A program made the position numbers and the translations under genes. Positions 1-64,000 of a stretch of 64,000 bases of DNA are shown piece after piece (the first letter of the stretch is position 1; the number at the start of each line of letters is the position of its first letter). The notes beneath the pieces were generated by a model that worked only from the letters and a program-made list of their open reading frames with translations, was not told the DNA's origin and made no database searches. This DNA comes from Hyaloraphidium curvatum SAG 235-1 (lineage: Eukaryota > Fungi > Monoblepharomycota): contig JAIVFI010000018.1 in assembly GCA_025558095.1 (NCBI GenBank), forward strand, positions 558,001 to 622,000. Direction: 5' to 3'.

Positions 1-27
1 AGGCAAGCACCGCCTTCCGGCACGCAC

Positions 28-418
28 GTGGACTCGAACGTCGCCAAGACTAACAGCCAACATCAACCCGGCGGTGTCACGGAAACGCATGCATGCGGCC
101 CATTGGGCTCGTGCGGCGAAGCTGGCCCGGTATCGCGCTCGCTGGGAGTTCTCGGAGACGGGCGGCAACCCGCTGTGGATCTTTGCGGCGGAGTCCTACG
201 GCGCTCTGCATGAGTCCTCCGAGGCGCTCATCAAGTGGGCCGGGGTGACGGCCTACCTCCCCTTCACGGAGGCGGACGACATCGATGGCCTCCGCTCCCA
301 GCTCGTGTGCCGGATTAGCCAGCGGGTGGCGGTTCTATTCAACGGGGCAACTTTCTCATCTTCAGCCGTTGGGCTGACCGATGCCTTCCGCGTCGGTCTG
401 ATTAGGTTGTTGTTGTAG
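28..418 (+). mobile_element. Degenerate fragment of a non-LTR retrotransposon restriction-like endonuclease (RLE) C-terminus
   Basis: Frameshifted frames give VDSNV... then ARAAKLARY...WIFAAESYGALH...ISQRVAV, matching the K-x2-Y / F-x-P/A-x2-E-[ST]-x-G pattern at the end of RLE-clade elements. No RT domain is visible in the window. Confidence 0.5.
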
Positions 419-594
419 GGCGAGTAGATCAGTCTGCCTCTGGGAAACACCTGGGCGGCAGATGCTGACGGCTGCGTTGCTGTAGGACTCGACTGTCGTA
501 ACTTGTCCGGAGCAGATTGCTTTCTTCACAAACTTCGTTTCAAGCAGAGTGGCGACGAATCCGCATCGCCGACCGTTCACGGTCAAGCCGGCCG

Positions 595-1701
595 ACTACC
601 CGCGCCCGAAGATCCCCTCCCTGGCCTCCCCGACCATCTTCGCCATCGGCTTGGCCTCCTTGCTGGCCGTCGAGAACAAGCCCGTGTTGCGCCTGGCCTT
701 GAGCATGGCGTTGCGGTCGGCCTCGATGCGGTAAAAGAGCGTTCCTGGCGCCTGATGCATCAGCCCCAGTGCTGTCGATGTTGCGGATCCGGGTAGTTCC
801 TCACCGTCGTACTGCGCCCCGACGTCCTCCTTCGTGAGCCTGCCCTGCGGATCGGCGCACAGGAACCAGAGCGTGCCCCACTCGAAAAAGAACGCGAACC
901 TGGCGGAGGCTTCTTTCAGCTAGTCCAACCTCGCGCACACACCGCGCAGAACGCACCATCCAAACGGATCCATCACGTTCCTCGAGCCCTTGAACATCTC
1001 CCACAGGTCCGAGGGCCCCAGGACGCCGGTGCCGCTGCGGTCGTACTTGCTCCAGATCTCCTCGAACTTCTCGGGAACTGCGGTGCGGGAAGACAGTTAA
1101 GACGACGAAAAGGTAAGGCAAGCAGAGTAATACCGAAACGCCCTTCGGTGTCGTAGACCTCGGTGTCGCTCCCGTGCTTGGTCCTGTGGATGTCGCGGAT
1201 GTAGATCCTGAACCTCGGGTCCGGAATCCAGCTCGTCTGCCGCCAACAACGCCAAATCAGATCGTCATGAGCCGACGGATCGTGGCGCCGCCGGCGGCAC
1301 CTGCGTCCAGTACGAGAAGGCCCCGTTGATCACGAGCACCGCGAGCGCCGAGAACCAGATCGGGAAGCCGAGGCCGCGGAAGCCGCCGTACGTATCCCAG
1401 GGCGAGATCACGCCGTTCTTGTCCCTGCCAGCCCGACTCCATAAGCCGAAGCGACTTCGGATCGCCGGGCAAGCCACCACCTGTCGAAGTACTCCACATG
1501 CTTCTGGAGCACGCTCATGCCCTCCCTCCCCGCTTCCCAGCCCTCGGAGCCTCGGGGGTGCTGGGCGTCGGCTGCGTCGCTGGCGCGGGGCAGGCCGGGG
1601 TTGGAGAGACGGTGGTGGAGGTCCGCGGGGACGGGGTGCTGCATGGTCGCGGGGGCGCGGGGCGCGGTGGTCTCGACGTAAGCGAGGTTGTCGGCGGACA
1701 T
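595..1701 (-). CDS. Caleosin / peroxygenase (multi-exon)
   Basis: Spliced exons give [25 protein letters not shown] (EF-hand), a hydrophobic hairpin with [36 protein letters not shown] and YDGTLFY; TAG at 595-597. Confidence 0.93.
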
Positions 1702-1937
1702 TGCGAAGGTGGGAGTGGTTGTTCGAGCGGGCGATGGGGACGAGGTGAGGGGGTGCGCAGGTGAATCGCGAATCGACGTGCTGACGTGTCGGGCTGGTGG
1801 CCGAATCCACCCGCGCACACGTGAACATGGGCGTCCTCCAAAGGCTGCGAATAGAGAAGCCGAGGTCGTGCTATCAAGGTCCTATCTGAACCCGGCTTCG
1901 ACGTGGTGTACAGTAGATGGATCGCTCGGTCGAGAGA

Positions 1938-4366
1938 TCACCCCGACTCGTCGCTCTCCTCCGACTCCTCCTCCGCCTCCATCAACCACCTCACCAGCGG
2001 CTCCACCCCCGCCCTCGCCTTCTCGTGCGCCTCGCCGACCTCTGCCCCGTGCGAGTCCTTGGCCCCGCGCTTGCGCGCCCCGGAGGCGTTCCACCACCCC
2101 AGCACGTGGTCCTCCTCGATCGCGTCGGCGTCGTAGAGCGCCTTGAGGAGGGGGACGAGGGTCTTGGTGGACAGAGCGGCGGGGTTGGGATGCGTGGCGA
2201 TGTGGTCCTGCGGGACGCCAGTGATGAGACGTCGCCGCACACCACGGCAAAGCGAAACCCACCGCAATTAACATCACCACCTCCTTCCCGTCCTCCTTCT
2301 TCGTCCTCTCCAGTATCACCATCCCCATCAAGTCCGCCCACCTCTCCCCCGCCTTCTTCCCCCCCTCCTTCACCGCCGCCTCGGCGACTTCCACACACAC
2401 GGCGGCCCGGACCTCCCCCCACCCCACGTTCTCCGCCATCTTGGCCGTCTTGAGCTCCGCGAAGCAGTCCTCCGCCGCATGCCCCTCCGCAATCGCGCGG
2501 CGCACCGTGCTCCTCAATTCCTCCCGCGCGCGGCGGACCTGCGCCGCCGTGGGCGCCGCGGAACGCCCGACGAGCTTGCCCAGGTCGAGCCGGGCCATGG
2601 CGCCCGACACGCTGCCCCCGTCGGAATCGCTGCCGCCGTCGTCGTCGCTCTCCCCGTCCTCCTGCCCGGGATGCTCGTACCCCAGCCCGTACGCCTCCCA
2701 CCCTTCCTCCTCCTCGTCGTCCTCGAGCACCTCCGCCTGCGACGCCGATACCACGATCCCCGCGCCCACCGTACCGGGTCCCACTTTGGATCCCGCGCCG
2801 AGGGTCGCCCCGCGCACGGTGGTCCCGTCCGCGACCGCCGCCCCGGGGCCGACGACGCACAGGTCGAGGGAGCAGTCGGCGCCGATGCTGGCGCCGGGGA
2901 GGACGAGGGAGCGCGAGATGCGGGTGCCGGGGCCGACGTCGGGGGTGTGCAGGAGGGAGGAGCGGAGGGAGGTGGTTTGGGGTGGGGGGCCGGAGGGGGA
3001 GTAGGGGACGTAGGAGGTCGTTTGGTTTCTGGCAGACGGGGTTGAGCTGACTGTGCGGTGGGAAGCGGGAGTGGGACTCACGGCCGGGATTCCCAGTGAG
3101 GTTGGCCGGCGGGCGGGTCGCCAATGTAAGTTCCGACGGCGGGATGGAAGGTGCAGGGCGCCGAGTCGGGGTGCCACGGCACGTCCGGGACGAACGGGAA
3201 CGTTCGCCGCGCGAGCACATCCGTGCTGCAAAGGGCACATCGTGAGGCCACGAACCGGACGGAAAAAGACAAACACAAACCAAATCTGGTACCAGCTCGC
3301 GGTCCCGACCAGCCGCCTCGCGTATTCGCCCCTGGCGAAATCGGCAAACTCGACGTAGAAGCTGTGGTCCAGCACCTCCGAGTCGAGCACCTCGGGGACC
3401 AGGTGCGCGTACAGCCGGCCGTGGTCGAAGTTCTCGGTGAAGAGCGCGAGCACCTGTGGGTTTCCGAGACTATGCGTCAGGGCGTGTTGCGCCGACACCG
3501 TTTCGCAGCCACCCACGTTCATCTCGCACACCTCCACGCCCGCAGGCTCGTGTCCGACCGAAACTTCCCACTCCCCGGTCCCACCCCTCTCCTCCACCGT
3601 CTCCAGCGGCACCTTCACCACCCCCTCGCCGGGCTGCCCCAGGTGCAGCAGCTTCCCGCCCTCGCCGACCACCACCGCCTTCCCCTGCCGTCCTTCACTC
3701 CTCGGACTCCACACGCTCGTCATGATCACCTTGGGATCATTCCTCTTCCTCTCCCTGTGCCGCGCCACGAGCGCCTTCGGATCGAGCCCGGGCGCGCAAA
3801 CGGCCGAGCGGACCAGCAGCACGTCGGGGCCGCGGAAGAGCTCCATCCTGTCGGCTTCGCGGAGGAGGTCGCCGAGGGAGGCGCAGGTGGGGAGGGGGAG
3901 GGGGCGGATAGGGGTCGGGTGGGAGGCGTAGGGCGAGGATCTGCGGGACGGGGTTGGCGGGTCAGAGGAGGTCCCGAGGGCGCATTCGGGCCCGAATCGC
4001 GTCGATAAGCCACATCGCGGCTTGCAGATCAGAGCTAAGGCGCTCTAGGTCCTCGCCCCTTTTGGGCTGTGTTCGCGTCCGAGTCCGCCTCAGGACAGCC
4101 CACCTGAACCACGCGTCGACCTCCCCGCCCGGCTCGCCGGCCCACGCGACGACCACCTCATCGGCGCCACCGGCCAGCACCCATTCGATCGCGTAGTCGG
4201 CGGCGGCGCGATCTGCGACGGGGAGCAGCGCGGGCGGCACGGCCAGCGGGGCCAGCGTGCGCTCGCCGGCGTGGAACGGCGTCAAAACGACGAGGGCGCA
4301 CAGCGGCGGCGCGTCGGCCGGCGCGGAGGGCGCGGCACCGCGCGTCGCGGCGGCTTTGGACGCCAT
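1938..4366 (-). CDS. GCD6: Translation initiation factor eIF2B epsilon subunit (multi-exon)
   Basis: N-terminal nucleotidyltransferase-like domain (PALLPVAD..DYAIEWV), LFTENFD motif, hexapeptide (LbH) repeats, and a W2/HEAT C-terminus (LKALYDADAIEED..WW...LVRWLMEAEEES). Confidence 0.9.
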
Positions 4367-4550
4367 CGCGGCAGAGAAAGCGGGGTCTCGTGTTTGTTTT
4401 GACCGCGTCTCCGCGTCTGCCTTGGGAGTGCCGGAGCGGTGCCTGACTGGACTACCTCGTTCTCCGGAGAAGACTCAACTTTGGATGCCTCACATGCTAC
4501 TACGCTCGAGTTTTCGCGGCTCACATTTGCCCTGCCTAGAACCACATGCA

Positions 4551-5446
4551 TCACGCCCTCTTGGTCGTCGTTCGCTTCCTGGACGTCGTGCGGCGCTTCG
4601 TGCTGCTCCGACGCTTCGACGAGGCCGCACGCTTGCTGGTGCTCCGCCTCTTCGACGTGCCCCTTGCTGTCGTCCGCTTCCTGGCCGTCGTCTTGCCGCC
4701 GCCGCCGCCCCCTCCACCACCACCGAGCACCGCGCCGCGGAAGTTGCCGAACGGGTGGCTCTCTGCCGAGACAGGCGCTCATCAGCACGGACGCACCACC
4801 ACCGCACAGCCACGGAAAACCCACCGAGCTCCCCGCACGCCCTCGGGTACCTCTGTGTGCCCACGCTGGGGCACGACTGGTACGGCGGGCTGCAGGTGGC
4901 AAACAGCGACGCCCTGAAGGAGAGCCTCTCGACGTCCTTCACGGTGCAGTCGCCCTCGTGGACGTAGTCGATCAGGGCGCTGATGTTGTCTTGCGCTTTT
5001 CGGAATATCGGGAGTTAGGAATGCCGCAAGCGGTCGGCGAACGGGCCCACCGTTGCGCTTCAGGTCCGCCGGGGAAAGGGGATACGCCCACCCCAGGAAC
5101 CCGCCCGAGACGGGGGTCGTGGGAAACTCGGTGCACCACGAGGCCTGCGCGCCGTTGGGACCGCCGAGGTAGTAGCACTCGGAGAGCCCGTGGGTGTAGT
5201 TGCGCGAGTGGAGCGAGTAGTCGCAGCCGCCCGTGCTTCTGACGAACACCTGGAACGAGTCGGGGCCCAGCGCTGCGGAGGGTGAGAGGCGGCGGGGGGG
5301 GGGGGGGAAGGAGAGGGCGCGGGCCCACCAATGGCGTCGCTGCAGTCCGGAAAGTGCGCGACGACGGTCACGTAGCGGACGGCGGCGGCGCCGCGGGCCG
5401 CAGCGAGCAGCCCCACCGCCGCTGCGAGGAGGGTGGCGGGGCCCAT
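4551..5446 (-). CDS. Secreted Cys-containing protein with a poly-Gly linker and K/R/T/S-rich basic tail (multi-exon)
   Basis: Signal peptide MGPATLLAAAVGLLAAARGA, several GT-AG introns, last exon GGGGGGGGKTTARKRTTARGTSKRR...KRTTTKRA*. Confidence 0.65.
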
Positions 5447-5767
5447 GGGGACGGGTCTGCCGCTGCTGGAGCGCCGCGGAGGGTTCGCTGTGTTGTTCAA
5501 AAGGGGTGCCCGGCTGACGCGACTTGCTGCGCCCCATGCGCATGGCTGACCGCCGCTCAACCCAATGGTGCTCCGCGCCGTTCTCCTGCGCCTCGCGGTA
5601 CCGCCGCCATGCTGTTCCTCCTCTTCAGGCGCCGCTGCTCCTCCTCGCAACTGCGGCGTGTGCTCAGCTCGGAGACCCCGCGCCCGCCGAGAGGCATTTT
5701 CCATCCACGCTCATTCAAACTGAAGCAAGGTTCTATTGCACTGCAGGAAAGGCGATCCGACACCAGA

Positions 5768-7207
5768 TCAGATCCAGCTGTGTGCCCGTATCCCCACCTT
5801 CCTCAGACCCGCGAACAGATCGTAGCTCTCCGCCAGCGTCGGGCACCTTCCCCCCGGGGCCCAGCACCAACCGTCCACGATCTCGTCGATCGCCGTGTGG
5901 TGCTCGAAAAACAGCTCCTGCACCTCGATCTCCCCCGTGCCGCTGCCGGGAACGAGCTCCGCCAGCCGCCGCATCACCGCGTTCTCGGTGGGGGAATGGT
6001 CGACGTCGAGCTTGAAGACGACGTAGGTCCCCGGCGAGCCGGTGGCGCCCTTGAGCTCCGCTTTCGGGGTGCGTGCGCCCTCGAGGGGACCCAGCATCCG
6101 ATCGGCGACCTTCTCCGCCTTGCGGAGGCGGTGCTTCATCGCCGCGATCGCGTTGAACTCCCTCCCCTCGCCCTTGCCCTTGGCGACGGGGACGTTGAAG
6201 TACATGTAGCCGCCGATGAGATCGTCCGGCACGTTTGCGAAGATGTCGGTCGCGTTGTACTTTTGCACCTCCCAGAGCGCCATGGAATCGAACGCCAGGT
6301 TGAGCCGCGAGTACTGGGAGAGGAAGTATCCCTGCGTCGTCAGCCAGCCGGCGGCCGCGGGGTACTCAGCGGGGAAGAGCGTCGCGCCGAGGTCGAAGTA
6401 GTGGACGGAAAACGGTGGCGGAGGGCCGGCGGCGGCCGGGTCGGCCCCCGCGCGGGCGCGTTCCTCGGGCGCCAGCCGGCGGTCCATCATGATGTAGCTC
6501 GTGTCGCCGCCGCCGTAGATGGGCATCGGGCAGTGGAACGGATGCCGGAGGTGCACCACGAGGGGTTCGATGTAGGCCGCGACCTCCTTCCTCCCGCCCG
6601 CCGTGGAAACCGCGTAGACGAGCTTCGAAAGCACGTCCTCCCGGCCGACGTCGTGAGTCCATATCCCCGGCGCCGTCCAGTTCTCAGGCTGGGGCTTGAC
6701 GGCCCCGTAGGTAGCCTCCCAGTCGGCCAGCTTGGCGGGGGACGAGCCCGGCATGGTCCGCGAAACGAGCTCGACGAGCGTCTCCGCCCTGGCGCGGTCC
6801 GAGGCCGACGCGTTGAAGCGCGCGCACCACTGCTTCTTTTCCTTGGGCAGGCTCGCCAGCGCGGGGTCGCGCGAGACGGCGGTCCATTCCTCCTCCCAGG
6901 CCGAGGGCACGTAGCGGAGGAAGGTCCACTCCTCGGGCTGCAGGCGCGGGTCCTTTCGCGCACACGCAGGGGAATGTACGCGTTCCTCATCGTGCAGACA
7001 CGCGGGATGCGGCCCACGGAGCGGTTCGAAGCCCGCTTTTCCCGGCGGCGCCGCGACGGGCGGAAGCGGCGCACTCCCCGCCGGATTTCCCGCCGGACTT
7101 CCGGCCGGATCCGGTGGAACCCGCCGCGGCCAGAGCAGAAAAATGCACGACGCCACGACCAGCGCCAGAAAGACGCGCGCCGGGCCGCCGCGGCCGCGAG
7201 AGTCCAT
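5768..7207 (-). CDS. Type II membrane protein with FkbM/Methyltransf_21-22-like SAM-dependent methyltransferase domain (single exon)
   Basis: N-terminal TM (VFLALVVASCIFLLW), YFDLGA motif I, VVFKLDVD, ELFFEHH, and C-terminal SYDLFAGLRKVGIRAHSW. Confidence 0.7.
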   Translation of the reverse strand: MDSRGRGGPARVFLALVVASCIFLLWPRRVPPDPAGSPAGNPAGSAPLPPVAAPPGKAGFEPLRGPHPACLHDEERVHSPACARKDPRLQPEEWTFLRYVPSAWEEEWTAVSRDPALASLPKEKKQWCARFNASASDRARAETLVELVSRTMPGSSPAKLADWEATYGAVKPQPENWTAPGIWTHDVGREDVLSKLVYAVSTAGGRKEVAAYIEPLVVHLRHPFHCPMPIYGGGDTSYIMMDRRLAPEERARAGADPAAAGPPPPFSVHYFDLGATLFPAEYPAAAGWLTTQGYFLSQYSRLNLAFDSMALWEVQKYNATDIFANVPDDLIGGYMYFNVPVAKGKGEGREFNAIAAMKHRLRKAEKVADRMLGPLEGARTPKAELKGATGSPGTYVVFKLDVDHSPTENAVMRRLAELVPGSGTGEIEVQELFFEHHTAIDEIVDGWCWAPGGRCPTLAESYDLFAGLRKVGIRAHSWI

Positions 7208-7377
7208 TCTTCCTCTTGTGACGCGGATCCCACTCCCTGCGTCCGCTCGCACTCAACCTTTGGTTTTCAGAGAAACAGATCTAGAAACAGGAACTCATGG
7301 CATACAAACACCCCGTTTTCCACAGCAGTTGCCGGCGCCTACGACATCACGCAGCCCGGTCACTCTCCACAAGCAAA

Positions 7378-8839
7378 TCAGATCACACAGACGCTCTCCA
7401 GTGTCGCCTGCACGCCCAGCCCGCGCACAATGCCCCACAATGCGGCTGCTGCCGTGACCACGGTGACCGCGACGGTGCGCAGCAGGCCGTACGTCACCTG
7501 GAGCCCCAGCCAGCGCGCCATGGGCGCCTCGTCCGCGAGGCAGCCGAGCAGGTCCGCGTGGTCGCGCGCGGCGCTTGCCGCGGCGGGGGAGATGGTGGGA
7601 GCTTCGACGGCGAGGGCGCGGAGGAGGGTGCGGCCGGATGAAAAGATCGCGCCGACCGCCTCGATGCGGGCGTTGCCCGCCGCGGTCGGGAACAGGTAGC
7701 CGAAGGTCAGCCAGGCGACGAAAAAGAGCCACGTAAGCTGCCAAGCCGAAATGCACGAGGCCGTGGCGGCCGTGACCACGATCGAGACGAGGATCGAGCG
7801 GATGACGAGGCGCACGTGGCGGCCGGCCACCGTGTGCTGGGCAAAGTTGCGCACCGCCCCGACGGCGCTCCACGACGGCACGAGGCGGCGCTGCAGCTCG
7901 GCGTACGGGGCCGGTCTGCGCGGGCTGGTGACGAGCGTCTCTGGGTCCTCGTAGGCGGCCCGGACCAGGTCTCCGACGGCGACGGCCGCCGCGCGGCGCT
8001 GCAGGCGCCGTCGACATCTCCATGAGGGGTGTGTTCGGCACCGACGCAACGCGCAGGGTGTGCATGGGCAAGGTGACGAGAACCGGCGCGCACGCCAGGG
8101 CGCCGACCAATGCGCCCCACGGCGTCTTCCATACGGTGCTCCCCAGGGAGACGAGCGGAGTCCAGAAGGACATGACGCAGGGAGCCAAGAAGACCACGTA
8201 GAGAAACGCCATGCTGACGAGGTACTGCAGCGCCGCCTGGTGCGGCAGGCCGCCGGCGCAGCTCTTCAAAGGGCAGGGACACAGCTCGTCCGCCGGATCG
8301 TGAGTCACGAGCCGGCTCACGGCAGAGTCCGTCACCGTGCCGTCGCTTGCTTTGCGGGCGCCGTCCGTGTCCGGGACCAGCAGTGCCGCCCACGCGTGTA
8401 TCAGGCGGGCCCCCTGCGGCGGACCGCTCGGCCGCCGCGTGCGGTATCGGATGATGTACTCCACGTTGGTGAACGAGTTGACTGCCGCGAGCAAGGCGAA
8501 GGTTGCCAGGCTCGCGTACGCCGCGCCGGTCTGGAGCGCGGGCGCGACGGCGAGCGACGCGCCGTTCAGGGCCAGCGAGGCGGAGAAGAACACCGTCAGC
8601 CCCACGAACCCGGTCGTGGTCACCGCCACGCCCATGCTGAAGTGCTGGAGGCGCTGCAGCGCGGCGAGGAGCGGGGAAAATCGCTCCACGGCCGCGTAGA
8701 CCTCGGAGTCGGGGGGCGGGGAACCCTCGGGCGTGGACGGCGGCGGCGCGGCGAAGGGGAGGCCGGGAATCGAGGGCTGCGCGGGGCCGGAGGATGGCAG
8801 GATCGCTCGCCATTCGGCGGCGGTGAACGAGGTCTCCAT
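7378..8839 (-). pseudogene. 7-TM GRL/DUF3537-like family, copy 1 (single +1 frameshift near 8011)
   Basis: ORFs 7295..8839 and 7378..8049 join at ATG-GAG-ATG-TCG-(A)-CGG-CGC-CTG-CAG; the paralog reads MELSRRLQRR. Seven hydrophobic segments, HDPADELCPCPLKSCAG, and C-terminal ARWLGLQVTYG. Confidence 0.8.
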
Positions 8840-8998
8840 CTCGCTGCGTTTCGTCCAGTCTGCGGTCAGACTCGACGATCCCTTCCCCCAGCCTGGGGCT
8901 CTACCTGGGGGACAAGTTGGAGCCTACTTGAGCCCGGAAAATCTCACACAACCACGCCGGCACTCCACGCATCTGGCCCGATTTCCGCCCACCCCGCC

Positions 8999-10393
8999 TC
9001 AGGGCACGTACGCCACCCTCCCCGTCTGCCCGAACTTTTCCAGCAGGTGGAACTCCTTGAGCGCGGCCTTGAGCGGCGCGGGCCGCACCACCGGCTTGAT
9101 GTGGCCCGCGGCGACGGCGGCGAGGACGTCGCGGAGTTCTTCGACGGTTCCCCTGCGGCGGCGGATGATGAGCACGTCGTGCGCGCGCCGGGGAGGGGTA
9201 CCGACCAGATGGAGGTGAGGAGCTGGCCTTCCAGGAACATCATGGGAATCTGGCAGTTACGTGACGAATCAGGATGAGACAGAGGGATGTGTTGCGCAAC
9301 CCACGAAGCTGATCTCGGTCCCAAGGACCCCCGCGCCGACGTTGACCACCCGTCCTGCGTTCTGAATCAGCCAGCAGTACCCGTTTCGGAGCCCCATGGA
9401 CACCCACCCCTCGGCCCGATGGCGCTCAGCCCAAGGTTGATCGTCTCGGGCACCGCAACGCAGTCCAGCACCACGTCCACCGCCATCCCCTTGTCCTTCA
9501 GGAACCCCAGCAGCTCCGCGCTCGCCACCGCGTGGTTCGCCCCCGCCTTTTTCGCCTGCTCCAGCGCCTCTGGCTTCCTGTCCATCCCGATCACGGTGGC
9601 GCCGAGGTGCTTTCCCACTTGGATCGCGTTCAGCCCCAGGCCGCCGCAGCCGATCACGAGCACCACGTCGCCCTTCTTGACGCCGCCGACGGCGGTGGCG
9701 GCGTGCCAGGGCGTCAGCACGGCGTCGGTGGCCACCGCCGCGACCTGCGCACGTGCACCGCGTGAGCCCACGTCCCCTGGCGCGGCGTGCACCACGGGCC
9801 CACCTCGGCCGACACCCCCTCGGGAACCTCCACCAGATCCCTCCACCCGCACTTGACGTACTCGGCCCACGTCCCGTCCAGGCCCAACCCGTACCACGCC
9901 CTCGTGGGAGCCTGGCACGCGTTCTCGTGGCCCGAGGCGCAGCACCGGCACACGGCGGGGTCCTTGGACCGGCACGGGTTGAGGCAGTGCACCGCGTACA
10001 GCCTGTCCGTCTTGATGGAGGGGGGGACGGAGGAGCCGAGGAGGACGGGGTGGCCGGCGCCTTCGTGGCCGAGCTGTGGAGGAAAGAGGTTGGGTGGTTG
10101 GCCGTGCAGGTGATCGGGAGTGGAGGGGGGCCGCCGAGGAGAAGAGGGCCGGTCGGTACCCGCCGGCGCCGCATCCCGCCGCCACCCACGGTGAACTCGA
10201 CGTCCGGCAGAATCGGCGCCAGCGTGGAGTAGCAGTGGGCATCCGTGTGACAGAGTCCAGCAGCGGCAACCTTGATGAGGACCTCCTCGGGCCCGAGCTC
10301 CTTGGGCACGGGCACGCGGGATTCCACGGGCTCGGGGGCGCCCTTGCGAAAGCGGAAGGCGAGCATGGTGTCGGGGATGGAGGGGGCGGACAT
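8999..10393 (-). CDS. Zn-dependent medium-chain alcohol dehydrogenase (multi-exon)
   Basis: GLCHTD, LGHEGAG, structural-Zn cysteine cluster, Rossmann GCGGLG, DAVLTPWHA. Confidence 0.92.
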
Positions 10394-11010
10394 GTTGCCG
10401 TGCGGTGGGGTGGAGGGAGACAGGAGACAGGAGGTTGAGAGTGGCGAAGTCCGCTGCGCCGTCGTGTCTCCCTTCCGTGTCGCGAACCAGACGATCGAAT
10501 CCGCCGTCCTTCCGCTGAACAAGCACCCATGCAAAGCTACCGAGCGTCGCCGGCCGAGATCGGCCCGACTTGTCGAGTTCTCGCGCGGATTCATCGGGCG
10601 AGCCGCCCAGAGACCGCAGCGCCCGTCCAACGCAGCCCCGTACGAGGCACGCGAGGCGCAGGGCGACAGCAACGACGGCAAAAACGCGCATATCTTCTAC
10701 TCTCACGCCTCTGCTGGTCGGGATTGGTAGGCAAAAGTTCAAAAGATATAGCACCACGTATTCCCGTGTGGTCTCCCACCACAGTACTGACGTGGCTCAT
10801 ACCAGCTTAACTTCAGTGGTCTGACGAGAACTGGTGCTTTCTGGTAGATATGGCCGTATCTGAAAGTCATAATGAGCCAGATAACTATATTGGAACGGCG
10901 TTTGATTCCTGCTGCTTGGACCTTGGACCTAGCACAGCAGGCGGCAGCAGCTCAGCGTCCCTCCGCCGTGACTGTTTACACCGATCTCTGTCCACCCCCA
11001 CTCCCTCCCG

Positions 11011-12279
11011 ATGTCGGCGGCCCCCGCCGCGCGCCGCGTGCGCATCCCGCGGGCGCGAGTGCCGCCGCGGCCCGCGTCGGCGCCCCCGGCTGCGATGCTG
11101 CACTCCGACTCTGAGGACGAGCGGTCCGAGCCCGACGACGCGTTCGACGACGGCGGCGGCGGCCCCGTGCCGGCGAAGGATGACTCAGCTGCCGATGGGG
11201 TCGGGGCGCACGGGGAGGCCGGAGCGGGAGAGGCGGCGGACGACCTGCCCGCGCTGGTGCGTGCGGCGGTGGGGCCGTCCTCCGCCGGCGTGCTCGACCT
11301 GCGCCCGCCGGCCGAGTTCGCTGCGGCGCGGCTGGTGCGCTCCGTCGGCGTGCCGGAGCTGCGCGAGGACCGGCTGGTCGAGCTGCCGAACAGATACCGC
11401 CGCTTCGCCGCCGTCGTCCCGCGCCGCCTGCCGTCGGGCGACCACGACGCCGCCACGCGCGCCAACCTGGACTTCCTCGCAAAGCAGCGCTACGCCCCGA
11501 GCCCCGTCATCGAGGTGCCGCCGCGCACGGACCCCGACCACGCCGCATTCTGGGCCCGCGTGCCGCCGGAGCTGCGCGCGCAGGGCCGCTCGTGGCACAC
11601 GCTGTTCCGCCCCACGCCCGGCCTGGAGCGCCTGCTCGGCTCCGTCGAGCGCGGGCTGGCATCGCGCTTCGGCCCCGGTCCGCAGTGGGACGCAGTGGAC
11701 CTCGGCTCCGGCGCCGGCCGCGACGCGCTGTTCCTCCTCGCCCGCGGCACCCCCGCCGCCCTCGCCACCGACGCCCCCGACCCGCCCCCGCTCCGCCCGT
11801 GGGCCGTCACCGCCGTGGACCACCTCCCCCGTGCGCTGCTCAAGGCCTCGGCCCTCATCGCGCGGCACCTCGGCCCCCTCTGGACCCCGGCCTCGGCCGC
11901 GCGGTTCCGCCCCGTGCACGCCGAGTTCCGCCGCGACGGCTCGGTGCGGCACTACCCCCCCTCCCCCCCTCCCCCCACCGACGCCCCTCTCCCCCCGCGG
12001 TTCGACGCGCGCGCCTACCACCTCGTCACCGCCTCCCGCTTCCTCCCCCCGCGCCCCTTCTGGCCCTCCCTCCTCCGCATGGTCCGCCCGGGCGGCTACC
12101 TCCTCATGTGCACCTTTGTCGAGGGCACCTACCACCCGACGTCGCCGGACCACTTTTTGTACCGGGGCGAGATGCGCGCGTTCCTGGAGCGCGCGGGGGG
12201 GTGGACCGTCTTGGAGGAGGAGGAGGAGAGCACGGAGGAGGGGAAGAGGGTGGTGGTGTTTTTGGCGAGGAGGTCGTGA
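11011..12279 (+). CDS. Rhodanese-like domain plus class I SAM methyltransferase (TehB-like)
   Basis: VLDLRPPAEFAAARL..ELP (rhodanese-like), VDLGSGAGRDALFL (SAM motif I), LVTASRFL, VRPGGYLL; uninterrupted ORF. Confidence 0.75.
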   Translation: MSAAPAARRVRIPRARVPPRPASAPPAAMLHSDSEDERSEPDDAFDDGGGGPVPAKDDSAADGVGAHGEAGAGEAADDLPALVRAAVGPSSAGVLDLRPPAEFAAARLVRSVGVPELREDRLVELPNRYRRFAAVVPRRLPSGDHDAATRANLDFLAKQRYAPSPVIEVPPRTDPDHAAFWARVPPELRAQGRSWHTLFRPTPGLERLLGSVERGLASRFGPGPQWDAVDLGSGAGRDALFLLARGTPAALATDAPDPPPLRPWAVTAVDHLPRALLKASALIARHLGPLWTPASAARFRPVHAEFRRDGSVRHYPPSPPPPTDAPLPPRFDARAYHLVTASRFLPPRPFWPSLLRMVRPGGYLLMCTFVEGTYHPTSPDHFLYRGEMRAFLERAGGWTVLEEEEESTEEGKRVVVFLARRS

Positions 12280-13249
12280 AGACCGGCGGGGCGGGGGTTG
12301 CGGCGATGGATGCCGCGGCCCGATGGGTTACCGGACGTGGAGGGACGATGATGGCTGCGGGCACCGCATCGGAGCTTCCTATGGCTGGAAGACCCGGTGC
12401 ATCGGCAGGTTGCGCGGCGAGGGTCCCGCACGGCGGCAGGCGGACGTCGATGGATGCGGACGCCGGATGCTTCTTGTGATCTGATGTATTCGAGGTCGCG
12501 GTTTCCTCGCACATCCGTCCTTCGGTCTCGCAAACCCGCCCGCCCGATTCGCCGCCGCGTCCGATCCGACTTCCGTCCGCCACCGCTTCCGCACCACCCC
12601 GCGCACCGTCGGACATCCTGCCGACAAGGAACGATGTGATGCTCAGTCCGGGTGCGTAGCGAAGCTTGGGCCGCGGGAGCGCAAGGCTGCCCCGCCCCGA
12701 TAGACCCATGATCTCCCACACGAACCGGCCTGATGCCCCTCCCCGGTCCTCCTCAGAGCACCATCGAGTCCGACCCCTTGCCCTTGTACACGCCTCCGAA
12801 GGCGACCTTGGCGGCCGCCTGCCGCAGCTCCTCAGCGATGGCCGCCCGGTCGCCGTAGCACCACCTCTGCGGCGCGGCGTCGCGCTCGAAAACCCAGTCG
12901 TCGTCGACGAGCTTGTCAAACACGAGCGACATCTCCTCGGCGGTGCCGGGGAAGAAAACGGGCGCTGGGCTGGGAGGTGCGGAAAGTCAGCCGCCGCATC
13001 CGAGCGTCCGTAGGTCCCAGGTGCTCCTCACTCTTGAAAGTCCCGTCCATGCGGTACATCTTGTAGTACCAGTGCCTGCTTGGAAAGCGGTCGCCTTGCT
13101 CGCTTTGTCCATGAGCCGGTCCCACTTGTCCACCGCCTCCCTCTTCACCTCGAAGGACCTCAGGTTCTGGCTGGCGGGGGACGTCACCGATGGGCGCATT
13201 CATCGCCATCATCCCCTGGATGGACCTCATTGCGTCGCATTAGAACGTC

Positions 13250-13620
13250 AAGCGGATAGTGGAGCAAGCCGTGGAGCACCTCGGCGGCCCCCTCGACGGC
13301 CTCGTCGTGAACGTCGGCACCGTGCTCCCCGCCCCAGGCCTCGCGCTGGTTTTGCAATCCCGGATCCTTCTCCTATTGTTTTTGAGCCATTCGCCGTGGA
13401 GACGTTCGGCCGCATGGGACCCCTGGATAAGGCATCCCTCAAGACGGCTGCATGCTCGGCGCACCAAACCGCCCCGGCAGGGTGCTGAGGGCAAGGACGT
13501 GGATGTGGACGGCCAGGTGGCCCGCTACACCGGCCGCTTGCGCGCTCTCGTTGCCATCGGGCGCGCCCTTGGGTGCCAGGCCCAGCTGCGAAAGGTCCGT
13601 CGCGCATGCGTCACAAAGGG
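13250..13620 (+). pseudogene. Mosaic relic: SDR-like fragment followed by retroelement RLE-like fragment
   Basis: IVEQAVEHLGGPLDGLVVNVG (SDR beta4 region) is followed in another frame by FEPFAVETFGRMG (RLE E-T-x-G motif); frameshifts and stops are present. Confidence 0.45.
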
Positions 13621-13891
13621 TCTCCTTTCTACGCCGGTTGGTATCCAGCTTCTCTCTCCCGTTGATGTAACGGACGTAGATGGTGCAGGGTGATTAGCGG
13701 AGGAGTGTAGTGTAGCCCCGGGAGAGTAGAAGAGTAGAACTTGATTCAGAGGCAAATCTTGATTGATATCCCCGATCGATCGCGTCTGATTGTGGCATTG
13801 CAACATGGCCGTATGGCCGCAGTCACCAACTAGAAGGGAATCATCACCAGGTTGGGACCCCGAGTCTGCTACCGCCCCAGTTACCGCAACG

Positions 13892-14332
13892 ATGTCGGAA
13901 GGTCCCAAGTTCTTCACCGACGCTGGTGGCCCCGGCAACACCTTCTCCTCCCAGTACCACTACTCGCAGGCCGTGCGTCTGGGCGGAATCGTCAAGCTCT
14001 CCGGCCAGGGCGGCTGGGACCTAGCTGGAGGGCTCGACGGCGCCGATGCCGCGGGCCAGGTCAAACTGGCCTTCGACAACATCGACCGCATCCTGCGCGA
14101 AGCCGGGCTGCGCGGGTGGGAAGACGTCTACCTCGTGCGCTCTTTTCATGTGGATAAGATGCCGAAGGAAGGCAACACCTACGACTACACTACGCGGAAG
14201 CTCAAGGAAAGGCTGCCTGGTCACCGTCCCGTTTGGACCGCGGTCGCGGTGCCGGAGCTCGCGTTCCCGGGGATGCTCGTCGAGATCGAGGTCGAAGCCT
14301 TGGTGGGCGGCGATGCCTCGCAAGCCAACTGA
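13892..14332 (+). CDS. Rid/YjgF/YER057c/UK114 family protein (single exon)
   Basis: YSQAVR..VKLSGQGG, AFDNIDRILREAG, VYLVRSFH, PVWTAVAV..L..PGMLVEIEVEA. Confidence 0.9.
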   Translation: MSEGPKFFTDAGGPGNTFSSQYHYSQAVRLGGIVKLSGQGGWDLAGGLDGADAAGQVKLAFDNIDRILREAGLRGWEDVYLVRSFHVDKMPKEGNTYDYTTRKLKERLPGHRPVWTAVAVPELAFPGMLVEIEVEALVGGDASQAN

Positions 14333-14370
14333 ACTAGCCGAACATTGGTCGGCCTTGTGATGTTCGGCCA

Positions 14371-14410
14371 AGGGTGGACTTTAGGAACAAAGGGTGGACT
14401 TTAGGAACAA
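14371..14410. repeat. Perfect 20-bp tandem duplication (AGGGTGGACTTTAGGAACAA x2)
   Basis: Read directly from the sequence, between two convergent gene ends. Confidence 0.95.
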
Positions 14411-14481
14411 AAGGCGACTTCGGTGGACAACAGGGCGCCTTGTAGGAGCTTCCCATCTCTTGACTTCATAGAAACGCCCGA

Positions 14482-15841
14482 CTACTTTCCCTTCGGCCCT
14501 TCGAAGCATTCCACGGCGCCCTGCACCACCTCTTTGAACACGCGCCCGAAATCCTCCTCGCTCTCGGTCCTCCCCAGCCGCACGACGATCATGTCCGCCG
14601 CGGGCGCCACGAGGATCATCTGGCCCTGGTAGCCGTTGGCCATGAACCACCCGCGATTCTCGTACCCGTCCTTTGGGATCCTGGGAACGGGAAGGATGTC
14701 AGTGCCGGCGTCAGCCGGGCAACGGCGGATCCACCGACCACCAGTGCATCCCGTAATCGAACAGCTCCTCCGTCTTGTAGTTCACCGCGCTCCTCTGTCT
14801 CGCAGTCTCGCACCACCCTGCGGGCAGCAGCCTCTCCCCCTCCCACACCCCGTCCCGCAGATACAGCAGCCCGAACCGCGCGTAGTCCCTCGCGGCGGCG
14901 AACAAAAACGACGAGGCGATCCAGACCCCCGCCGCGTCGAACTTGGGCTCGGCCGATTCCATGCCGATGGGGTCGAACAGGTTCCGCCTGAGCCAGGAGA
15001 GGGCGGGGGCGTTGACGTAGGCATCCGTCTGCGGGGAGCGGAAGCGGAGGTAGGTGGTGACGGGGAAGAAGAACCGCCCCGCGAAGCCGAGCCAGGACCG
15101 CCGCACGGGCTGCTGGGCGGTCGGGAGCAGGCCGAGCGCCGAGAAGCACGCGCGGCAGACGATGTTGGAGGTGCCGGAGGAGTAGTACCAGCTCGAGCCG
15201 GGCTTCTTTATCGGCGGCGCCGAGAGCGCGTAGAGGGAAACGTCCGAGGACCAGTCGAGGAACAGCATCCTCACGACGTCCGGGATGGAGAACTTGCCCG
15301 CGTCGTCGTACAGCGTGTACCGCTCGAGAAAGTCCAGCCCGGCGCGCATCCGGAGGAGGTCGCCCATCGTGATGTCGCCCCGCGGATCGCCGGGCGCGGA
15401 CCATTCCTTGAGCACCGTCCGCAGCGGGGTCTTCAGGGACTCCTCCACCGATTTGAACCCCTCGGTCTGCCCGAGCTGCACGATGCGACCGACCATGTAG
15501 TGCGCGAAGCTCTTTGCCGTCGACCACGAGATGAGCTTGGTGTCCTCCGTCGTTCCGGCCGACGCGTTGTACCGTTCCGCGACGATCTTCCCGCCCTGGA
15601 CGACGACCAGCGCCAAATGGCCGTCCTTGCCGTCCCGCACGTCCGCATCGTACTTTTCCAGGAGCGCCTTGAGCCTGGCCCGGTCGTAGGGCCGGCCGAT
15701 GTCGGGCAGGCCGTCGGCGCCGGTGGGGTGCCGAGGCCATTCGGCGGTCGGGAAGGGGACGCCGGGCGGCTGCGGCGGGAACCGTGGGAGCGCGATGGGA
15801 TCGGGCACGGGCTGGTCCGGCGCGGATCCCGCGGTGGCCAT
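14482..15841 (-). CDS. Class C beta-lactamase-like / NylB-type serine hydrolase (spliced)
   Basis: SWSTAKS (SxxK), ITMGDLLRMRAGL, WYYSSG, LFDPIGM, ARDYARFGLLYL, FMANGYQGQMI..VVRLG. Confidence 0.9.
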
Positions 15842-15936
15842 CGCTGCGGAAGTTCGCGGGGGGACGATCGCCGGGGGACGAAGAGGATCAACCGTCGAAG
15901 TTCAACCTTCCGAAGACAGCCGTAGACAAGACCACG

Positions 15937-17392
15937 ATGGACACCACGTTTACCGACGCCGAGTGGCGTGCTATCCTACCGACATCCGGCCCGGCGCAGC
16001 CCGCGATTCCCGGCTCCCCGTCGTCGCGCCGCCGCCGCCTCCCACAGGCCCCTCACCGTCGGATTCCGAGATTTACGCGGCCGCCGCGCGATTCTCCCCT
16101 CTCCTCGCCGCGTTGCAGCGTGTACAGCAGCTCTGCATGGGCGTCACTGCGACCACGGCAGCCTTCGTGGGGATTATTTCCCTCTTTGTCATTGCCCTGG
16201 CCCTCAACGGCGCGTCGCTCGCCCTCGCGCCTGCGCTCCAGACCGGCGCGGCATACGCGAGCTTGGCAACATTCGCCTTGCTCGCGGCCGTCCACTCCTT
16301 CACCAACGCGGAGTACATTATCCGGTACCGCACGCGGCGGCCGAACGGCCCGCCGCAAGGGGCGAGACTGATCCACGCCTGGGCGGCTTTGCTGGCTCCG
16401 GACACGGACGCGGCTCAAAAGTCAGGCGACGACACTGCGATGGACTCCGCTACGAGCCGACTTGTGGCCCACGATGCCACGGATGAACTGTGTCCCTGTT
16501 CTTTGCCAAGCTGCGCCGGTGGCCTGCCGCAGCAAAGGGCGTTTCAGTATCTTGCCAGCATGGCGTTCACCTACGCCGTTCTAGCAGCTCCCAGCTTCGT
16601 TTCGTTCTGGACTCCGCTTGTCTCTCTTGGGGGCATCGTATGGAGGACACCGTGGGGGGCGCTGCTCGGTGCCCTTGCATGCGCTTCGATTCTCGTGCTC
16701 CTGCCGATTCACGTCCTGCGAGTTGCATACGTGCCGAACGCACCCCTCATGGAACTTTCGCGTCGTCTACAGCGGCGAGCGGCTGCCCTCGCCGTCGGGA
16801 ACCTGGTTCGCGCCGCCTCCGAGGACCCCGAAATCCTCGTCGCGGTCCGCGGAAGCCGGCCCCGTATGCCGAGCTGCAGCGCCGTCTCGTTTCGTCCTGG
16901 AGCACCGTGGGTTCGACTCGCAACTTCGCCCAGCACACGCTGGCCGGCCGCGTCGTGCGGCTCTACATCCCTGCCCTCGTCATCTCGATCCTGGTCACCG
17001 CCGCGGCGGCGTCATGCATTTCGGCATGGCAGCTCCTTTGGCTCCTGTTTTTTTCCTGGCTCACCTTTAGCTACCTCTTTCCCACCGCCGCGGGGAACGC
17101 CCGCATAGAGGCCGTCGGGGCCATCTTCTCTTCCGGCCGCACGCTCCTGCGGGCCATCGTCGTCGAAGTCTCCACCATCTCCCCTGCCGCTGCGAGCGCC
17201 GCGCGGGACCACGCCGACTTGCTCGGGTGCCTGGCCGATGAGGCGCCCATGGCCCGCTGGCTCGGGCTGCAGGTGACGTACGGCCTGCTGCGCACCGTTG
17301 CGGTCACCGTGGTCACGGCAGCAGCCGCATTGTGGGGCATTGTGCGAGGGCTAGGCGTGCAAGCGACCCTGGAGAGCCTTTGTTTGAGCTGA
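15937..17392 (+). pseudogene. 7-TM GRL/DUF3537-like family, copy 2 (two -1 frameshifts, about 16014 and 16843)
   Basis: Close paralog of copy 1 in inverted orientation: MDTTFTDAEWRAILP..., HDATDELCPCSLPSCAG, and an identical ARWLGLQVTYGLLRTVAVTVVTAAAALWGIVRG; spread over three frames. Confidence 0.8.
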
Positions 17393-17429
17393 TTCCGACG
17401 TCGAGTGTATGAATTTGCACCTGTTACCG

Positions 17430-17560
17430 CGTTGCAAGATTGCGTGGGCCCGTTCCCCCGTCGCCGGCCCCTTGCGCCCGCAGTTGGTGAAGCTATATGA
17501 AGCGGGCGGGTGCAGTGATGAGCAGGAGGAGCAGCGAGTCATGTGGCTTTACGCTCCCGA
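17430..17560 (-). pseudogene. Detached fragment of the Zn-finger exon of the WW gene at 19632-21488
   Basis: YSFTNCGRKGPATGERAHAILQ versus YSCTNCGRKGPARGERTHALCK; DNA is nearly identical to 20290-20365. Confidence 0.8.
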
Positions 17561-17784
17561 ATGCGAGTTGGCGTCGACACCGGCGAGGAGGGCGAGTGGA
17601 GTAAGAAGGCCAGAAGACCTGGATGACGTGCAGCGGGCAGGCCGATTGTCACGAACCGCACGCGCACTGGATGTACATCCCCCGTTCTGGATGTACATCT
17701 TTGAGTGTTCCGTACCGGTGCCTTGTAGAGACTTTCGTCTGCTGCGGCTTTTCCGAATCGCCACACCCCCGCACCACGATCTCT

Positions 17785-19367
17785 TCACGCCCCGCAGTAA
17801 CTGCTCAGCACCACACTGACCCCCAGACCCCTCAGCAGCCCATAGGCGGCGAACCCGACCGTCAGGGAGGTCACCAGGAACGCCCTCGCGGTGCCGAAGC
17901 TCACCTCGATCCCCAGGAACCGGGCAGGGTCGCCGGCCGAGGAAAAGGTGCGGAGGCGGTCGGCATGACAGGCGAGCGCCACATGGATCGCCGTGCGGTG
18001 TTGGGAAGGGGCGTGGAGCGACTCGGACTCAGCCGCGGCGACGAGCAGAGCCTCGACCCGTATGCGTGCCTGCAGTAGCAGTTTACGCACGCTCGTGATG
18101 CGGGCGTTGGCGGCGGCGAGCGAGGTGATGTACACCATGTGGTAGAAGATCCACCAGGCAATGTAGGCGATCTGCCATGCCGGTATGCAGGAGCCGGCGA
18201 CGACGTTGGCGATCCCGCCCGCGACACATCCGAGGAGGGAGGAGGAGATGAAGAAGGCCACGGTGCTAAAGCCGCGGGCCTGGCGATCGCGGGACCAATC
18301 CGCGGCGAGCTGAAGGAACAGCTGTGCGTACGGCTCGGAGTCCATGAGGGAGGACGTGAGCTCGCCCGGGTCGCTGACTGGCAGCGGACGGCTGTCCGAG
18401 ATGCCGCCCTTGTCCGGGTTCCCGCCCGTATTGTCTGGTCTAACGCCAAGGAGCAGTCCCCGGTAGCGGTCTAGCAGAGCTGTGAGCGCCCGCCCCATCG
18501 CGCGGCGCTGCAGCCTCCGCGACAGCTCGACCATGGGCGGGTTGGGACTCCGGAATAGCTGGCCGCATATCGCGTAAAGCGTGACAACGTGGGAGGCGAT
18601 GTTCACGACGCCCAGGAGGGCCGACCACCACGTGGTGAACCAAATGGAACCGTACGTCACCATCGGCGTCCAGCACGAGAAGATCGGGATCGTGAAGGCG
18701 ACGAGCGAGATCCGGATGGCGCTTTCGGCCAGAAAGTAGGTAGCCACACGCCCCGGAAGCTGCCCGGCGCAGGAGGAGGACGGGCAGGTGCAATCGGGGT
18801 CGCGGGCGACGTGCCCAATGAGCGGAGACGGGGCCCGTGGGCCGCTACCGTCCTCAATGTCCGCGTCCTGCCTGCATAGGTCGACCCAGCGGGACAGCGC
18901 GTGCAACATGTGGCTCGCGGGATCGGCCACAAAAGCCCAGCCACGGTAAATCATCAGGGCAGCGCCGAAGAAGGCTAGTCCCTGTGAGGCGGCGAGGGCG
19001 GCCGTGCCCGCGGCGATTTGGGCTGGCGAGAAGGGCACGTCGACGAGGGCGGGCAGCGCGGCCATGGACACCAGCGCCGCCAGCGTGGAGACGGTTGCAG
19101 CGATCGGATAGAGCGGGCGGCTCCTCGGCCCGCGCGCCATGAGCACCGCCCGCGCGCCCTGAGCACCGCCCGCGCGCAGAAACCCAGCAGCGGGGACGCC
19201 CGGGCAGCCGCGGCGACCAGGGACGCGTTTGTCGGCCGTGTCGCCGCCCGCAGCTCACAGGCACGTTCGGCCCCACCGTCCGGCGGCGCGGGCTCGCCCG
19301 GCCACGGAGCCGCGGGGCCCGCCACGGCAGGCAGTACCGCGAGGAGCTCGGCCGGCGTTAGCGCCAT
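17785..19367 (-). pseudogene. 7-TM GRL/DUF3537-like family, copy 3 (frame broken by a 20-bp tandem duplication at 19131-19177)
   Basis: MALTPAELLAVLP start, HVARDPDCTCPSSSCAG, LSRRLQRRA, GSCIPAWQ, ARFLGIEVSFG..LSSYC. Confidence 0.8.
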
Positions 19368-19631
19368 TTGAAGTGCAGGTGAGACTCTTTCGGATCGGAC
19401 GCGCCGTTCCTGGCGGTCCTGATCGGCCCCGCAATGCGGTCTAATTCCACCGCCCCACCTCAGTGTACATTCAAGGAGTTGCTGGACAAGTGCTGGCAGA
19501 AGCAGGTTGTGGCTGACCCCTCCGAACGAGAGCTGACTTGCGAGCGAGGAACACGAACGGTACAGAGAGCAGATCCGAACCAATCGCGTTCGCGGAAGGC
19601 ATGGGTCCACCCCACCAGATCCCCTTTTGGC

Positions 19632-21488
19632 CTAGTACCTCCCCTGCCCCGGCGGCGGGTTCGGGTTGGGATGCGCCCCGGGCCTGCTGGACCCCCCCGG
19701 GTTGTACCCCCCGGTCCTGCCCTGCCCGTACCCAGGCTTGCCCGATCCGCCACCGTACCCTGGCTTGTTCGATTCCCCATGCCCGGGGTTGTGCCCCGAG
19801 CCGCCGTGGTCGTGGCCCTGGCCATGCGATCCGCAGTGCGGGCATCCGGGGCATCCGTGCCCGTCGTGCCCGTGCTGCCCGTGATCTCCATGCCCGTGGC
19901 CGTGGCCACCCGCATGGTGGCCGCAATGGTTGCACACGGCACCGTTCCAGTGGCTACCGCAGTGCGGGCAGGACGCGCCCGGCCTCGGGGGCGGCGGAGC
20001 GTGATGTCCGCACTTGTTGCATGCGTTGCCGTTCCAGCGGTTCCCGCAGCGCGGGCAGCTGCCCTTCTTCTTTGCAGCCGCCGCGGCGGCGGCGGCCATT
20101 GCGGCCATGAAGCCCAGATCCGGGCCGGATGCGGGCGGCTTGGCGGGGGGCGGATTGGACTTTGGCGGGGGCGGCTTGGACGGCGGGGGCTTGGAGGCTG
20201 GGGAGGGGCAGCACGTCGCGCAGTAGTTGACCTTGCTGTGCGGACGTCAGCATGGCTCTGCACGGCCCCGTTGCGAAGATGACCCACCAGATCTTGCAGA
20301 GCGCGTGGGTCCGTTCGCCCCTCGCCGGCCCCTTGCGCCCGCAGTTGGTGCAGCTGTATGCCGCGGACGAGGGCGCGAACGGCATGGCGTGCTTCCGCGT
20401 GCAGAGGGGCTTCAGCGGGGGAGGTAGATTGGGTGGGGCGGGAGGCTTGCCCTGGGGCGCCGCAACGTCGCCGGGCTTGGAGGCCGGAGGCGGCTTGGAT
20501 TTGCCGTCGTCCTTGGCCTTGTCCGCCGCGGGGCCGGGTTCCTTGCCGGGCTTTGTTTCCACGACCTCGGTCCGCGGATCGTCCCTGTGCTCCTCGTCAG
20601 TTCTTTACATTGAACCAAGCAGATTGATGTCACTTGCCAAGTGATCAGCGGGGGCGCTTTGTTCTTGTCGGTAAAGAACCAGCGGCTTGACTTCTTGTCG
20701 TAGTTCTTGGTCCAGCCCGCCGGCAGCGGGGCCTCCTCCTTGGGCGTCTGGTGCGAGATCGACGGGTCGGGCGGCGTGAGGTGCGAAGGTTCGGCCGCCT
20801 CGGGCTGCGAGGCAGAGGCGGGCGCTGCGGGAGGCGTGGCAGGAGGGTCCGCAGGAGGTGCGACAGGAGGCGAGGCAGGAGGAGCCGCAGGAGTTGCCGA
20901 AGGAGCTGCAGGAGGCGTTGATCCAGTGGCGTCGGAGGCGGGCTTGCCATCCTCGGCGCCCTTCTTTGCCCCGCCCAACGCAGTCATCCGCTTCGCCTCC
21001 ACCGCCAGCGTCTCCATCTGCAGCCGCCTCTCGGCCTTTTCCAGGTTGGCCCTCAGCCCTTCGAGCTTGGACTCGTCACCTTGAGTCGCCGCCGCCTCGA
21101 CCTCGGCCTCCAGCCTGCCAACGTCCTCCTTTTTCGCCTCGATCCTCTCCGGGCTGCCGATGCCGGCCTCCCCCAGCATCACTATCAGGCTCTCGATCTC
21201 TTCCGCGCGGGGGTCGTCCCACGTCGACTCGCCCGAGGGGTCCACGAAGAACCACTCGCCCGACACCTCGTCGAGGGACGCGGACCAGCCGGTGGGGAGT
21301 GGCACGGGAATCGGGAGCGGCGTCGGGGGCGGGGCGTCCTCCTCGGGCTCCGCATCGTCGGCGAAGCCGTCCGAGGCGGCGTCGTCGGCGGGCGGCGCGG
21401 CGGGCTGCTCCTCGGGGGCGGGCGGCGCCGCGCCGGCCGGGGGCGGGTTCGCGGCAGCGGGCCGTGCGGCAGCTTCGGCAGACCCCAT
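19632..21488 (-). CDS. WW - coiled coil - WW - Cys/His zinc finger - His/Cys/Gly-rich tail protein (spliced)
   Basis: LPTGW...WFFVDP..STWDDPR; LPAGW...WFFTDK..ITW/DDPR; CTRKH..CTNC..H..CKIC..NYCATC; two CxxC-GxxWNG-xx-CxxC-GHH units. Confidence 0.8.
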
Positions 21489-22253
21489 TAAATGGCAGGT
21501 ATTGCTTGGCGGGCGACAGGAGTGGCCCCTGACGGACAAAGTCTGTCGGCCGCCTCAGACCCCCCGTCCCTCGGTCCAGACCAATCCTGGGAAAGCGACA
21601 AACATCGATATGGCAGGGCCGACCGGTGAGGTGATATGATTCTGAACTTGGTGCCCCACCGGATCCACGAGGAGGAGAGCTGCCTGGAGCCGGACTGCGC
21701 GCGCTCCGCATCCAGCCCGGACACTCAGCTCGCCCGCCGTCCGCCCCGAAATTCGCGCTAGCCCCCGAACGCCCCTTTATATGTGCGCCGCAGCTATGCA
21801 TCCTGTCGCATCCGCAGCACCTCGGTTACCTATTCGAGGATCCAACGTCACGATGTGACGAGCGCCGCCGGCCTCGAGCCGGCAGTGGGACGGCCGCCAC
21901 CCCAAAAGTGGCCGAGCGGGCGCCCGCCCCGTACTCAACGGGCGATGGTTGGCCACCATCTGAAAGAAGGGGCAAAAGCAGAAAAGCCAAAAACAAGCAC
22001 CCGGGCCTGGTGGCCCCCGTGAGGGGGTGAATGGCCAACAGTCTTCCGAGCTGCAAACACTTGATGCGACAACCCTTTTGCTGCCTATGCAAGCTGATTT
22101 GGTTCCTTCTTTAGATTCGCGAACTTTTGCTCGACGTCATGTGCCGCGAGGGATGCCGGGCTCGATTTGAGCGGGCTGGGAGTTTGCTCGGAGGCCACCT
22201 TGAGGTTGAACTTCGCGACCGCCAATGAATCCCGCAACGCGGCATGACGGGCG

Positions 22254-23225
22254 ATGCGGCGCTCTACCCTGTCATGGGCGCTCTCTGCGTTCTTCTTGTT
22301 CCTTTTTCTCCAACGTGGTCGGCCGCCTTCCCGGGGTTCCGCCGCCGAGTGCTGGCCGGACTCCGCGGACGCGTTCCCGCTCCCGCCGTTCGCGCCGAAC
22401 GCGTCCAAAGCCGCCGTGCTCGTCGAGACGCGGTGGCACACGCGGCTGCTCCCCGCCGTGGCCAACGTGCTCCTCCGGCTGCCCGCCGACTGGCGCCTGC
22501 TGCTGTTCCTCTCCCCGGGCAACGCGCCCCGCGTGCGTGCCCACCCCTTCGTCGCGCGTTACCTCGCCGCGGGCAAGATAGCCATCGAGGTCATCCCCGC
22601 GTTTCCCCCGCAGCGGCACCGCTACGCGTCCTACAACGCGCTGCTCACCTCCGCGGACTTTTGGCGCCGGATCCGCTTCTCTCACGCCCTCATCTTCCAA
22701 ACGGACTCGGCCCTCTGCCGCGCCTCCGCTTACTCCGCGGACGACTTTCTCACCTGGGACTTCATCGGTGCCCCCTACACAACGGGAACCTGCGGCAACG
22801 GCGGCCTGAGCCTCCGTTCCGTCCCGCGCACCCTCGATGCTCTCCAATTGTTGGATCCACCGGGCACGGGCGACCCGGAGGACGAGTGGTTCTGCGCCGC
22901 CTTTTCCCGCCTCGGCTACTCCCTGCCCCCCCGGGACGTCGCCCTCTCCTTCGCCGCGGAATCGCTCCCCCTGGCTCCAGGCACCTCGCCCCCGTTCGGC
23001 GTGCACATGGCGCACAGGTACCTCCTTCGCGACCCGGACGCCCTGCGTGCACTCTACGGAGCGTGTCCTGAGGCGCGGGCGCTGAGGTCCGCGGCGTGCA
23101 GGGACGCGGCGTGCGCGAGGGACGGGAGGGTGCTGGGGCTGCTGAACCGGACGGCGGTCTGCGGGCTCTGGAGGGTGACGAGGAAGGGGCGGTGGAGCGG
23201 GAAGAGGAGGGAGGAGTGCGCGTGA
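22254..23225 (+). CDS. DUF5672-like (putative glycosyltransferase) type II membrane protein
   Basis: AVLVETR, LIFQTDSALC, DFLTWDFIGAP, GNGGLSLRS, PEDEWF; N-terminal hydrophobic anchor. Confidence 0.82.
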   Translation: MRRSTLSWALSAFFLFLFLQRGRPPSRGSAAECWPDSADAFPLPPFAPNASKAAVLVETRWHTRLLPAVANVLLRLPADWRLLLFLSPGNAPRVRAHPFVARYLAAGKIAIEVIPAFPPQRHRYASYNALLTSADFWRRIRFSHALIFQTDSALCRASAYSADDFLTWDFIGAPYTTGTCGNGGLSLRSVPRTLDALQLLDPPGTGDPEDEWFCAAFSRLGYSLPPRDVALSFAAESLPLAPGTSPPFGVHMAHRYLLRDPDALRALYGACPEARALRSAACRDAACARDGRVLGLLNRTAVCGLWRVTRKGRWSGKRREECA

Positions 23226-23357
23226 AGGTGGATGCGGAGCTGGGGTCGGCACGTTGAGGGGGCGTGGACGCGGATCTCGGGATCGAAATCTAGGCAGGCA
23301 CCCAACTGACCAGGCACCCAAGCAGACAGATACCACGATTACCCACTACACCGTACT

Positions 23358-24263
23358 TTATGATTCCCACGAGCCCGTCGGCAGCTCGTGGTCCGCGTAG
23401 CGCTTGATCACCCGCCCGTAGGGCAGGTCGCCCTGGAAGTGGGCATAGATGCCGCGGGTGACCTTGGTAACGCCCATGTACATGTCATTGGCATCCGCAC
23501 CGCTGTCGAACTTGATCGAACCCGGGCCCGAGAACACCTCCGCCTTGCCGTCCACGCCCACGACGGGGTGCGTGTCGAACGTGACGGCGACGAGCTCGGC
23601 GAGGGCCGGTTTTCTGGATCCCGCCGCGTCCGGGATCACGCGCAGGACCAGGAGCGGCACCTTGGAGACGGCCGAGGCGGGTTCGTTCTTCCAGGCCTGC
23701 ACGATGGCCCGGAAGTCGTCGTAGCCGGGCTTGACCTGGAGGACGGCCTCGACCGAGCCGTCGGTGTGGTGCGAGAGCGCGACGCGGTGGGCGCGCTTCT
23801 TCCCGAAGCCGTAGACTTCCCGGCCCACGATCTGCGAGTTCTCGCCCGTGACGTAGCATCCCGGCACGTAGGCAAACAGCTCGCCGCGGTACCGGCAGAG
23901 GATGCCGTTGTACACCTCGGAATACTCCCCCAGCGTGCTCCAGTGGTTGGTCTCGGCGATGAAGAAGCCCGCGGCAGGCTGGACCAGCTCGAGGTCCGAG
24001 GGCAGCACCGAGAGCGCCCAGTCCGCGTCGAGCTCGAGCTCGAGGATCATGGATTCCGTGCGCCGGTAGTACCACGGCCCCTGGAACGCGATGGGCCGCT
24101 GGACGGGCATGAATGGGCCCCAATTCTGGGGCGTCAGGCGGCCGAACAGGGGCGATGCGGTTGCCGTCGCGTTTCGCGCCCGGGAGACGGGAACTTGAGA
24201 ACCGGCGGCGGCGACGCCGACCGCAGCGGCAAGGCAGATCAAAGCCAGAATGCAGGAAGGCAT
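23358..24263 (-). CDS. Acetoacetate decarboxylase (ADC) superfamily protein with N-terminal signal peptide (single exon)
   Basis: VLPSDLEL, GEYSE, GREVYGFGKK (Schiff-base Lys motif), LRVIPD...AELV; signal MPSCILALICLAAAVGVAAA. Confidence 0.82.
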   Translation of the reverse strand: MPSCILALICLAAAVGVAAAGSQVPVSRARNATATASPLFGRLTPQNWGPFMPVQRPIAFQGPWYYRRTESMILELELDADWALSVLPSDLELVQPAAGFFIAETNHWSTLGEYSEVYNGILCRYRGELFAYVPGCYVTGENSQIVGREVYGFGKKRAHRVALSHHTDGSVEAVLQVKPGYDDFRAIVQAWKNEPASAVSKVPLLVLRVIPDAAGSRKPALAELVAVTFDTHPVVGVDGKAEVFSGPGSIKFDSGADANDMYMGVTKVTRGIYAHFQGDLPYGRVIKRYADHELPTGSWES

Positions 24264-24652
24264 GCTGACGCGCGCCTGCTCGGTTGCGGGGCGGCGATGG
24301 TGGTGGAGGGCGCGCGCGCTTCGGGGTGTCTCCCAGTAGCTCTTATCTCCTGGCGTTCGACCCCGTGGATTGTGCTCGTCTATGTCTGTTCACGAGGGCC
24401 TCCTCCGCAGCCTTGACTTATATATTGCTTGATTTTGGGCCCGGAACAGAGGGATGGATGGCCGTGCGTCGCGTCGCAGCCACGCAGCGCAAATACGAAG
24501 ACGCGATTTCCCTGTACGTCGCAAGCTCGCTCCCGAAAGAGCACTAAGCGAGGTTTGGTTACGTTACAATATAGCCAGATGTTTCGTAGGTCCGGTTCTC
24601 CCAGATAGCCCCGCTTTCATCCAGTCTTCAGCCGCGCCCCGACCGACTTCGC

Positions 24653-25610
24653 CTAGTCCCCTTGCAATGCGGAAGTGCCCCGCGGGCGGCCACACCTGCT
24701 CTTGTGGTCGGTCCAGTCCTTCTTCTGGCATTCCGTGCCGCAGTAGGTGGCGATCCGGCAGCGGGAGCACCTTCGCATCGCTTGCTGTGGGAACGACTTA
24801 CGGCAGACGGGGCAGATTGTGGTGGAGATCTGATCGTGCTTCCGTGTCGCCTTCCGCACTGCCTTGTAGCACGGTCCTCGCCGTCCTTCGAGATCGAGGC
24901 CGCACGAGAAAAACGCGGTCACGGCATAGATCTCGCGTTTGCCGTCAAAACCCGTGCCCACGGCCTGGATGAACTGCTGATCCACATACGGGCCACCGCA
25001 GATGATACACTTGTGGTGGAACCGCCCGTCCGGAGTGGAGAAAAAGAGGTTCGTTCGCTCTGCCAGAGATTTCAGTGCAGATCGAGCTCATTCCCGCTTC
25101 GGTGGTCCAGTATCCTCTGTAGAGGTTCACCTCGCAGCTTGCCAGCGTCGTGATTGCGTCCTCCGGCTCTTCGCCCCCTTCCTCTGGTGGCATTCGGCGG
25201 CGCACTCGGAGAACGAGGCGAAGCGCTATCGCGGGAGGCGCTCCGCCGGCCTTGAGACGATGCGACTCGTCCTCCGCCTCCAACACGTCCTTTACTGCCT
25301 CGTAAAAGCACGCAGGAGCCCCGCAGTGTCCGCTCACGTGCCCGGACGCGAGCCGCCCGCGCTTGCCGTCCGAGACCGTGAAGCGCCTCCGAGCGAGGTG
25401 GCGCGGCCGGGTGCCGCACCGGCAGGCTTCCAGCACGTCCAGGGAGATCAAGTCCTCGGCAAAGGCCTCGAGCGCGTCCCGGATCTCCGCACGGTCCCGG
25501 ACCGCACAGGGGCGTTCGAACGTGCACGGCGCGGCCCGGCCAGAGCCCGCAACGACCTCGAGCCGGGGCAGGCAGTCCGTTTTCGTGACATGGAGCGCCA
25601 TTTCCATACG
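24653..25610 (-). pseudogene. MYND zinc-finger protein (frameshift near 25065; start uncertain)
   Basis: C-terminal CPVC...CSRC..TYCGTECQKKDW..HKSRC is the MYND signature; the upstream ORF switches frame without an evident intron. Confidence 0.7.
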
Positions 25611-25677
25611 CTGTAGCCTTATTGGGGCGGTTTCGACGGCGGGAAGTAACGCGTTGAAGAGGGAGCTGCGATCGGCA

Positions 25678-26660
25678 CTTTCGCCCTCTCGATGCTCCAA
25701 ACACTCTACAATACGATCCATTACTCTCCGGTATCATCGCATAACTACCTATCTACTCCGCACTCGCACTCGCATACTTCATTCCGTCGATCGTTCATGT
25801 GCACCGCCAGCGGCAGCCCCGCCTGTTGCAGCGCCAGCCGCACGTCTGCGTCGGCGAGGCGGCGGGGGAGGGCTGGATGGGGGTAGGGGAAGGGGAGGAG
25901 GTGGGCTCGGCGGCGGAAGGGGCGGGAGCCGACGTGGGGGGAGGGGAGGCGGCGGAAGAGGTGGATGCGGAGGCGGGCTGGGCGGTGGAAGATGAGGGAG
26001 CGGAGGCGGTCGCGGTGGCGGGGGGAGGGGCCGAAGAGGAGGGGGAGGGGGCGGGCTGGGTGGGCGAAGGGGCGGGAGCAGAGGAGGGGGGGGAGGGGGA
26101 GGGGAAGAGCCGCAGATCGAGGCCGGGCCGGGGTCGCTGAACGTCGCCGCGAAAGTCTGGGCTGCATGAAAGGATGATCAGCCTCGAATGGCACCCAGCG
26201 GGCGACGGACGTACGGGGCAGTCCGGCCTTCTGGCGCTTTGGTTGTCGCGCGGGAAAGGTACGAGGGGAGCGGACGAGTGCCAAGTCAGCGGTGCGAACG
26301 GCCCAGCAGCCCTCCCGCGGGTGCCTACCGAGGTTCGTCAGGCAGAGCAGGTCCGTGGAAGCCAACGCGGCGAGCGCGGCGAGGAGCGCGGCGGCGAGGA
26401 GGGCGCGGGAGGGCATATCGGCGGCGGCGGGTCGGCGGGCGCGGGGCGCATGAAACGGCGGCGGGCGGCGGCGAGGCGCTGCGCGGAGGCAGACGGAGGG
26501 CGGGGGAGTGATTTAGAGGGGCGTGCAGTAGATGCCGGCTCAGGAGAATCACACTAGGTGAGGGGAGTTGAGTGAGGTGATGGTTCGCGGGCCGTCGATC
26601 GGACGAGGGCGCACCCAAAATCCTCGCCCGCCACCGAGCGCCGCCAAACAAAACAAACAT
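25678..26660. repeat. Inverted segmental duplication, partner of about 41140-42358 (5' flank, gene, 3' flank)
   Basis: Shared stretches such as CCCTCGTCCGATCGACGGCCCGCGA..CATCACCTCACTCAACTCCCCTCAC and GCGGAGTAGATAGGTAG..TGTAGAGT.TTTGGAGCATC on opposite strands. Confidence 0.9.
25795..26416 (-). pseudogene. Internally deleted inverted paralog of the CAP/SCP gene at 41384-42234
   Basis: Same signal peptide and LCLTNL, then QKAGLP jumps directly to the last intron; the first acceptor AG appears lost. The long P/S/T tail and QTCGWRCNRRGCRWRCT* are retained. Confidence 0.8.
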
Positions 26661-28161
26661 TGGAGACTGAAACTTCATTCGTTCGCAGCTTTGAGCCTCG
26701 AAAGCGAATACCCCATGTACGAGCGTTCCATGACAGGAGAGCATCCAGTTGGGGTCGTCACTATCCGAGACAACCTGCCCTGGGGCTCCCGTTCGAAACC
26801 CGCCGGGGTTCCAGAAGTCTGGAGATACCGCGGGCCGGCCGGAATGTACCGATCTGCCCGACCCGCCCCAACCGGGAACACCGTTCCGCGCGCCTGTCAC
26901 GTGCTTCCCCCCCGGGCCGTGCCCGTTCCGCCATCCCCAAGGTCCCGTGCGCTTCCGGCTCCGGGCCCTTGTCCGCGTCGCGGCCGGCTGCAACGAGACT
27001 CCGCAGCGATATGTCCGCGAAGCGGGAGCCTCCGTCCGAAATGGGCCGGCCGGCGGTGCAAACAGCCCGCGCGAAGCCTGGGGCTTCGCCGCCGCCCGTG
27101 GGCTTCCGGCGTCGCTCCCCTCCCCCATCGGGGCTTTGTTTCGGGGTCAGATGATCTAGGGACCGTCGGTGTGGCGTGGGGCGGTGCGCGCTGACATGGC
27201 GGTGCTGCCAAGGGGCGCGGAGGACGGAGGCGCAGGACCCTTGCTGGCCGTGCGGCATCTCGGCGTGGGTGGGTGGAGCGGGGTGGAGCGGTGCATGGTT
27301 GGGGAGCGGGAGCATCGGGTGGGGTTGAGGGAGGGAGGAGGGGGAGAATCGTTGCGTGGGACGGGGCAGAGTTGGGGACGGGGGCGCGAGTCGGGGGTTG
27401 GGATCGATGGGCGCGGGACAGGGGGACGCGGGCGGATGAGGAGCGGATCGGACGATTGGATGCACAGGGGATCGATCTTCCTCCTTGCCTGGTCGCCGTT
27501 GTCGGATGCGGCCCGCTGTGCAGGGAAAGCAATCCGGCGCAAAGCCAAAAGCCCTTGGTGCCGATCCCCATGGCCCGTGCACCGGCCCAGTGCCTTCTTT
27601 GGCCGCAAGGGGACGTATCGATGTCCAGATCGGCGTGTCCGGTCCTCGAAAAGTGCATGTGAAGGGTGGGGGCGGCTTGAGTCAAACGGCCGGGCAGCGC
27701 GGCACCGCCCGGCAGGAAAACCAGGACCAGGTGGGACGCCGGCGTCAGCACGCCTGAACGCGCCGGGGGTGGCCGCGGTCGCAAGATCTCGTGAGGGATA
27801 ACTCATGGGGACCCGGGCGAAGCTTGCCCAGGCCCCCGGGCCGTTCACCGCCGGCAGAGGCCGCGAGCGAACGGGGCACAGCCCAGGGGCGGTGCGGCAT
27901 CTCCTATTCTCTTTCGGTGTCCCTGAAAAAAAGAGTGCGTGAGCCCAGAACAAGTTCGTCACCCGCTTTCCCTGCCCCGACGTTCACTCGGCTTCCCACA
28001 TCGCACACCTCGCGGCGCCGGATCCCTCCGCGCCGCCTCGCCACCCGCGCGCCCGCCCGGCAGCGCGCCCACTCCGCGCGGCGCCCGCCGCAGCTTTTTC
28101 CCCAACCCCGACGACCGCCGACCGCCGGCCGGCGCCCCGCGGCCCCGCCCGCCCCGCCGCG

Positions 28162-30139
28162 ATGCGATCGCCCGCGCGCGCGCTCGCCGCCGCTCTGCTC
28201 GCCGTCTGCTGGGCGGCGGCGGCCGCGGCGTCGCCCGTGACCGACTGGAACGCCCTCGCGCGGCGGCTCATTGTCGACACGAGCACCGTGCCGCCCCGCG
28301 CCTCGTACGCCCTCGCGCTCCTGCACGGCGCCGTGTTCGACACCGTCAACGGCATCTCGCCGCGCTACGCCTACTACCGTGTGCCGCGCACGGCCGCCGC
28401 CGTCGGCGCGGGCATCGACTCGGCTGTGGCCGCCGCCGCTCGCACCGTGCTGCTGGCGCGGTTCCCCTCGCGGGCTGCTACAATCAACTCGACATACGAC
28501 GCCAAGCTGCTCCTGGCCGGCGAGTCGGCGGAGCAGTCGGCTGCCGGCGTGGCCTGGGGCACCTACGTCGCCACCACGCTGCTGGGCCTGCGCGCCAACG
28601 ACGGCTCGAACGCCGCACCCGACTACACACCCGGCACCGCACCCGGCGACTGGTGGGCCTCCTGCGTGCGTCCGCTTTTCCCGCTCCCCGCTCATCCCCA
28701 GCTTAGGCGCCCGAGGACCGGCCAGAACGCGCTGCTGCCAGGGTGGGGCAATGTGACCCCCTTCGGCGTGCCCGCCATCCCCGGCGGCCAGGACGAGGAC
28801 GGCAGCGACGACGATCCCGAGGAGGAGGACGAGGACTCGCCCCCCTACGCCGTCCTCCGCCCGCCCAACGCCATCACCGGCGCGAGGTTCGCCGCGGAGC
28901 TCACCGAGGTCGCCACCCTCGGCCGCTTCGACTCGGCCGCCCGCACGCAGGACCAGACCTTCATCGCCAAGTTCTGGGCCCAGAACGCCGGCACCACGAC
29001 CCCGCCCGGCATCTGGAACACCATCGCCGCCACCGTGCTCGAACAGCAGGCCGCCGCGGGCAAGAAATGGTCACTCGCCAACGAGGCCCGGCTGTTCCTC
29101 CTCCTCACCATCTCGCAGGCCGATGCGGCCATCTCGTGCTGGTGGACCAAGTACAACTTCAACAGCTGTGGGCACGCATATCGCATGCACCGCCCCGCAG
29201 GCACGCTGACATGCATGCATCCCAGGGCGCCCCATTGCCGCCGCCCAGGAATCGAGCACAGTCGTCGGCGCTCACCCCTCTCTCCCCCCCTCGGACCCCA
29301 CCTGGCGCCCCCTCCTCGCCACCCCGCCCTTCCCCTCCTACACCTCGGGCCACTCGACCTTCTCTTCGGCCTCAGCGCAGATGCTCGCCCAGTGGTTCGG
29401 CACCGACGACGTGTCCTTCACCGCATCCAGCGAGTGGGGAACCCAATTCCCCGGCGACCCCGTCCCAGACCGCTCCTATTCCTCCTTCTCCTCCGCTGCG
29501 GCTGAGGCCGGCCAGTCGCGGATCTACGGCGGCATCCACTTCCAGGAGGACAACGTGCAGGGCTCCCGCGTCGGCCGCCGCATCGCACGGTACAGCTTCC
29601 GGAAGCTCGCCCGGCCGATCCGCGTCGCCTGCCCGACCTTCGTCATCGGCGCGACCAACTCGCAGCCCGACTCGGCGGTCGGCATCCCCTCATGGACCGA
29701 CACCAGGTGCGACGCGCCCCTGAACAGGGGCGGCGCGCGGATCGTGCTGCAGGCGACGGGGGAACGGCCAAAGCAGTCGTGCAACTCGCGGTCCGGGTTC
29801 AGCTACTACGACAACGACGCCGGCGAGTGGGTCCGGTTCTCGGGGCAGATGAACTTGTGCGTATTCCCTCTTTGCTCCCCCGCGCGACGCATCGGCTCAC
29901 CCGATCCGCCCCCGTTCAGCTACGCCACGGGCTACAACATCCAGCGGCGCAACTGCCAGCAGACCCCCAAATCCGCCACCGACGCCCTCACCGGCCGCCT
30001 GCTCCGCCTGCGCATCACGTGCAGCAACGGCGACGACGACGGGTTCGCGTACTTCTACTGGGGCACCGCCGCCAACGCCGGGGACATCGAGGGCGTGCCG
30101 CAGGTGCAGTGCCAGGACGGGCTGCTGGTGTGGCCGTGA
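28162..30139 (+). CDS. Secreted vanadium-dependent haloperoxidase / PAP2 superfamily enzyme (multi-exon)
   Basis: Signal peptide, VTDWN, RANDGS, PGWGNVTPF, PPGIWN, DAAISCWWTKY, TPPFPSYTSGHSTF, SRIYGGIHF (vanadate-binding motifs); Cys-containing C-terminal extension. Confidence 0.88.
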
Positions 30140-30253
30140 AGCCCGCAAGGCGGTGGGATGTACATAGAAGGACTGTGTCGAGACGAGTCGAGGTTGATAC
30201 AGAGCATTGGCATCTCCTCTTTGCCCTCCCCTGGGCCGTCGGTGTTGTGACCG

Positions 30254-31266
30254 CTACGACAGCGGCGCGCCCCAGGCCCTGGCCCCCCTTGCCGCGTGCC
30301 ACCCCATCCGCAGGACGCGCATCGCCTCTTCCGGCCCCACGTTGACCAGCACCGGGTTCTCGGCCGTGATGCTGCGGTCCGAGAGCGCGGCAATGTCCCG
30401 CTCGAGCTGGCGCATGCGGTCCTCGAGCCCTTGCTTCCTGCCCGCGCGCGGATCAGCTTCGCCAGGCATCCGCGGCGGGAGGACAAGGAGACTAACCTCC
30501 TGATCTTGCCCACGGTGTCCGCCACCATCCCCAGGCGTCCGTACTCCCCCTCCGCCTTCCTTAGATTCTCCCTCAGGCCGTCGAGCATCCCCATCCTGAC
30601 GTCCTCGGGCAGCGGCGCCAGCCCCTGCCGCGCCAGCGCCTCCTCCGCGTCCCTCCGCGCCTTTTCCTGCGCCTCGAGGGCCGCGGCCTCGGATTCGCGA
30701 CGGAAGCGGAGGAGGTACGAGGGCGCGCGGCCGTACTCGGGCTTGCGGACAAAGAACCGCTCCTGCGGCTTCTCCGGCGGCTCTGTACCATGCCGCGCGT
30801 CAGCGTTCCTGGTTTTGCGGAGGGGGGAGAGAGGGGGGACCCACTCGCGGCGTCGGCCTCGACCATGTTGCCCGCGACCCAGTCCACCTCCTTCGGGGGC
30901 CTGAGGAGCCCCGGTTCCTTGGGCAGCGGCGGCTTGCGCACCGTCCTGTCGCGCTCATGTTTCTCCGCTAACCCCGCGGGATCGTCAGCCCCCCTCGATT
31001 GCGGCCCGCGAACGGCAATACCGACCCCCTTCGAACCTCCTCGCCCCGACGCCCTTCCTCAGCCACTCCCCCGCCTGCACCGTGCCCTTGTAATCCGGCA
31101 GCCCGAACATGTCCCGTTCGTGCTTGCGCGCCTTGGCCTCGCGGCGGACGGCGTCGGAGTACTGCGATTTGTAGAGCTTGCGCGGGGGGGAGAGGGAGGG
31201 GGCGGAGGAGGACGCGGGGGAGGGGGGGGAGGGGCGTTTCGCGGGGTTGGGTGGTGGGGGGACCAT
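30254..31266 (-). CDS. ENKUR: Enkurin-domain protein (spliced)
   Basis: WLRKG, KPPLP, KPEYGRAPSYL, R..MLDGLRENL...EYGRL..VADTVGKIRRKQGLEDRMRQLERDI. Confidence 0.72.
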
Positions 31267-31396
31267 GGTAGTCGTAGAGTGGAGGGGCGATGGAGGGAGG
31301 GAGGAGCGGGAACGGGCTCGGAATTGCGGGAAACGATGGAGGATGGCGCGATCGGAGTTGGAGCTGGCAAATAAGTCAACATCGCAACCCGTCGCG

Positions 31397-32785
31397 ATGT
31401 CGCCTGCGCCGCTGGGCCGCCTCGCTTGCCAGCGCGATTCGCTCCGGCGCACTCTGTCCACGATTGTCGCGTCCTGTGAACCCGATGGCTCCGGACGGTG
31501 GAGGATCTCCCTGGACGACACGGTCATCTTCCCGACCGGCGGCGGGCAGCCCAACGACCTCGGCACGATCGCCGCCGCCGACGGATCGGCCTCCGCCGCC
31601 GTGCTCGACTCGCTGAGGCTGCGCGGCCGCGCGGTGCATGTTTGCGACGCGCCGCTCGACCCCGGCACGCGGGTCGAGGCCAGTGTCGACTGGCCGCGGA
31701 GGACCGACCACATGCAGCAGCACTCTTCCCAGCATCTGCTCAGCGCCATTGCGTGGCGCCAGTTCGGGTGGGAAACCGTCGGGTGGACGCTCAGCCCGCG
31801 TGGCAGGTGCGTCGTGGAGTTTGCCTCGTCGCCCGGGAAGCAGGCGCCCGACGCTGCGGGGCTGGCGGAGCTCGAGCGGCTGGCCAACGCGGCGATCCTC
31901 GACGCGCGGCCGGTCATCGTCGAGGAGGCGGTCACGGACCCCGCGCTGTTCCGATCCAGGGAGGGCGCCCCCTCCGACGACGCCAAGCAGCCCGCCGCGG
32001 ACGAGGAGAAGGGCGAGCTGCGCTACGTCCGCATCGAGGGCCACGACATCAACCCGTGCTGCGGCACCCACGTGCCCAACCTGTCGATGCTGCAGCTGGT
32101 CAAGATCGTGGGCCACGAGGGCTCCGCACGGGCCGCCAAGGGCGGCAAGGAGAAGACGGCCAACGCGAGGGTGTTTTTCGTCGCGGGGAACAGGGCGCTG
32201 GAGCACTATTCCTCCCTGGTGGACCTGACGAGGGAGCTGGCTGCCATGACAAAGGGCACCGTCGAAGGCCTACCCGACGCCTTCCGCCGCCTCATGGACG
32301 CCCAGCGTGCCGCAACCAAGGAGCTCGCCAAGCACCGCGAATCCGCCGCCAACCGGACCGCCGCCGCCGCCGCCGACCTCCTCTCCCAGGGTGTGCCCGC
32401 GGCCGTGGTGCTCCTGCACGAAACCAACCCCGCCGCCGCGCAGGCCGCGTCGGACTCGATCTCCCTGCTACCACCGGCCCTCCGCCGCCTGCTGCCTTCC
32501 CCTCCCACGGGCGCCCTCTTGGTTCTCGCCGCTCTCCCAGAAAAGGGCAGCGCCAAGGACGCCCCGCTGCTCGTCCTGGGCGCGGACGCGGCGGCAGAGT
32601 CGTTTGCAGCTTTTGTCACGGAGCAGGCGGGGGTCAAGGGCGGTGTTGTGCCGGGAAAGGACGGGTGGAACTTCTGGCGGGGAAAATGGACAGGCGATGG
32701 TGTGACGGCCAAGGCGTTCGAGCGGTTGCTGGGGGAGTGGGAAAAGGCGTGCGGGACTGGAGTAAAGAGGCTGGGGTGGTCCTGA
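31397..32785 (+). CDS. AlaX-type alanyl-tRNA editing protein (AARSD1-like)
   Basis: LACQRDS, DTVIFPTGGGQPND, HMQQHSSQH, NPCCGTH zinc-binding editing motifs; divergent from enkurin across about 130 bp. Confidence 0.92.
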   Translation: MSPAPLGRLACQRDSLRRTLSTIVASCEPDGSGRWRISLDDTVIFPTGGGQPNDLGTIAAADGSASAAVLDSLRLRGRAVHVCDAPLDPGTRVEASVDWPRRTDHMQQHSSQHLLSAIAWRQFGWETVGWTLSPRGRCVVEFASSPGKQAPDAAGLAELERLANAAILDARPVIVEEAVTDPALFRSREGAPSDDAKQPAADEEKGELRYVRIEGHDINPCCGTHVPNLSMLQLVKIVGHEGSARAAKGGKEKTANARVFFVAGNRALEHYSSLVDLTRELAAMTKGTVEGLPDAFRRLMDAQRAATKELAKHRESAANRTAAAAADLLSQGVPAAVVLLHETNPAAAQAASDSISLLPPALRRLLPSPPTGALLVLAALPEKGSAKDAPLLVLGADAAAESFAAFVTEQAGVKGGVVPGKDGWNFWRGKWTGDGVTAKAFERLLGEWEKACGTGVKRLGWS

Positions 32786-32906
32786 CTACCGATTAAATGC
32801 AACGGGAACGGCCAAGATCTTTTCGGAATGCGTGATGGATGGCACAGATGACCTTCCTGCTCGCGAGCGTGCTGATGCTCGTAGAGGTGCAGGTGCGGCG
32901 CGCACA

Positions 32907-32972
32907 GCCAGGAGAGAAGTGGGATCGACAGGGGCGTGGCGTGTACTGCCAGGAGAGAAATGGGATCGACAG
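32907..32972. repeat. 25-bp direct repeat (GCCAGGAGAGAA[G/A]TGGGATCGACAG), 41-bp period
   Basis: Two copies at 32907 and 32948 with one mismatch. Confidence 0.85.
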
Positions 32973-33172
32973 TGACATGTGCAGAGAGCGTGCTTGGGAC
33001 CAGGGGCCGGACGGAGCATTCCTAGTGGTGCTTCTGGGTATCTAATACTGGTCCGCAAGACCCCAGGCAGTATGAACTGCACAGAGCCAGCCGCGGCTCG
33101 CTGCCGGCGTCCACACACGCCCACTACACGTGCGCTTCAGCACCGAGCTCATCCGGCACCATTGCGCGGCCC

Positions 33173-33709
33173 TCAGTACTCCGTGTCGTTTCCGCACGTT
33201 CCGCCTTGCGGGCCGTTGTCGAGAATGAACTGCGTGTCGATCTGGTCCAGCGCAACGACCTCGTTGCCGACGCCGCACGCGGAGTTGCGATAGAGAGCCG
33301 CGGTGCCCGCGGAAAGATCCAGCACCACCCCGTCGCCGCTCAGGAACGAAAACTGCCTCGCGTTATAGCTCTGGGAGCACCACGCGTTGTCCTCGAAGAA
33401 GTCCGATGCGGGGGCGACGACGAACACCTGCGGGTCGCAGAAGGAGCCGGTGCCTCCCTGGTACCAGCAAGCCTTGGCACCCGGCTGTATGACGGCATAG
33501 AATGCGTTGCCGGCCCCTATGGCGTTGTCGCAGGAGCACACCTGGGTCTCGATGTTGCCCGGGCTGACCTGGGGGGTGAGGATCCCCGCCCGACCGGTGT
33601 CGAAGACGGTAATTGCAAAAGCGTTGGGGTTGTAGAAGCAGAAGGCGTCGGCGGACGACGCGAGGGCGAGGACGGCCAGGAAGGCCGCGAGGGCGGTGAG
33701 GGCGCGCAT
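33173..33709 (-). CDS. Small secreted cysteine-rich protein of unknown family
   Basis: Signal MRALTALAAFLAVLALASSADA followed by FCFYN...; multiple Cys; clean ORF, possibly with an in-frame intron. Confidence 0.72.
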   Translation of the reverse strand: MRALTALAAFLAVLALASSADAFCFYNPNAFAITVFDTGRAGILTPQVSPGNIETQVCSCDNAIGAGNAFYAVIQPGAKACWYQGGTGSFCDPQVFVVAPASDFFEDNAWCSQSYNARQFSFLSGDGVVLDLSAGTAALYRNSACGVGNEVVALDQIDTQFILDNGPQGGTCGNDTEY

Positions 33710-34492
33710 GTCGTTGTTCAGTTTCTTGTGACGGGGCATCGGGGCCAACTCCGTGCCTTAAGAAGTGTCTGCTGTGTCATTGCTGGGTTTCTGCGGAACC
33801 GGATAGACCGCGGAGTGGCTCGGCGGGCAGTGCCAGGGACGCTTCGACGGGAAGCTGCGCCACGCGCTCCGGACCCTTGAGTCCCTAGGGACCTCGCCCT
33901 TGGCACCTCTCTCAACGCTCCACACGGACCAAAACACACGTTTGGTCACTCCAAACACCGATGTTCGCACAGATTCGCAGGCTGATGTCCCGCCTCGCGC
34001 TGCCCGCCCTCGCCGTCGCCTTCGTGGCCTCGGGCCTTCTTTTGGGGCCCTCCCCACCTGTGGGCGTCCGAGCCCGGCCCAGCGTGCCCCCCCGGCCAGA
34101 TCAAGTGTTTCAAGAGAAGACAGTACAAAGCGTTCGTTCTCGTCCAGTGCTCGGACGGCACATGCGCCCCCGTTGAGGCCTTTTGTGACCTGCCCAGGTC
34201 GCCTTGCCCCTCGGCGAACCGCTGCCGCCTTCCCCGCCCGCCAAGTGTGGCGCGCCCCCGACTTCAGGCGCGTGCAGCGCGCCCAACAGGGTTGCGAACC
34301 ACCTGCAAACTTGCCAGCAGATTGGGGGGCAGTGGTCCCCGATCATGACCGGGGGCCCTGTTTCGCACGCGTGATAAACCGTGTACGACGGTTTGCAAGG
34401 TCCAAAATGATTCATTTCGCGTGCGTCTATTTGGTGGAGGCATCTCAAGGCCTGCCTCGACCGGTCCCATACCCGTCCAAAACCCGCATCGG

Positions 34493-37400
34493 TCACGCCA
34501 GGGAGATGAGCGACGATATGCTCTCCATGAACCTCTCGAGCGCCCACCGCACCTCGGCCCTGTCCACGTGGATCATCCGGATGCCCAGCCGGAAGAAGGC
34601 CGGCACGCCTCGGCGCAGCCCGGCGTACCGGCCTCCCTCGGGCATCTGCGAGTCCCGGTGGTGCGCGTCCACGAATGCCGCCAGGTCACGGTACGCCGAC
34701 GCGACGAGTGGGGACCACTGCGCGACCTCCTTGGCGTAGCGCTTCTGTTCCCGCGCGTGTTCCACGAACCGCGCAAACACAGCCGACAGCAGGGAGACGA
34801 GGCTGGGGGCGAGCTCCGCGCGCACCGTTGGCGGGCTACCCGGCTGTCCGAATACCAGGAGAGGGCAATCCGCGGGGGGTAGGCCTTCGATCCTCACCCC
34901 GGCCTCGCGAGCCTCGGCGAGCCACGACGGGACAGAGTCCATCTCCACCTGCTCCCCGTCCCCGAGCCGTACGTAGAGCGCCGACATTGTCCGCAGCAAG
35001 CTCGACAGGCCGACGACCTCCTGCTTGGAGAGGTTGGGCATCTGCGGCACGAACCCGCGGCGGAAGATGGCAGTGCGCCGCTCCGTGTCCTGGTTGAAAG
35101 CGTAGGCGAAGGCGTACGAGTCCCTGAACAGCTGGAGCCACCGGTTTCGCACGGCCGGAGGGGCAGATGCCAACGCAGGGTTGAGGGGAAGCGATCCCCC
35201 GGCGGCGGGTCCGGCGCCAGATGCTGCCTCCCTCGGGCCCGTCCCACTGGCCGTCGTCGATACGGTCGATTGCGCATCGTCCTCACGCCACGAAGACGGG
35301 TCCGCAGCCACGCTCCCGCTGCTGACGCCGGGCCCGACGGGCCGGGCCCCAGACTGCTCCGACAGCGCCGCGTCGCGCGCACTCTGGATCAGCTCGAGGT
35401 GCACCGCCGCACGCACAATCACCGAGTCGAAGTCCAGCACGGTCGTTGTCCGTCTTCGGGGAGGTTTGGCGGCGGGAGTTGGTGCTGGAGAGGGCACCCG
35501 CTCGGGGAAAGCGCCTTCCGCGGGCGTCTCCGCCACTGGAGAAGCGACCAGCGCCAAAGCCGCTGCTGCTGCCTCCTCCCCAGCGTCGGCAGCCTGCACC
35601 CCAACCACAACCGCTTCAGCCTTATGCGGCTTGTACTCCCAAAAAAGCAGGTCACGCGGTGTGCTCACGTCAAACGCCCGCACAAGCGCGTCCGTCACCA
35701 GCTCCCACGCTCCAGGCCTTTCTGAGAGCCGCCCGACGATGTCCCGTAGGAAGCGCTGTAGGCAGATGGCCCCCGTGCTGGCCAAGTTCTCGTTGCGCCG
35801 CCCGATCATGGGCACAACGAGGTCGAGCACCGCGCGGAGGAGCTCCAACGGCTCGGCAAGGCGGAGAAATAACGCCCCGGCGAGGTCAACGAGCTCCCGC
35901 AGCGCCTGCACCCAGATGGCCGCCTCTTCCGTTGACGGCTGCGTGCTGTCGCCCTCGTCTCCACCACGGTCCCCAAGGCCCTCGAAGATGGGCCACACCA
36001 CGCTGCGCCGGATGTTGCGCCACATGCCCGTATCGAAAAGGTGACCTGATTGCTTCAGCACCGAGAAAAGAGCTTCGGTCGCCTCGCCCCGCACGCCGGG
36101 CGAGGTGTTGTCGATCACAACTCGCGAAAGCGCCGAGAGGATAGGAAACCACATAAGATAGAACTGCTCCTCGCTCGCGCCGTTCCAGGCCGCGGCCGAG
36201 TCCAATGCTGGCTCCTCCGCCAGCACGATCGGCTCGTCCGCAACGTGATGGGAAAACGACTCCGCGGGCCCGTCCCGCGGCGTGTGCACGATGAAACTCT
36301 CCCGTCTGCTCGCCGCGGCGACCGCAGCCGCAGACACTTTTGCTTCAGGCCCAAGCTCGAGCAGCTTGACTGCGCACCCTTGAAGCAGCCGGATGCTCCC
36401 CACCACCACCTCATCTCCAGCCGCTCGTGTCGCCCGGCTTTTGGTCCCGCGCTCGGATCTCTGCCCTGCCTGGGCAAACTCCTTGAGGCACGCGATGTAC
36501 TCCGCGAACCCGCCGCTGGCCACAACAGGCTCCACTGCGTCCTGGTACACCAGCTGCGCCGCCGAAAAGGCGTTGCGCACGAGCGACGGCTGCGACTCGT
36601 GCGCCGCCCGGCCGAGGACAGACCAGATGCTCTTCCACCCGGAGCGGATGTTGCCCGCCCGCGCAGAGATCATCTGCTTGAGCGACTGCACAATCAGGTC
36701 CTTGATGGCCGTGCTGGCGCTGTTGCGCATAATATGCTCAAACGAGCGGAGGAAGTCGGACTGCGTGTTGTAGTGGCTGAGCTCGTCTCGTTCCAAGAAC
36801 TTCATGCTCAACTGACGCAGGGCATCGACAGCAAAGGTGGCCACGATGGGGTCGGGATGGCAGCCCATTGCGTTGAAGTGGGGCTGCAGGATCCGCCAGA
36901 TGGCCGAGAACTCGTAGCGGACTGTGGAGAGAGGGGTTTAGAGTGAGACAGTCAGCAACATAACGTCAACGGCGCAACGCGGAACCCACTCCTGAACATG
37001 TTGTAGTACGCGACCTCGACCACCTTCTGGAGCGAGTACATCCTCGCCCCCGAGCCGGTGGAAAACACGGATGACAGCGAGGTCGACGAGGGCGTCGCGG
37101 TGACGAGGATGGAAGGCTGCGACTGCACGGCCGAATTCGGCCCCGTGCTCTTGGCCGAGGTGTCCTCCATGCCCACCTCCTCGGCAGACACATCGCACAG
37201 GCTCCTGAAGAAGGCCTGCACCGCGGGGCCCGAGAGCGATACCGTGCTGGAGAAGATTCGGTCGATGGCGACCAGCGTGTCCTGGCTCTGGATCTGCTTC
37301 ACGAGCTGGCCGAGCGAGGCGGCCTTGGCCTGGTCCGAAGGCATCACGACGTTGCCCGAGAACATCCGCGTCGGTCCCAAGTTCGATGGCCGCGAAGCCA

Positions 37401-40400
37401 CCTCCGAGCCGCCGTCATCAATCTCGAAGAGAGACTGGAAGACGGCGCTGGACCGCCCGCTGCCCTCGCCGTCCCCGCCGCCGAACGCGCTCCGGGCCTC
37501 GATCAGCTGCGTCCGCTCCAGCAGAGAGATGGACTTGAGCACGTCCAGCCAGCTCGTGTCCAGGTACTCGCCGAGCACGCCCGCCAGGGTGATGAGCGTC
37601 TTGACCGCCTTGACGTTGCGCGCCCGCATCTCGGCGACCTTGGTCAGGCCCGTCATCTTGGCCAGCGACGAAACAAAGGCGTTGCGCTCCGTCTCCATCC
37701 GGAAGATGCCCGACACCCGCACGCAGCCCGCAAGCCCGCGCAGGCACAGGTCCACCGACGGGTAGCTGTCGTCCCCGGCCGAGGTGACCACGCGCCCCTT
37801 GTGCCCGTCGATCTTGCCCGCCGAGATCTCGAGGATCTGCGCCTCGAACCTCGCCTGGCCCGCGCCGTCCTCGGCGCCCACCGCCGCCCCGTCCTCGAGG
37901 TTGCCCTCGTGCTCGAACATGAGGCTGAAGGCCGCCAAGAGCGCCCAGCACGCGGTCCGGAACATGGACCTCGCGAGGTCCGGGTTGCTCGCCGACCTGA
38001 AAGCCAGCTGGTTCTCCTCCGACACGGCCTTGGACATGGCCGACGTCGCCGGCGCCCGGCCCGACCGCGCCCCCGCCGCGCCCTTCTGCATCAGCGCCTG
38101 GCTGCGCTTCTGCATCTGGGCCATCTCGCGCTTGTACATGTCCCCGCGCTCCTTCTCGTCGGCGGCCTTTTCCCTGCGCGCACGCTCGGCCTCCTCGCGC
38201 TCCTCCTCGAGCACGATCTCGTTGCCAGAGATGTCGTCGAAGATGGACGAAAGCAGGTGCTCCGGCAGGTCCGCGCCCGAGTTGATGCCACGGTTGTTGC
38301 GGATGAAGGCCGCCTTGTCCATCTTGTTCTTGACCTTGGCCGAATGCTGGTCCACGTTGAGCATGATGACCGAGTAGGCCAGCGTGTAGGCCGTGTCGGC
38401 GCTGGCGAATGAGTCGGGATTGCACTCGAGGAAGCGGTCCGCGAACTTTTCCATGATGCGGTCGATCTTCTGCGCCTCGCCTGGCAAGCGGAAGGTCTGC
38501 AGGAAGCTCCGCAGCGCGTCGACAAACGCCAGGCCGGCAAAGTCCATCGAGTCGATCCAGGCGTGCATGACTTTGATCGACTCGGGATCGCCCTCGCCCA
38601 GCAGCTCCCCCAAGGCCGACTTGGTGATGCCGATCGACGGGTTGTCCCGCAGAAAAGCAACAAGCGCCTGCGGGTCGTCCGCTGGCACGAACCCGTTCTC
38701 GACAAACATCCTGATGCCCTTCTTGGGCTTGCCGTTGAAGACCTGCACCGCCTGCCGCAGGTTCTGCTTGCGCGAGGCCAGCTGCTCCACGTGCGACTGC
38801 GACCCCGCCGACTCGGAGAGCGGGCCGTTGGTCGAGGTCGCCGAGCCGGGCTCGGGATCGGTCGTCCGCGCGTCGCCGTTGTCCGCCCCGTCCCCGCCCT
38901 CGGAGGGGAAGTTGTACCGGATATCGGCGTCCCGCGTGAGCGCGTCCAGCGGCCGCTTGAGCAGCAGCACCGGATGCGGGTCGTGCCCCTCCCCGTGTCC
39001 GTCATCGTACGATGCCCGCCCCGCGCCGTCGCCGTCTGCGGTCCGCGGCGACGCCGTCCCCGCCGCCGCCGCCGCCGCCGGCCTCGACCAATCCACCAGG
39101 CTCTCCACGACCGCCACCAGCGTCCTCATCCCCTGCCTCTTGAGCTTCCTCTCCTCCTCCGTCGCCGGCGGCCCCTGCCCCGCCTGCCCCCCCAGCCCCG
39201 CCGCGGGCGCGCCCATCCCCTGCCCCTGCGCCACCCGCCCGCACGTTTCGACGATCTTCTCGAACAAGCCCTCGCGCCCGATCTCGCAGTCGTAGTTGAC
39301 GTACAGGTCCGCGAGCACCTGGCTCTCGGCCGCCAGCTTGGCCAGGCACTGCAGCACCGCGAGCTTCTGCGCCCCCGCGGCGTTGGGCATCTCCAGCACG
39401 TACAGGTAGATGTTGACCAGGAGCACCTCGATCTCGCGCTTCAGGAGGGGGCGCCACCCCGCGACGAGGAGGAGGAAGGCCGAGATGCCGAGCTCGAAGA
39501 GGGCGGGGTCCGTGACGACGGCGTTGCGCGACAGGGAGAGGCACAGGGAGCGCTGCACAGCCGAGATGATGGCGGGATCGGTGCGGAACCAGGAGGAGGA
39601 GACGCCCTGGCGGAGCATGGTGAGGCAGGATTCGAGGGCGATGGTGCGGCACCGCAGCACGGCGGGCGGGAGGTCCTCGGGGGTCAGGGCGGCGACGGGA
39701 GATTCGGAGAACATGGAGAGCTTGCAAAGGATGCGGAAGACGGTGGCGACGTCCGCTTTGAGGAGGGCCGCGCGCGCCCCGAGCTCGTCGAGGTCGTTGC
39801 GGAGCCGGGGGTCCGCGGCCACCTGTTTGGCGAGCTGGCGGTGGGTCTGGTCCTGTGCCTCGGCCTTGGAAAAGAGATTGTTGAGCATCTGCGTCAGGGC
39901 GCCGCGCGCGGTCTGCTGGCTGACGGAGCTCTTGGTGTTGGAGTAGATGTTGATGGCCGTCTGGATGGCGGTGAGCAGAGCGGTGGAGTGCAGTTTGATC
40001 GTGGGTGTCGTGGAGAGCGTCAGGAGGCACTGGAATGTGTGGGTCGCAATGGTGAGATTCAAAATCAGCGGCCGAGGCCGTGAGGCCGCCCACCTTGAGG
40101 ATGTTGAGTTGCACCGCGTCGTCCGTCGTCGGCCCGTCAAAGCACTCCGCAATAGTCGTCACGATCTCCTCCACCGTCAATGACTTGTCCGCCGTCGTCG
40201 AACCCGCCGCCGGGTTCGGCGAAGCCGGGGGCGGGGTCGCGTCCGCGGGTGTGGACGGCGCCGGCGGGGGAACCGGAGCCGGGACGCCCTTGAGCAGCCG
40301 GAAGGCCACCAGCTTCTGAATGCAGCCGAGGGCGGCGTTCTGCAGGCGCGGCGACTGCTCCGGATGGCAGCCCATTTTGAACGGCAGCCAGTACTTGTCG

Positions 40401-40794
40401 GCGCTACGGCCACCGGCGAAAGGGGGGCAAAGAGGGGTCAACCGGGCCGACACGGGGATCACAAGACCGCCACCCACGCGCCCTCGAGCAGCAGGCCGGG
40501 GTCCTTCGCCTCCTCCCGCTTCTTGACGTCCTCCAGCGCGGCCCTCGCGGCCTCCCTCACTTTCCTGCCCGACGGGCGGTCGCCCTCGCCGTTCGCGTCG
40601 CCGTCGCTGCCGCCCGCCCGGCCGCCGAAGGAGAGCAGCCCCGAAAGACCCGTGCCGAGCGAGATGCCCGCGACCGTCGGCGCCGTCTCGGCAGCGAGCT
40701 TCTCGAGCTGCGTGCGGAGCTGCGCGACGGGGACCGCCGGCGCCGCCCGGCCCGGCGCCGCCCCGCCGTCCGCCTCGGCGCCGTCGTCGGCCAT
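34493..40794 (-). CDS. SEC7: Sec7/BIG-family large Arf guanine-nucleotide exchange factor (multi-exon)
   Basis: DCB domain (ALGCIQKL), HUS box YVNYDC, Sec7 motifs FRLPGEAQKIDRIMEKFA and YSVIMLNVDQH, HDS motifs LQKVVEVAYYNM, DALRQLSMKFLE, IRSGWKSI, WFPIL. Confidence 0.97.
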
Positions 40795-41383
40795 GTCGGC
40801 GCCCTTTGCAGCGCGCTCCGCCGGGCTAGAGGGGGGAATGCGGCCGCGGTGGGGCCGGCATGTGTGCTGCGTTGGCCGTTGCGGCGGGGCTGGCTCGCGC
40901 GCCCAAACTTGACCGCCGAATCAGCGGTCGCCGATCACCTCCGGATGACCTCGAAATCAAAGAGGGCTCCTGATCGTATTTGGATTGAGTTGGCAGCTGG
41001 TGGATCTGCCGCAATTGGAGGGCGGGGACGAGCTCCTGCACAGAGAATCGAAAGTCGCGCCGGAACGCCCTGCTTGCTTCTTGGACCGTGATCAGGCACA
41101 AAAATCTGTAGCAAAAGATCAAGCCAAAGGTCCGAATGGTCGTTGTTTTCAGTTGTTTGGGGGCGCCCGGTGGCGGGGGAGGATTGGGCGCGCCCTCGTC
41201 CGATCGACGGCCCGCGACCATCACCTCACTCAACTCCCCTCACAGGTGCGACTCTCCTGAGCCGGCATCTACTGCACGCCCCTCTAAATCACTCTTCCGT
41301 CTTATCTCTTGTCCCGCGCAGCGCCCCGCCGCCGCCCGCCGCCGTTTCATGCGCGCCGCGCCCGCCGCCCCGCCGACGCCGAA

Positions 41384-42234
41384 ATGCCCTCCCGCGCCCT
41401 CCTCGCCGCCGCGCTCCTCGCCGCGCTCGCCGCGCTGGCCTCCGCCGACCTGCTCTGCCTGACCAACCTCGGTGGGCCGCGACAGGTGGCCAGCTGGCCG
41501 TTCGCACCGCTGACTTGGCGATCCGCCGCTCCAATCGTTCCTCACCCGCGCAACCAGCAGAGCGCCAGAAAGCAGGCCTCGCCCCTCTCCATCTCTCCCC
41601 CGAGCTCCAGGCAGCCGCGCAGGTGCACTCGGACGACATGGCCGCGGGCGGGTTCATGTGTGCGTGCTCCGGGGACCGATCCGGTTCCGAATCTCATCCG
41701 AAATCTCTTTCCCCGCGCACAGCGCACACGGGATCGGACGGCAGCTCTCCCTGGGACCGCTTCGCCCGCTTCGGGTTTACCGACCTCCGCACGGGGGGCG
41801 AGAACGTCGCCGCGTAGGTCTCGGTCTCCTTGCTCCCCAGCTCCCCGATCAACTAACTTTCGGCGATCGCAGCGGCCAGACGACCGAGGAGCAGGTGATG
41901 GCCTCGTGGATGGGCTCGCCGGGGCACAGGGCCAACATCCTCAGCGCGGATTTCACCTTCTTTGGCGGGGCGAGGGCGGGGAACTACTGGAGTGCGTCCA
42001 TCACCCGCTGGGTGCCATCGAGGCTGATCATCCTTTCGTGCAGCCCAGACTTTCGCGGCGACGTTCAGCGACCCCGGCCCGGCCGCCCTCTGCGGTTCTT
42101 CCCCTCCGCCGCCCCCTCCTCCTCCCCCTGCCCCGGTGCCTGCTCCCTCCCCCTCCCCTCCCCCCGCGCCCTCGCCGACGCAGACCTGCGGCTGGCGCTG
42201 CAGGCGGTGGGGATGCCGCTGGCGGTGCTGGTGA
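41384..42234 (+). CDS. Secreted CAP/SCP (YkwD-like) protein with Pro-rich linker and cationic 4-Cys C-terminal peptide (5 exons)
   Basis: Signal peptide, LTNLAERQKAGL, AAQVHSDDMA, HTGSDGS, GENVAAG, WMGSPGHRANIL, NYWTQTF; last exon ends QTCGWRCRRWGCRWRCW* (TGA 42232-42234). Confidence 0.9.
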
Positions 42235-42608
42235 ACGATCGATCGATGGAACGATGCTGGAGCGCGGGCGTGCGGATGCGGAGTAGATAGGTAGCTTATG
42301 CGACGATACCAAGAGTTATGTGCGGATGTAGAGTATTTGGAGCATCAGAGGGCGAAACGACGAATGGGGTCCATTTCCCTCGAGCGACAAAGTCATGCGC
42401 TCGCAAACTCGGCCTCGACGTCCGGTGAAGATTGGCGCATTTTTCGGACCGAAAGACACAGCGGCGGAGGTTTGGTCGCAGGCGGGACTGGAGGATCTTC
42501 CACCCCAATCCCGCCACAGCCGCACTCGTCCACACAGCTCGTTACCGCACACGAATAAAAGGGTGCCATTCCGGACCCGTCCGCATTCCGCAACAAACAG
42601 AAACGACA

Positions 42609-43232
42609 ATGCGCTCCGCCCTCTCCGCCCTCGTGATTCTCTTCTCTCTTGCCGCCATCGGGGCCTCCGCTTCCGCGGTTCCCCGCGGGCCCTCCGAACC
42701 CGCCGCCGAAGCCGCTGCGCCTGCGACGGACCACCCCGAACTTTCGAAGCGGGCCTTCTACAACCCCAACGTGCCCCTGTTGCAGGGCAACGTGCCCACC
42801 GCGGCCGGCAACTTCCTCCTGGCGCCGTATGTCAAATCCGTCGTGTTCACGTCGGGCATTCTCGGGGTCTGCGAGAACGGCGGCATCTCGTTCAAGCCCA
42901 ACGTGAAGATCACCGTGTGCAACACGCAGAACTTGAACCCAGGCGCCGTGACTGGCCACATCGTGTTGCGAAAAGGCGACGCCAGCAAGAAGGTGATACA
43001 GACCCAGCCTTTGAACTCGAAGAGCGCCGCCGCGGCGCCGGCGGGGGCATGCCCGTGGGGCAAGGGCGTGGTTGTCGTTGCGGACGCTTGGTTCTGGTTC
43101 AACGAGATCCCTACGGCGGCGCCGATGGAGCTCGTCGCCGGGGTGAAGTTCAACAACAACCAGCAGGGCGTCGGGAGCTCCGTGGTAGTGTTGCCGCCGG
43201 GCAAGTGCGGACTGCAGACGGGGACCTTTTGA
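42609..43232 (+). CDS. Secreted pre-pro-protein of unknown function
   Basis: Signal peptide, acidic/Ala propeptide ending ELSKR (Kex2-like site), beta-rich mature region with four Cys. Confidence 0.75.
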   Translation: MRSALSALVILFSLAAIGASASAVPRGPSEPAAEAAAPATDHPELSKRAFYNPNVPLLQGNVPTAAGNFLLAPYVKSVVFTSGILGVCENGGISFKPNVKITVCNTQNLNPGAVTGHIVLRKGDASKKVIQTQPLNSKSAAAAPAGACPWGKGVVVVADAWFWFNEIPTAAPMELVAGVKFNNNQQGVGSSVVVLPPGKCGLQTGTF

Positions 43233-43413
43233 CCTTCGCGCTGTATCGTCGTCAATGAAGTCGATGAAAGCATAGATCCCTCCGCGATCGGAAAGCCGTG
43301 ATTCGTCGCGTGATCAGTCAGGGCCCTCTGGTCCCCTCCCGCAGAGGTCCGCACCCCGGAGCGGCGCATCTTCCGCCTCATCCGCCCGTCCATATTGACG
43401 ACACCCACCTGCG

Positions 43414-45379
43414 ATGTCGTCGCTGCAAACCTCCGGCGCGCCCGTGCCGGTCCTTCCGGTCGGCGACGGCGCGGCCTCCCTCAAGAAGACGGCCCTCATC
43501 GAGAAGGAGGAGACGCCCGAGAAGACCGAGGACAAGACGGAGGAGAAGACGGAAGAAAAGGCCGAGGAGAAGGTCGAAGAGACGGCCGAGGAGCCCAAGA
43601 CGGACGATGCCGCCGCGAAACCCGCCCCCGCGGGGGACGCCGCCGGCGACGCCAATCCCTTCAAGTCCGCCGCATCGGGCTCCGAGCAGGAGGTCGTGGC
43701 CGGGCTGCCCATTCCCCTGCCCGAAGGTGCGTCGGGATTCGGTCTCCGCGGCGGTGGCATCGGGTTCTGACGGACGTCGGGCCGAACTGTCCCCCCTCCC
43801 CGCCATCGCCCGTTGCAGGCTGGATTTCCGAGTACGACAACGAGAGCAAGCAGTGGTACTTTGTCAACGAGAACGTGGACCCCCCGGAGATCACCTGGGA
43901 TGACCCGCGCAAGAAGGAGATCGACTCGCTGGCCAGCCAGCTGAAGGACCCCAAGCTCGGCACGGACGAGAACGTGGCGAAGAAGGAGGCCGAGGAGAAA
44001 TCAAAGGCAGAAGCTGCCGCAAAGGCCGAGGCTGAAGGTCGGACGTGCCGCGTCGCGGACTTGGACCAGAATCGCTGATCTTTCTTCTAGCCGCCGAAGC
44101 CGCGAAGAAGGCCCAGGAGGCGGTCGACGCCGCGAAGACGGCCGAGGACCACCGCAAGCTCGCCGAGCAGGCCCAGAAGGCCGCCGACGAAAAGGCCGCC
44201 GCCGACCGGCAGGCCAAGCTCGAAGCCTCGCGCGAGGCCGCTAGGAAGCAGGCCGAGGAGGCCGCCGCCGCCGCAGCAGCCGCCGCGCAGGCCGCGAAGG
44301 AGGCGCAGGAAGCCCAGGCGCGCGCCGAGGAGGCCCTGCGCAGGAACAAAGCGGCTGCAGACGCTGCCGCCCGTGCCGCCGAGCTCGAAAGGCTTGCCGC
44401 CGAAGCCCGCAAGCAGGCCCAGGACGTGTCGGACGCCGCCCTTGACCCCAGCAAGCCGCTGCCCGCGGTCACGCTGCCCAACGCCGCCGCGGCCGCGGTC
44501 CAGATGCACCAGGGCGCCAACCCGTCGAGTGCGGCGTTCCCGCACGAGGGCTGGATTTCGCAGCTGGATCCCAAGTCGGGGCGTTACTTCTTCATCGACA
44601 GGAGCAAGAACCCGCCCCTCATCACCTGGGTCCGTAGAGCGCTCCGTTCGATCGCTCTGTCTGACATTTTGGTTGCAGGACGACCCCCGTACCGCCGAGA
44701 TCGAGACGGCGCCCGCTGCCCCTGCTGGAGCGCAACCGCAGAGGGCGGCACCTCAGCAGCCGCAGCAGAGGCCTACCAGGCCCCCGATCTGCACGCGCAA
44801 CCACCAGATGGTGTTCCAGGGCATCACGACCTACGTGGGTTCTTCCAGACTCCGCCGGAAAGGGATCTGACCCGATTGTTCCGCCAGTACGTCTGTGACT
44901 CGTGCGGCAACCGCCGCGACATGCCCGGCGAGATCCACGCCCGCTGCCCGGCCTGCAACCAGGACTTCTGCCCAGCCTGCACACCTGTTCCTGCGCAGGC
45001 CTTCTACCAGCAGCAGCAGGTGATCGCCCCGCCCCCGGCGATGCCCCCGCCGCAGCAGTACGCGCCTCCGAAGCAGTCCCCGCCCCCGCCGCAGCAGAGC
45101 AGCGGGATGGGCATGGGCGGTGCGCTCGCGGGAGCCGCGCTGATCGGCTTGCTGGCGAGCAGCGGCAACAACAGGAGGCCCGGGTGCGTGCGCCGTCCCT
45201 GTGCGCTTTTTTTGAGGCTGACGCCCGCACGCAGCTACGGAGGTGGCTACGGAGGCGGCTATGGAGGCGGTTACGGGGGAAGGCCCGGCCAGGGCGGCTA
45301 CGGCGGGCCCGGTGGTTACGGCGGCGCTCGGCCCGGCATGGGCGGCGTGCACGCCAACCCCAGGCCTCCGGGGTGGTAG
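43414..45379 (+). CDS. WW - coiled coil - WW - zinc finger - Gly/Tyr-rich tail protein, paralog of 19632-21488 (multi-exon)
   Basis: LPEGW..WYFVNE..ITWDDPR; EGWISQLD..YFFID..ITW/DDPR; CTRNH..CDSC..H..CPAC..DFCPAC; YGGG repeats. Confidence 0.8.
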
Positions 45380-45529
45380 AACACGTAATTCGCGGAGACC
45401 ATACATTTAGCGACGGATAACTTAGTGGCCGGCAGTGGAAAGCTTAGCTAAAAGACCAGTGTTACTTCTCATGATCGAGGAACACGACGGCTATAAGATC
45501 CATATCTCCGTCCGCGCGATCCAACCCGC

Positions 45530-46718
45530 TCAGAGGCGGCCGCGGAGCTCGCTCTCGAGCCTGCGGTACTGCTCGTGCTTCTTCCTGATCTCGTCGGCCT
45601 TCTTGAGCTCAGCCCTGGCGAGCTGCTGGGCGTGCGCCTCGTCGGGGCCGTCCGCGAAGCGGAGGTGGCGGATGTGGGCGTACTGGACGAAAACGCATCA
45701 GCGAGGAGAAGGGCAGCGAGGGGCATGAGAGAGCATACCATGTTGGCGAGCTCGGTCGACTGCGAGATGCCGAGACCACCGTGGCACTGGATGGCGCGGT
45801 CTTCGAACACAAATCCGTCAGCAAACAGCCCAGATGAACAAACTGCGAAACACCTCACCAATGATGTCGCAGACCATGTGGGGGATGGCGATCTTGGCCA
45901 TCGCGATCTCCTTGATGGCGCCCTTGTACCCGCGGCGGTCCATGGCCAGCGCGGCGTTGTACACCAGGCGGCGGCACATCTCGAGCTCGATGCGCGACTT
46001 GGCGATCTCCCACTGGATCTTGCCCTGCTCGCCCTTGAGCTTGCCGAAGGGGCGCTTCTTGGTGTTGGTGGCCTCCATGAGGAAGAGCTCCATGGCGCGC
46101 TCGGCGACGCCGAGGGTGCGCATGCAGTGCTGCAGGGCGAAAACTGTCAGCAGGGTCGATTGTCGAGGGGACGAAGTGACCCACGTGGATGCGGCCACCA
46201 CCAAGACGGCCCTGGAGAACCTCGAAGCCGCGGCCCTCACCGAGGACGAGGTTCTCGGCGGGGACCTTGACGTTCTCGAAGATCATCTCGTCGTGGCCAG
46301 CCGGGGCATCGTCGTAGCCGAACACTGGAGGCGGACCCCGTCAGCGGAATCGGACGACTTTCGGGTCGACGCTCACCGTGCATGTGCCTGACGATGGTGA
46401 TGCCGGGGGTCGGGGTCCCGTCCTCCTGGAACTTGGGAATGAGGACCACCGACTGCGAGGTGTAGCGCTCGCCGTTGGGGTTGGACTTGCCGACGAGGAT
46501 GTACAGCTTGTTGAGAGGGTGCGACGAGTTGGAGATCCAGTGCTTGCGGCCGTTGATGAAGTAGTGCTTGCCGTCGGCGCTCTTGGTGATCGAGCACGAG
46601 ATGTTGGCGGCGTCGGACGAGGCCACGTCGGGCTCGGTCATGGCAAAGGCCGAGCGGATCTGGCCCTCCATGAGGGGCACGAGCCACTTCTTGCGCTGCT
46701 CCTCGGTGCCGAACTTGG

Positions 46719-46749
<31 letters not shown>

Positions 46750-47280
46750 GGAGCAGTTGGTGGCGTACGAGGCGATGCCGCTGCGGCCGAGGACCTCGCA
46801 GACGACGGCGTACTCCATGGTGGTCAGACCGGGCGACAGGGGGCCGTACTCCTCGGTCCTGAGGTGGGCAGGACGCGCAGGGGAGGATCAGGCACAGATG
46901 GTCAGACAAGCGATCGGGCGCGAGCGCCGCTGCCGACTCACAGGAAAAGGTTCCACAGGCCGAGCGACCGCGCCTTCTTCTTGAGCTGCTCCATCACGGC
47001 GGGGACGCCGTTCCAGCGGCCGAGCTTCTCGAGCTGCTCGCGGTAAATGGGCTCCGCGGGACTGACCGTCCGCCATCATGTCAGAGTGCCATCGCGAACA
47101 CACAACGCGCCGTCCTCACATGCAGTCATTCTCTGCGGGGAGGCGTCAGCGGGTGTGGCGTCGTTGGGGGGCATCGCGGCACGCACCGACAAAGTCCTTG
47201 ATCTTCTGGAGCGTCTCCGCCGCGTAGGGCGAGAGGACGACGCCGCTCTCGTGGACAACACCCTTCTCGCCGTGGGTCAT
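45530..47280 (-). CDS. Acyl-CoA dehydrogenase, ACAD10/11 (IBR3-like) type (multi-exon)
   Basis: [70 protein letters not shown]; ends GRL*. Confidence 0.95.
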
Positions 47281-47513
47281 CGTGTCGCGTCTGGACGGAG
47301 GAGGGGAGGGAGGCGGGCGGGGATGCGGCGCGGGACTTTGCGTGAAGCCGGAGCCGGTCCGCACGGTCAGTCGGCCCGCCACCACGAACGGGCCGACCTC
47401 CCTGTCACCCAACGGTTCACGCGACCCGCGTTTGGCGAGGCAGCCGGCCCCCGGAGCACGTGCACGTGTTTGGAAACAGAACAACCGCGTCTTTTCCCGG
47501 CTTCCGGACGGAA

Positions 47514-49965
47514 ATGGCCGCGGCACCCGTGCTGGTTTGCGAGCCCGGCTCGATCAGCATCAAGCAGGCAGAGGACAAGATTTACGCGCCCGGTTCGCCG
47601 TGCGAGCTTGCCGACTTCTTCTGCGAAGGTCCGTAGCTGGATTTTGGGGCCGTGGACATCCGGAATCCCGCTCACGGATGCTGGAACAGGCCGGAAGCAG
47701 ACTCTTTTCAAGAACGCCCTCCCCAACATCCGCGCCCACTATGAGAACACCATTGCCAACTTCGGCAACAACCCTTACCTGACCATGTACACGCCCGAGG
47801 GGAACGTCGAGGTGGGCGGCTGCGCGTGGGACGAGCTGCGGCCTCCTTCACTTACGTGGCGACTCTGGCAGGCCGGAGAATGGAACAGGATGACCTACAA
47901 CACGATGCACAGGAACCACATCGTTCCCCTGAGCCACGCCCTGCGCCGGATGGGGCTCCAGAAGGGCGACCGTATCGCTGTGGCGATGAGGAACTGGCCC
48001 GAGGTGCGCGAGCGGACGGGCTCGCCTTCGAAGGGGCTCATCGTTCTTCTCTCCTCAGTACCTGATCATCCTGTGGACGTGCTTCGCCAACGGCTACGTC
48101 CTCGTCCCCGTCAACGCCCACCTCGTGCCCGCGGAGATGGCCTTTGTCGTCGGCGACTGCGGCGCCGCGGCGGTCTTTGCCGACCCCGGCAACGCGGAAA
48201 AGATCCTCCAGGAGCGCAGGTCGCTCGGCGACCTGAAGCACATCATCTACACCCGCAGCGCCGGCCGGCCGCCGCTGCCCGGTACGGTCACGTACGAGGA
48301 GGTCGTGGGGTCGGAGCGCGGGAAGCACGGCGACAAGCTGCCCGAGGTCTCGCTGACCTGGGAAGACAACGCTAGGTTGGTTGCGCGGTGGAGCGGGCAT
48401 GCAGCCGTGCAGGTTGCTCACCGCGACTTTCCAACAGCCTGATGTACAGCTCGGGCACTACCGGAAAGCCCAAGGGCGTCCTTCACGGCCACAAGAGCTG
48501 GTGCATGAGCCCCGTGAACGGCCAGGCGCTGGGCCTCCGCACCTTTATGCGCGCGGGCATGATCAACGAGCTCCCGCCCGCCGACGCCCCAGCGCCGCCG
48601 ACGGGGACCTTCCTCGTCGCCGCGCCCTTCTTCCACATCAACGGGACCGGCCTTGCCTACGGCCAGACGCTCGCGGGGGCGCACGCGGTCATCATGTACA
48701 AGTGGGATGCCGCGATCGCGCTGAAGATTATCGAGGAGCAGAAGATCACCTACTTTGGCGGAGGTGTGTTCCCCGTTGCGTTCGATCCGGCTTGATTCTT
48801 ACGCGTGTGTCCCAGTGCCGACCATGGCCTGGCAGATGGTCACGCACCCCGACCTCGCCAAGCGCGACGTCTCCTCACTCGCGTCCCTCTACTCTGGCGG
48901 GTCCCACTCCTCCCCTGAACTCTTCCAGGGCATCAAGGACAAGATGAAGGCCACGGGCGCCCAGAACGGCTACGGCGTGGGTGGCTCCCGACTACTTGCC
49001 GTCCTCCCCCTCACGCCCTTTCCGGCACAGGCCACCGAGAACTTCCTCGCCAGCTGCAACACCGGCTACGACTACGAGCGCAAGCCCGGCTCCGTCGGCG
49101 TGCCCTGCCGCCACATCACCATCAAGATCACCAACGACGACGGCACCAAGATCCTGCCCCCGAACGTGCCCGGCGAGATCTGGGTGCGCTCGCCCACGCT
49201 CATGAAGGAGTACTGGCGCAACCCCAAGGCCACGACCGAGTCCATGGTGGATGGATTCTACAAGGCCGGGGACATCGGGTACCTCGACGACGAGGGGTAC
49301 CTGTACATCACCGACAGGTCTAAGGACATGGCACGTGTTGTCGCCGCCGCGGCAGCGAGATCCTTACTGACCCATCCCGCTTTCGTCTTTCTAGGTCATT
49401 CGCGGCGGCGAGGGTAACGGCGGGCTTCGCGACTTTACAGGTTTCAAGTTCTAATGGCTTCCCTTTTTGCAGAACATCTACACGATCGAGGTCGAAAACG
49501 CGCTCTGTAGGTCTGCCCTGCTGCTCGCGCGACTCGCTCCTTATCTCTTTCGTCATTTCACAGACAAGCACCCCGCGATCATGGAGGCCTGCGTGTTCGG
49601 CGTGAAGGAGAAGGTCCTCGGAGAGGGTGGGTGACGACGCCGCCGTCGCTCCAATACACGCTTCTAACGCCGAGGCGCTTCGCAGAGGTCGCAGCCGTCG
49701 TTCGGGTCAAGCCCAACTTCACTGGCAAGCTCACCGAGACGGAGCTCATCGAGCACTGCCGCAAGCTGCTGGCACCGTTCAAGGTCCACGTTCCCGTTGC
49801 CGCAGCCGGTTCGTTCCGCTCATCACGTTGCCCTCCGTGTCGCAGGTCCCCATCCAGATCGACGTGCGGTACGAGGAGCTGCCCCTCACCGAGTCGGGCA
49901 AGGTGCTCAAGCGCCAGCTCAAGGCCGAGGCGGAGAAGGCGCGGGAGCTCAAGGGCAAGCTATAA
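47514..49965 (+). CDS. AMP-binding long-chain acyl-CoA synthetase (multi-exon)
   Basis: YSSGTTGKPKG, PFFHING, NGYG, GEIWVRSP, GDIG..D..GYLYITDRSKDM, LPLTESGK; ends GKL*. Confidence 0.93.
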
Positions 49966-49998
49966 TCCCGCCATTGCCGTTGCCATTACAATCCGAGT

Positions 49999-51291
49999 CT
50001 AGGAGCCCAAGTCCCTCGACAGCGCCTCGGTCATGCCCGCCGCGATCGCCGCGCCGACCCCCGTCCCGGCCGCCTCGGCCCGCACGATGTCCAGCGCGCG
50101 CGACCGGGCGGCAGCGGGGACGGGCCCGATGTCCTCGTACAGGTCGCGGTTCCACGAGCGGACTAGCCGCGGCGGGCCCTCCCTAAGCGAGATGGCTGTC
50201 GCCCGCCTGCTCTCGGGGAGGGGCTCGAACTCGTCGTCCAGGGTCAGGGTGCGGGACAGCTCGAGGATGTAGTTGAGCAGTTCGGGGCTGCCCCACGAGG
50301 CGGCTTCGACGAGGAGGCGGCCGTCCTCGAAGGAAGGGTCCATGGCGATGCGCGGGGCGCGGATGCAGAGCGCCGCGAGGAGGTACTGGTTGCCGTCCAC
50401 CATCAGGAGCTGCTCTAGGAAACGGGAAGACACCTTGGGAGGGGCATGCCGCGCGATGTACCTGATGAGCGCGAGCCTGTTGTGCGATTCCGCGGCCCGT
50501 GGCCCAAGGAAGGGATCGTGCTGGCCCGCGGTCGCGAGCAGCGGCTCAGAGAGGCCCCACATGCCGCTGACGGCGAGCGAGTCGTTGCCGACAAGCACGC
50601 CGTAGCGCTGCACGAGCTCGCGCACCCGCTCCTCGTCCGAATCACGGAGCGCGGCGTTGAAGTCCGGCACGTCGTCCGAGCGGAGCTCCAGGTGCCGCTC
50701 GCCGTAGACCGTGTGGCCGTAGGTGATGAGGACCTGCAGCAGGTCGGACCTGTCCGCCACGTCCAGCAGGTAGTGGGAGGCGCGCTGCACCTGGTAGCGC
50801 GGGATGACCTGGATCCGGCCCGGGTCCGCGTCGGCGGAGAGGTGCTTGGGCAGCGGCACGAGCAGAAGGATCCGCGCGACTTCCGAGTTCATGACGGCGC
50901 CGGCGGTCTTTTGGAGAGCCAGAAGTGCGGGGGTCCTCCGGTACACGCTGGCGAGGTTCGCTTGGGGCGCCGTCGGCGACGCCGGCCCGTCTTCCTCGCC
51001 GTTCCCGGGTACCGGATGCGAGTAGAATCCCACGGCCCAGAAAAAGGCGTGCGGCACGGGCACCGCATTGCCCTCCGCGGACCGGTGCCCGGCAAAGACG
51101 CGTCCGGCCGTGCGGCGGATCCACGATGCGCGCACGACGGGGTCCAACGAGATGCGGAGGAGGTCGCGCGACGCGCACGATAAGGCGCACGGCCGCTCGA
51201 CGAGGGCAAAGACGGCCTGCAGGACCTCGTCGGGCATCGCGGAGAGAGACGCCGGCGGAGGGTCCGCCGAGTCCGGGGCGTCCTGATCCAT
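49999..51291 (-). CDS. F-box-like protein with an ankyrin-like C-terminal repeat
   Basis: LSAMPDEVLQAVFALV...LSCASR (F-box-like), LLVEAASWGSPELLNYIL (ankyrin-like); single long ORF. Confidence 0.55.
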   Translation of the reverse strand: MDQDAPDSADPPPASLSAMPDEVLQAVFALVERPCALSCASRDLLRISLDPVVRASWIRRTAGRVFAGHRSAEGNAVPVPHAFFWAVGFYSHPVPGNGEEDGPASPTAPQANLASVYRRTPALLALQKTAGAVMNSEVARILLLVPLPKHLSADADPGRIQVIPRYQVQRASHYLLDVADRSDLLQVLITYGHTVYGERHLELRSDDVPDFNAALRDSDEERVRELVQRYGVLVGNDSLAVSGMWGLSEPLLATAGQHDPFLGPRAAESHNRLALIRYIARHAPPKVSSRFLEQLLMVDGNQYLLAALCIRAPRIAMDPSFEDGRLLVEAASWGSPELLNYILELSRTLTLDDEFEPLPESRRATAISLREGPPRLVRSWNRDLYEDIGPVPAAARSRALDIVRAEAAGTGVGAAIAAGMTEALSRDLGS

Positions 51292-51443
51292 AGTTGCCGA
51301 ACGATCTGACGCGATGCCGATGAAAGACGTTCGGAAACAGGGTTGCAAGTTCAAACTCTGCTGCGGAGGAAGGCGGACTGTGGCGGGAACGGCCGCAGTG
51401 TTTGCGTTTGTTTGGACGCCGGCCACGCTACAACTTCCGCCCG

Positions 51444-52687
51444 ATGCGAGTTGGTCCGGGCCTATTCTGTCCAGTTCGTCGCCGCCATGCAGTGCTACGA
51501 TCGATTTCTGGAGCGGCAGGGACGTTTGCCGGGCCTCCGCGGCCATCTTCGAGGCGTATCAAGGCGCCGTCGGGCGGACGACGTGCCCTCTCCGTGGCGC
51601 ACAAAAGGACGGCGGAAAGGGCCGAGCGGTTGCTGAAGCTCGCCGAGTCGACGCGTTTGCGTCGGCGTGTCGAGGAATTGGACGCGTCGGGCGATATGAA
51701 CGGCATGCTGGCGAGCGTTGACCGCGAGACGTTGGCCTTCGAAACACTCCGCGACCGGGTGGCCGAGCTGCGGCTGGCGGACGAGCTGGCTGCGCTGGAA
51801 GACTCGGAGGAGGCGGCCAAGGTGCTGGAGGAAGCGGCAGTTGCCGTCGCGGCTTCATTGGAGCAACTGCCGGAACTCCTCCTCCTGACGCTGCTGGGCG
51901 GCCCATACGATTCCCGACCAGCCTACCTCACGATCACCGGCGCAGGAAACAGCCACGGCGAGGACACGCACCTCTTCATCTTGATGCTGGAGCGGATGTA
52001 CCTGAAGTGGGCCGAGGCCGAGGGCCGCCCTGCCAGGACGGTGCTTTCCGTACCCGCACTCCCGCCGGGCCGTCCCAGGTGGACCTCGAGATCGACGGCC
52101 CCTACGCGTACGGTCTCCTGCGGTGCGACCACGGCGTGCACCGCTGCGCGTGGGTGACGGAGTTCAACCGGCTCGGCAAGCGGCAGACCACCTTTGCCGC
52201 CGTCGAGGTCGTCGCCGTCCTGGACGACGCCGACTTTTCCTCGGAACTGGAGATCGCCCCGCAGGATCTGCGGATTACCACCATGAGCGGCCCCGGCGGG
52301 CAGAGCGTCAACCGGACCGAGTCCGCCGTGCGGATCGAGCACCTCCCCACGGGCATCCAGGTGCGCGCAGAGGAGCACCCGAGCCAGCACCAGAACCGCA
52401 GGGCGGCCATGGCCCGCCTGCGCGCGCGGCTGGCGGTCGCGCTGGAGGAGCAGAGGGCGGCGAGGGTGGATGAGATCAGGGGGGAGGCGGTGCGCGCGGG
52501 GGAGGGGGAGGTGGCGAGGCATTACCTGCTGCTGGGGAACAGGAGGGTCAAGGACTCGAGGACGGGGCACGAGACGTTCGGTACCGAGGCGGTGCTGGAC
52601 GGGGAGCTGGATGGGTTCCTCCGGAGCTACCTCCGGTGGAGATCGCGGGACTATGTAGCTGCGCTAGGCAAAGAAAGTCCTTCCTAA
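51444..52687 (+). CDS. prfB: Divergent bacterial-type peptide chain release factor 2 (PrfB-like), Arg-rich N-terminus, -1 frameshift near 52060
   Basis: GPYD..A.LTI, MLERMYLKWAE, GPYAYGLL..HGVHR, GKRQTTFAAVEV, SGPGGQSVNRTESAVRIEHLPTGI, VKDSRTGHET..VLDGELDGFL. Confidence 0.82.
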
Positions 52688-52956
52688 GTTGCAGCTTCGA
52701 GCCCGCATGAAGTCAGCGAATCATGAATTGAACAGTGCGTTGATGTACTACAAATTCCGCCACCTGCGGCGACCTTTCCTTGGCCGGGTATAGATGTCCA
52801 CCTCCCCCAGTGTCCTCCGCTGTTCCCTCCTCGCTGGCATGTTGCGCCGATTGGCTTACCGTGTGATGCTCACTCATGTTCGAAAAAGGGCATGATCTCG
52901 TCGCGCATCCCGAAAAACGCATCCAAATCCGGGCAGTGGGCCGTGCTGAAAACGCA

Positions 52957-53012
52957 GTTCAAGGCTTTTGTACCCTGGCCTGCTGTTCAAGACTTTTGTA
53001 CCCTGGCCTGCT
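52957..53012. repeat. 28-bp tandem duplication with one mismatch
   Basis: GTTCAAG[G/A]CTTTTGTACCCTGGCCTGCT x2. Confidence 0.9.
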
Positions 53013-54735
53013 GTGAAAGCCATGAACTGCCTGATCCAGCCCGGGAAGGTATCGTGATTTTTCGTCCAGAAACACCTGCGATCCTGCATGCCTAACCTGG
53101 TAAAAATCGGCTTAAATCATCTCCAAGTACCGCAACTTCTCCCTCGAGTGAGATGCACGCTGATGAGCTGCCTTGCGTGCCCGCGTTTCTTCAATCGTAG
53201 GAGGCGGCGGCGAGGCGGACTCGCTTCGCACGGCCGGCGAGCGCTCGTGTTCCACGGGGGGCGGCGACTCAGGGCGTAGCCCACCAGGCCGTTGCCGAGC
53301 GACATCTGGCGCGACTGGGGTTCCAGAAGAGGGAAAGCGCCAGTGTACCACCGAGAAGCGCCGACGTTGACTACGTTGGCAAGCAGCGGTTGTCCGTGCG
53401 GCGTCTCGACGTGCTTGGGGGGTACCGAGGGCGCCCACCATGGTGAGGGCGGACCAACCATTGACAGGCGGGAAGGTCGGCCCTGGCGCCCATTGGGAGG
53501 GCCAGGAATTGGGGTTCGGCAGCAAGGGAGCTGGATTGGGGTGTGGCGGCAGAGGAATGTAGGAGGGCGGCGGTCCCGGAACGGCCACGGCAGCCATTGG
53601 GGAGGCGACCCCTGCCCGGGACCGGTTCAGTCGGCGTAGCCCATAGCTAGGGGCAGAGCATGTGCTGATAACGTGTCAGGCTCGACGTCTGGTCGAACCC
53701 CTCGAACACCGACAAAACCGATGGATTGTATGGGCGGCGGAGGCCCGACCTAAATGCATCGGCGGGAAAACGGCTGTGGCGCAGTGAGGCGCTGTCACAT
53801 GAGCCCACACAACCACCGATCCCGACAGCCGACGCTGGCCCCGCGCATCATCGACTCCCCCTGGATCGACAGTATTCAATTCCGCAGCGCCCTTCGCCGT
53901 CGGCAGGGCAGCCAGAATATGCGCCGCTTCGCGCTCCTCGGCCAGGTTTGCCAAAGTCGGGCTGCCGACTCTGGGAGCGGGTGGTCCGCGGCGCGGCCTG
54001 CCGTCGGTCAGCAATGGCATAGAAACGGTCGAGGAAGGCAGGAGTGGGAATTGAATTCGGCGAGAACAAGCCGAGGGACGGGTGTGCTTCGTTTAAGAAG
54101 GGTCGTCCGGCCGCGACGCGCGGTGCGGCGCTCCGCTGCCCCGTGGCTGCAGCGGACGGGCGGCGCGTTCGGGCCGGCGCGGCCTTGCCCTGGCAAGAGA
54201 CCCGTGCGCTCTGCGCACAAGTGGGCGCGCCTGAGCTTTAGGAAAAGGGAACGCGGGTAGTCGATTGCGGAAGAACGACCGACCCAGAGGACGCGTCTCG
54301 TCTAAGTCCAACGATAGTTCCGCATACGTTCCTGCAGACCAGTCATCAAAGAACGGTGCTCAAATACGAAGACGTGAGATGTCGCCGGCTGCATCACATG
54401 CCGTGCGAGAGTGGCTTCCACTTTCGAGGGGAAAACTGGACTTCTATACTTTCCAGCCGCTGGCCGTACGCAAAGCGCTACGGCGCCGCGCAACCGTTCC
54501 TGAAACCACAAGGTCCCATCCAGCTGATGCCCCGTTTCCCCGCGGATCAGCCTCAGGACAGCGCGACGTGCACGGCGGGGTGCACCGCGGGCTTCGGCTG
54601 CAACACCGCTGAGTTGTGACATCCGGCTCTCTACATGCGGATACCTTTACGACCTGATGCACCAATAAGGCTCTGTGCCGCCCGAGGCCGCCGCTCGAGG
54701 CCAGGACAACTTAATGACCCGCCGGAGTCCCACCG

Positions 54736-56202
54736 TCAACCGTAACACGTGGTCTGAAGTGTAAACGCGACGCCGGCTCCTCGCAAACCACCCCAAACGG
54801 CGAACGCCGCCGTCAACGCCGCCACAACCACGGCCCTCGCCGTCCCGTATGTGATCGGGAATCCGAGCAGCTTGGCGCGGAACGACGAGATCGACCCCTC
54901 GAGCTCCGCGAGGAGGTCCGCGTGGTTCCGGAGCGAGGCTAGCGCGGAAGCCATTGCGGGATCGGAGCCGTGGAGGCGGTCAGCGGCGAGGAGCAGCTCC
55001 CGCGCCGCGAGGCGCGCGGATGCGTACAGGCCCGCGGCATCGGTCGCGACGGTGTTGCACGCCGCGACGGTGGCGAGGTCCATGGAGGATTGCACGAGGA
55101 CATTGGCGGCCAGTGCGAGTTGCCATGCTGCAACGCACCCGGAAGCGAGATTTAAGGCCAGGGCGAGAGCGGAAAGGGCCGCGGAGGCGAGCAGCCAAGC
55201 CCTAATGAGCCCTAGGTACGCGAAACGGTGCGACCAGTCGATGGAGAGGAGGGCGTGGATACGGAGGTGCAGCTGCGAGTTTGGATCGGGGGAGGGGTCC
55301 GCGGGGATTAGATCGTCCGATTTTAAAGGGCCGGCGAGAAGGAACGTGCGGAAAGAGGAGATGAAGGAGCGAAGAGAAGCATCGAGCGCGCGGTGTTGGA
55401 TGCGCCGGAAAAAGGCGAGGGTGGGGTGCGTCTGGATACTGAATGCACGCGTGTAGGCGGTCAGGACGTCTGCAAGGAGAAACTTGACGAACACTAGGAC
55501 GCCGGCCACGGCACCCCAGGATGTCCACAAGGCGCCTGCAAGCGCGACCAGGGGAGTCCAGAGCAGCAGGACGAGGATGAGTCCCCATCTCGACACGTAG
55601 AAAGCGAAATCGGCAAGGCGCGCCAGGCCATCTGATCCCACGACGCGACCGGCGCAAGAGGCGGCGGGACACGGGCACAGACGGTCCAGGGGGTCGTGCC
55701 GCAAGAGAACGGAATGAGGCATCGTCTGCCGCAGCCAGATCCAGCGTAGTGCCGAGGCCAGCGGGTGCCAGTCGCCAAGGCTATTCCGCGAAGGGCGACG
55801 CGTCCTAGCGGTGGCAAGATACATGAACAAATCGGGCAGCGCACCGCCCATAGCAGCAACGCAGCCCAGGGCGAGGTGCGAGCCTGAGAAAGGGGGCCTC
55901 GGCGCGTTCAAGCCGGTCCAGACGAGCGCAGGCAGCACCGATACCAAGACGAGTGAGTAGCGCAGGAGAGGCCGGCTGAGCAACGGGGCACCGACGCGCC
56001 AGAAAGACGACGCGGCGGCGATCGCGGGGTATCCGGCGTCGCGGAGGGAGCCAGGCACGTCCAAAGGGGACCGCTCCCGTTCTGCCTGCGCCGTGTCGTC
56101 AGGAGGCCGTCCGAACCCGCGGAACGGCCCCGGTGCGGCGGGCGCGATGACGAGCCATTCCTTTGCGTCCAGGTCGGCCGCTGAGGGCGCGTTGGCCTCC
56201 AT
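54736..56202 (-). CDS. 7-TM GRL/DUF3537-like family, copy 4 (intact ORF)
   Basis: Uninterrupted ORF: DLDAKEWL, HDPLDRLCPCPAASCAG, WTPLV, RRIQHRA, SGCVAAWQ, HADLL, AKLLGFPITYGTAR..VWGGLRG..TTC. Confidence 0.85.
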   Translation of the reverse strand: MEANAPSAADLDAKEWLVIAPAAPGPFRGFGRPPDDTAQAERERSPLDVPGSLRDAGYPAIAAASSFWRVGAPLLSRPLLRYSLVLVSVLPALVWTGLNAPRPPFSGSHLALGCVAAMGGALPDLFMYLATARTRRPSRNSLGDWHPLASALRWIWLRQTMPHSVLLRHDPLDRLCPCPAASCAGRVVGSDGLARLADFAFYVSRWGLILVLLLWTPLVALAGALWTSWGAVAGVLVFVKFLLADVLTAYTRAFSIQTHPTLAFFRRIQHRALDASLRSFISSFRTFLLAGPLKSDDLIPADPSPDPNSQLHLRIHALLSIDWSHRFAYLGLIRAWLLASAALSALALALNLASGCVAAWQLALAANVLVQSSMDLATVAACNTVATDAAGLYASARLAARELLLAADRLHGSDPAMASALASLRNHADLLAELEGSISSFRAKLLGFPITYGTARAVVVAALTAAFAVWGGLRGAGVAFTLQTTCYG

Positions 56203-56297
56203 TTGGGTCCGGTCCACGCTGCTGACGGCGATGGCTTGTACAGCACGCATGCGATAGTCGGACCTTACAGCGCCGATCGAAACCGTTGGCTGTGAAC

Positions 56298-57623
56298 ATG
56301 ATGCGCCCGAAACGGCCTTCTTTACGCGAAGCAGCTGTCGAGATTGAACTGCGCCGCGAATCCGAGGGCCTCCTCGGCGCGCTCATCTTCCTGGCCGCCC
56401 TTCCCGCATACTCCTCGCCGTTCATCTCGCTACCAGTCGGACCCTTTGCCGCAGGCGTAGTTGCCTGCGCCCTTTAATGATAAACGCGTTTATGTTGCTG
56501 CGCGTCGCCGTGCGCCGGAGCCACCAACTTCGAGGCTATCACGACACGGTGGCCCCATGGGCCAAGCAAATCTTCCGATGGGAATCCCTGCTGCCTGCGG
56601 ATGGAGAAGGATCCCCGTCGTCGGCGCTCGTCGAGCACATTGCCTGGGACGAGCAGCGGTGCACCTGCCCCAGGCCCTCGTGCGCAGGCAAGCTCCCGAG
56701 CCAGGCGGCCGCGTCCTACCTCATCGTCGCCGTTTTGAGGATCGCCCTTTCGCTGGCCGTTTTCCCGGCTTTGCTGTGGACTCCCCTCATCACCCTCGGC
56801 CATTCCGTATGGTCGACCTGGTGGGGTGCCATCGTGGGCGCCCTCCTTTGTGCGTGCGCCACGGTCAGCGCGCTGCCGATAGCCTTCAGACAGGCCATGT
56901 TTCCCATCCAGCGCATGACCGAGCTGTCCCTGGGCATACAGCGCAGGGCCGCTGTCATTGTCGTCGGCGAACTCGTGCGGACCGCCCGGGAGCAGCCGGA
57001 TTCCCTGGCGAGGGTTGCCCATGACGCCCCGGCCGCGTACGTGGCGTTTCATCGCCGGATGTCGGGATCTTGGCACTCGCAAGAAAATTCGGCCATTGTG
57101 CACGGTTTCGCCCGCAGCCAGGTGTACGTCAGCCTCCCATTGCAGCTTCTGGGCCTGGCTCTGAATGCCGTGAGTGAGCTTAATTGCGTCGCTGGTTTCA
57201 CCAGCGTTGATACCTGCTTAGGCCGTTGGTGGATGCTTCACCACCTGGCAGTTCTTGATCATTTTCGCCACAGTGCAGATTTCCTTTGCCTTCCGCCTCG
57301 GCATTGCCGCCGCCAACGCCCGCGTCGCGGCCGTCACCGAAGTTTACGATTCTGGACGCACGGCGCTGCTCCAGTTGCTCGTCCAGTGGCCTGACATGCC
57401 GCCCGCAGCCGCTACGGCGATCAGGGATCACGCCGCGCTCCTTGGATGCCTTGCCGCCGAGGCGCCGCTCGCAAAGTGGTTGGGGTTTACCGTCACCTGG
57501 GGCCTGGTCCGAACGCTCGCGGTGACGGCGCTCACGGCGTTCGGCGCCCTCTGGGGCATCGTGCGCGGGCTCGGCGTGACCGTGACGATCGAGTCGGTTT
57601 GCGGAGTCGAGAAGCTCATATAG
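56298..57623 (+). pseudogene. 7-TM GRL/DUF3537-like family, copy 5 (frameshift near 56474, intron 57170-57221, N-terminus short)
   Basis: HIAWDEQRCTCPRPSCAG, WTPLI, IQRRAA, GGCFTTWQ, DHAALLGCLA, AKWLGFTVTWGLVR..IESVC; head-to-head with copy 4. Confidence 0.78.
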
Positions 57624-57673
57624 AGGGTAGACGCCGCTTCAATTGAGCAGATTCTACAAAACGATCTATCTGC

Positions 57674-59700
57674 TCAGCGCTGCCTGTGGATGCTGGAGAA
57701 CTTGATACCCAGAAGCCCCAGCACGGTGTAGAGTCCGAACAGGAGCGCCATAGCCGCGTATGCGAAATTTGTCGTCGCAGGATTGGCGGGTGAGATCCCG
57801 TTGGCCGTGTTGATGAGGTCCGCCCCGGTGCCGATGGAGCAGAACGAACCCGGAGGGAAAGCCATCCCACGTGCTAGCGCTTCGAGCACGGCCGAAGAGT
57901 TGGTGCGCAGCGACTCGGCTACCAGGGCGCCGAATAGAACCTCAGGCCGCGTCAGGTTCGTCCTCGCAACCGAGAGCGGAGCCGCGAGCGCTGCCAAGGA
58001 TGCAGCGTTGGCGGACACCGCACCCTTGCTCGCGCTGGCAAGGTCCCCTCCAGCCGCGACGGCGCTCGACGCCCCGGCTCCCCGGAGACAATTCCAGAAC
58101 AATGCGATTTCCGATTCGTTGGCCGGCAACGCCACAAAGGCGGCGTCGATCGCGCCCCGGATCCCACCCGCGATCGCCCCGGCAAAGTTCTCCGACGGGA
58201 TGGGGTTGCACTTTGTCTCGACGACGTCGCGCATAGTGAGCCACTGGATGTGCTGCACGCTCCACCGGGTGGCGCTGATTTCGCTGATCCAGTGGAAGGC
58301 CGGCGTGATCTCGTCCAGGGACACGATGGCCCCGGAAAACGAGAGGGCGATGAAGCTCAGGGATAGGAAGAGGACCGTGGCCTGAACGACGCTGCGAGAC
58401 CAAGATGCGCACGCCTGGACGAGCGCGGTTTGAACGAGGAAGAGCATGAGCATCATGGGGTAGATTGTCGGCGATCTTGCTCCCGAATCCGGCCATGAGG
58501 GCGATGATGACCATCACGAGGGAAGATATCGTGAGGGTGAAGACGATCTCGATAACGAGGTACGAAAGCCAGAACGGTACGGTGCCGTACATGTTGGACT
58601 CGTGCTCCTGGAGGTACAGCTCCTGGTCCGCCAGGAACTGGGGCACGGAGGCCAGGGCGACCAAGCCCGATAGGACGCCGAGGCTCATGACGAGCGTCGA
58701 TCGGTTGATCAGGCCCATGGTATCGTAGGCCAGGTTGAAGAAGATGCCGCCCAGCAGGAGCGCGACCAGGAGAAAGACCAGGATCCGGCCCCACGAGGTC
58801 GACGGATTCCGCCAGTACCGGAGCAGGCAGCGGTCCCCAAGGAGCCCGCAGCTGCATCCAAAACGAGCGGGCATATCGCAGCGCGGGCTCGGGATCGTGG
58901 CCATTCTGGTTCAGCAGCAACAGCCTGCGGATAAAGCCTTCGTTGGCGGCCGCAAGAGGCGATCTCGCATAAAAGTTCGCGATCCCGGCGGGATCGTCGC
59001 TGATGGTTTGCACTGTGGGAACAAGCAGCACGACTTTTAGTTGCGACATCGTGGATGCGGTGCCTCAATCTGCTCACAGTACTGTTCGACGTCGCCGGAC
59101 TTGACGTAGCCTCCGATCCTGAAAAAGTCGTCCGCGTCCGCAACGGGGCCGAAGAAGCACGTGCGTCCGCCGGAGAGAAGGAGGCAGTTGTCGAACATCC
59201 GGAAGATGGATTGGCTAGGCTGGTGCAGCACGCAGACGACGGCCACGCGCTCCAGCTTGGCGTACCCGAGAACCATGTCCACCGTCACGCGGGCCGTGTA
59301 CGCGTCGAGGCCGGACGTCACTTCGTCGAGGAAGAGGATCCGGGGTCGCGCGACGAGCTCGATGGCCACCTCCATCCGCTTCCGCTCGCCGGTCGAGATG
59401 CCGCGCACCAGCTCGTCGCCCACCCGCGAATCCTCGACGCTGCGCAGGTCCAGGGCGCCCATGACTTCGTCGACACGGACAGAGCGCTCTGCATAGGTAA
59501 ATGTCCGTGCCATGCGGCACTGCGCGGCGAACATGAGCGTCTCCCGGACGGTTAGCGTCGGGATGGAGGCCATGGAGGTCGACACCAGTCCGAGGGACGC
59601 TCGGAAGGACGTCCCCGTCCGCCGCCCGTCCGCAAAAACATCTCCGGTGACTGCTCCGTAGGATTTGCGCCCAGATATAATGTCAATCAGGCACGTTCGA
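57674..59700 (-). pseudogene. ABCG half-transporter lacking a recognisable Walker A, with frameshifts near 58850 and 58460
   Basis: GISTGERKR, LFLDEVTSGLD, LHQPS, LLSGG, RYWRNP, TMD with FSGAIV; upstream of LIDIISGRK there is no GxSGxGKT. Confidence 0.8.
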
Positions 59701-59924
59701 GGAGAATCGGGCCGGAAGTGACTCGCGGCTGGTGCGCAGCCGCGAGGAAACTTCGATGGATCGGGCGGGGAGACAACCAAACGGTGCCATGCAGTGACGA
59801 GCTCCGGGAACGTACGCGGCTACATCTTCAATTTTCGTGGAGGAGACAAAGCCCCGGATAGTCGGCCCCCCCGGGCGGCGCCGAGCCGCGGCACCGGGCG
59901 CCCGTGCCCACCGCACTGGACGCA

Positions 59925-62457
59925 ATGGAAAGCGCGACCCGAGAAGGTGCCGCGGTTCGAATCGGACGTCTCGCATCATGGACGGAGGAACGTCCCGGGG
60001 CGCCGCTGCATTTGTCGTGGCGGCACGTGAGCTGCACCCTGGCCGTGCACAGGAAACCGAAGGTGCTCCTGGACGATGTCTCGGGCTACTGCATGGCGGG
60101 CGAGGCGTTGGCGATCGTCGGCCCATCGGGGTCGGGTAAATCTACGCTCTTGGACATTCTGGCGCGCCAGAAGACGCGGGGGAAGTGGACGGATGACGTG
60201 CGGCTGAACGGCACCTCGCTGCCGTCCGGCCAGTTCGTCAGGACGTGCGGCTACGTCTCGGACGACCTGTTAACCGCCGAGTTCACCTGCGAGGAGATGC
60301 TCTCATTCGTGGCCGCGCTGCGCCTGCCCGAAAAGAGCCGGGCGGAGAGGGCGACCAAAGTGAACGACGTGCTCGAAGCCATGTCCCTCTGGCACTGCCG
60401 GAAGCGCCGCATAGAGAGCCGCTTCCGCCGCGGCCTATCGACCGGAGAAAGGAAGAGGCTCACGATTGCCGTCGAGCTGATTCCGGACCTGGGGGCCCTG
60501 CTGCTGGACGAACCGACAACGGGCCTCGACAGCGCGACGGGGCTAAGCGTGATGGCGAACGTCATCGAGATTGCCCGCATCCGTCGGTTTGCCTGCGTGG
60601 CCAGCGTCCACCAGCCGTCGACGGCCATCCTCGCCCTGTTTGACCGGGTGCTGGCTCTGTCGCAAGGATCGGTGTGCTATTTCGGCAGCGTTCAGGACGC
60701 TACGGCTTACTTCAGCGAACTGGTTCCGTTTTCGTGAACACCCGCGGAATCCATCGCCGAGGCGCTGGTCTGCAAGTCGTCGACCCTCATTGAACGTTGG
60801 AAGGTTGCGCCGGAGAAATCGGCCTCCCTGGCGGAGGCGCAGCGCGTCCACGATGAGACGAACCTCCATGGATCGCAGCGGACCGCGCCGCCGTGGTCGG
60901 AAAAGGCGGGCTTCTGGCAAAGCGCGCCTCTCCATCTGCAGATCTTCCACCTAGCGCGCCGCCTCGCGATCGTGTACCTCCGCAACCCGCTGATCGCCGT
61001 GGCCATGTTTGCCGGCGGTATCGCCATCGCGCTCTTCTTCGGCATCGCCTTCTTCCAGCTCCCACGAACAGCAAGTGAGGATCCGCAGCTCCGCCCTATC
61101 TGCAGATGTGCTGACGTAATGCCCCTGCGAAGCCGGATACCAGGGCCGCGTCGACGAAGGTATGATGGCCATGCTGCTCATCACGGCCTTTGCCGGCATC
61201 GAGTGCGCGCATTTCATCGAGGAGCGCAAGCAGTTCTACCACGAGGAGGCCGGCGGCCTGTACCACAGACTGGCCTACCTCGTCGCAGTCGTCCTCGTGC
61301 AGTGGACGTTCCTCGCGCTGGCGATGGTGAGAGCATTGCTGGCTGAAACTTTGCTGGTTTCTGAGAACGTCTCCCGGCAGACCGTGTTCCTGTGCATCAT
61401 GCTCCCGATGAGCGGCTGGCTGATGGAGTACTTGGGCAACTACATCGGCTACGCCATCAGCGCTGGCTTCTCCGCCGTCTCGCTCTACCTGTTTGTCGCC
61501 ACCGTGTCGCCGACCATCACCATGTTCATGGCCGGTTTCGTTCTGGTCTACTACTTTTCCTTCACCCTCAGGTTTGGCTCGGCGTTTCGCACAATATTGT
61601 TGGCTCATTCAGCTCCGTTGCAGCGGTTTGTTCCCGCTCGACAGCTTCCTGTTCGAACAGCATCCCTCGGTCGAAGCTTTCTGGCAGTGGCTTTCGCCGT
61701 CCAGGATGTTCTATATCCCCACGATCAGGAGGGAGATGCTGGGGCAGAACATCACCTGCACGGACTCGGAGAAGTTCATCGTGAGTTACCGGCCCAAGAA
61801 TCAGAGCATTGGCTGACAGGCGAGACATGGGCTCAGCTCGACTCCACCGGCATCGCCGTCCGAGGCACCGGTGGCCTCGCCAAAATCCTGCTCCAGAACG
61901 CCACGTCGGACAACGCAACGGTCCGGGCGGCTCTCAACAGCTTCGACACCTGGGCCGCGGCCGGCAGTTTGGCCAACGCGACCGTCTTCCCGCTCATGGA
62001 GGCGGCACGGCTCCTTGCGGAAGCGGACGAGGCGTCTCGGGTTTCCGTGCGGCTCGGCAATTCCCCGGACGTCGTTAGCGATCTGGCCGGGGTCGTGCAG
62101 GCTGCGCAACGCCGGTTCGCGATGGCGGCCAACGTATCGACGGCGGACCTGCCTGCGGCGAGGGCCAACGATACCCTGCTCGCTGCCCGTCTGCTCGGAT
62201 TCGCGGACTACCTCGCCGCGAACCCTGTCCCGGGGCTTCCGATCTGCTGGTACGGCAGCGGCGAGGACTTTCTCGCGATCGGCCTGGGGCTGGCCTGGTA
62301 CGAGCGGAACGCGACTGGGGCGATCGTGGGCTACGGGATCGACCATCCGACCGCGTCCCCGGACGGCAAGTACGTCGGCATAGCGTTCGCCACGGGGTTC
62401 GCGTGGCTCGCGCTGGCGTACTGCGGGCTCTGGCTCTGCAACTTCCGGCAGAGATAG
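59925..62457 (+). CDS. ABCG half-transporter (multi-exon; in-frame TGA at 60735-60737)
   Basis: GPSGSGKST, GLSTGERKR, LLLDEPTTGLD, VHQPS, YLRNP, EERKQFYHE, large N-glycosylated extracellular loop before the last TM. Confidence 0.85.
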
Positions 62458-62671
62458 GGGGCAGGGTGCTGCCCCTGACCGGACCCGACCCGGCGCAACC
62501 TCCGGTGAACATAGCAGGATTTGCATCTGTCACGAATGAGAAACCCTGTTCGAAACCCTCTGCTTACGCAGCGACCAGAATCCTTGGATGAGTCGTCAGG
62601 GGCCGGGGGCCGCGGGCACCGCCAACTACGCGTGACCGCAGACCCCGACCGAATACCCCTGCACCGGACCC

Positions 62672-64000
62672 ATGTTTGCCGGCAGTCGCTTTCCGCGGCT
62701 CCTGCGTGCGGCTCTCCCGCGCCATGCTCCATTCCCGGGCCCCGCGGCGCCGCTGCCGTCCCGTGGCGCGGCCAGCGCGGCTGCGGGCGGCGCGCCGGTG
62801 CCGGACTTCAACGACGCGCGCGAGTCGTTCGCGGCAAAATCGCTGCGCGATCTCGTGCGTGCGCGCGCGGTATTCCGGCTGTCGCAGGTGCGGCCGCTGG
62901 TCGCCAACGCGGACCGCCTGGTGCGCGCCGCCTACTCGGTGCTGGGAACGCGCATCACAAACGCGCTGCTGCGGTGGTCGTTCTTCGGCCACTTTTGCGC
63001 CGGCGAGGACGTGAATTCCATCAGGCCCACCGTGCAGTTTCTGGAGAGGAACGGCATCGGCTCCATCCTGGACTATGCCGCCGAGTCGGACCTGGAGGAG
63101 GAGGACGCCGAGCCACCGGCGCCGCAATCGCCCGCAGCGGCCGGGGTCCAGTGCCGGGTGTACGACTACAAGGACGGTGGGATTTTCCTTGATTCATTCG
63201 CCGTACCGGGGGACGTGAACGCTGACACGATTGTCGCCTCTGTTCAGAGGAGCTCTGCGACGCGCACGCCGCCACCTTCGAGGCCTGCATCCGCGCCGTG
63301 CACGACGTGTCGCCGACCGGCTTCGCCGCCATCAAGATCACGGCGCTCGGAAACCCCCTCCTGCTCAAGCGGATGTCCGTCGCCCTGGTCGAGCTCCGCA
63401 AGCTCTTCCAGCGCTTCGACGTCGACGGCACGGGCCACGTGACGCGGGAGCAGTTCCTCCAGGCCTACGCCCGCATCTTCGTCTCGGGCGACGCCGCCGC
63501 GCTGTTCGACGAGCTCGACGTCGACAAGGACGGCATGGTCGACTACATCGAGTGGTCCAACAAGCTCGTCCTGGAGGAGCTCCACAACCTGACCTCGCAC
63601 TGCCGCGAGAAGGGCCCCCTCTCGCAGGCCGTCCTGGACCCCGAGGAGCGCTCGCTTCTCGCCCGCATGCGGGAGCGCGCGGACCGGCTGGCCTCCCTGG
63701 CGCAGCAGCTCGGCGTGCGGCTCATGATCGACGCCGAGCATACCTACTTCCAGCCCGCCATCGACAACATCACCGTCGACCTCGCGCGCAAGTACAACCG
63801 CGCCTTCCCGGCCGTCTTTGGCACGTACCAGATGTACCTCCGCGACTCGCTCGGTCGCCTCCGGACGGACATCGAGCGCGCGCAAAAGGGCGGCTACTGG
63901 TTCGCGGCCAAGCTCGTCCGCGGGGCCTACGTCGCCCTGGAGCGGGAATACGCGGCCGAGAACGGGCTCGAGGACCCCATCTGGCCCAACATCGCCGACA
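62672..64000 (+). CDS. PUT1: Mitochondrial proline dehydrogenase with an inserted EF-hand pair (runs off the window end)
   Basis: Targeting peptide, FFGHFCAGE, SILDYAAE, AAIKITAL, RLMIDAEHTYFQPAID, TYQMYLRD, KLVRGAY. Confidence 0.95.

Follow-up and report, generated by a model that had tools for sequence, protein, structure and literature searches.

Five loci within a 64,000-nucleotide window of the Hyaloraphidium curvatum genome (the window being the whole stretch of DNA analysed here) are, in our judgement, likely to sample a family of several hundred genes with the fold of the insect odorant and gustatory receptors (OR/GR; 7TMIC superfamily), coding for tetrameric ligand-gated channels that would serve chemosensation and evolve by gene birth and death. 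The OR/GR fold is documented for predicted models only, and we infer channel activity, tetrameric assembly and chemoreception. All five loci, and no further ones, were recovered exactly where they had been predicted, by tblastn with copies 4 and 3 as well as by a family HMM run in six frames over the whole window; copies 1-3 were searched as separate frame pieces, and copy 5 was examined by exon and through its annotated model P0105:

7378-8839, minus strand: copy 1, all seven transmembrane (TM) segments encoded, one net frameshift near 8011
15937-17392, plus strand: copy 2, frame changes near 16014-16060 and near 16851
17785-19367, minus strand: copy 3, TM1-TM7 in one open frame (17785-19146)
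19138-19177, minus strand: 20-nt tandem duplication in copy 3, 18-nt exact repeat with a period of 20 (assembly sequence)
54736-56202, minus strand: copy 4, one exon, 488 aa, identical to database protein P0001
56298-57623, plus strand: copy 5, degraded or truncated, head-to-head with copy 4 and separated from it by 95 bp
57170-57221, plus strand: 52-nt intron of copy 5, GTGAGT...TTAG, boundary matching annotated protein P0105

The original prediction of five seven-TM paralogs holds with respect to the loci, all of which are present, but a single open frame is retained by copy 4 alone, the other four being disrupted. The five loci form a local sample of the family, in which one gene is intact and the other four are in decay. 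In the assembly sequence, the frameshift of copy 1 coincides with the start of the TM4-TM5 loop; copies 1 and 2 share 82 % DNA identity and lie in inverted relative orientation. Copy 2 is a transcribed pseudogene whose C-terminal frameshift is present in RNA: two RNA contigs (15882-16830 and 16828-18224) extend over it with neither an indel nor splicing at the two frame changes, and their only break (16828-16830) falls between these. A 1-nt deletion at 16823 (one 5x contig, run X2) was considered as a repair of the copy 2 frame and rejected, since it yields a third, wrong frame; it is regarded as erroneous or as a variant of no relevance. The N-terminal ~78 codons of copy 3 (19149-19385) are out of frame in the assembly, for which the 20-nt duplication (units beginning at 19177 and 19157, minus strand; 20 mod 3 = 2) provides an exact account. 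RNA contigs cover the 3' part of copy 3 to about 18425.

That introns underlie the altered frames of copies 1-3 was dismissed, since the protein alignments continue without interruption at the breaks and leave no spare sequence; in copy 2, the RNA contigs moreover run unspliced over both frame changes. The one true intron found in the five loci is that of copy 5, the removal of which restores the family spacing N-x-A-x-G-x-C. In the assembly sequence, copy 5 carries ~24 aa ahead of TM1, as well as a frameshift together with TAA TGA TAA near 56470 in TM2; the gene model annotated for it, P0105, has 337 aa and begins at 56477, inside TM2. Of the words sampled from the region of copies 4 and 5, 64 % are contained in an RNA run.

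The predicted membrane topology was borne out across 79 family members. Seven TM segments are indicated by family-averaged hydropathy and by the seven TM helices in the AlphaFold2 models of two paralogs, TM5 and TM6 fusing into one hydropathy peak because the loop between them measures only 4 aa. The anticipated alternation of loop lengths is evident from medians of 8, 3 and 4 aa after TM1, TM3 and TM5, compared to 73, 74 and 68 aa after TM2, TM4 and TM6. The N-terminus (about 85 aa) is hydrophilic and has no signal-peptide-like start. Mean numbers of K+R amount to 8.3 in the N-terminus and to 8.1, 9.5 and 7.9 in the TM2-3, TM4-5 and TM6-7 loops, respectively, versus 0.9, 0.0 and 0.1 in the TM1-2, TM3-4 and TM5-6 loops and 0.4 in the C-terminal tail. 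By the positive-inside rule, an N-in/C-out orientation is predicted for the 79 members, with external loops shorter than internal ones, as is characteristic of 7TMICs.

Lineage-specific expansion, likewise proposed beforehand, is apparent from 282 family representatives at 50 % identity and from the genome, where a first look yielded 890 candidate loci and all of the scored ones (87/87) match the family. Among the latter, 86/87 do so at an E-value of 1e-88 or better and 83/87 are without internal stop; paralogs have diverged down to 25-35 % identity. Several hundred members constitute an unusually large repertoire of 7TMIC-type proteins for a non-animal. The family occurs in H. curvatum and two environmental relatives; with an environmental homolog as query for related loci, no relative was found in the collection searched. 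The named family members that were looked up are all labelled 'hypothetical protein'.

Three conserved features are located in copy 4:

54778-54879, minus strand: conserved turn and TM7b (residues 442-475), from alignment and model
55654-55698, minus strand: H-x6-C-x-C-x4-C motif (codons H169 to C183), invariant columns
54745-55137, minus strand: span from C356 to C486, both Cys invariant and predicted external

The C-terminal block described from the five copies proved real in the wider family (R442 A443 [RK]444 [FL]445 L446 G447 F448 x [VI]450 [DTS]451 [YFW]452 G453 x x R456). It is indeed the best-conserved part of the protein, a rank that it shares with the short TM5-TM6 loop: G447 is present in 78/79 and R456 in 74/79 members, and T464 and C486 are invariant. 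In copy 4, the RA[RK][FL]LGFx[VI]x[YFW]GxxR turn separates predicted TM7a (415-441) from TM7b (452-475). The latter, with the invariant T464, is a candidate pore helix according to the models and reaches 2.67 bits, compared to 1.2-1.4 bits for TM1, TM2, TM3 and TM5. Conservation peaking in TM7b is the pattern reported for ORs and other 7TMICs by Himmel et al. 2023. The H-x6-C-x-C-x4-C motif (2.33 bits) lies within the long, predicted cytoplasmic TM2-TM3 loop and probably represents a metal (Zn) site. C356 (codon 55135-55137, TM5-TM6 loop) and C486 (codon 54745-54747, C-terminal tail) probably form a disulfide tying the tail to the loop; the copy 4 model displays short strands at 356-358 and 479-481. 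The H/C/C/C loop has no mention in those parts of published 7TMIC accounts that were available, and both this loop and the external Cys pair appear, as far as seen, to be family-specific.

Fold comparison was based on AlphaFold2 models of copies 4 (pLDDT 91.1, pTM 0.91) and 3 (17788-19140; pLDDT 88.3), which were searched against 48,161 PDB representatives. As predicted, these confident models match insect OR/GR structures best, and neither GPCRs nor transporters rank comparably. All insect OR/GR representatives outrank every other chain in both independent models, and on second look the top 16 Foldseek entries are without exception insect OR/GR (probability 0.93-1.00, versus 0.2 or less for transporters). 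The OR/GR alignments are collinear over ~85-90 % of the target at 6-13 % identity, the next matches extending over ~140-190 residues. They begin at model residues 46-56 versus receptor residues 1-12. With regard to the N-terminal re-entrant loop (TM0/S0) of 7TMICs, the model of copy 4 places three short helices ahead of TM1, at 39-44, 49-55 and 59-75. Both predicted models contain the long TM4, TM5 and TM6 helices that define the anchor domain of 7TMICs (copy 4: 229-290, as 229-255 and 259-290; 311-352, as 311-326 and 328-352; and 359-411; copy 3: 171-195 and 201-230; 270-288 and 291-316; and 321-373). TM7 is split in both, namely into helices 415-441 and 452-475 around a non-helical conserved turn (442-451, LGFxV) in copy 4 and into helices 380-400 and 415-438 in copy 3. 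Thus, a 7TMIC fold as defined by Himmel et al. 2023 and Benton & Himmel 2023 is supported at the level of predicted structure. None of the observations named in advance as contrary to the prediction (N-out orientation, more or fewer than seven TM segments, matches to GPCRs or transporters) was made.

In the mechanism that we favour, four subunits would assemble via an anchor domain to which TM4, TM5 and TM6 contribute their cytoplasmic extensions, alongside TM7a, and the conserved TM7b helices would surround a cation pore at the centre. Ligand binding in the outer half of each subunit's variable TM1-TM6 bundle would open the pore, and the divergent paralogs together would constitute a chemosensory repertoire evolving by gene birth and death. 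A four-copy complex prediction for residues 250-488, in which the alignment was not used, yielded a score of 0.00 with partner pLDDT below 50 and counts neither for nor against a tetramer. A more specific version attributes to H. curvatum and its uncultured kin a repertoire of several hundred ligand-gated 7TMIC channels that arose independently of the insect one, each channel with a cytoplasmic zinc-binding His/Cys3 module and an external disulfide; it is put forward tentatively, as a possibility that we would not yet bet on.

H. curvatum is an early-diverging aquatic fungus, non-flagellate, non-motile and planktonic, so that its need for a large chemosensory repertoire is not obvious; the disruption of four of the five copies likewise counts against the favoured reading. 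The proteins could possess the 7TMIC fold and yet be constitutive channels, channels under metal or redox control, or membrane scaffolds that conduct no ions, alternatives that also apply to PHTF and DUF3537 proteins, with the expansion reflecting, e.g., the recognition of self versus non-self or an arms race against parasites. The match to the insect OR/GR fold serves this explanation equally well, the lack of a flagellum, and hence of chemotaxis, agrees with it, and the invariant H/C/C/C loop on the predicted cytoplasmic side points to control from the cell interior. Furthermore, the Discussion of PMC7746228 knows of no non-animal 7TMIC with a demonstrated ligand. However, a conserved putative pore helix combined with a highly variable TM1-TM5 bundle, and hundreds of paralogs at 25-35 % identity accompanied by decaying copies, together form the signature of a ligand-diversifying repertoire and are unexpected for a housekeeping channel or scaffold. 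A function other than chemoreception is therefore considered rather unlikely, though it deserves to be taken seriously.

Sequence-level searches bear on a further explanation, namely that the resemblance is convergent or a prediction artefact, the family representing unrelated orphan 7-TM helical bundles in a generic arrangement of long helices. Pfam produced no match at E<=1 for the window ORFs and nothing relevant at E<=10 for 79 members, including 7tm_6, 7tm_7, Trehalose_recp, DUF3537 and GPCR families. A search of the family profile against PDB sequences returned chance matches alone (E>=0.2) and no OR/GR chain. The animal GRL TM7 motif (T/S)Yhhhhh(Q/K/E)(F/L/M) was found by regular expression in 0/79 members (last 70 residues); this motif is described as diagnostic but not definitive (Benton et al. 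2020, PMC7746228). Whole-genome searches with PF12056 and PF08395 were blank and are uninformative because control genomes gave no match either; a word-indexed protein search with copy 4 and the alignment retrieved the query itself only, from a saturated candidate list, and is uninformative about relatives. Judged from these searches, the family escapes all sequence-based annotation.

Such missing sequence and profile links (Pfam, PDB sequences) are what convergence or artefact would entail, as are Foldseek E-values of at least 0.007, which never reach 0.001, and TM-scores of 0.31-0.47, i.e., below 0.5. Against this stand the consistent first rank and collinearity of insect OR/GR in two independent models and the independent agreement of topology, loop asymmetry, long TM4-6, split TM7 and conservation profile. 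Of the 30 nearest named clusters in a sequence-only embedding search, moreover, 7 belong to DUF3537 (score 0.93) and several to 7tm_7 (DUF3537 at rank 21 with copy 4). In addition, a shape search of the ESM Atlas matched unnamed eukaryotic clusters of ~400 aa with TM-scores of 0.58/0.69, for which cnidarians and echinoderms are the phyla most often recorded. A convergent or artefactual resemblance thus appears improbable. G-protein-coupled-type receptors would likewise account for the seven TM segments and for the size and divergence of the repertoire, but this reading has almost no chance of being correct: the predicted N-in/C-out topology is inverse to that of GPCRs (positive-inside rule, 79 members), neither model has a GPCR among its best structural matches, and no GPCR Pfam family matches even at E<=10. 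A transporter reading is rejected on topology and fold ranking.

The ancestral role of the insect odorant/gustatory receptor superfamily is an open question, and the non-animal 7TMICs described in the literature cited here number few per genome and are presented without known ligand or activity. Intact, diverse and transcribed members by the hundreds in one fungus would show that large birth-and-death repertoires of the 7TMIC fold did not originate with animals alone. Should the ligand-gated channel reading be true, H. curvatum would offer a tractable microbial system for the roles of 7TMICs before animals. Many natural variants would then be at hand for structure-function work, with TM7b, the LGF turn, T464, R456 and the His/Cys loop as targets. 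One would also have to ask what such a non-motile, planktonic fungus perceives through hundreds of 7TMICs. To our knowledge, the Hyaloraphidium family would in that case be the largest chemoreceptor-channel family outside animals. Much of the 7TMIC superfamily may remain hidden from sequence-based annotation.

Among known systems, 7TMICs are already on record from fungi of zoosporic lineages. The GRLs of unicellular eukaryotes, 17 proteins altogether, include chytrid SpunGRL1 and SpalGRL1, one listed apiece for two Spizellomyces species, and emerged as candidates from sequence-based searches (Benton et al. 2020, PMC7746228). Like these and the Class-A Euk7TMICs (Himmel et al. 2023), the Hyaloraphidium proteins are non-animal, are placed in the superfamily by topology and predicted fold, and have 350-500 aa with seven TM segments. 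Unlike the GRLs, they number hundreds per genome and are without a sequence link in Pfam, PDB-sequence or profile searches. The main text of Himmel et al. 2023 makes no reference to Hyaloraphidium, and a literature search found no paper pairing this genus with 'gustatory receptor-like'. Plant DUF3537 (PF12056), with 4-12 copies in plants (PMC7746228), is the named Pfam family that comes closest by sequence embedding and shares seven TM segments, an N-in orientation, long intracellular loops and the lack of the animal TM7 motif. In contrast, the PF12056 HMM matches none of 79 members tested, and the H/C/C/C and Cys-pair signatures seem, as far as seen, to set the Hyaloraphidium family apart from it.

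Comparison with insect receptors comprised MhOR5 (7LIC), AaegOR10, AgamOR28, Gr43a, BmGr9, Gr64a and ApisOR5-Orco as well as Pfam 7tm_6 / 7tm_7. In contrast to these, the fungal family has no detectable sequence similarity, no Pfam match and no TM7 TY...QF motif, and tetramer formation and ligand gating are only inferred for it. The fungal proteins further differ in a ~73-aa TM2-TM3 loop with the invariant H/C/C/C motif, in the invariant external Cys pair and in the ~85-aa hydrophilic N-terminus. The TM2-TM3 loop of insect ORs is much shorter. Common to both are seven TM segments in N-in/C-out orientation with short external and long internal loops, long TM4-TM6 helices, a split TM7 with TM7b as the most conserved helix, and a large, divergent repertoire that includes pseudogenes.

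A tblastn search of the window (G+C content ~67 %), in which the two longest open frames served as queries, detected exactly five related loci of the fungal 7-TM family. The same five were recovered from all six frames with a profile HMM of 79 family members, in agreement with the five paralogs and positions of the original prediction:

7378–8839, minus strand, copy 1 (tblastn and family HMM)
15937–17392, plus strand, copy 2 (tblastn and family HMM)
17785–19367, minus strand, copy 3 (tblastn and family HMM)
54736–56202, minus strand, copy 4 (tblastn and family HMM)
56298–57623, plus strand, copy 5 (tblastn and family HMM)

Identity over the last 125 residues is 90 % between copies 1 and 2 and 54–57 % between copy 5 and either of them, while copies 3 and 4 display only 33–37 % identity to any other copy. 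Copies 1 and 2 form an inverted pair (DNA identity 82 %), copies 2 and 3 are convergent, and copies 4 and 5 are arranged head-to-head across a gap of 95 bp. A further full-length member with one in-frame TAG resides on the same contig (G000:C18:635013–636554), ~13 kb past the window end; the local cluster therefore reaches outside the window. Immediately downstream of copy 5, open frames for an ABC-2 type transporter membrane domain (PF01061; 57674–59049, minus strand) are spread over several frames and probably represent a multi-exon ABCG-type gene. An open frame of 158 aa (19632–20108, minus strand), rich in Gly, His and Pro and without Pfam match, carries two copies of the motif C-P-x-C-G-x-x-W-N-G-x-x-C-N-x-C-G-H-H, possibly a small zinc-finger repeat.

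Among the five copies, copy 4 alone is intact, consisting of one 488-codon open frame identical to database protein P0001; copies 1, 2, 3 and 5 are disrupted. The original observation of five paralogs is thus confirmed in part. Copy 1 harbours a frame change near 8011; its protein aligns with copy 2 across the break without interruption, which leaves no space for an intron. Copy 2 contains a frame change near 16014–16060 and another near 16851, the latter due to the loss of 1 nt relative to copy 1. In copy 3, an 18-nt exact repeat with a period of 20 is located at 19177–19138 (minus strand); because 20 mod 3 = 2, the N-terminal ~78 codons are out of frame with transmembrane segments TM1–TM7. 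The displaced N-terminus is still recognisable (HMM positions 6–78, E 8e-8). In copy 5, only ~24 residues precede TM1, TM2 is interrupted by a frameshift accompanied by TAA TGA TAA, and the annotated protein P0105 (337 aa) starts within TM2. A 52-nt intron of copy 5 (GTGAGT..TTAG, 57170–57221) is convincing, its removal restoring the family spacing N-x-A-x-G-x-C. The P0105 gene model (56477–57620, plus strand) also excises an in-frame stretch of 81 nt encoding YVAFHRRMSGSWHSQENSAIVHGFARS. This peptide fits the family consensus Y-x2-[LF]H-x2-[LM]-x3-W, which makes the second "intron" probably a mis-annotation. Overall, the window is unusually rich in decaying family copies.

Transcription was assessed with the public RNA run X1, the contig depth of which ranges from 0 to 667 over the examined stretch, with 18873–19450 uncovered. 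Two contigs (15882–16830 and 16828–18224) span copy 2 with neither an indel nor a splice, so its transcripts carry both frame changes. X1 contigs likewise include the 3' portion of copy 3, as far as ~18425. For 54700–57650, of which copy 4 constitutes 50 % and copy 5 45 %, X1 contains 64 % of the sampled words, i.e., more than the share of either copy alone, so that each of them is probably transcribed, at least in part. One 5x contig of the public sequencing run X2 has a 1-nt deletion at 16823 versus the assembly, which does not restore the frame of copy 2 and is, hence, no repair but probably an error or minor variant. In the neighbouring beta-lactamase-family (PF00144) gene (14616–15841), the X1 contig joint 14679/14738 marks a 58-nt GT..AG intron (14680–14737, minus strand). 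RNA contig depth of this gene and of the RidA/L-PSP (PF01042) gene at 13790–14332 is ~10–20x that of copy 2.

An exhaustive phmmer search with copy 4 against 1.84 billion cluster representatives yielded 282 matches at E<=1e-3, of which 174 reached E<=1e-10. Profile search of the H. curvatum genome yielded 890 first-look candidates, the best 87 of which were scored: all 87 match the family profile (86 at E of 1e-88 or better, 85 at 3e-112 or better) and 83 have no stop inside the match. The family thus numbers in the hundreds at least, with a majority of intact members, which bears out the proposed lineage expansion. Among 20 family matches looked up, 18 are NCBI entries of the type [quoted passage not shown]; the others are P0001 (copy 4 itself, a nameless entry) and the sole cluster from outside H. 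curvatum (P0117, P0152). The latter derives from metagenome contigs of 2.9–3.8 kb and 54 % G+C (L031:1–2921 and L032:1–2895; ENA ERZ28593542; JGI 3300043314, 3300050339), for which no DNA match to the H. curvatum genome was found. Their open frame, adjoining an SNF2-related gene, reaches 367 bits with the family HMM and shares 52 % identity with H. curvatum family protein P0009, above most identities between H. curvatum paralogs. P0156, another environmental fragment, with 60 % identity, is encoded on a 9.5-kb contig with a P450 gene, the split structure of which suggests a eukaryotic origin. Based on these environmental members, the family is present in at least one uncultured relative of H. 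curvatum, and part of its diversification is probably older than the split from this relative.

Family-averaged hydropathy revealed seven hydrophobic segments. The N-terminus and the loops after TM2, TM4 and TM6 are long (medians 85 and 73, 74 and 68 aa) and rich in K+R (means 8.3 and 8.1, 9.5 and 7.9); the loops after TM1, TM3 and TM5 and the C-terminal tail are short (8, 3, 4 and 15 aa) and nearly devoid of them (0.9, 0.0, 0.1 and 0.4). This asymmetry predicts, according to the positive-inside rule, a cytoplasmic N-terminus and an external C-terminus. The seven segments, the alternation of loop lengths and the N-in/C-out orientation thus agree with the original prediction, the C-terminal motif of which was borne out position by position. 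Invariant residues (copy 4 numbering) are H169, C176, C178 and C183 in the cytoplasmic TM2–TM3 loop, C356 in the external TM5–TM6 loop, N383, T464 in TM7b and C486 in the external tail. Information content is highest in the TM5–TM6 loop (2.80 bits), TM7b (2.67), the tail (2.55), the turn preceding TM7b (2.47) and the H/C loop (2.33), and lowest in TM1, TM2, TM3 and TM5 (1.2–1.4 bits).

AlphaFold2 models were obtained for copy 4 (79-sequence alignment; pLDDT 91.1, pTM 0.91) and, in a separate run, for the copy 3 open frame (pLDDT 88.3, pTM 0.87). In both, long TM4, TM5 and TM6 helices continue into the cytoplasm, and TM7 is split into a cytoplasmic and a membrane helix joined at the conserved LGF turn. 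Independently of Foldseek, 48,161 PDB representatives were covered by an all-against-all structural search. On re-examination of the Foldseek top 1000, the top 16 entries were insect odorant and gustatory receptors (OR/GR), and Foldseek's own ranking placed the same receptors first (probability up to 1.00), at E-values of only 0.007–0.03 and TM-scores of 0.31–0.47. Shape search of the ESM Atlas retrieved unnamed eukaryotic clusters of ~400 aa, commonest in cnidarians and echinoderms (TM 0.58/0.69), and a 932-aa chlorophyte cluster (TM 0.57; 0.33 by target). Among the 30 named clusters nearest to the family in a sequence-only embedding search, 7 were DUF3537 (0.93) and several belonged to 7tm_7 (0.89–0.90). 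Neither a GPCR nor a transporter ranked comparably with OR/GR in any search run, which argues against a GPCR family, in line with the original prediction.

A functional channel would be a tetramer held by the cytoplasmic anchor, with a pore lined by TM7b, the two ends of which would carry the invariant T464 and the near-invariant R456 and R474; ligands may bind in the variable outer bundle. H169, C176, C178 and C183 represent a candidate metal site, since disulfide formation is improbable for four invariant residues of ligand type within a cytoplasmic loop. C356 and C486 are candidates for a disulfide, both being external and near short paired strands (356–358 and 479–481) in the copy 4 model.

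Hallmarks of OR-type seven-transmembrane ion channels (7TMICs), according to Himmel et al. (2023, bioRxiv 10.1101/2023.08.30.555482), are seven TM helices with characteristic packing, N-in/C-out orientation, external loops shorter than internal ones, long TM4–TM6 forming an anchor domain, a split TM7 and a re-entrant TM0. The first five of these were found in the present family, by sequence statistics or in predicted models; as to TM0, the copy 4 model has short helices (39–44, 49–55 and 59–75) ahead of TM1, which might or might not re-enter the membrane. The TM7 motif characteristic of animal GRLs, however, is absent from all 79 family members, and no Pfam or profile match was found for the family. 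The family is therefore best assigned to the 7TMIC superfamily as a fold class, on the strength of the models, and placed outside the GR, GRL and DUF3537 sequence families. The 7TMIC reading of the original prediction is supported in part, for predicted fold, topology and expansion, with tetramer assembly, channel activity and chemoreception as putative properties. In the literature covered, including one supplement text, no link between Hyaloraphidium and this superfamily was found. Benton et al. (2020, PMC7746228) list a single GRL per species for two members of Spizellomyces, a total of 17 proteins from unicellular eukaryotes, and 4–12 DUF3537 genes per plant; 7TMICs are recorded in Chytridiomycota and Blastocladiomycota (Himmel et al. 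2023, bioRxiv 10.1101/2023.08.30.555482). As described in the latter study for ORs and the new 7TMICs, the pore helix and anchor are conserved and the N-terminal bundle is variable, and the fungal family is alike in this respect.

What the first reader, a model, noticed from the sequence alone, without database searches (positions are those of the whole stretch)
42044..42234. CAP/SCP protein ending in a tachyplesin/gomesin-like beta-hairpin peptide
Seen: after the CAP domain and a Pro-rich spacer, the protein ends CGWRCRRWGCRWRCW*, with C-x3-C-x4-C-x3-C spacing, five Arg, four Trp and no acidic residue. Known: tachyplesin ([17 protein letters not shown]) and gomesin have the same four-Cys spacing and cationic/aromatic composition, and plant PR-1 CAP proteins release C-terminal CAPE peptides. 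Inference: a secreted lipid/sterol-binding CAP domain carrying a membrane-active or polysaccharide-binding hairpin, possibly an undescribed fungal antimicrobial module arising by convergence.
Basis: partly seen in the sequence, partly recalled or inferred. Interest (0 to 1): 0.85.

Follow-up and report, generated by a model that had tools for sequence, protein, structure and literature searches.

The report
CAP protein with orphan Cys/Trp/Arg tail
A secreted bacterial-type CAP protein of the fungus Hyaloraphidium curvatum most likely ends in a 15-residue Arg/Trp peptide with four cysteines, spaced as in horseshoe-crab tachyplesin. The public gene model reads that stretch in another frame, the peptide has no relatives anywhere, and no RNA or protein data could be consulted, so it is a lead and not a discovery.

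Summary
The sequence is as described. A five-exon gene (41384-42234, +) encodes a signal peptide, a CAP domain, one Cys, a polyPro linker and CGWRCRRWGCRWRCW followed by a stop (42187-42234).

The reading depends on the intron-4 acceptor. The deposited Hyaloraphidium curvatum model (P0001) uses an AG 5 nt downstream and reads a Leu/Ala/Val tail instead.
- It restores the family's conserved domain end, YWTQ.F.
- It restores a Cys shared with paralogue P0002.
- P0002's own model uses the homologous first AG.

I put about 0.7 on the tail being translated. RNA evidence could not be obtained.

Cautions:
- The tail consists only of xGx-codon residues, the usual off-frame shadow of G3-rich Leu/Ala coding in this 68% GC genome.
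- It has no homologue in 1.8 billion representative proteins or in metagenomes.
- The only other copy, in a truncated duplicate 16 kb away, is no better conserved than its non-coding flanks.

In favour of a real module:
- AlphaFold2 predicts a hairpin that places the Cys residues as 1-4 and 2-3 pairs.
- P0002 has the same plan (CAP, polyPro, basic Cys tail).
- Other secreted enzymes of this genome end in polycationic tails.

Best reading, at about 0.4: a disulfide-stapled cationic hairpin that tethers the CAP domain to anionic surfaces. A released antimicrobial peptide is less likely.

The parts
41384..41471 (+). Exon 1: start codon, signal peptide (MPSRALLAAALLAALAALASA, predicted cut before DLLCLTNL) and the first Cys of the mature protein.
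   Evidence: Identical to the N-terminus of database protein P0001. P0002 has the same DLLCLTNLERQKAGL directly after its own signal peptide. The cleavage site is inferred from the -3/-1 rule, not computed.
41561..41659 (+). Exon 2: CAP domain, first part. The acceptor is a CAGCAG tandem. 41561 gives NLERQKAGL, as in P0001 and P0002; 41558 would add one Ala.
   Evidence: PF00188 E 1.5e-5 on the exon alone; P0001 and P0002 sequences.
41723..41813 (+). Exon 3: CAP domain, middle part (SHTGSDGSSPWDRF...GENVAA).
   Evidence: Intron 2 is 63 nt, in frame and free of stops, so 41143-41814 could be used as one reference.
41873..41991 (+). Exon 4: CAP domain, third part, ending ...GNYW. Donor GTGCGT.
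   Evidence: PF00188 E 1.8e-5 on the exon alone.
41992..42043 (+). Intron 4 (52 nt): branch-like CTGAT 16 nt upstream of the first AG, and tandem acceptors GCAG|CCCAG|.
   Evidence: The homologous intron of P0002 has the same GCAG|CCCAG tandem and its deposited model uses the first AG.
42044..42102 (+). Start of the last exon: the end of the CAP domain, (T)QTFAATFSDPGPAALCGSS, with a conserved Cys at 42091-42093.
   Evidence: 14 of 16 homologues end the domain with YWTQ.FG or a close variant. 16 of 28 residues are identical to P0002, including the Cys. The YkwD profile reaches position 125/127 in P0002 but only 110/127 in the deposited P0001.
42103..42186 (+). PolyPro linker PPPPPPPPPAPVPAPSPSPPPAPSPTQT.
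   Evidence: Its GC3 (0.55-0.75) matches the bona fide polyPro linker of P0002 (0.67), so the higher GC3 of the neighbouring frame is a by-product of xCx codons.
42187..42234 (+). The tail CGWRCRRWGCRWRCW plus TGA.
   Evidence: AlphaFold2 on the last 30 residues gives strands at 16-21 and 24-29, with mean pLDDT 86 over the last ten residues.
42231..42331 (+). 3' intron (42231-42313) and micro-exon SYVRM* (42314-42331), found only in the deposited model. If this intron is real and the first AG is used, the tail would end ...CRWRC, with TG|AG forming the stop.
   Evidence: The branch site is weak, and the donor GT is absent from the duplicate copy.
25795..26416 (-). Truncated duplicate. It has the same promoter, exon 1 and intron 1. 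The CAP exons are deleted, leaving a 22-nt remnant (26236-26215) joined to the intron-4 donor. It has a long S/T/P/A or polyPro linker, and a tail CGWRCNRRGCRWRCT plus TGA (25842-25795).
   Evidence: The tail is in frame with the ATG only if the 22-nt mini-exon is spliced in. If exon 1 joins the last exon directly, the QTFAATF/polyPro frame is kept and the tail is lost.

Best explanation
The gene encodes a 195-residue secreted protein with this layout: signal peptide, a YkwD-type (bacterial-like) CAP domain closed by a Cys pair (Cys in DLLCLTNL with Cys in AALCGSS), a stiff polyPro spacer, and a 15-residue C-terminal peptide.

In the oxidising secretory pathway the peptide folds into a two-disulfide beta-hairpin, with strands CGWRCR and GCRWRC and a turn at RW. 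One face then carries the two disulfides and a Trp-Trp cross-strand pair. The other face carries only Arg and Gly.

I propose that this amphipathic cationic hairpin stays attached to the protein and works as a tether. It would hold or concentrate the CAP domain on anionic surfaces, either the fungus's own wall or sheath or the envelopes of neighbouring bacteria. This is the same job that plain K/R/T/S tails appear to do on other secreted enzymes of this fungus.

Shown: the sequence, the exon structure by homology, the CAP family assignment, and the absence of homologues of the tail. Predicted only: the hairpin. Inferred: disulfide pairing, tethering and the target surface.
For: Frame:
- The first AG restores YWTQTF, where 14 of 16 homologues have YWTQ.FG or a close variant.
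- The first 28 residues of the exon align 16/28 with paralogue P0002, including a Cys.
- P0002's deposited model uses the homologous first AG of an identical GCAG|CCCAG tandem.
- The YkwD profile match ends 15 positions early in the deposited P0001 but not in P0002.
The deposited frame gives three.
- The frame stays open from the acceptor to the tail, and the stop follows the tail directly in both copies.

Module:
- AlphaFold2 predicts a hairpin with C1/C4 and C2/C3 as cross-strand neighbours.
- All sequence criteria of the beta-hairpin peptide class are met.
- P0002 has the same plan: CAP, Cys, polyPro, then a basic aromatic tail with two C-x3-C motifs, predicted as two hairpins and written in ordinary codons.
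- Thaumatin-like and trypsin-like secreted proteins of the same contig end in long K/R/T/S tails within the same ORF as their catalytic domains.
- Both single-base substitutions in and next to the tail between the two copies are synonymous in the Cys frame and non-synonymous in the other frame.
- The two copies differ in the turn (RRWG against NRRG) but keep its length.

Attached and not released: no basic or CNYx-type cleavage site precedes the tail.
Against:
- The tail is made only of xGx codons. The overlapping frame, LRLALQAVGMPLAVLV, has 16/16 G-ending preferred codons. Each frame could therefore be the shadow of the other, and such shadows are common here.
- No homologue of the tail was found in two word-based searches, in 1.84 billion representatives, or in metagenome DNA. 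Conservation cannot be shown.
- The duplicate's tail is 84% identical, against 86-92% for the non-coding flanks. All four Cys surviving is roughly a one-in-four event under neutrality (my estimate).
- The duplicate may be a decaying copy whose tail is in frame only through a 22-nt mini-exon.
- AlphaFold2 on a single 30-mer is weak evidence, and Foldseek found nothing.
- The function of YkwD-type CAP domains is unknown.
Confidence: 0.4

Rival explanations
1. The tail is translated but is a young, neutral by-product. Slippage in the C-rich polyPro tract put translation into the off-frame shadow of a former Leu/Ala/Val-coding end, and the resulting Cys/Trp/Arg peptide has no selected function.
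For: - The codons are exclusively xGx, and the overlapping frame shows perfect G3.
- 115 comparable shadow runs occur in 208 kb.
- There is no homologue anywhere.
- The linker has changed length and frame between the two copies.
- The tail is no better conserved than the flanks.
Against: - P0002 shows that a basic Cys-bearing tail after polyPro is a normal plan in this family.
- The alternation of Cys/Trp with Arg/Gly gives a cleanly two-faced hairpin.
- Both point substitutions are synonymous in this frame.
- Four unpaired Cys on a secreted protein would be costly if they did not pair.
Confidence: 0.25
2. The deposited model is right. Intron 4 uses the second AG (exon from 42049), and the protein ends in a Ser/Pro-rich stretch plus a moderately hydrophobic LALQAVGMPLAVL(SYVRM) end, a GPI-signal-like or membrane tail as in yeast Pry3. 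The Cys/Trp/Arg peptide is then only an untranslated shadow.
For: - NCBI protein P0001.
- The 3' micro-exon is an odd thing for a purely ab initio predictor to add, so it may reflect transcript data.
- The hydrophobic frame has 16/16 preferred G-ending codons.
- GPI-anchored CAP proteins exist in fungi (ScPRY3, PMC10505147).
- In the duplicate, the second AG also leads to the matching frame.
Against: - It deletes the conserved YWTQ.F end of the domain and the Cys shared with P0002, leaving three Cys.
- P0002's model uses the first AG of the same tandem.
- The first AG lies 16 nt after a CTGAT branch-like site and would normally be taken.
- High GC3 in this frame follows automatically from xCx and xGx codons in the neighbouring frame.
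- In the duplicate this frame reads an Arg/His/Leu-rich string, its hydrophobic stretch is degraded (VRLALQQAGLPLAVHM), the 3' donor GT is lost, and a 10-nt indel follows.
Confidence: 0.2
3. The hairpin is cut from the CAP carrier and acts as a free tachyplesin-like antimicrobial peptide against bacteria or competing fungi.
For: - The tail meets the class criteria: length 15, charge +5, two Cys pairs, Arg only, and no His/Gln/Glu/Asp.
- It has the same Cys spacing as a tachyplesin-family peptide.
- A hairpin is predicted.
- The CAP-less duplicate could encode signal peptide, linker and tail alone.
Against: - No dibasic or other recognisable processing site precedes the tail.
- There is no amidation signal.
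- PolyPro linkers resist most proteases.
- Known families of this class come from five animal and plant phyla, with dedicated small precursors.
- No activity data exist.
Confidence: 0.12

Closest known systems
Tachyplesins, polyphemusins and gomesin (arthropod two-disulfide beta-hairpin peptides)
   Same: C-x3-C-x4-C-x3-C spacing (see QS18), 15-18 residues, strongly cationic with Arg over Lys, aromatic residues in the strands, and a predicted 1-4/2-3 hairpin.
   Different: - There is no detectable sequence relationship.
- It is not a small dedicated precursor but the C-terminal end of a 195-residue CAP protein.
- It has no Gly-Lys-Arg amidation signal and no processing site.
- It is Trp-rich, where those peptides use Tyr/Phe/Val.
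- It is fungal, and the review lists no fungal family.
Bacterial YkwD-type CAP domain proteins (TIGR02909; PF00188)
   Same: The globular domain matches at E 5e-28 and E 3.4e-21 and ends in YWTQ.F.
   Different: - The score is below the curated YkwD cut-off (97.5 against 171 bits).
- The gene is eukaryotic, with four introns and a eukaryotic signal peptide.
- It has an added Cys pair, a polyPro linker and the tail.
- The bacterial homologues seen here stop at ...FGA.
Paralogue P0002 of the same fungus (G000:C20:151798-152719)
   Same: Signal peptide, DLLCLTNLERQKAGL start, the same CAP subtype, the same intron position and tandem acceptor, a Cys after the domain, a polyPro linker, and a basic aromatic C-terminal piece with two C-x3-C motifs.
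   Different: Its tail is 75 residues with two repeats (YRWIINGKRCMLTCLP and YRYIVNGRRCRATCLP), predicted as two separate hairpins. It is written in ordinary mixed codons and is not alignable to the 15-mer.
Fungal surface CAP proteins (yeast Pry3, U. maydis PR-1La) and plant PR-1 with CAPE peptides
   Same: A secreted CAP domain joined through a low-complexity spacer to a C-terminal element that decides location or is released (PMC10505147).
   Different: Those are PR-1-type CAP domains with Ser/Thr-rich spacers, GPI signals, or a CNYx motif followed by PxGNxxxxxPY. None of these motifs is present here.

Membership tests
CAP superfamily (PF00188) | Significant match to the CAP profile above the gathering score | tested here: met
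   Exons 2 and 4 alone score 26.2 and 26.0 bits (cut-off 21.1). The database protein for this gene gives E 3.4e-21 and 76.7 bits.
YkwD family (TIGR02909) | Score above the curated cut-off of 171 bits | tested here: not met
   97.5 bits, E 5.3e-28. This is the nearest subtype, but the protein is not a member by NCBI's threshold.
PR-1 / CAPE-releasing CAP proteins | [quoted passage not shown] | tested here: not met
   The domain ends GNYWTQTFAATFSDPGPAALCGSS. There is no CNY and no PxGN...PY in the last exon.
Beta-hairpin antimicrobial peptide class (criteria of PMC13001179) | Length 11-25 residues, net charge +1 to +8, two Cys pairs with at least 3 residues between partners, and Arg enriched over Lys | tested here: met
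   15 residues, +5, Cys at 1, 5, 10 and 14, five Arg and no Lys, and no His/Gln/Glu/Asp.
Beta-hairpin antimicrobial peptide class | A disulfide-cyclised beta-hairpin structure | tested here: inconclusive
   AlphaFold2 on a single sequence gives strands 16-21 and 24-29 of the 30-mer, with pLDDT 86 over the last ten residues. There is no experimental structure, and Foldseek gave no match.
Beta-hairpin antimicrobial peptide class | Exists as a free peptide with antimicrobial activity | not testable with these tools
   No processing site is visible before the tail. This needs peptidomics and activity assays.
Tachyplesin/polyphemusin family | Sequence homology, and a small precursor with a C-terminal amidation signal | tested here: not met
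   No hits in 1.84 billion representatives or in PDB sequences. The peptide ends Trp-stop, with no Gly-Lys-Arg. Only the Cys spacing is shared.
GPI-anchored fungal CAP proteins (Pry3-like) | A Ser/Thr-rich spacer and a C-terminal hydrophobic GPI signal | tested here: inconclusive
   Absent in the homology-supported frame. In the deposited frame there is a 13-residue moderately hydrophobic stretch near the end. No GPI predictor was available.

The most novel reading that the evidence does not exclude
A monoblepharid fungus has evolved, de novo and within its own lineage, a two-disulfide Arg/Trp beta-hairpin with tachyplesin's cysteine framework, possibly by reading the off-frame shadow of a G3-rich Leu/Ala-coding segment. 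It uses the hairpin as a membrane- or wall-active module fused to a bacterial-type CAP domain. This would be the first such module from the fungal kingdom, and a worked example of a bioactive peptide born from frame shadowing.
Probability: 0.2. Interest if true: 0.7.

Novelty: new variant of a known kind. Interest (0 to 1): 0.45.

Why it matters
If the tail is made and folds as predicted, there are three consequences:
- It would add a fungal entry to a peptide class known from fewer than 30 families in five animal and plant phyla (PMC13001179).
- It would show that class used as a fused targeting module, not as a free peptide.
- It would offer a very short Arg/Trp scaffold for testing.

It also bears on how GC-rich genomes can create Cys/Trp/Arg peptides simply by shifting frame. 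It fits a wider pattern in this fungus of cationic C-terminal tails on secreted enzymes, whose purpose is unknown.

On the practical side, it flags a probable error in the public gene model. That model cuts off the conserved end of the CAP domain.

Tried and rejected
- Homologues of the tail:
  - The search for homologous proteins with the 62-aa last exon and with the duplicate's 121-aa last exon scored nothing.
  - phmmer against 1.84 billion representatives gave 0 hits.
  - PDB sequence searches gave 0 hits.
  - A degenerate DNA pattern for CxWRC-x4-CxWRC in metagenomes gave more than 120 loci. All were off-frame repeats such as CCWRCC arrays, with stops nearby and no CAP or linker context.
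- Own genome:
  - The full double motif occurs only at the two loci.
  - Half motifs and the bare Cys spacing are at or below control counts.
  - No other CAP paralogue carries this tail.
  - P0002's tail is also unique.
- GC3 as a frame test was rejected as uninformative. PolyPro (xCx) and Cys/Trp/Arg/Gly (xGx) codons force high GC3 on the neighbouring frame, and P0002's genuine polyPro linker has GC3 of 0.67.
- The duplicate as proof of selection was rejected. Its tail identity of 84% is no higher than the flanks, and its reading frame is ambiguous.
- Foldseek with the 30-mer model found nothing.
- The look-up of encoding contigs had no record for P0001.
- The literature string search for the motif found nothing relevant.
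- An extra 48-nt intron inside the linker (42136-42183) was considered. It lacks a branch site and would not change the frame.
Exons were joined only inside local scripts to check frame and length. Searches used exon references, the stop-free stretch 41143-41814, and the database proteins P0001 and P0002.

Full report
**What is in the sequence**

The window is 64-72% GC. Around the finding lies a compact gene with short GT-AG introns. The exons are 41384-41471, 41561-41659 (a CAGCAG tandem acceptor; 41558 would add one Ala), 41723-41813, 41873-41991 and 42044-42234. Joined locally, only to check frame and length, they give 195 codons.

The protein layout is as follows:
- a signal peptide (MPSRALLAAALLAALAALASA);
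- a mature start DLLCLTNLERQKAGL;
- a CAP domain ending GNYWTQTFAATF;
- a Cys in AALCGSS;
- 28 residues of polyPro linker;
- the tail CGWRCRRWGCRWRCW, followed by TGA (tail at 42187-42231).

Exons 2 and 4 each hit PF00188 on their own.

Searches used single exons, the stop-free stretch 41143-41814 (intron 2 is 63 nt and in frame), and database proteins.

**Organism and the public model**

A region-restricted search with that stretch found the gene's own database entry, P0001. It is named 'CAP domain-containing protein [Hyaloraphidium curvatum]', is 198 aa long and sits on a 722,379-base contig, the length of the window's contig.

P0001 is identical to my model up to GNYW. It then reads NFRGDVQRPRPG...ADADLRLALQAVGMPLAVL and ends SYVRM. 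It therefore takes the second AG of the tandem GCAG|CCCAG| (exon from 42049) and adds a 3' intron (42231-42313) and a micro-exon.

- Among the 16 other proteins found, 14 end the CAP domain with YWTQ.FG or a close variant. The first AG gives NYWTQTFAATF and the second gives NYWNFRGDVQ.
- The start of the exon aligns with paralogue P0002 at 16 of 28 residues, including a Cys.
- P0002's gene has the same intron, the same phase and the same GCAG|CCCAG tandem, and its deposited model uses the first AG.
- The YkwD profile (TIGR02909) aligns to position 125/127 in P0002 but stops at 110/127 in P0001.
- The first AG lies 16 nt after a CTGAT branch-like site.
- From 42044 the frame runs without a stop to the tail.

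A gene finder would nevertheless prefer the other frame. Codons of the form xCx (Pro/Ala/Ser/Thr) and xGx (Cys/Trp/Arg/Gly) force G or C into the third position of the neighbouring frame. That makes the neighbouring frame look like ideal coding, with GC3 of 0.89-0.95. P0002's undoubted polyPro linker has GC3 of only 0.67, so GC3 cannot decide the matter.

**Is the tail more than chance?**

Taken as a random frame, no.
- All 15 codons are xGx.
- Runs of at least 12 residues drawn only from C/G/W/R/S occur 115 times in 208 kb of this genome's six-frame translation.
- CxWRC occurs 387 times against 469 for the reversed control.
- The TGC-only Cys spacing occurs 83 times against 123.
- The overlapping frame reads LRLALQAVGMPLAVLV with 16/16 G-ending codons, so each frame could be the shadow of the other.

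What is not common is the full double motif. It occurs only here and in one duplicate. It also sits at the exact end of a secreted protein's homology-supported frame.

**Relatives**

There are none.
- Two word-based searches returned nothing.
- phmmer over 1.84 billion representatives returned nothing.
- Two PDB sequence searches returned nothing.
- A degenerate DNA pattern in metagenomes returned only off-frame repeat arrays.

**The duplicate**

The only other copy lies 16 kb away, at 26416-25795 on the minus strand. It shares the promoter (92% identity), exon 1 (94%) and the last intron (92%). It has lost the CAP exons through a deletion that joins a 22-nt remnant of exon 2 to the intron-4 donor. 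Its linker is much longer, and it ends CGWRCNRRGCRWRCT followed by TGA.

Points in favour of the tail:
- The four Cys, both WR pairs and the stop position are kept.
- The turn changes from RRWG to NRRG without changing length.
- Both single-base substitutions in and next to the tail are synonymous in the Cys frame.

Points against:
- Tail identity (84%) is no higher than the 3' flank (86%).
- The tail is in frame with the ATG only through the 22-nt mini-exon.
- Direct splicing of exon 1 to the last exon would keep QTFAATF and the polyPro frame, and would lose the tail.

The duplicate is suggestive but proves nothing.

**Is it a plausible module?**

AlphaFold2 on the last 30 residues predicts strands CGWRCR and GCRWRC around an RW turn, with mean pLDDT 86 over the last ten residues. 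This places C1 opposite C4 and C2 opposite C3. By my reading of the register, one face carries Cys-Cys, Trp-Trp and Cys-Cys, and the other carries only Arg and Gly.

The peptide meets all sequence criteria that a 2026 review gives for disulfide-cyclised beta-hairpin antimicrobial peptides. That review lists natural families from Annelida, Mollusca, Arthropoda, Chordata and flowering plants only. A tachyplesin-family peptide quoted (QS18) has the same C-x3-C-x4-C-x3-C spacing.

**Context in the same fungus**

- P0002 has the same plan (CAP, Cys, polyPro), followed by a basic aromatic tail with two C-x3-C motifs. Its tail is written in ordinary codons and is predicted, at low confidence, as two hairpins.
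- Following two first-stage notes, I read a thaumatin-like and a trypsin-like gene on the same contig. Both end in long K/R/T/S tails within the same ORF as the catalytic domain.

Cationic C-terminal tails on secreted proteins are thus a recurring and robust feature of this secretome.

**What it most likely does**

The globular part is a YkwD-type, bacterial-like CAP domain. Its nearest non-self relatives are an oomycete protein and bacterial proteins. It is not a PR-1/Pry sterol binder, and it lacks the CNYx and PxGNxxxxxPY elements of CAPE release.

No processing site precedes the tail. I therefore favour a tethering role at about 0.4: a disulfide-stapled amphipathic cationic hairpin on a stiff polyPro stalk that holds the CAP domain on anionic surfaces.

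The rivals are:
- a translated but functionless frame-slip product (0.25);
- the deposited hydrophobic, GPI-like end, with the Cys peptide as a mere shadow (0.2);
- a released antimicrobial peptide (0.12).

**Verdict**

This is a real and correctly read sequence feature. It rests on a homology-supported correction of the public gene model. It is orphan, unconserved and unverified at RNA or protein level.

It is a new variant of known kinds: CAP proteins with C-terminal add-ons, and cationic two-disulfide hairpins. The interest is moderate. One RT-PCR and one mass spectrum would settle most of it.

Noticed in passing
window 41992-42049 and 42231-42331: The deposited NCBI model for this gene (P0001) appears mis-spliced. 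It takes the second AG of a GCAG|CCCAG tandem, which removes the conserved YWTQ.F end of the CAP domain, and it adds a 3' micro-exon SYVRM.
   Followed up: yes
G000:C20:151798-152719 (+), loci L013/L051: Paralogue P0002 has CAP plus a 43-residue polyPro linker plus two repeats, YRWIINGKRCMLTCLP and YRYIVNGRRCRATCLP. AlphaFold2 predicts two beta-hairpins with NG turns (pLDDT about 60). The tail has no other copy in the genome.
   Followed up: partly
L172 (G000:C18:623500-627500) and L173 (G000:C18:255500-259500): Thaumatin-like and trypsin-like secreted proteins end in 45-60 residues of K/R/T/S-rich polycationic tail, in one ORF with the catalytic domain. This suggests a secretome-wide habit of cationic C-terminal tails.
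   Followed up: partly
window 41561-42102; one search hit list: The CAP domain is of the bacterial YkwD type. The nearest non-self hits are a Lagenidium (oomycete) protein and bacterial or metagenomic proteins, and no other fungus appears. This may be an old horizontal acquisition that has since gained four introns.
   Followed up: no
window 42609-43229 (+): Directly downstream lies a 207-residue ORF with a signal peptide and an LSKR dibasic site. It has no Pfam match and is an uncharacterised secreted protein.
   Followed up: partly
L174 (G000:C33:473500-475800, minus strand): A secreted Cys-rich protein built from many CxxxCxxxxCxxxC units (for example CKPVCERPVCKVDC). It has the same Cys spacing as the tail but is neither cationic nor Trp-rich. 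It is a different, apparently genuine, repeat protein.
   Followed up: partly
L006, L007, L008 (G000 C24, C26, C22): Three identical copies of a dispersed repeat. In one frame it reads CNRRCSRWPCRWGAGC, which looks like another off-frame Cys/Trp/Arg shadow.
   Followed up: no
window 41555-41563: Intron 1 ends in a CAGCAG tandem (NAGNAG). The two acceptors differ by one Ala codon. P0001 and P0002 both correspond to the downstream one.
   Followed up: partly
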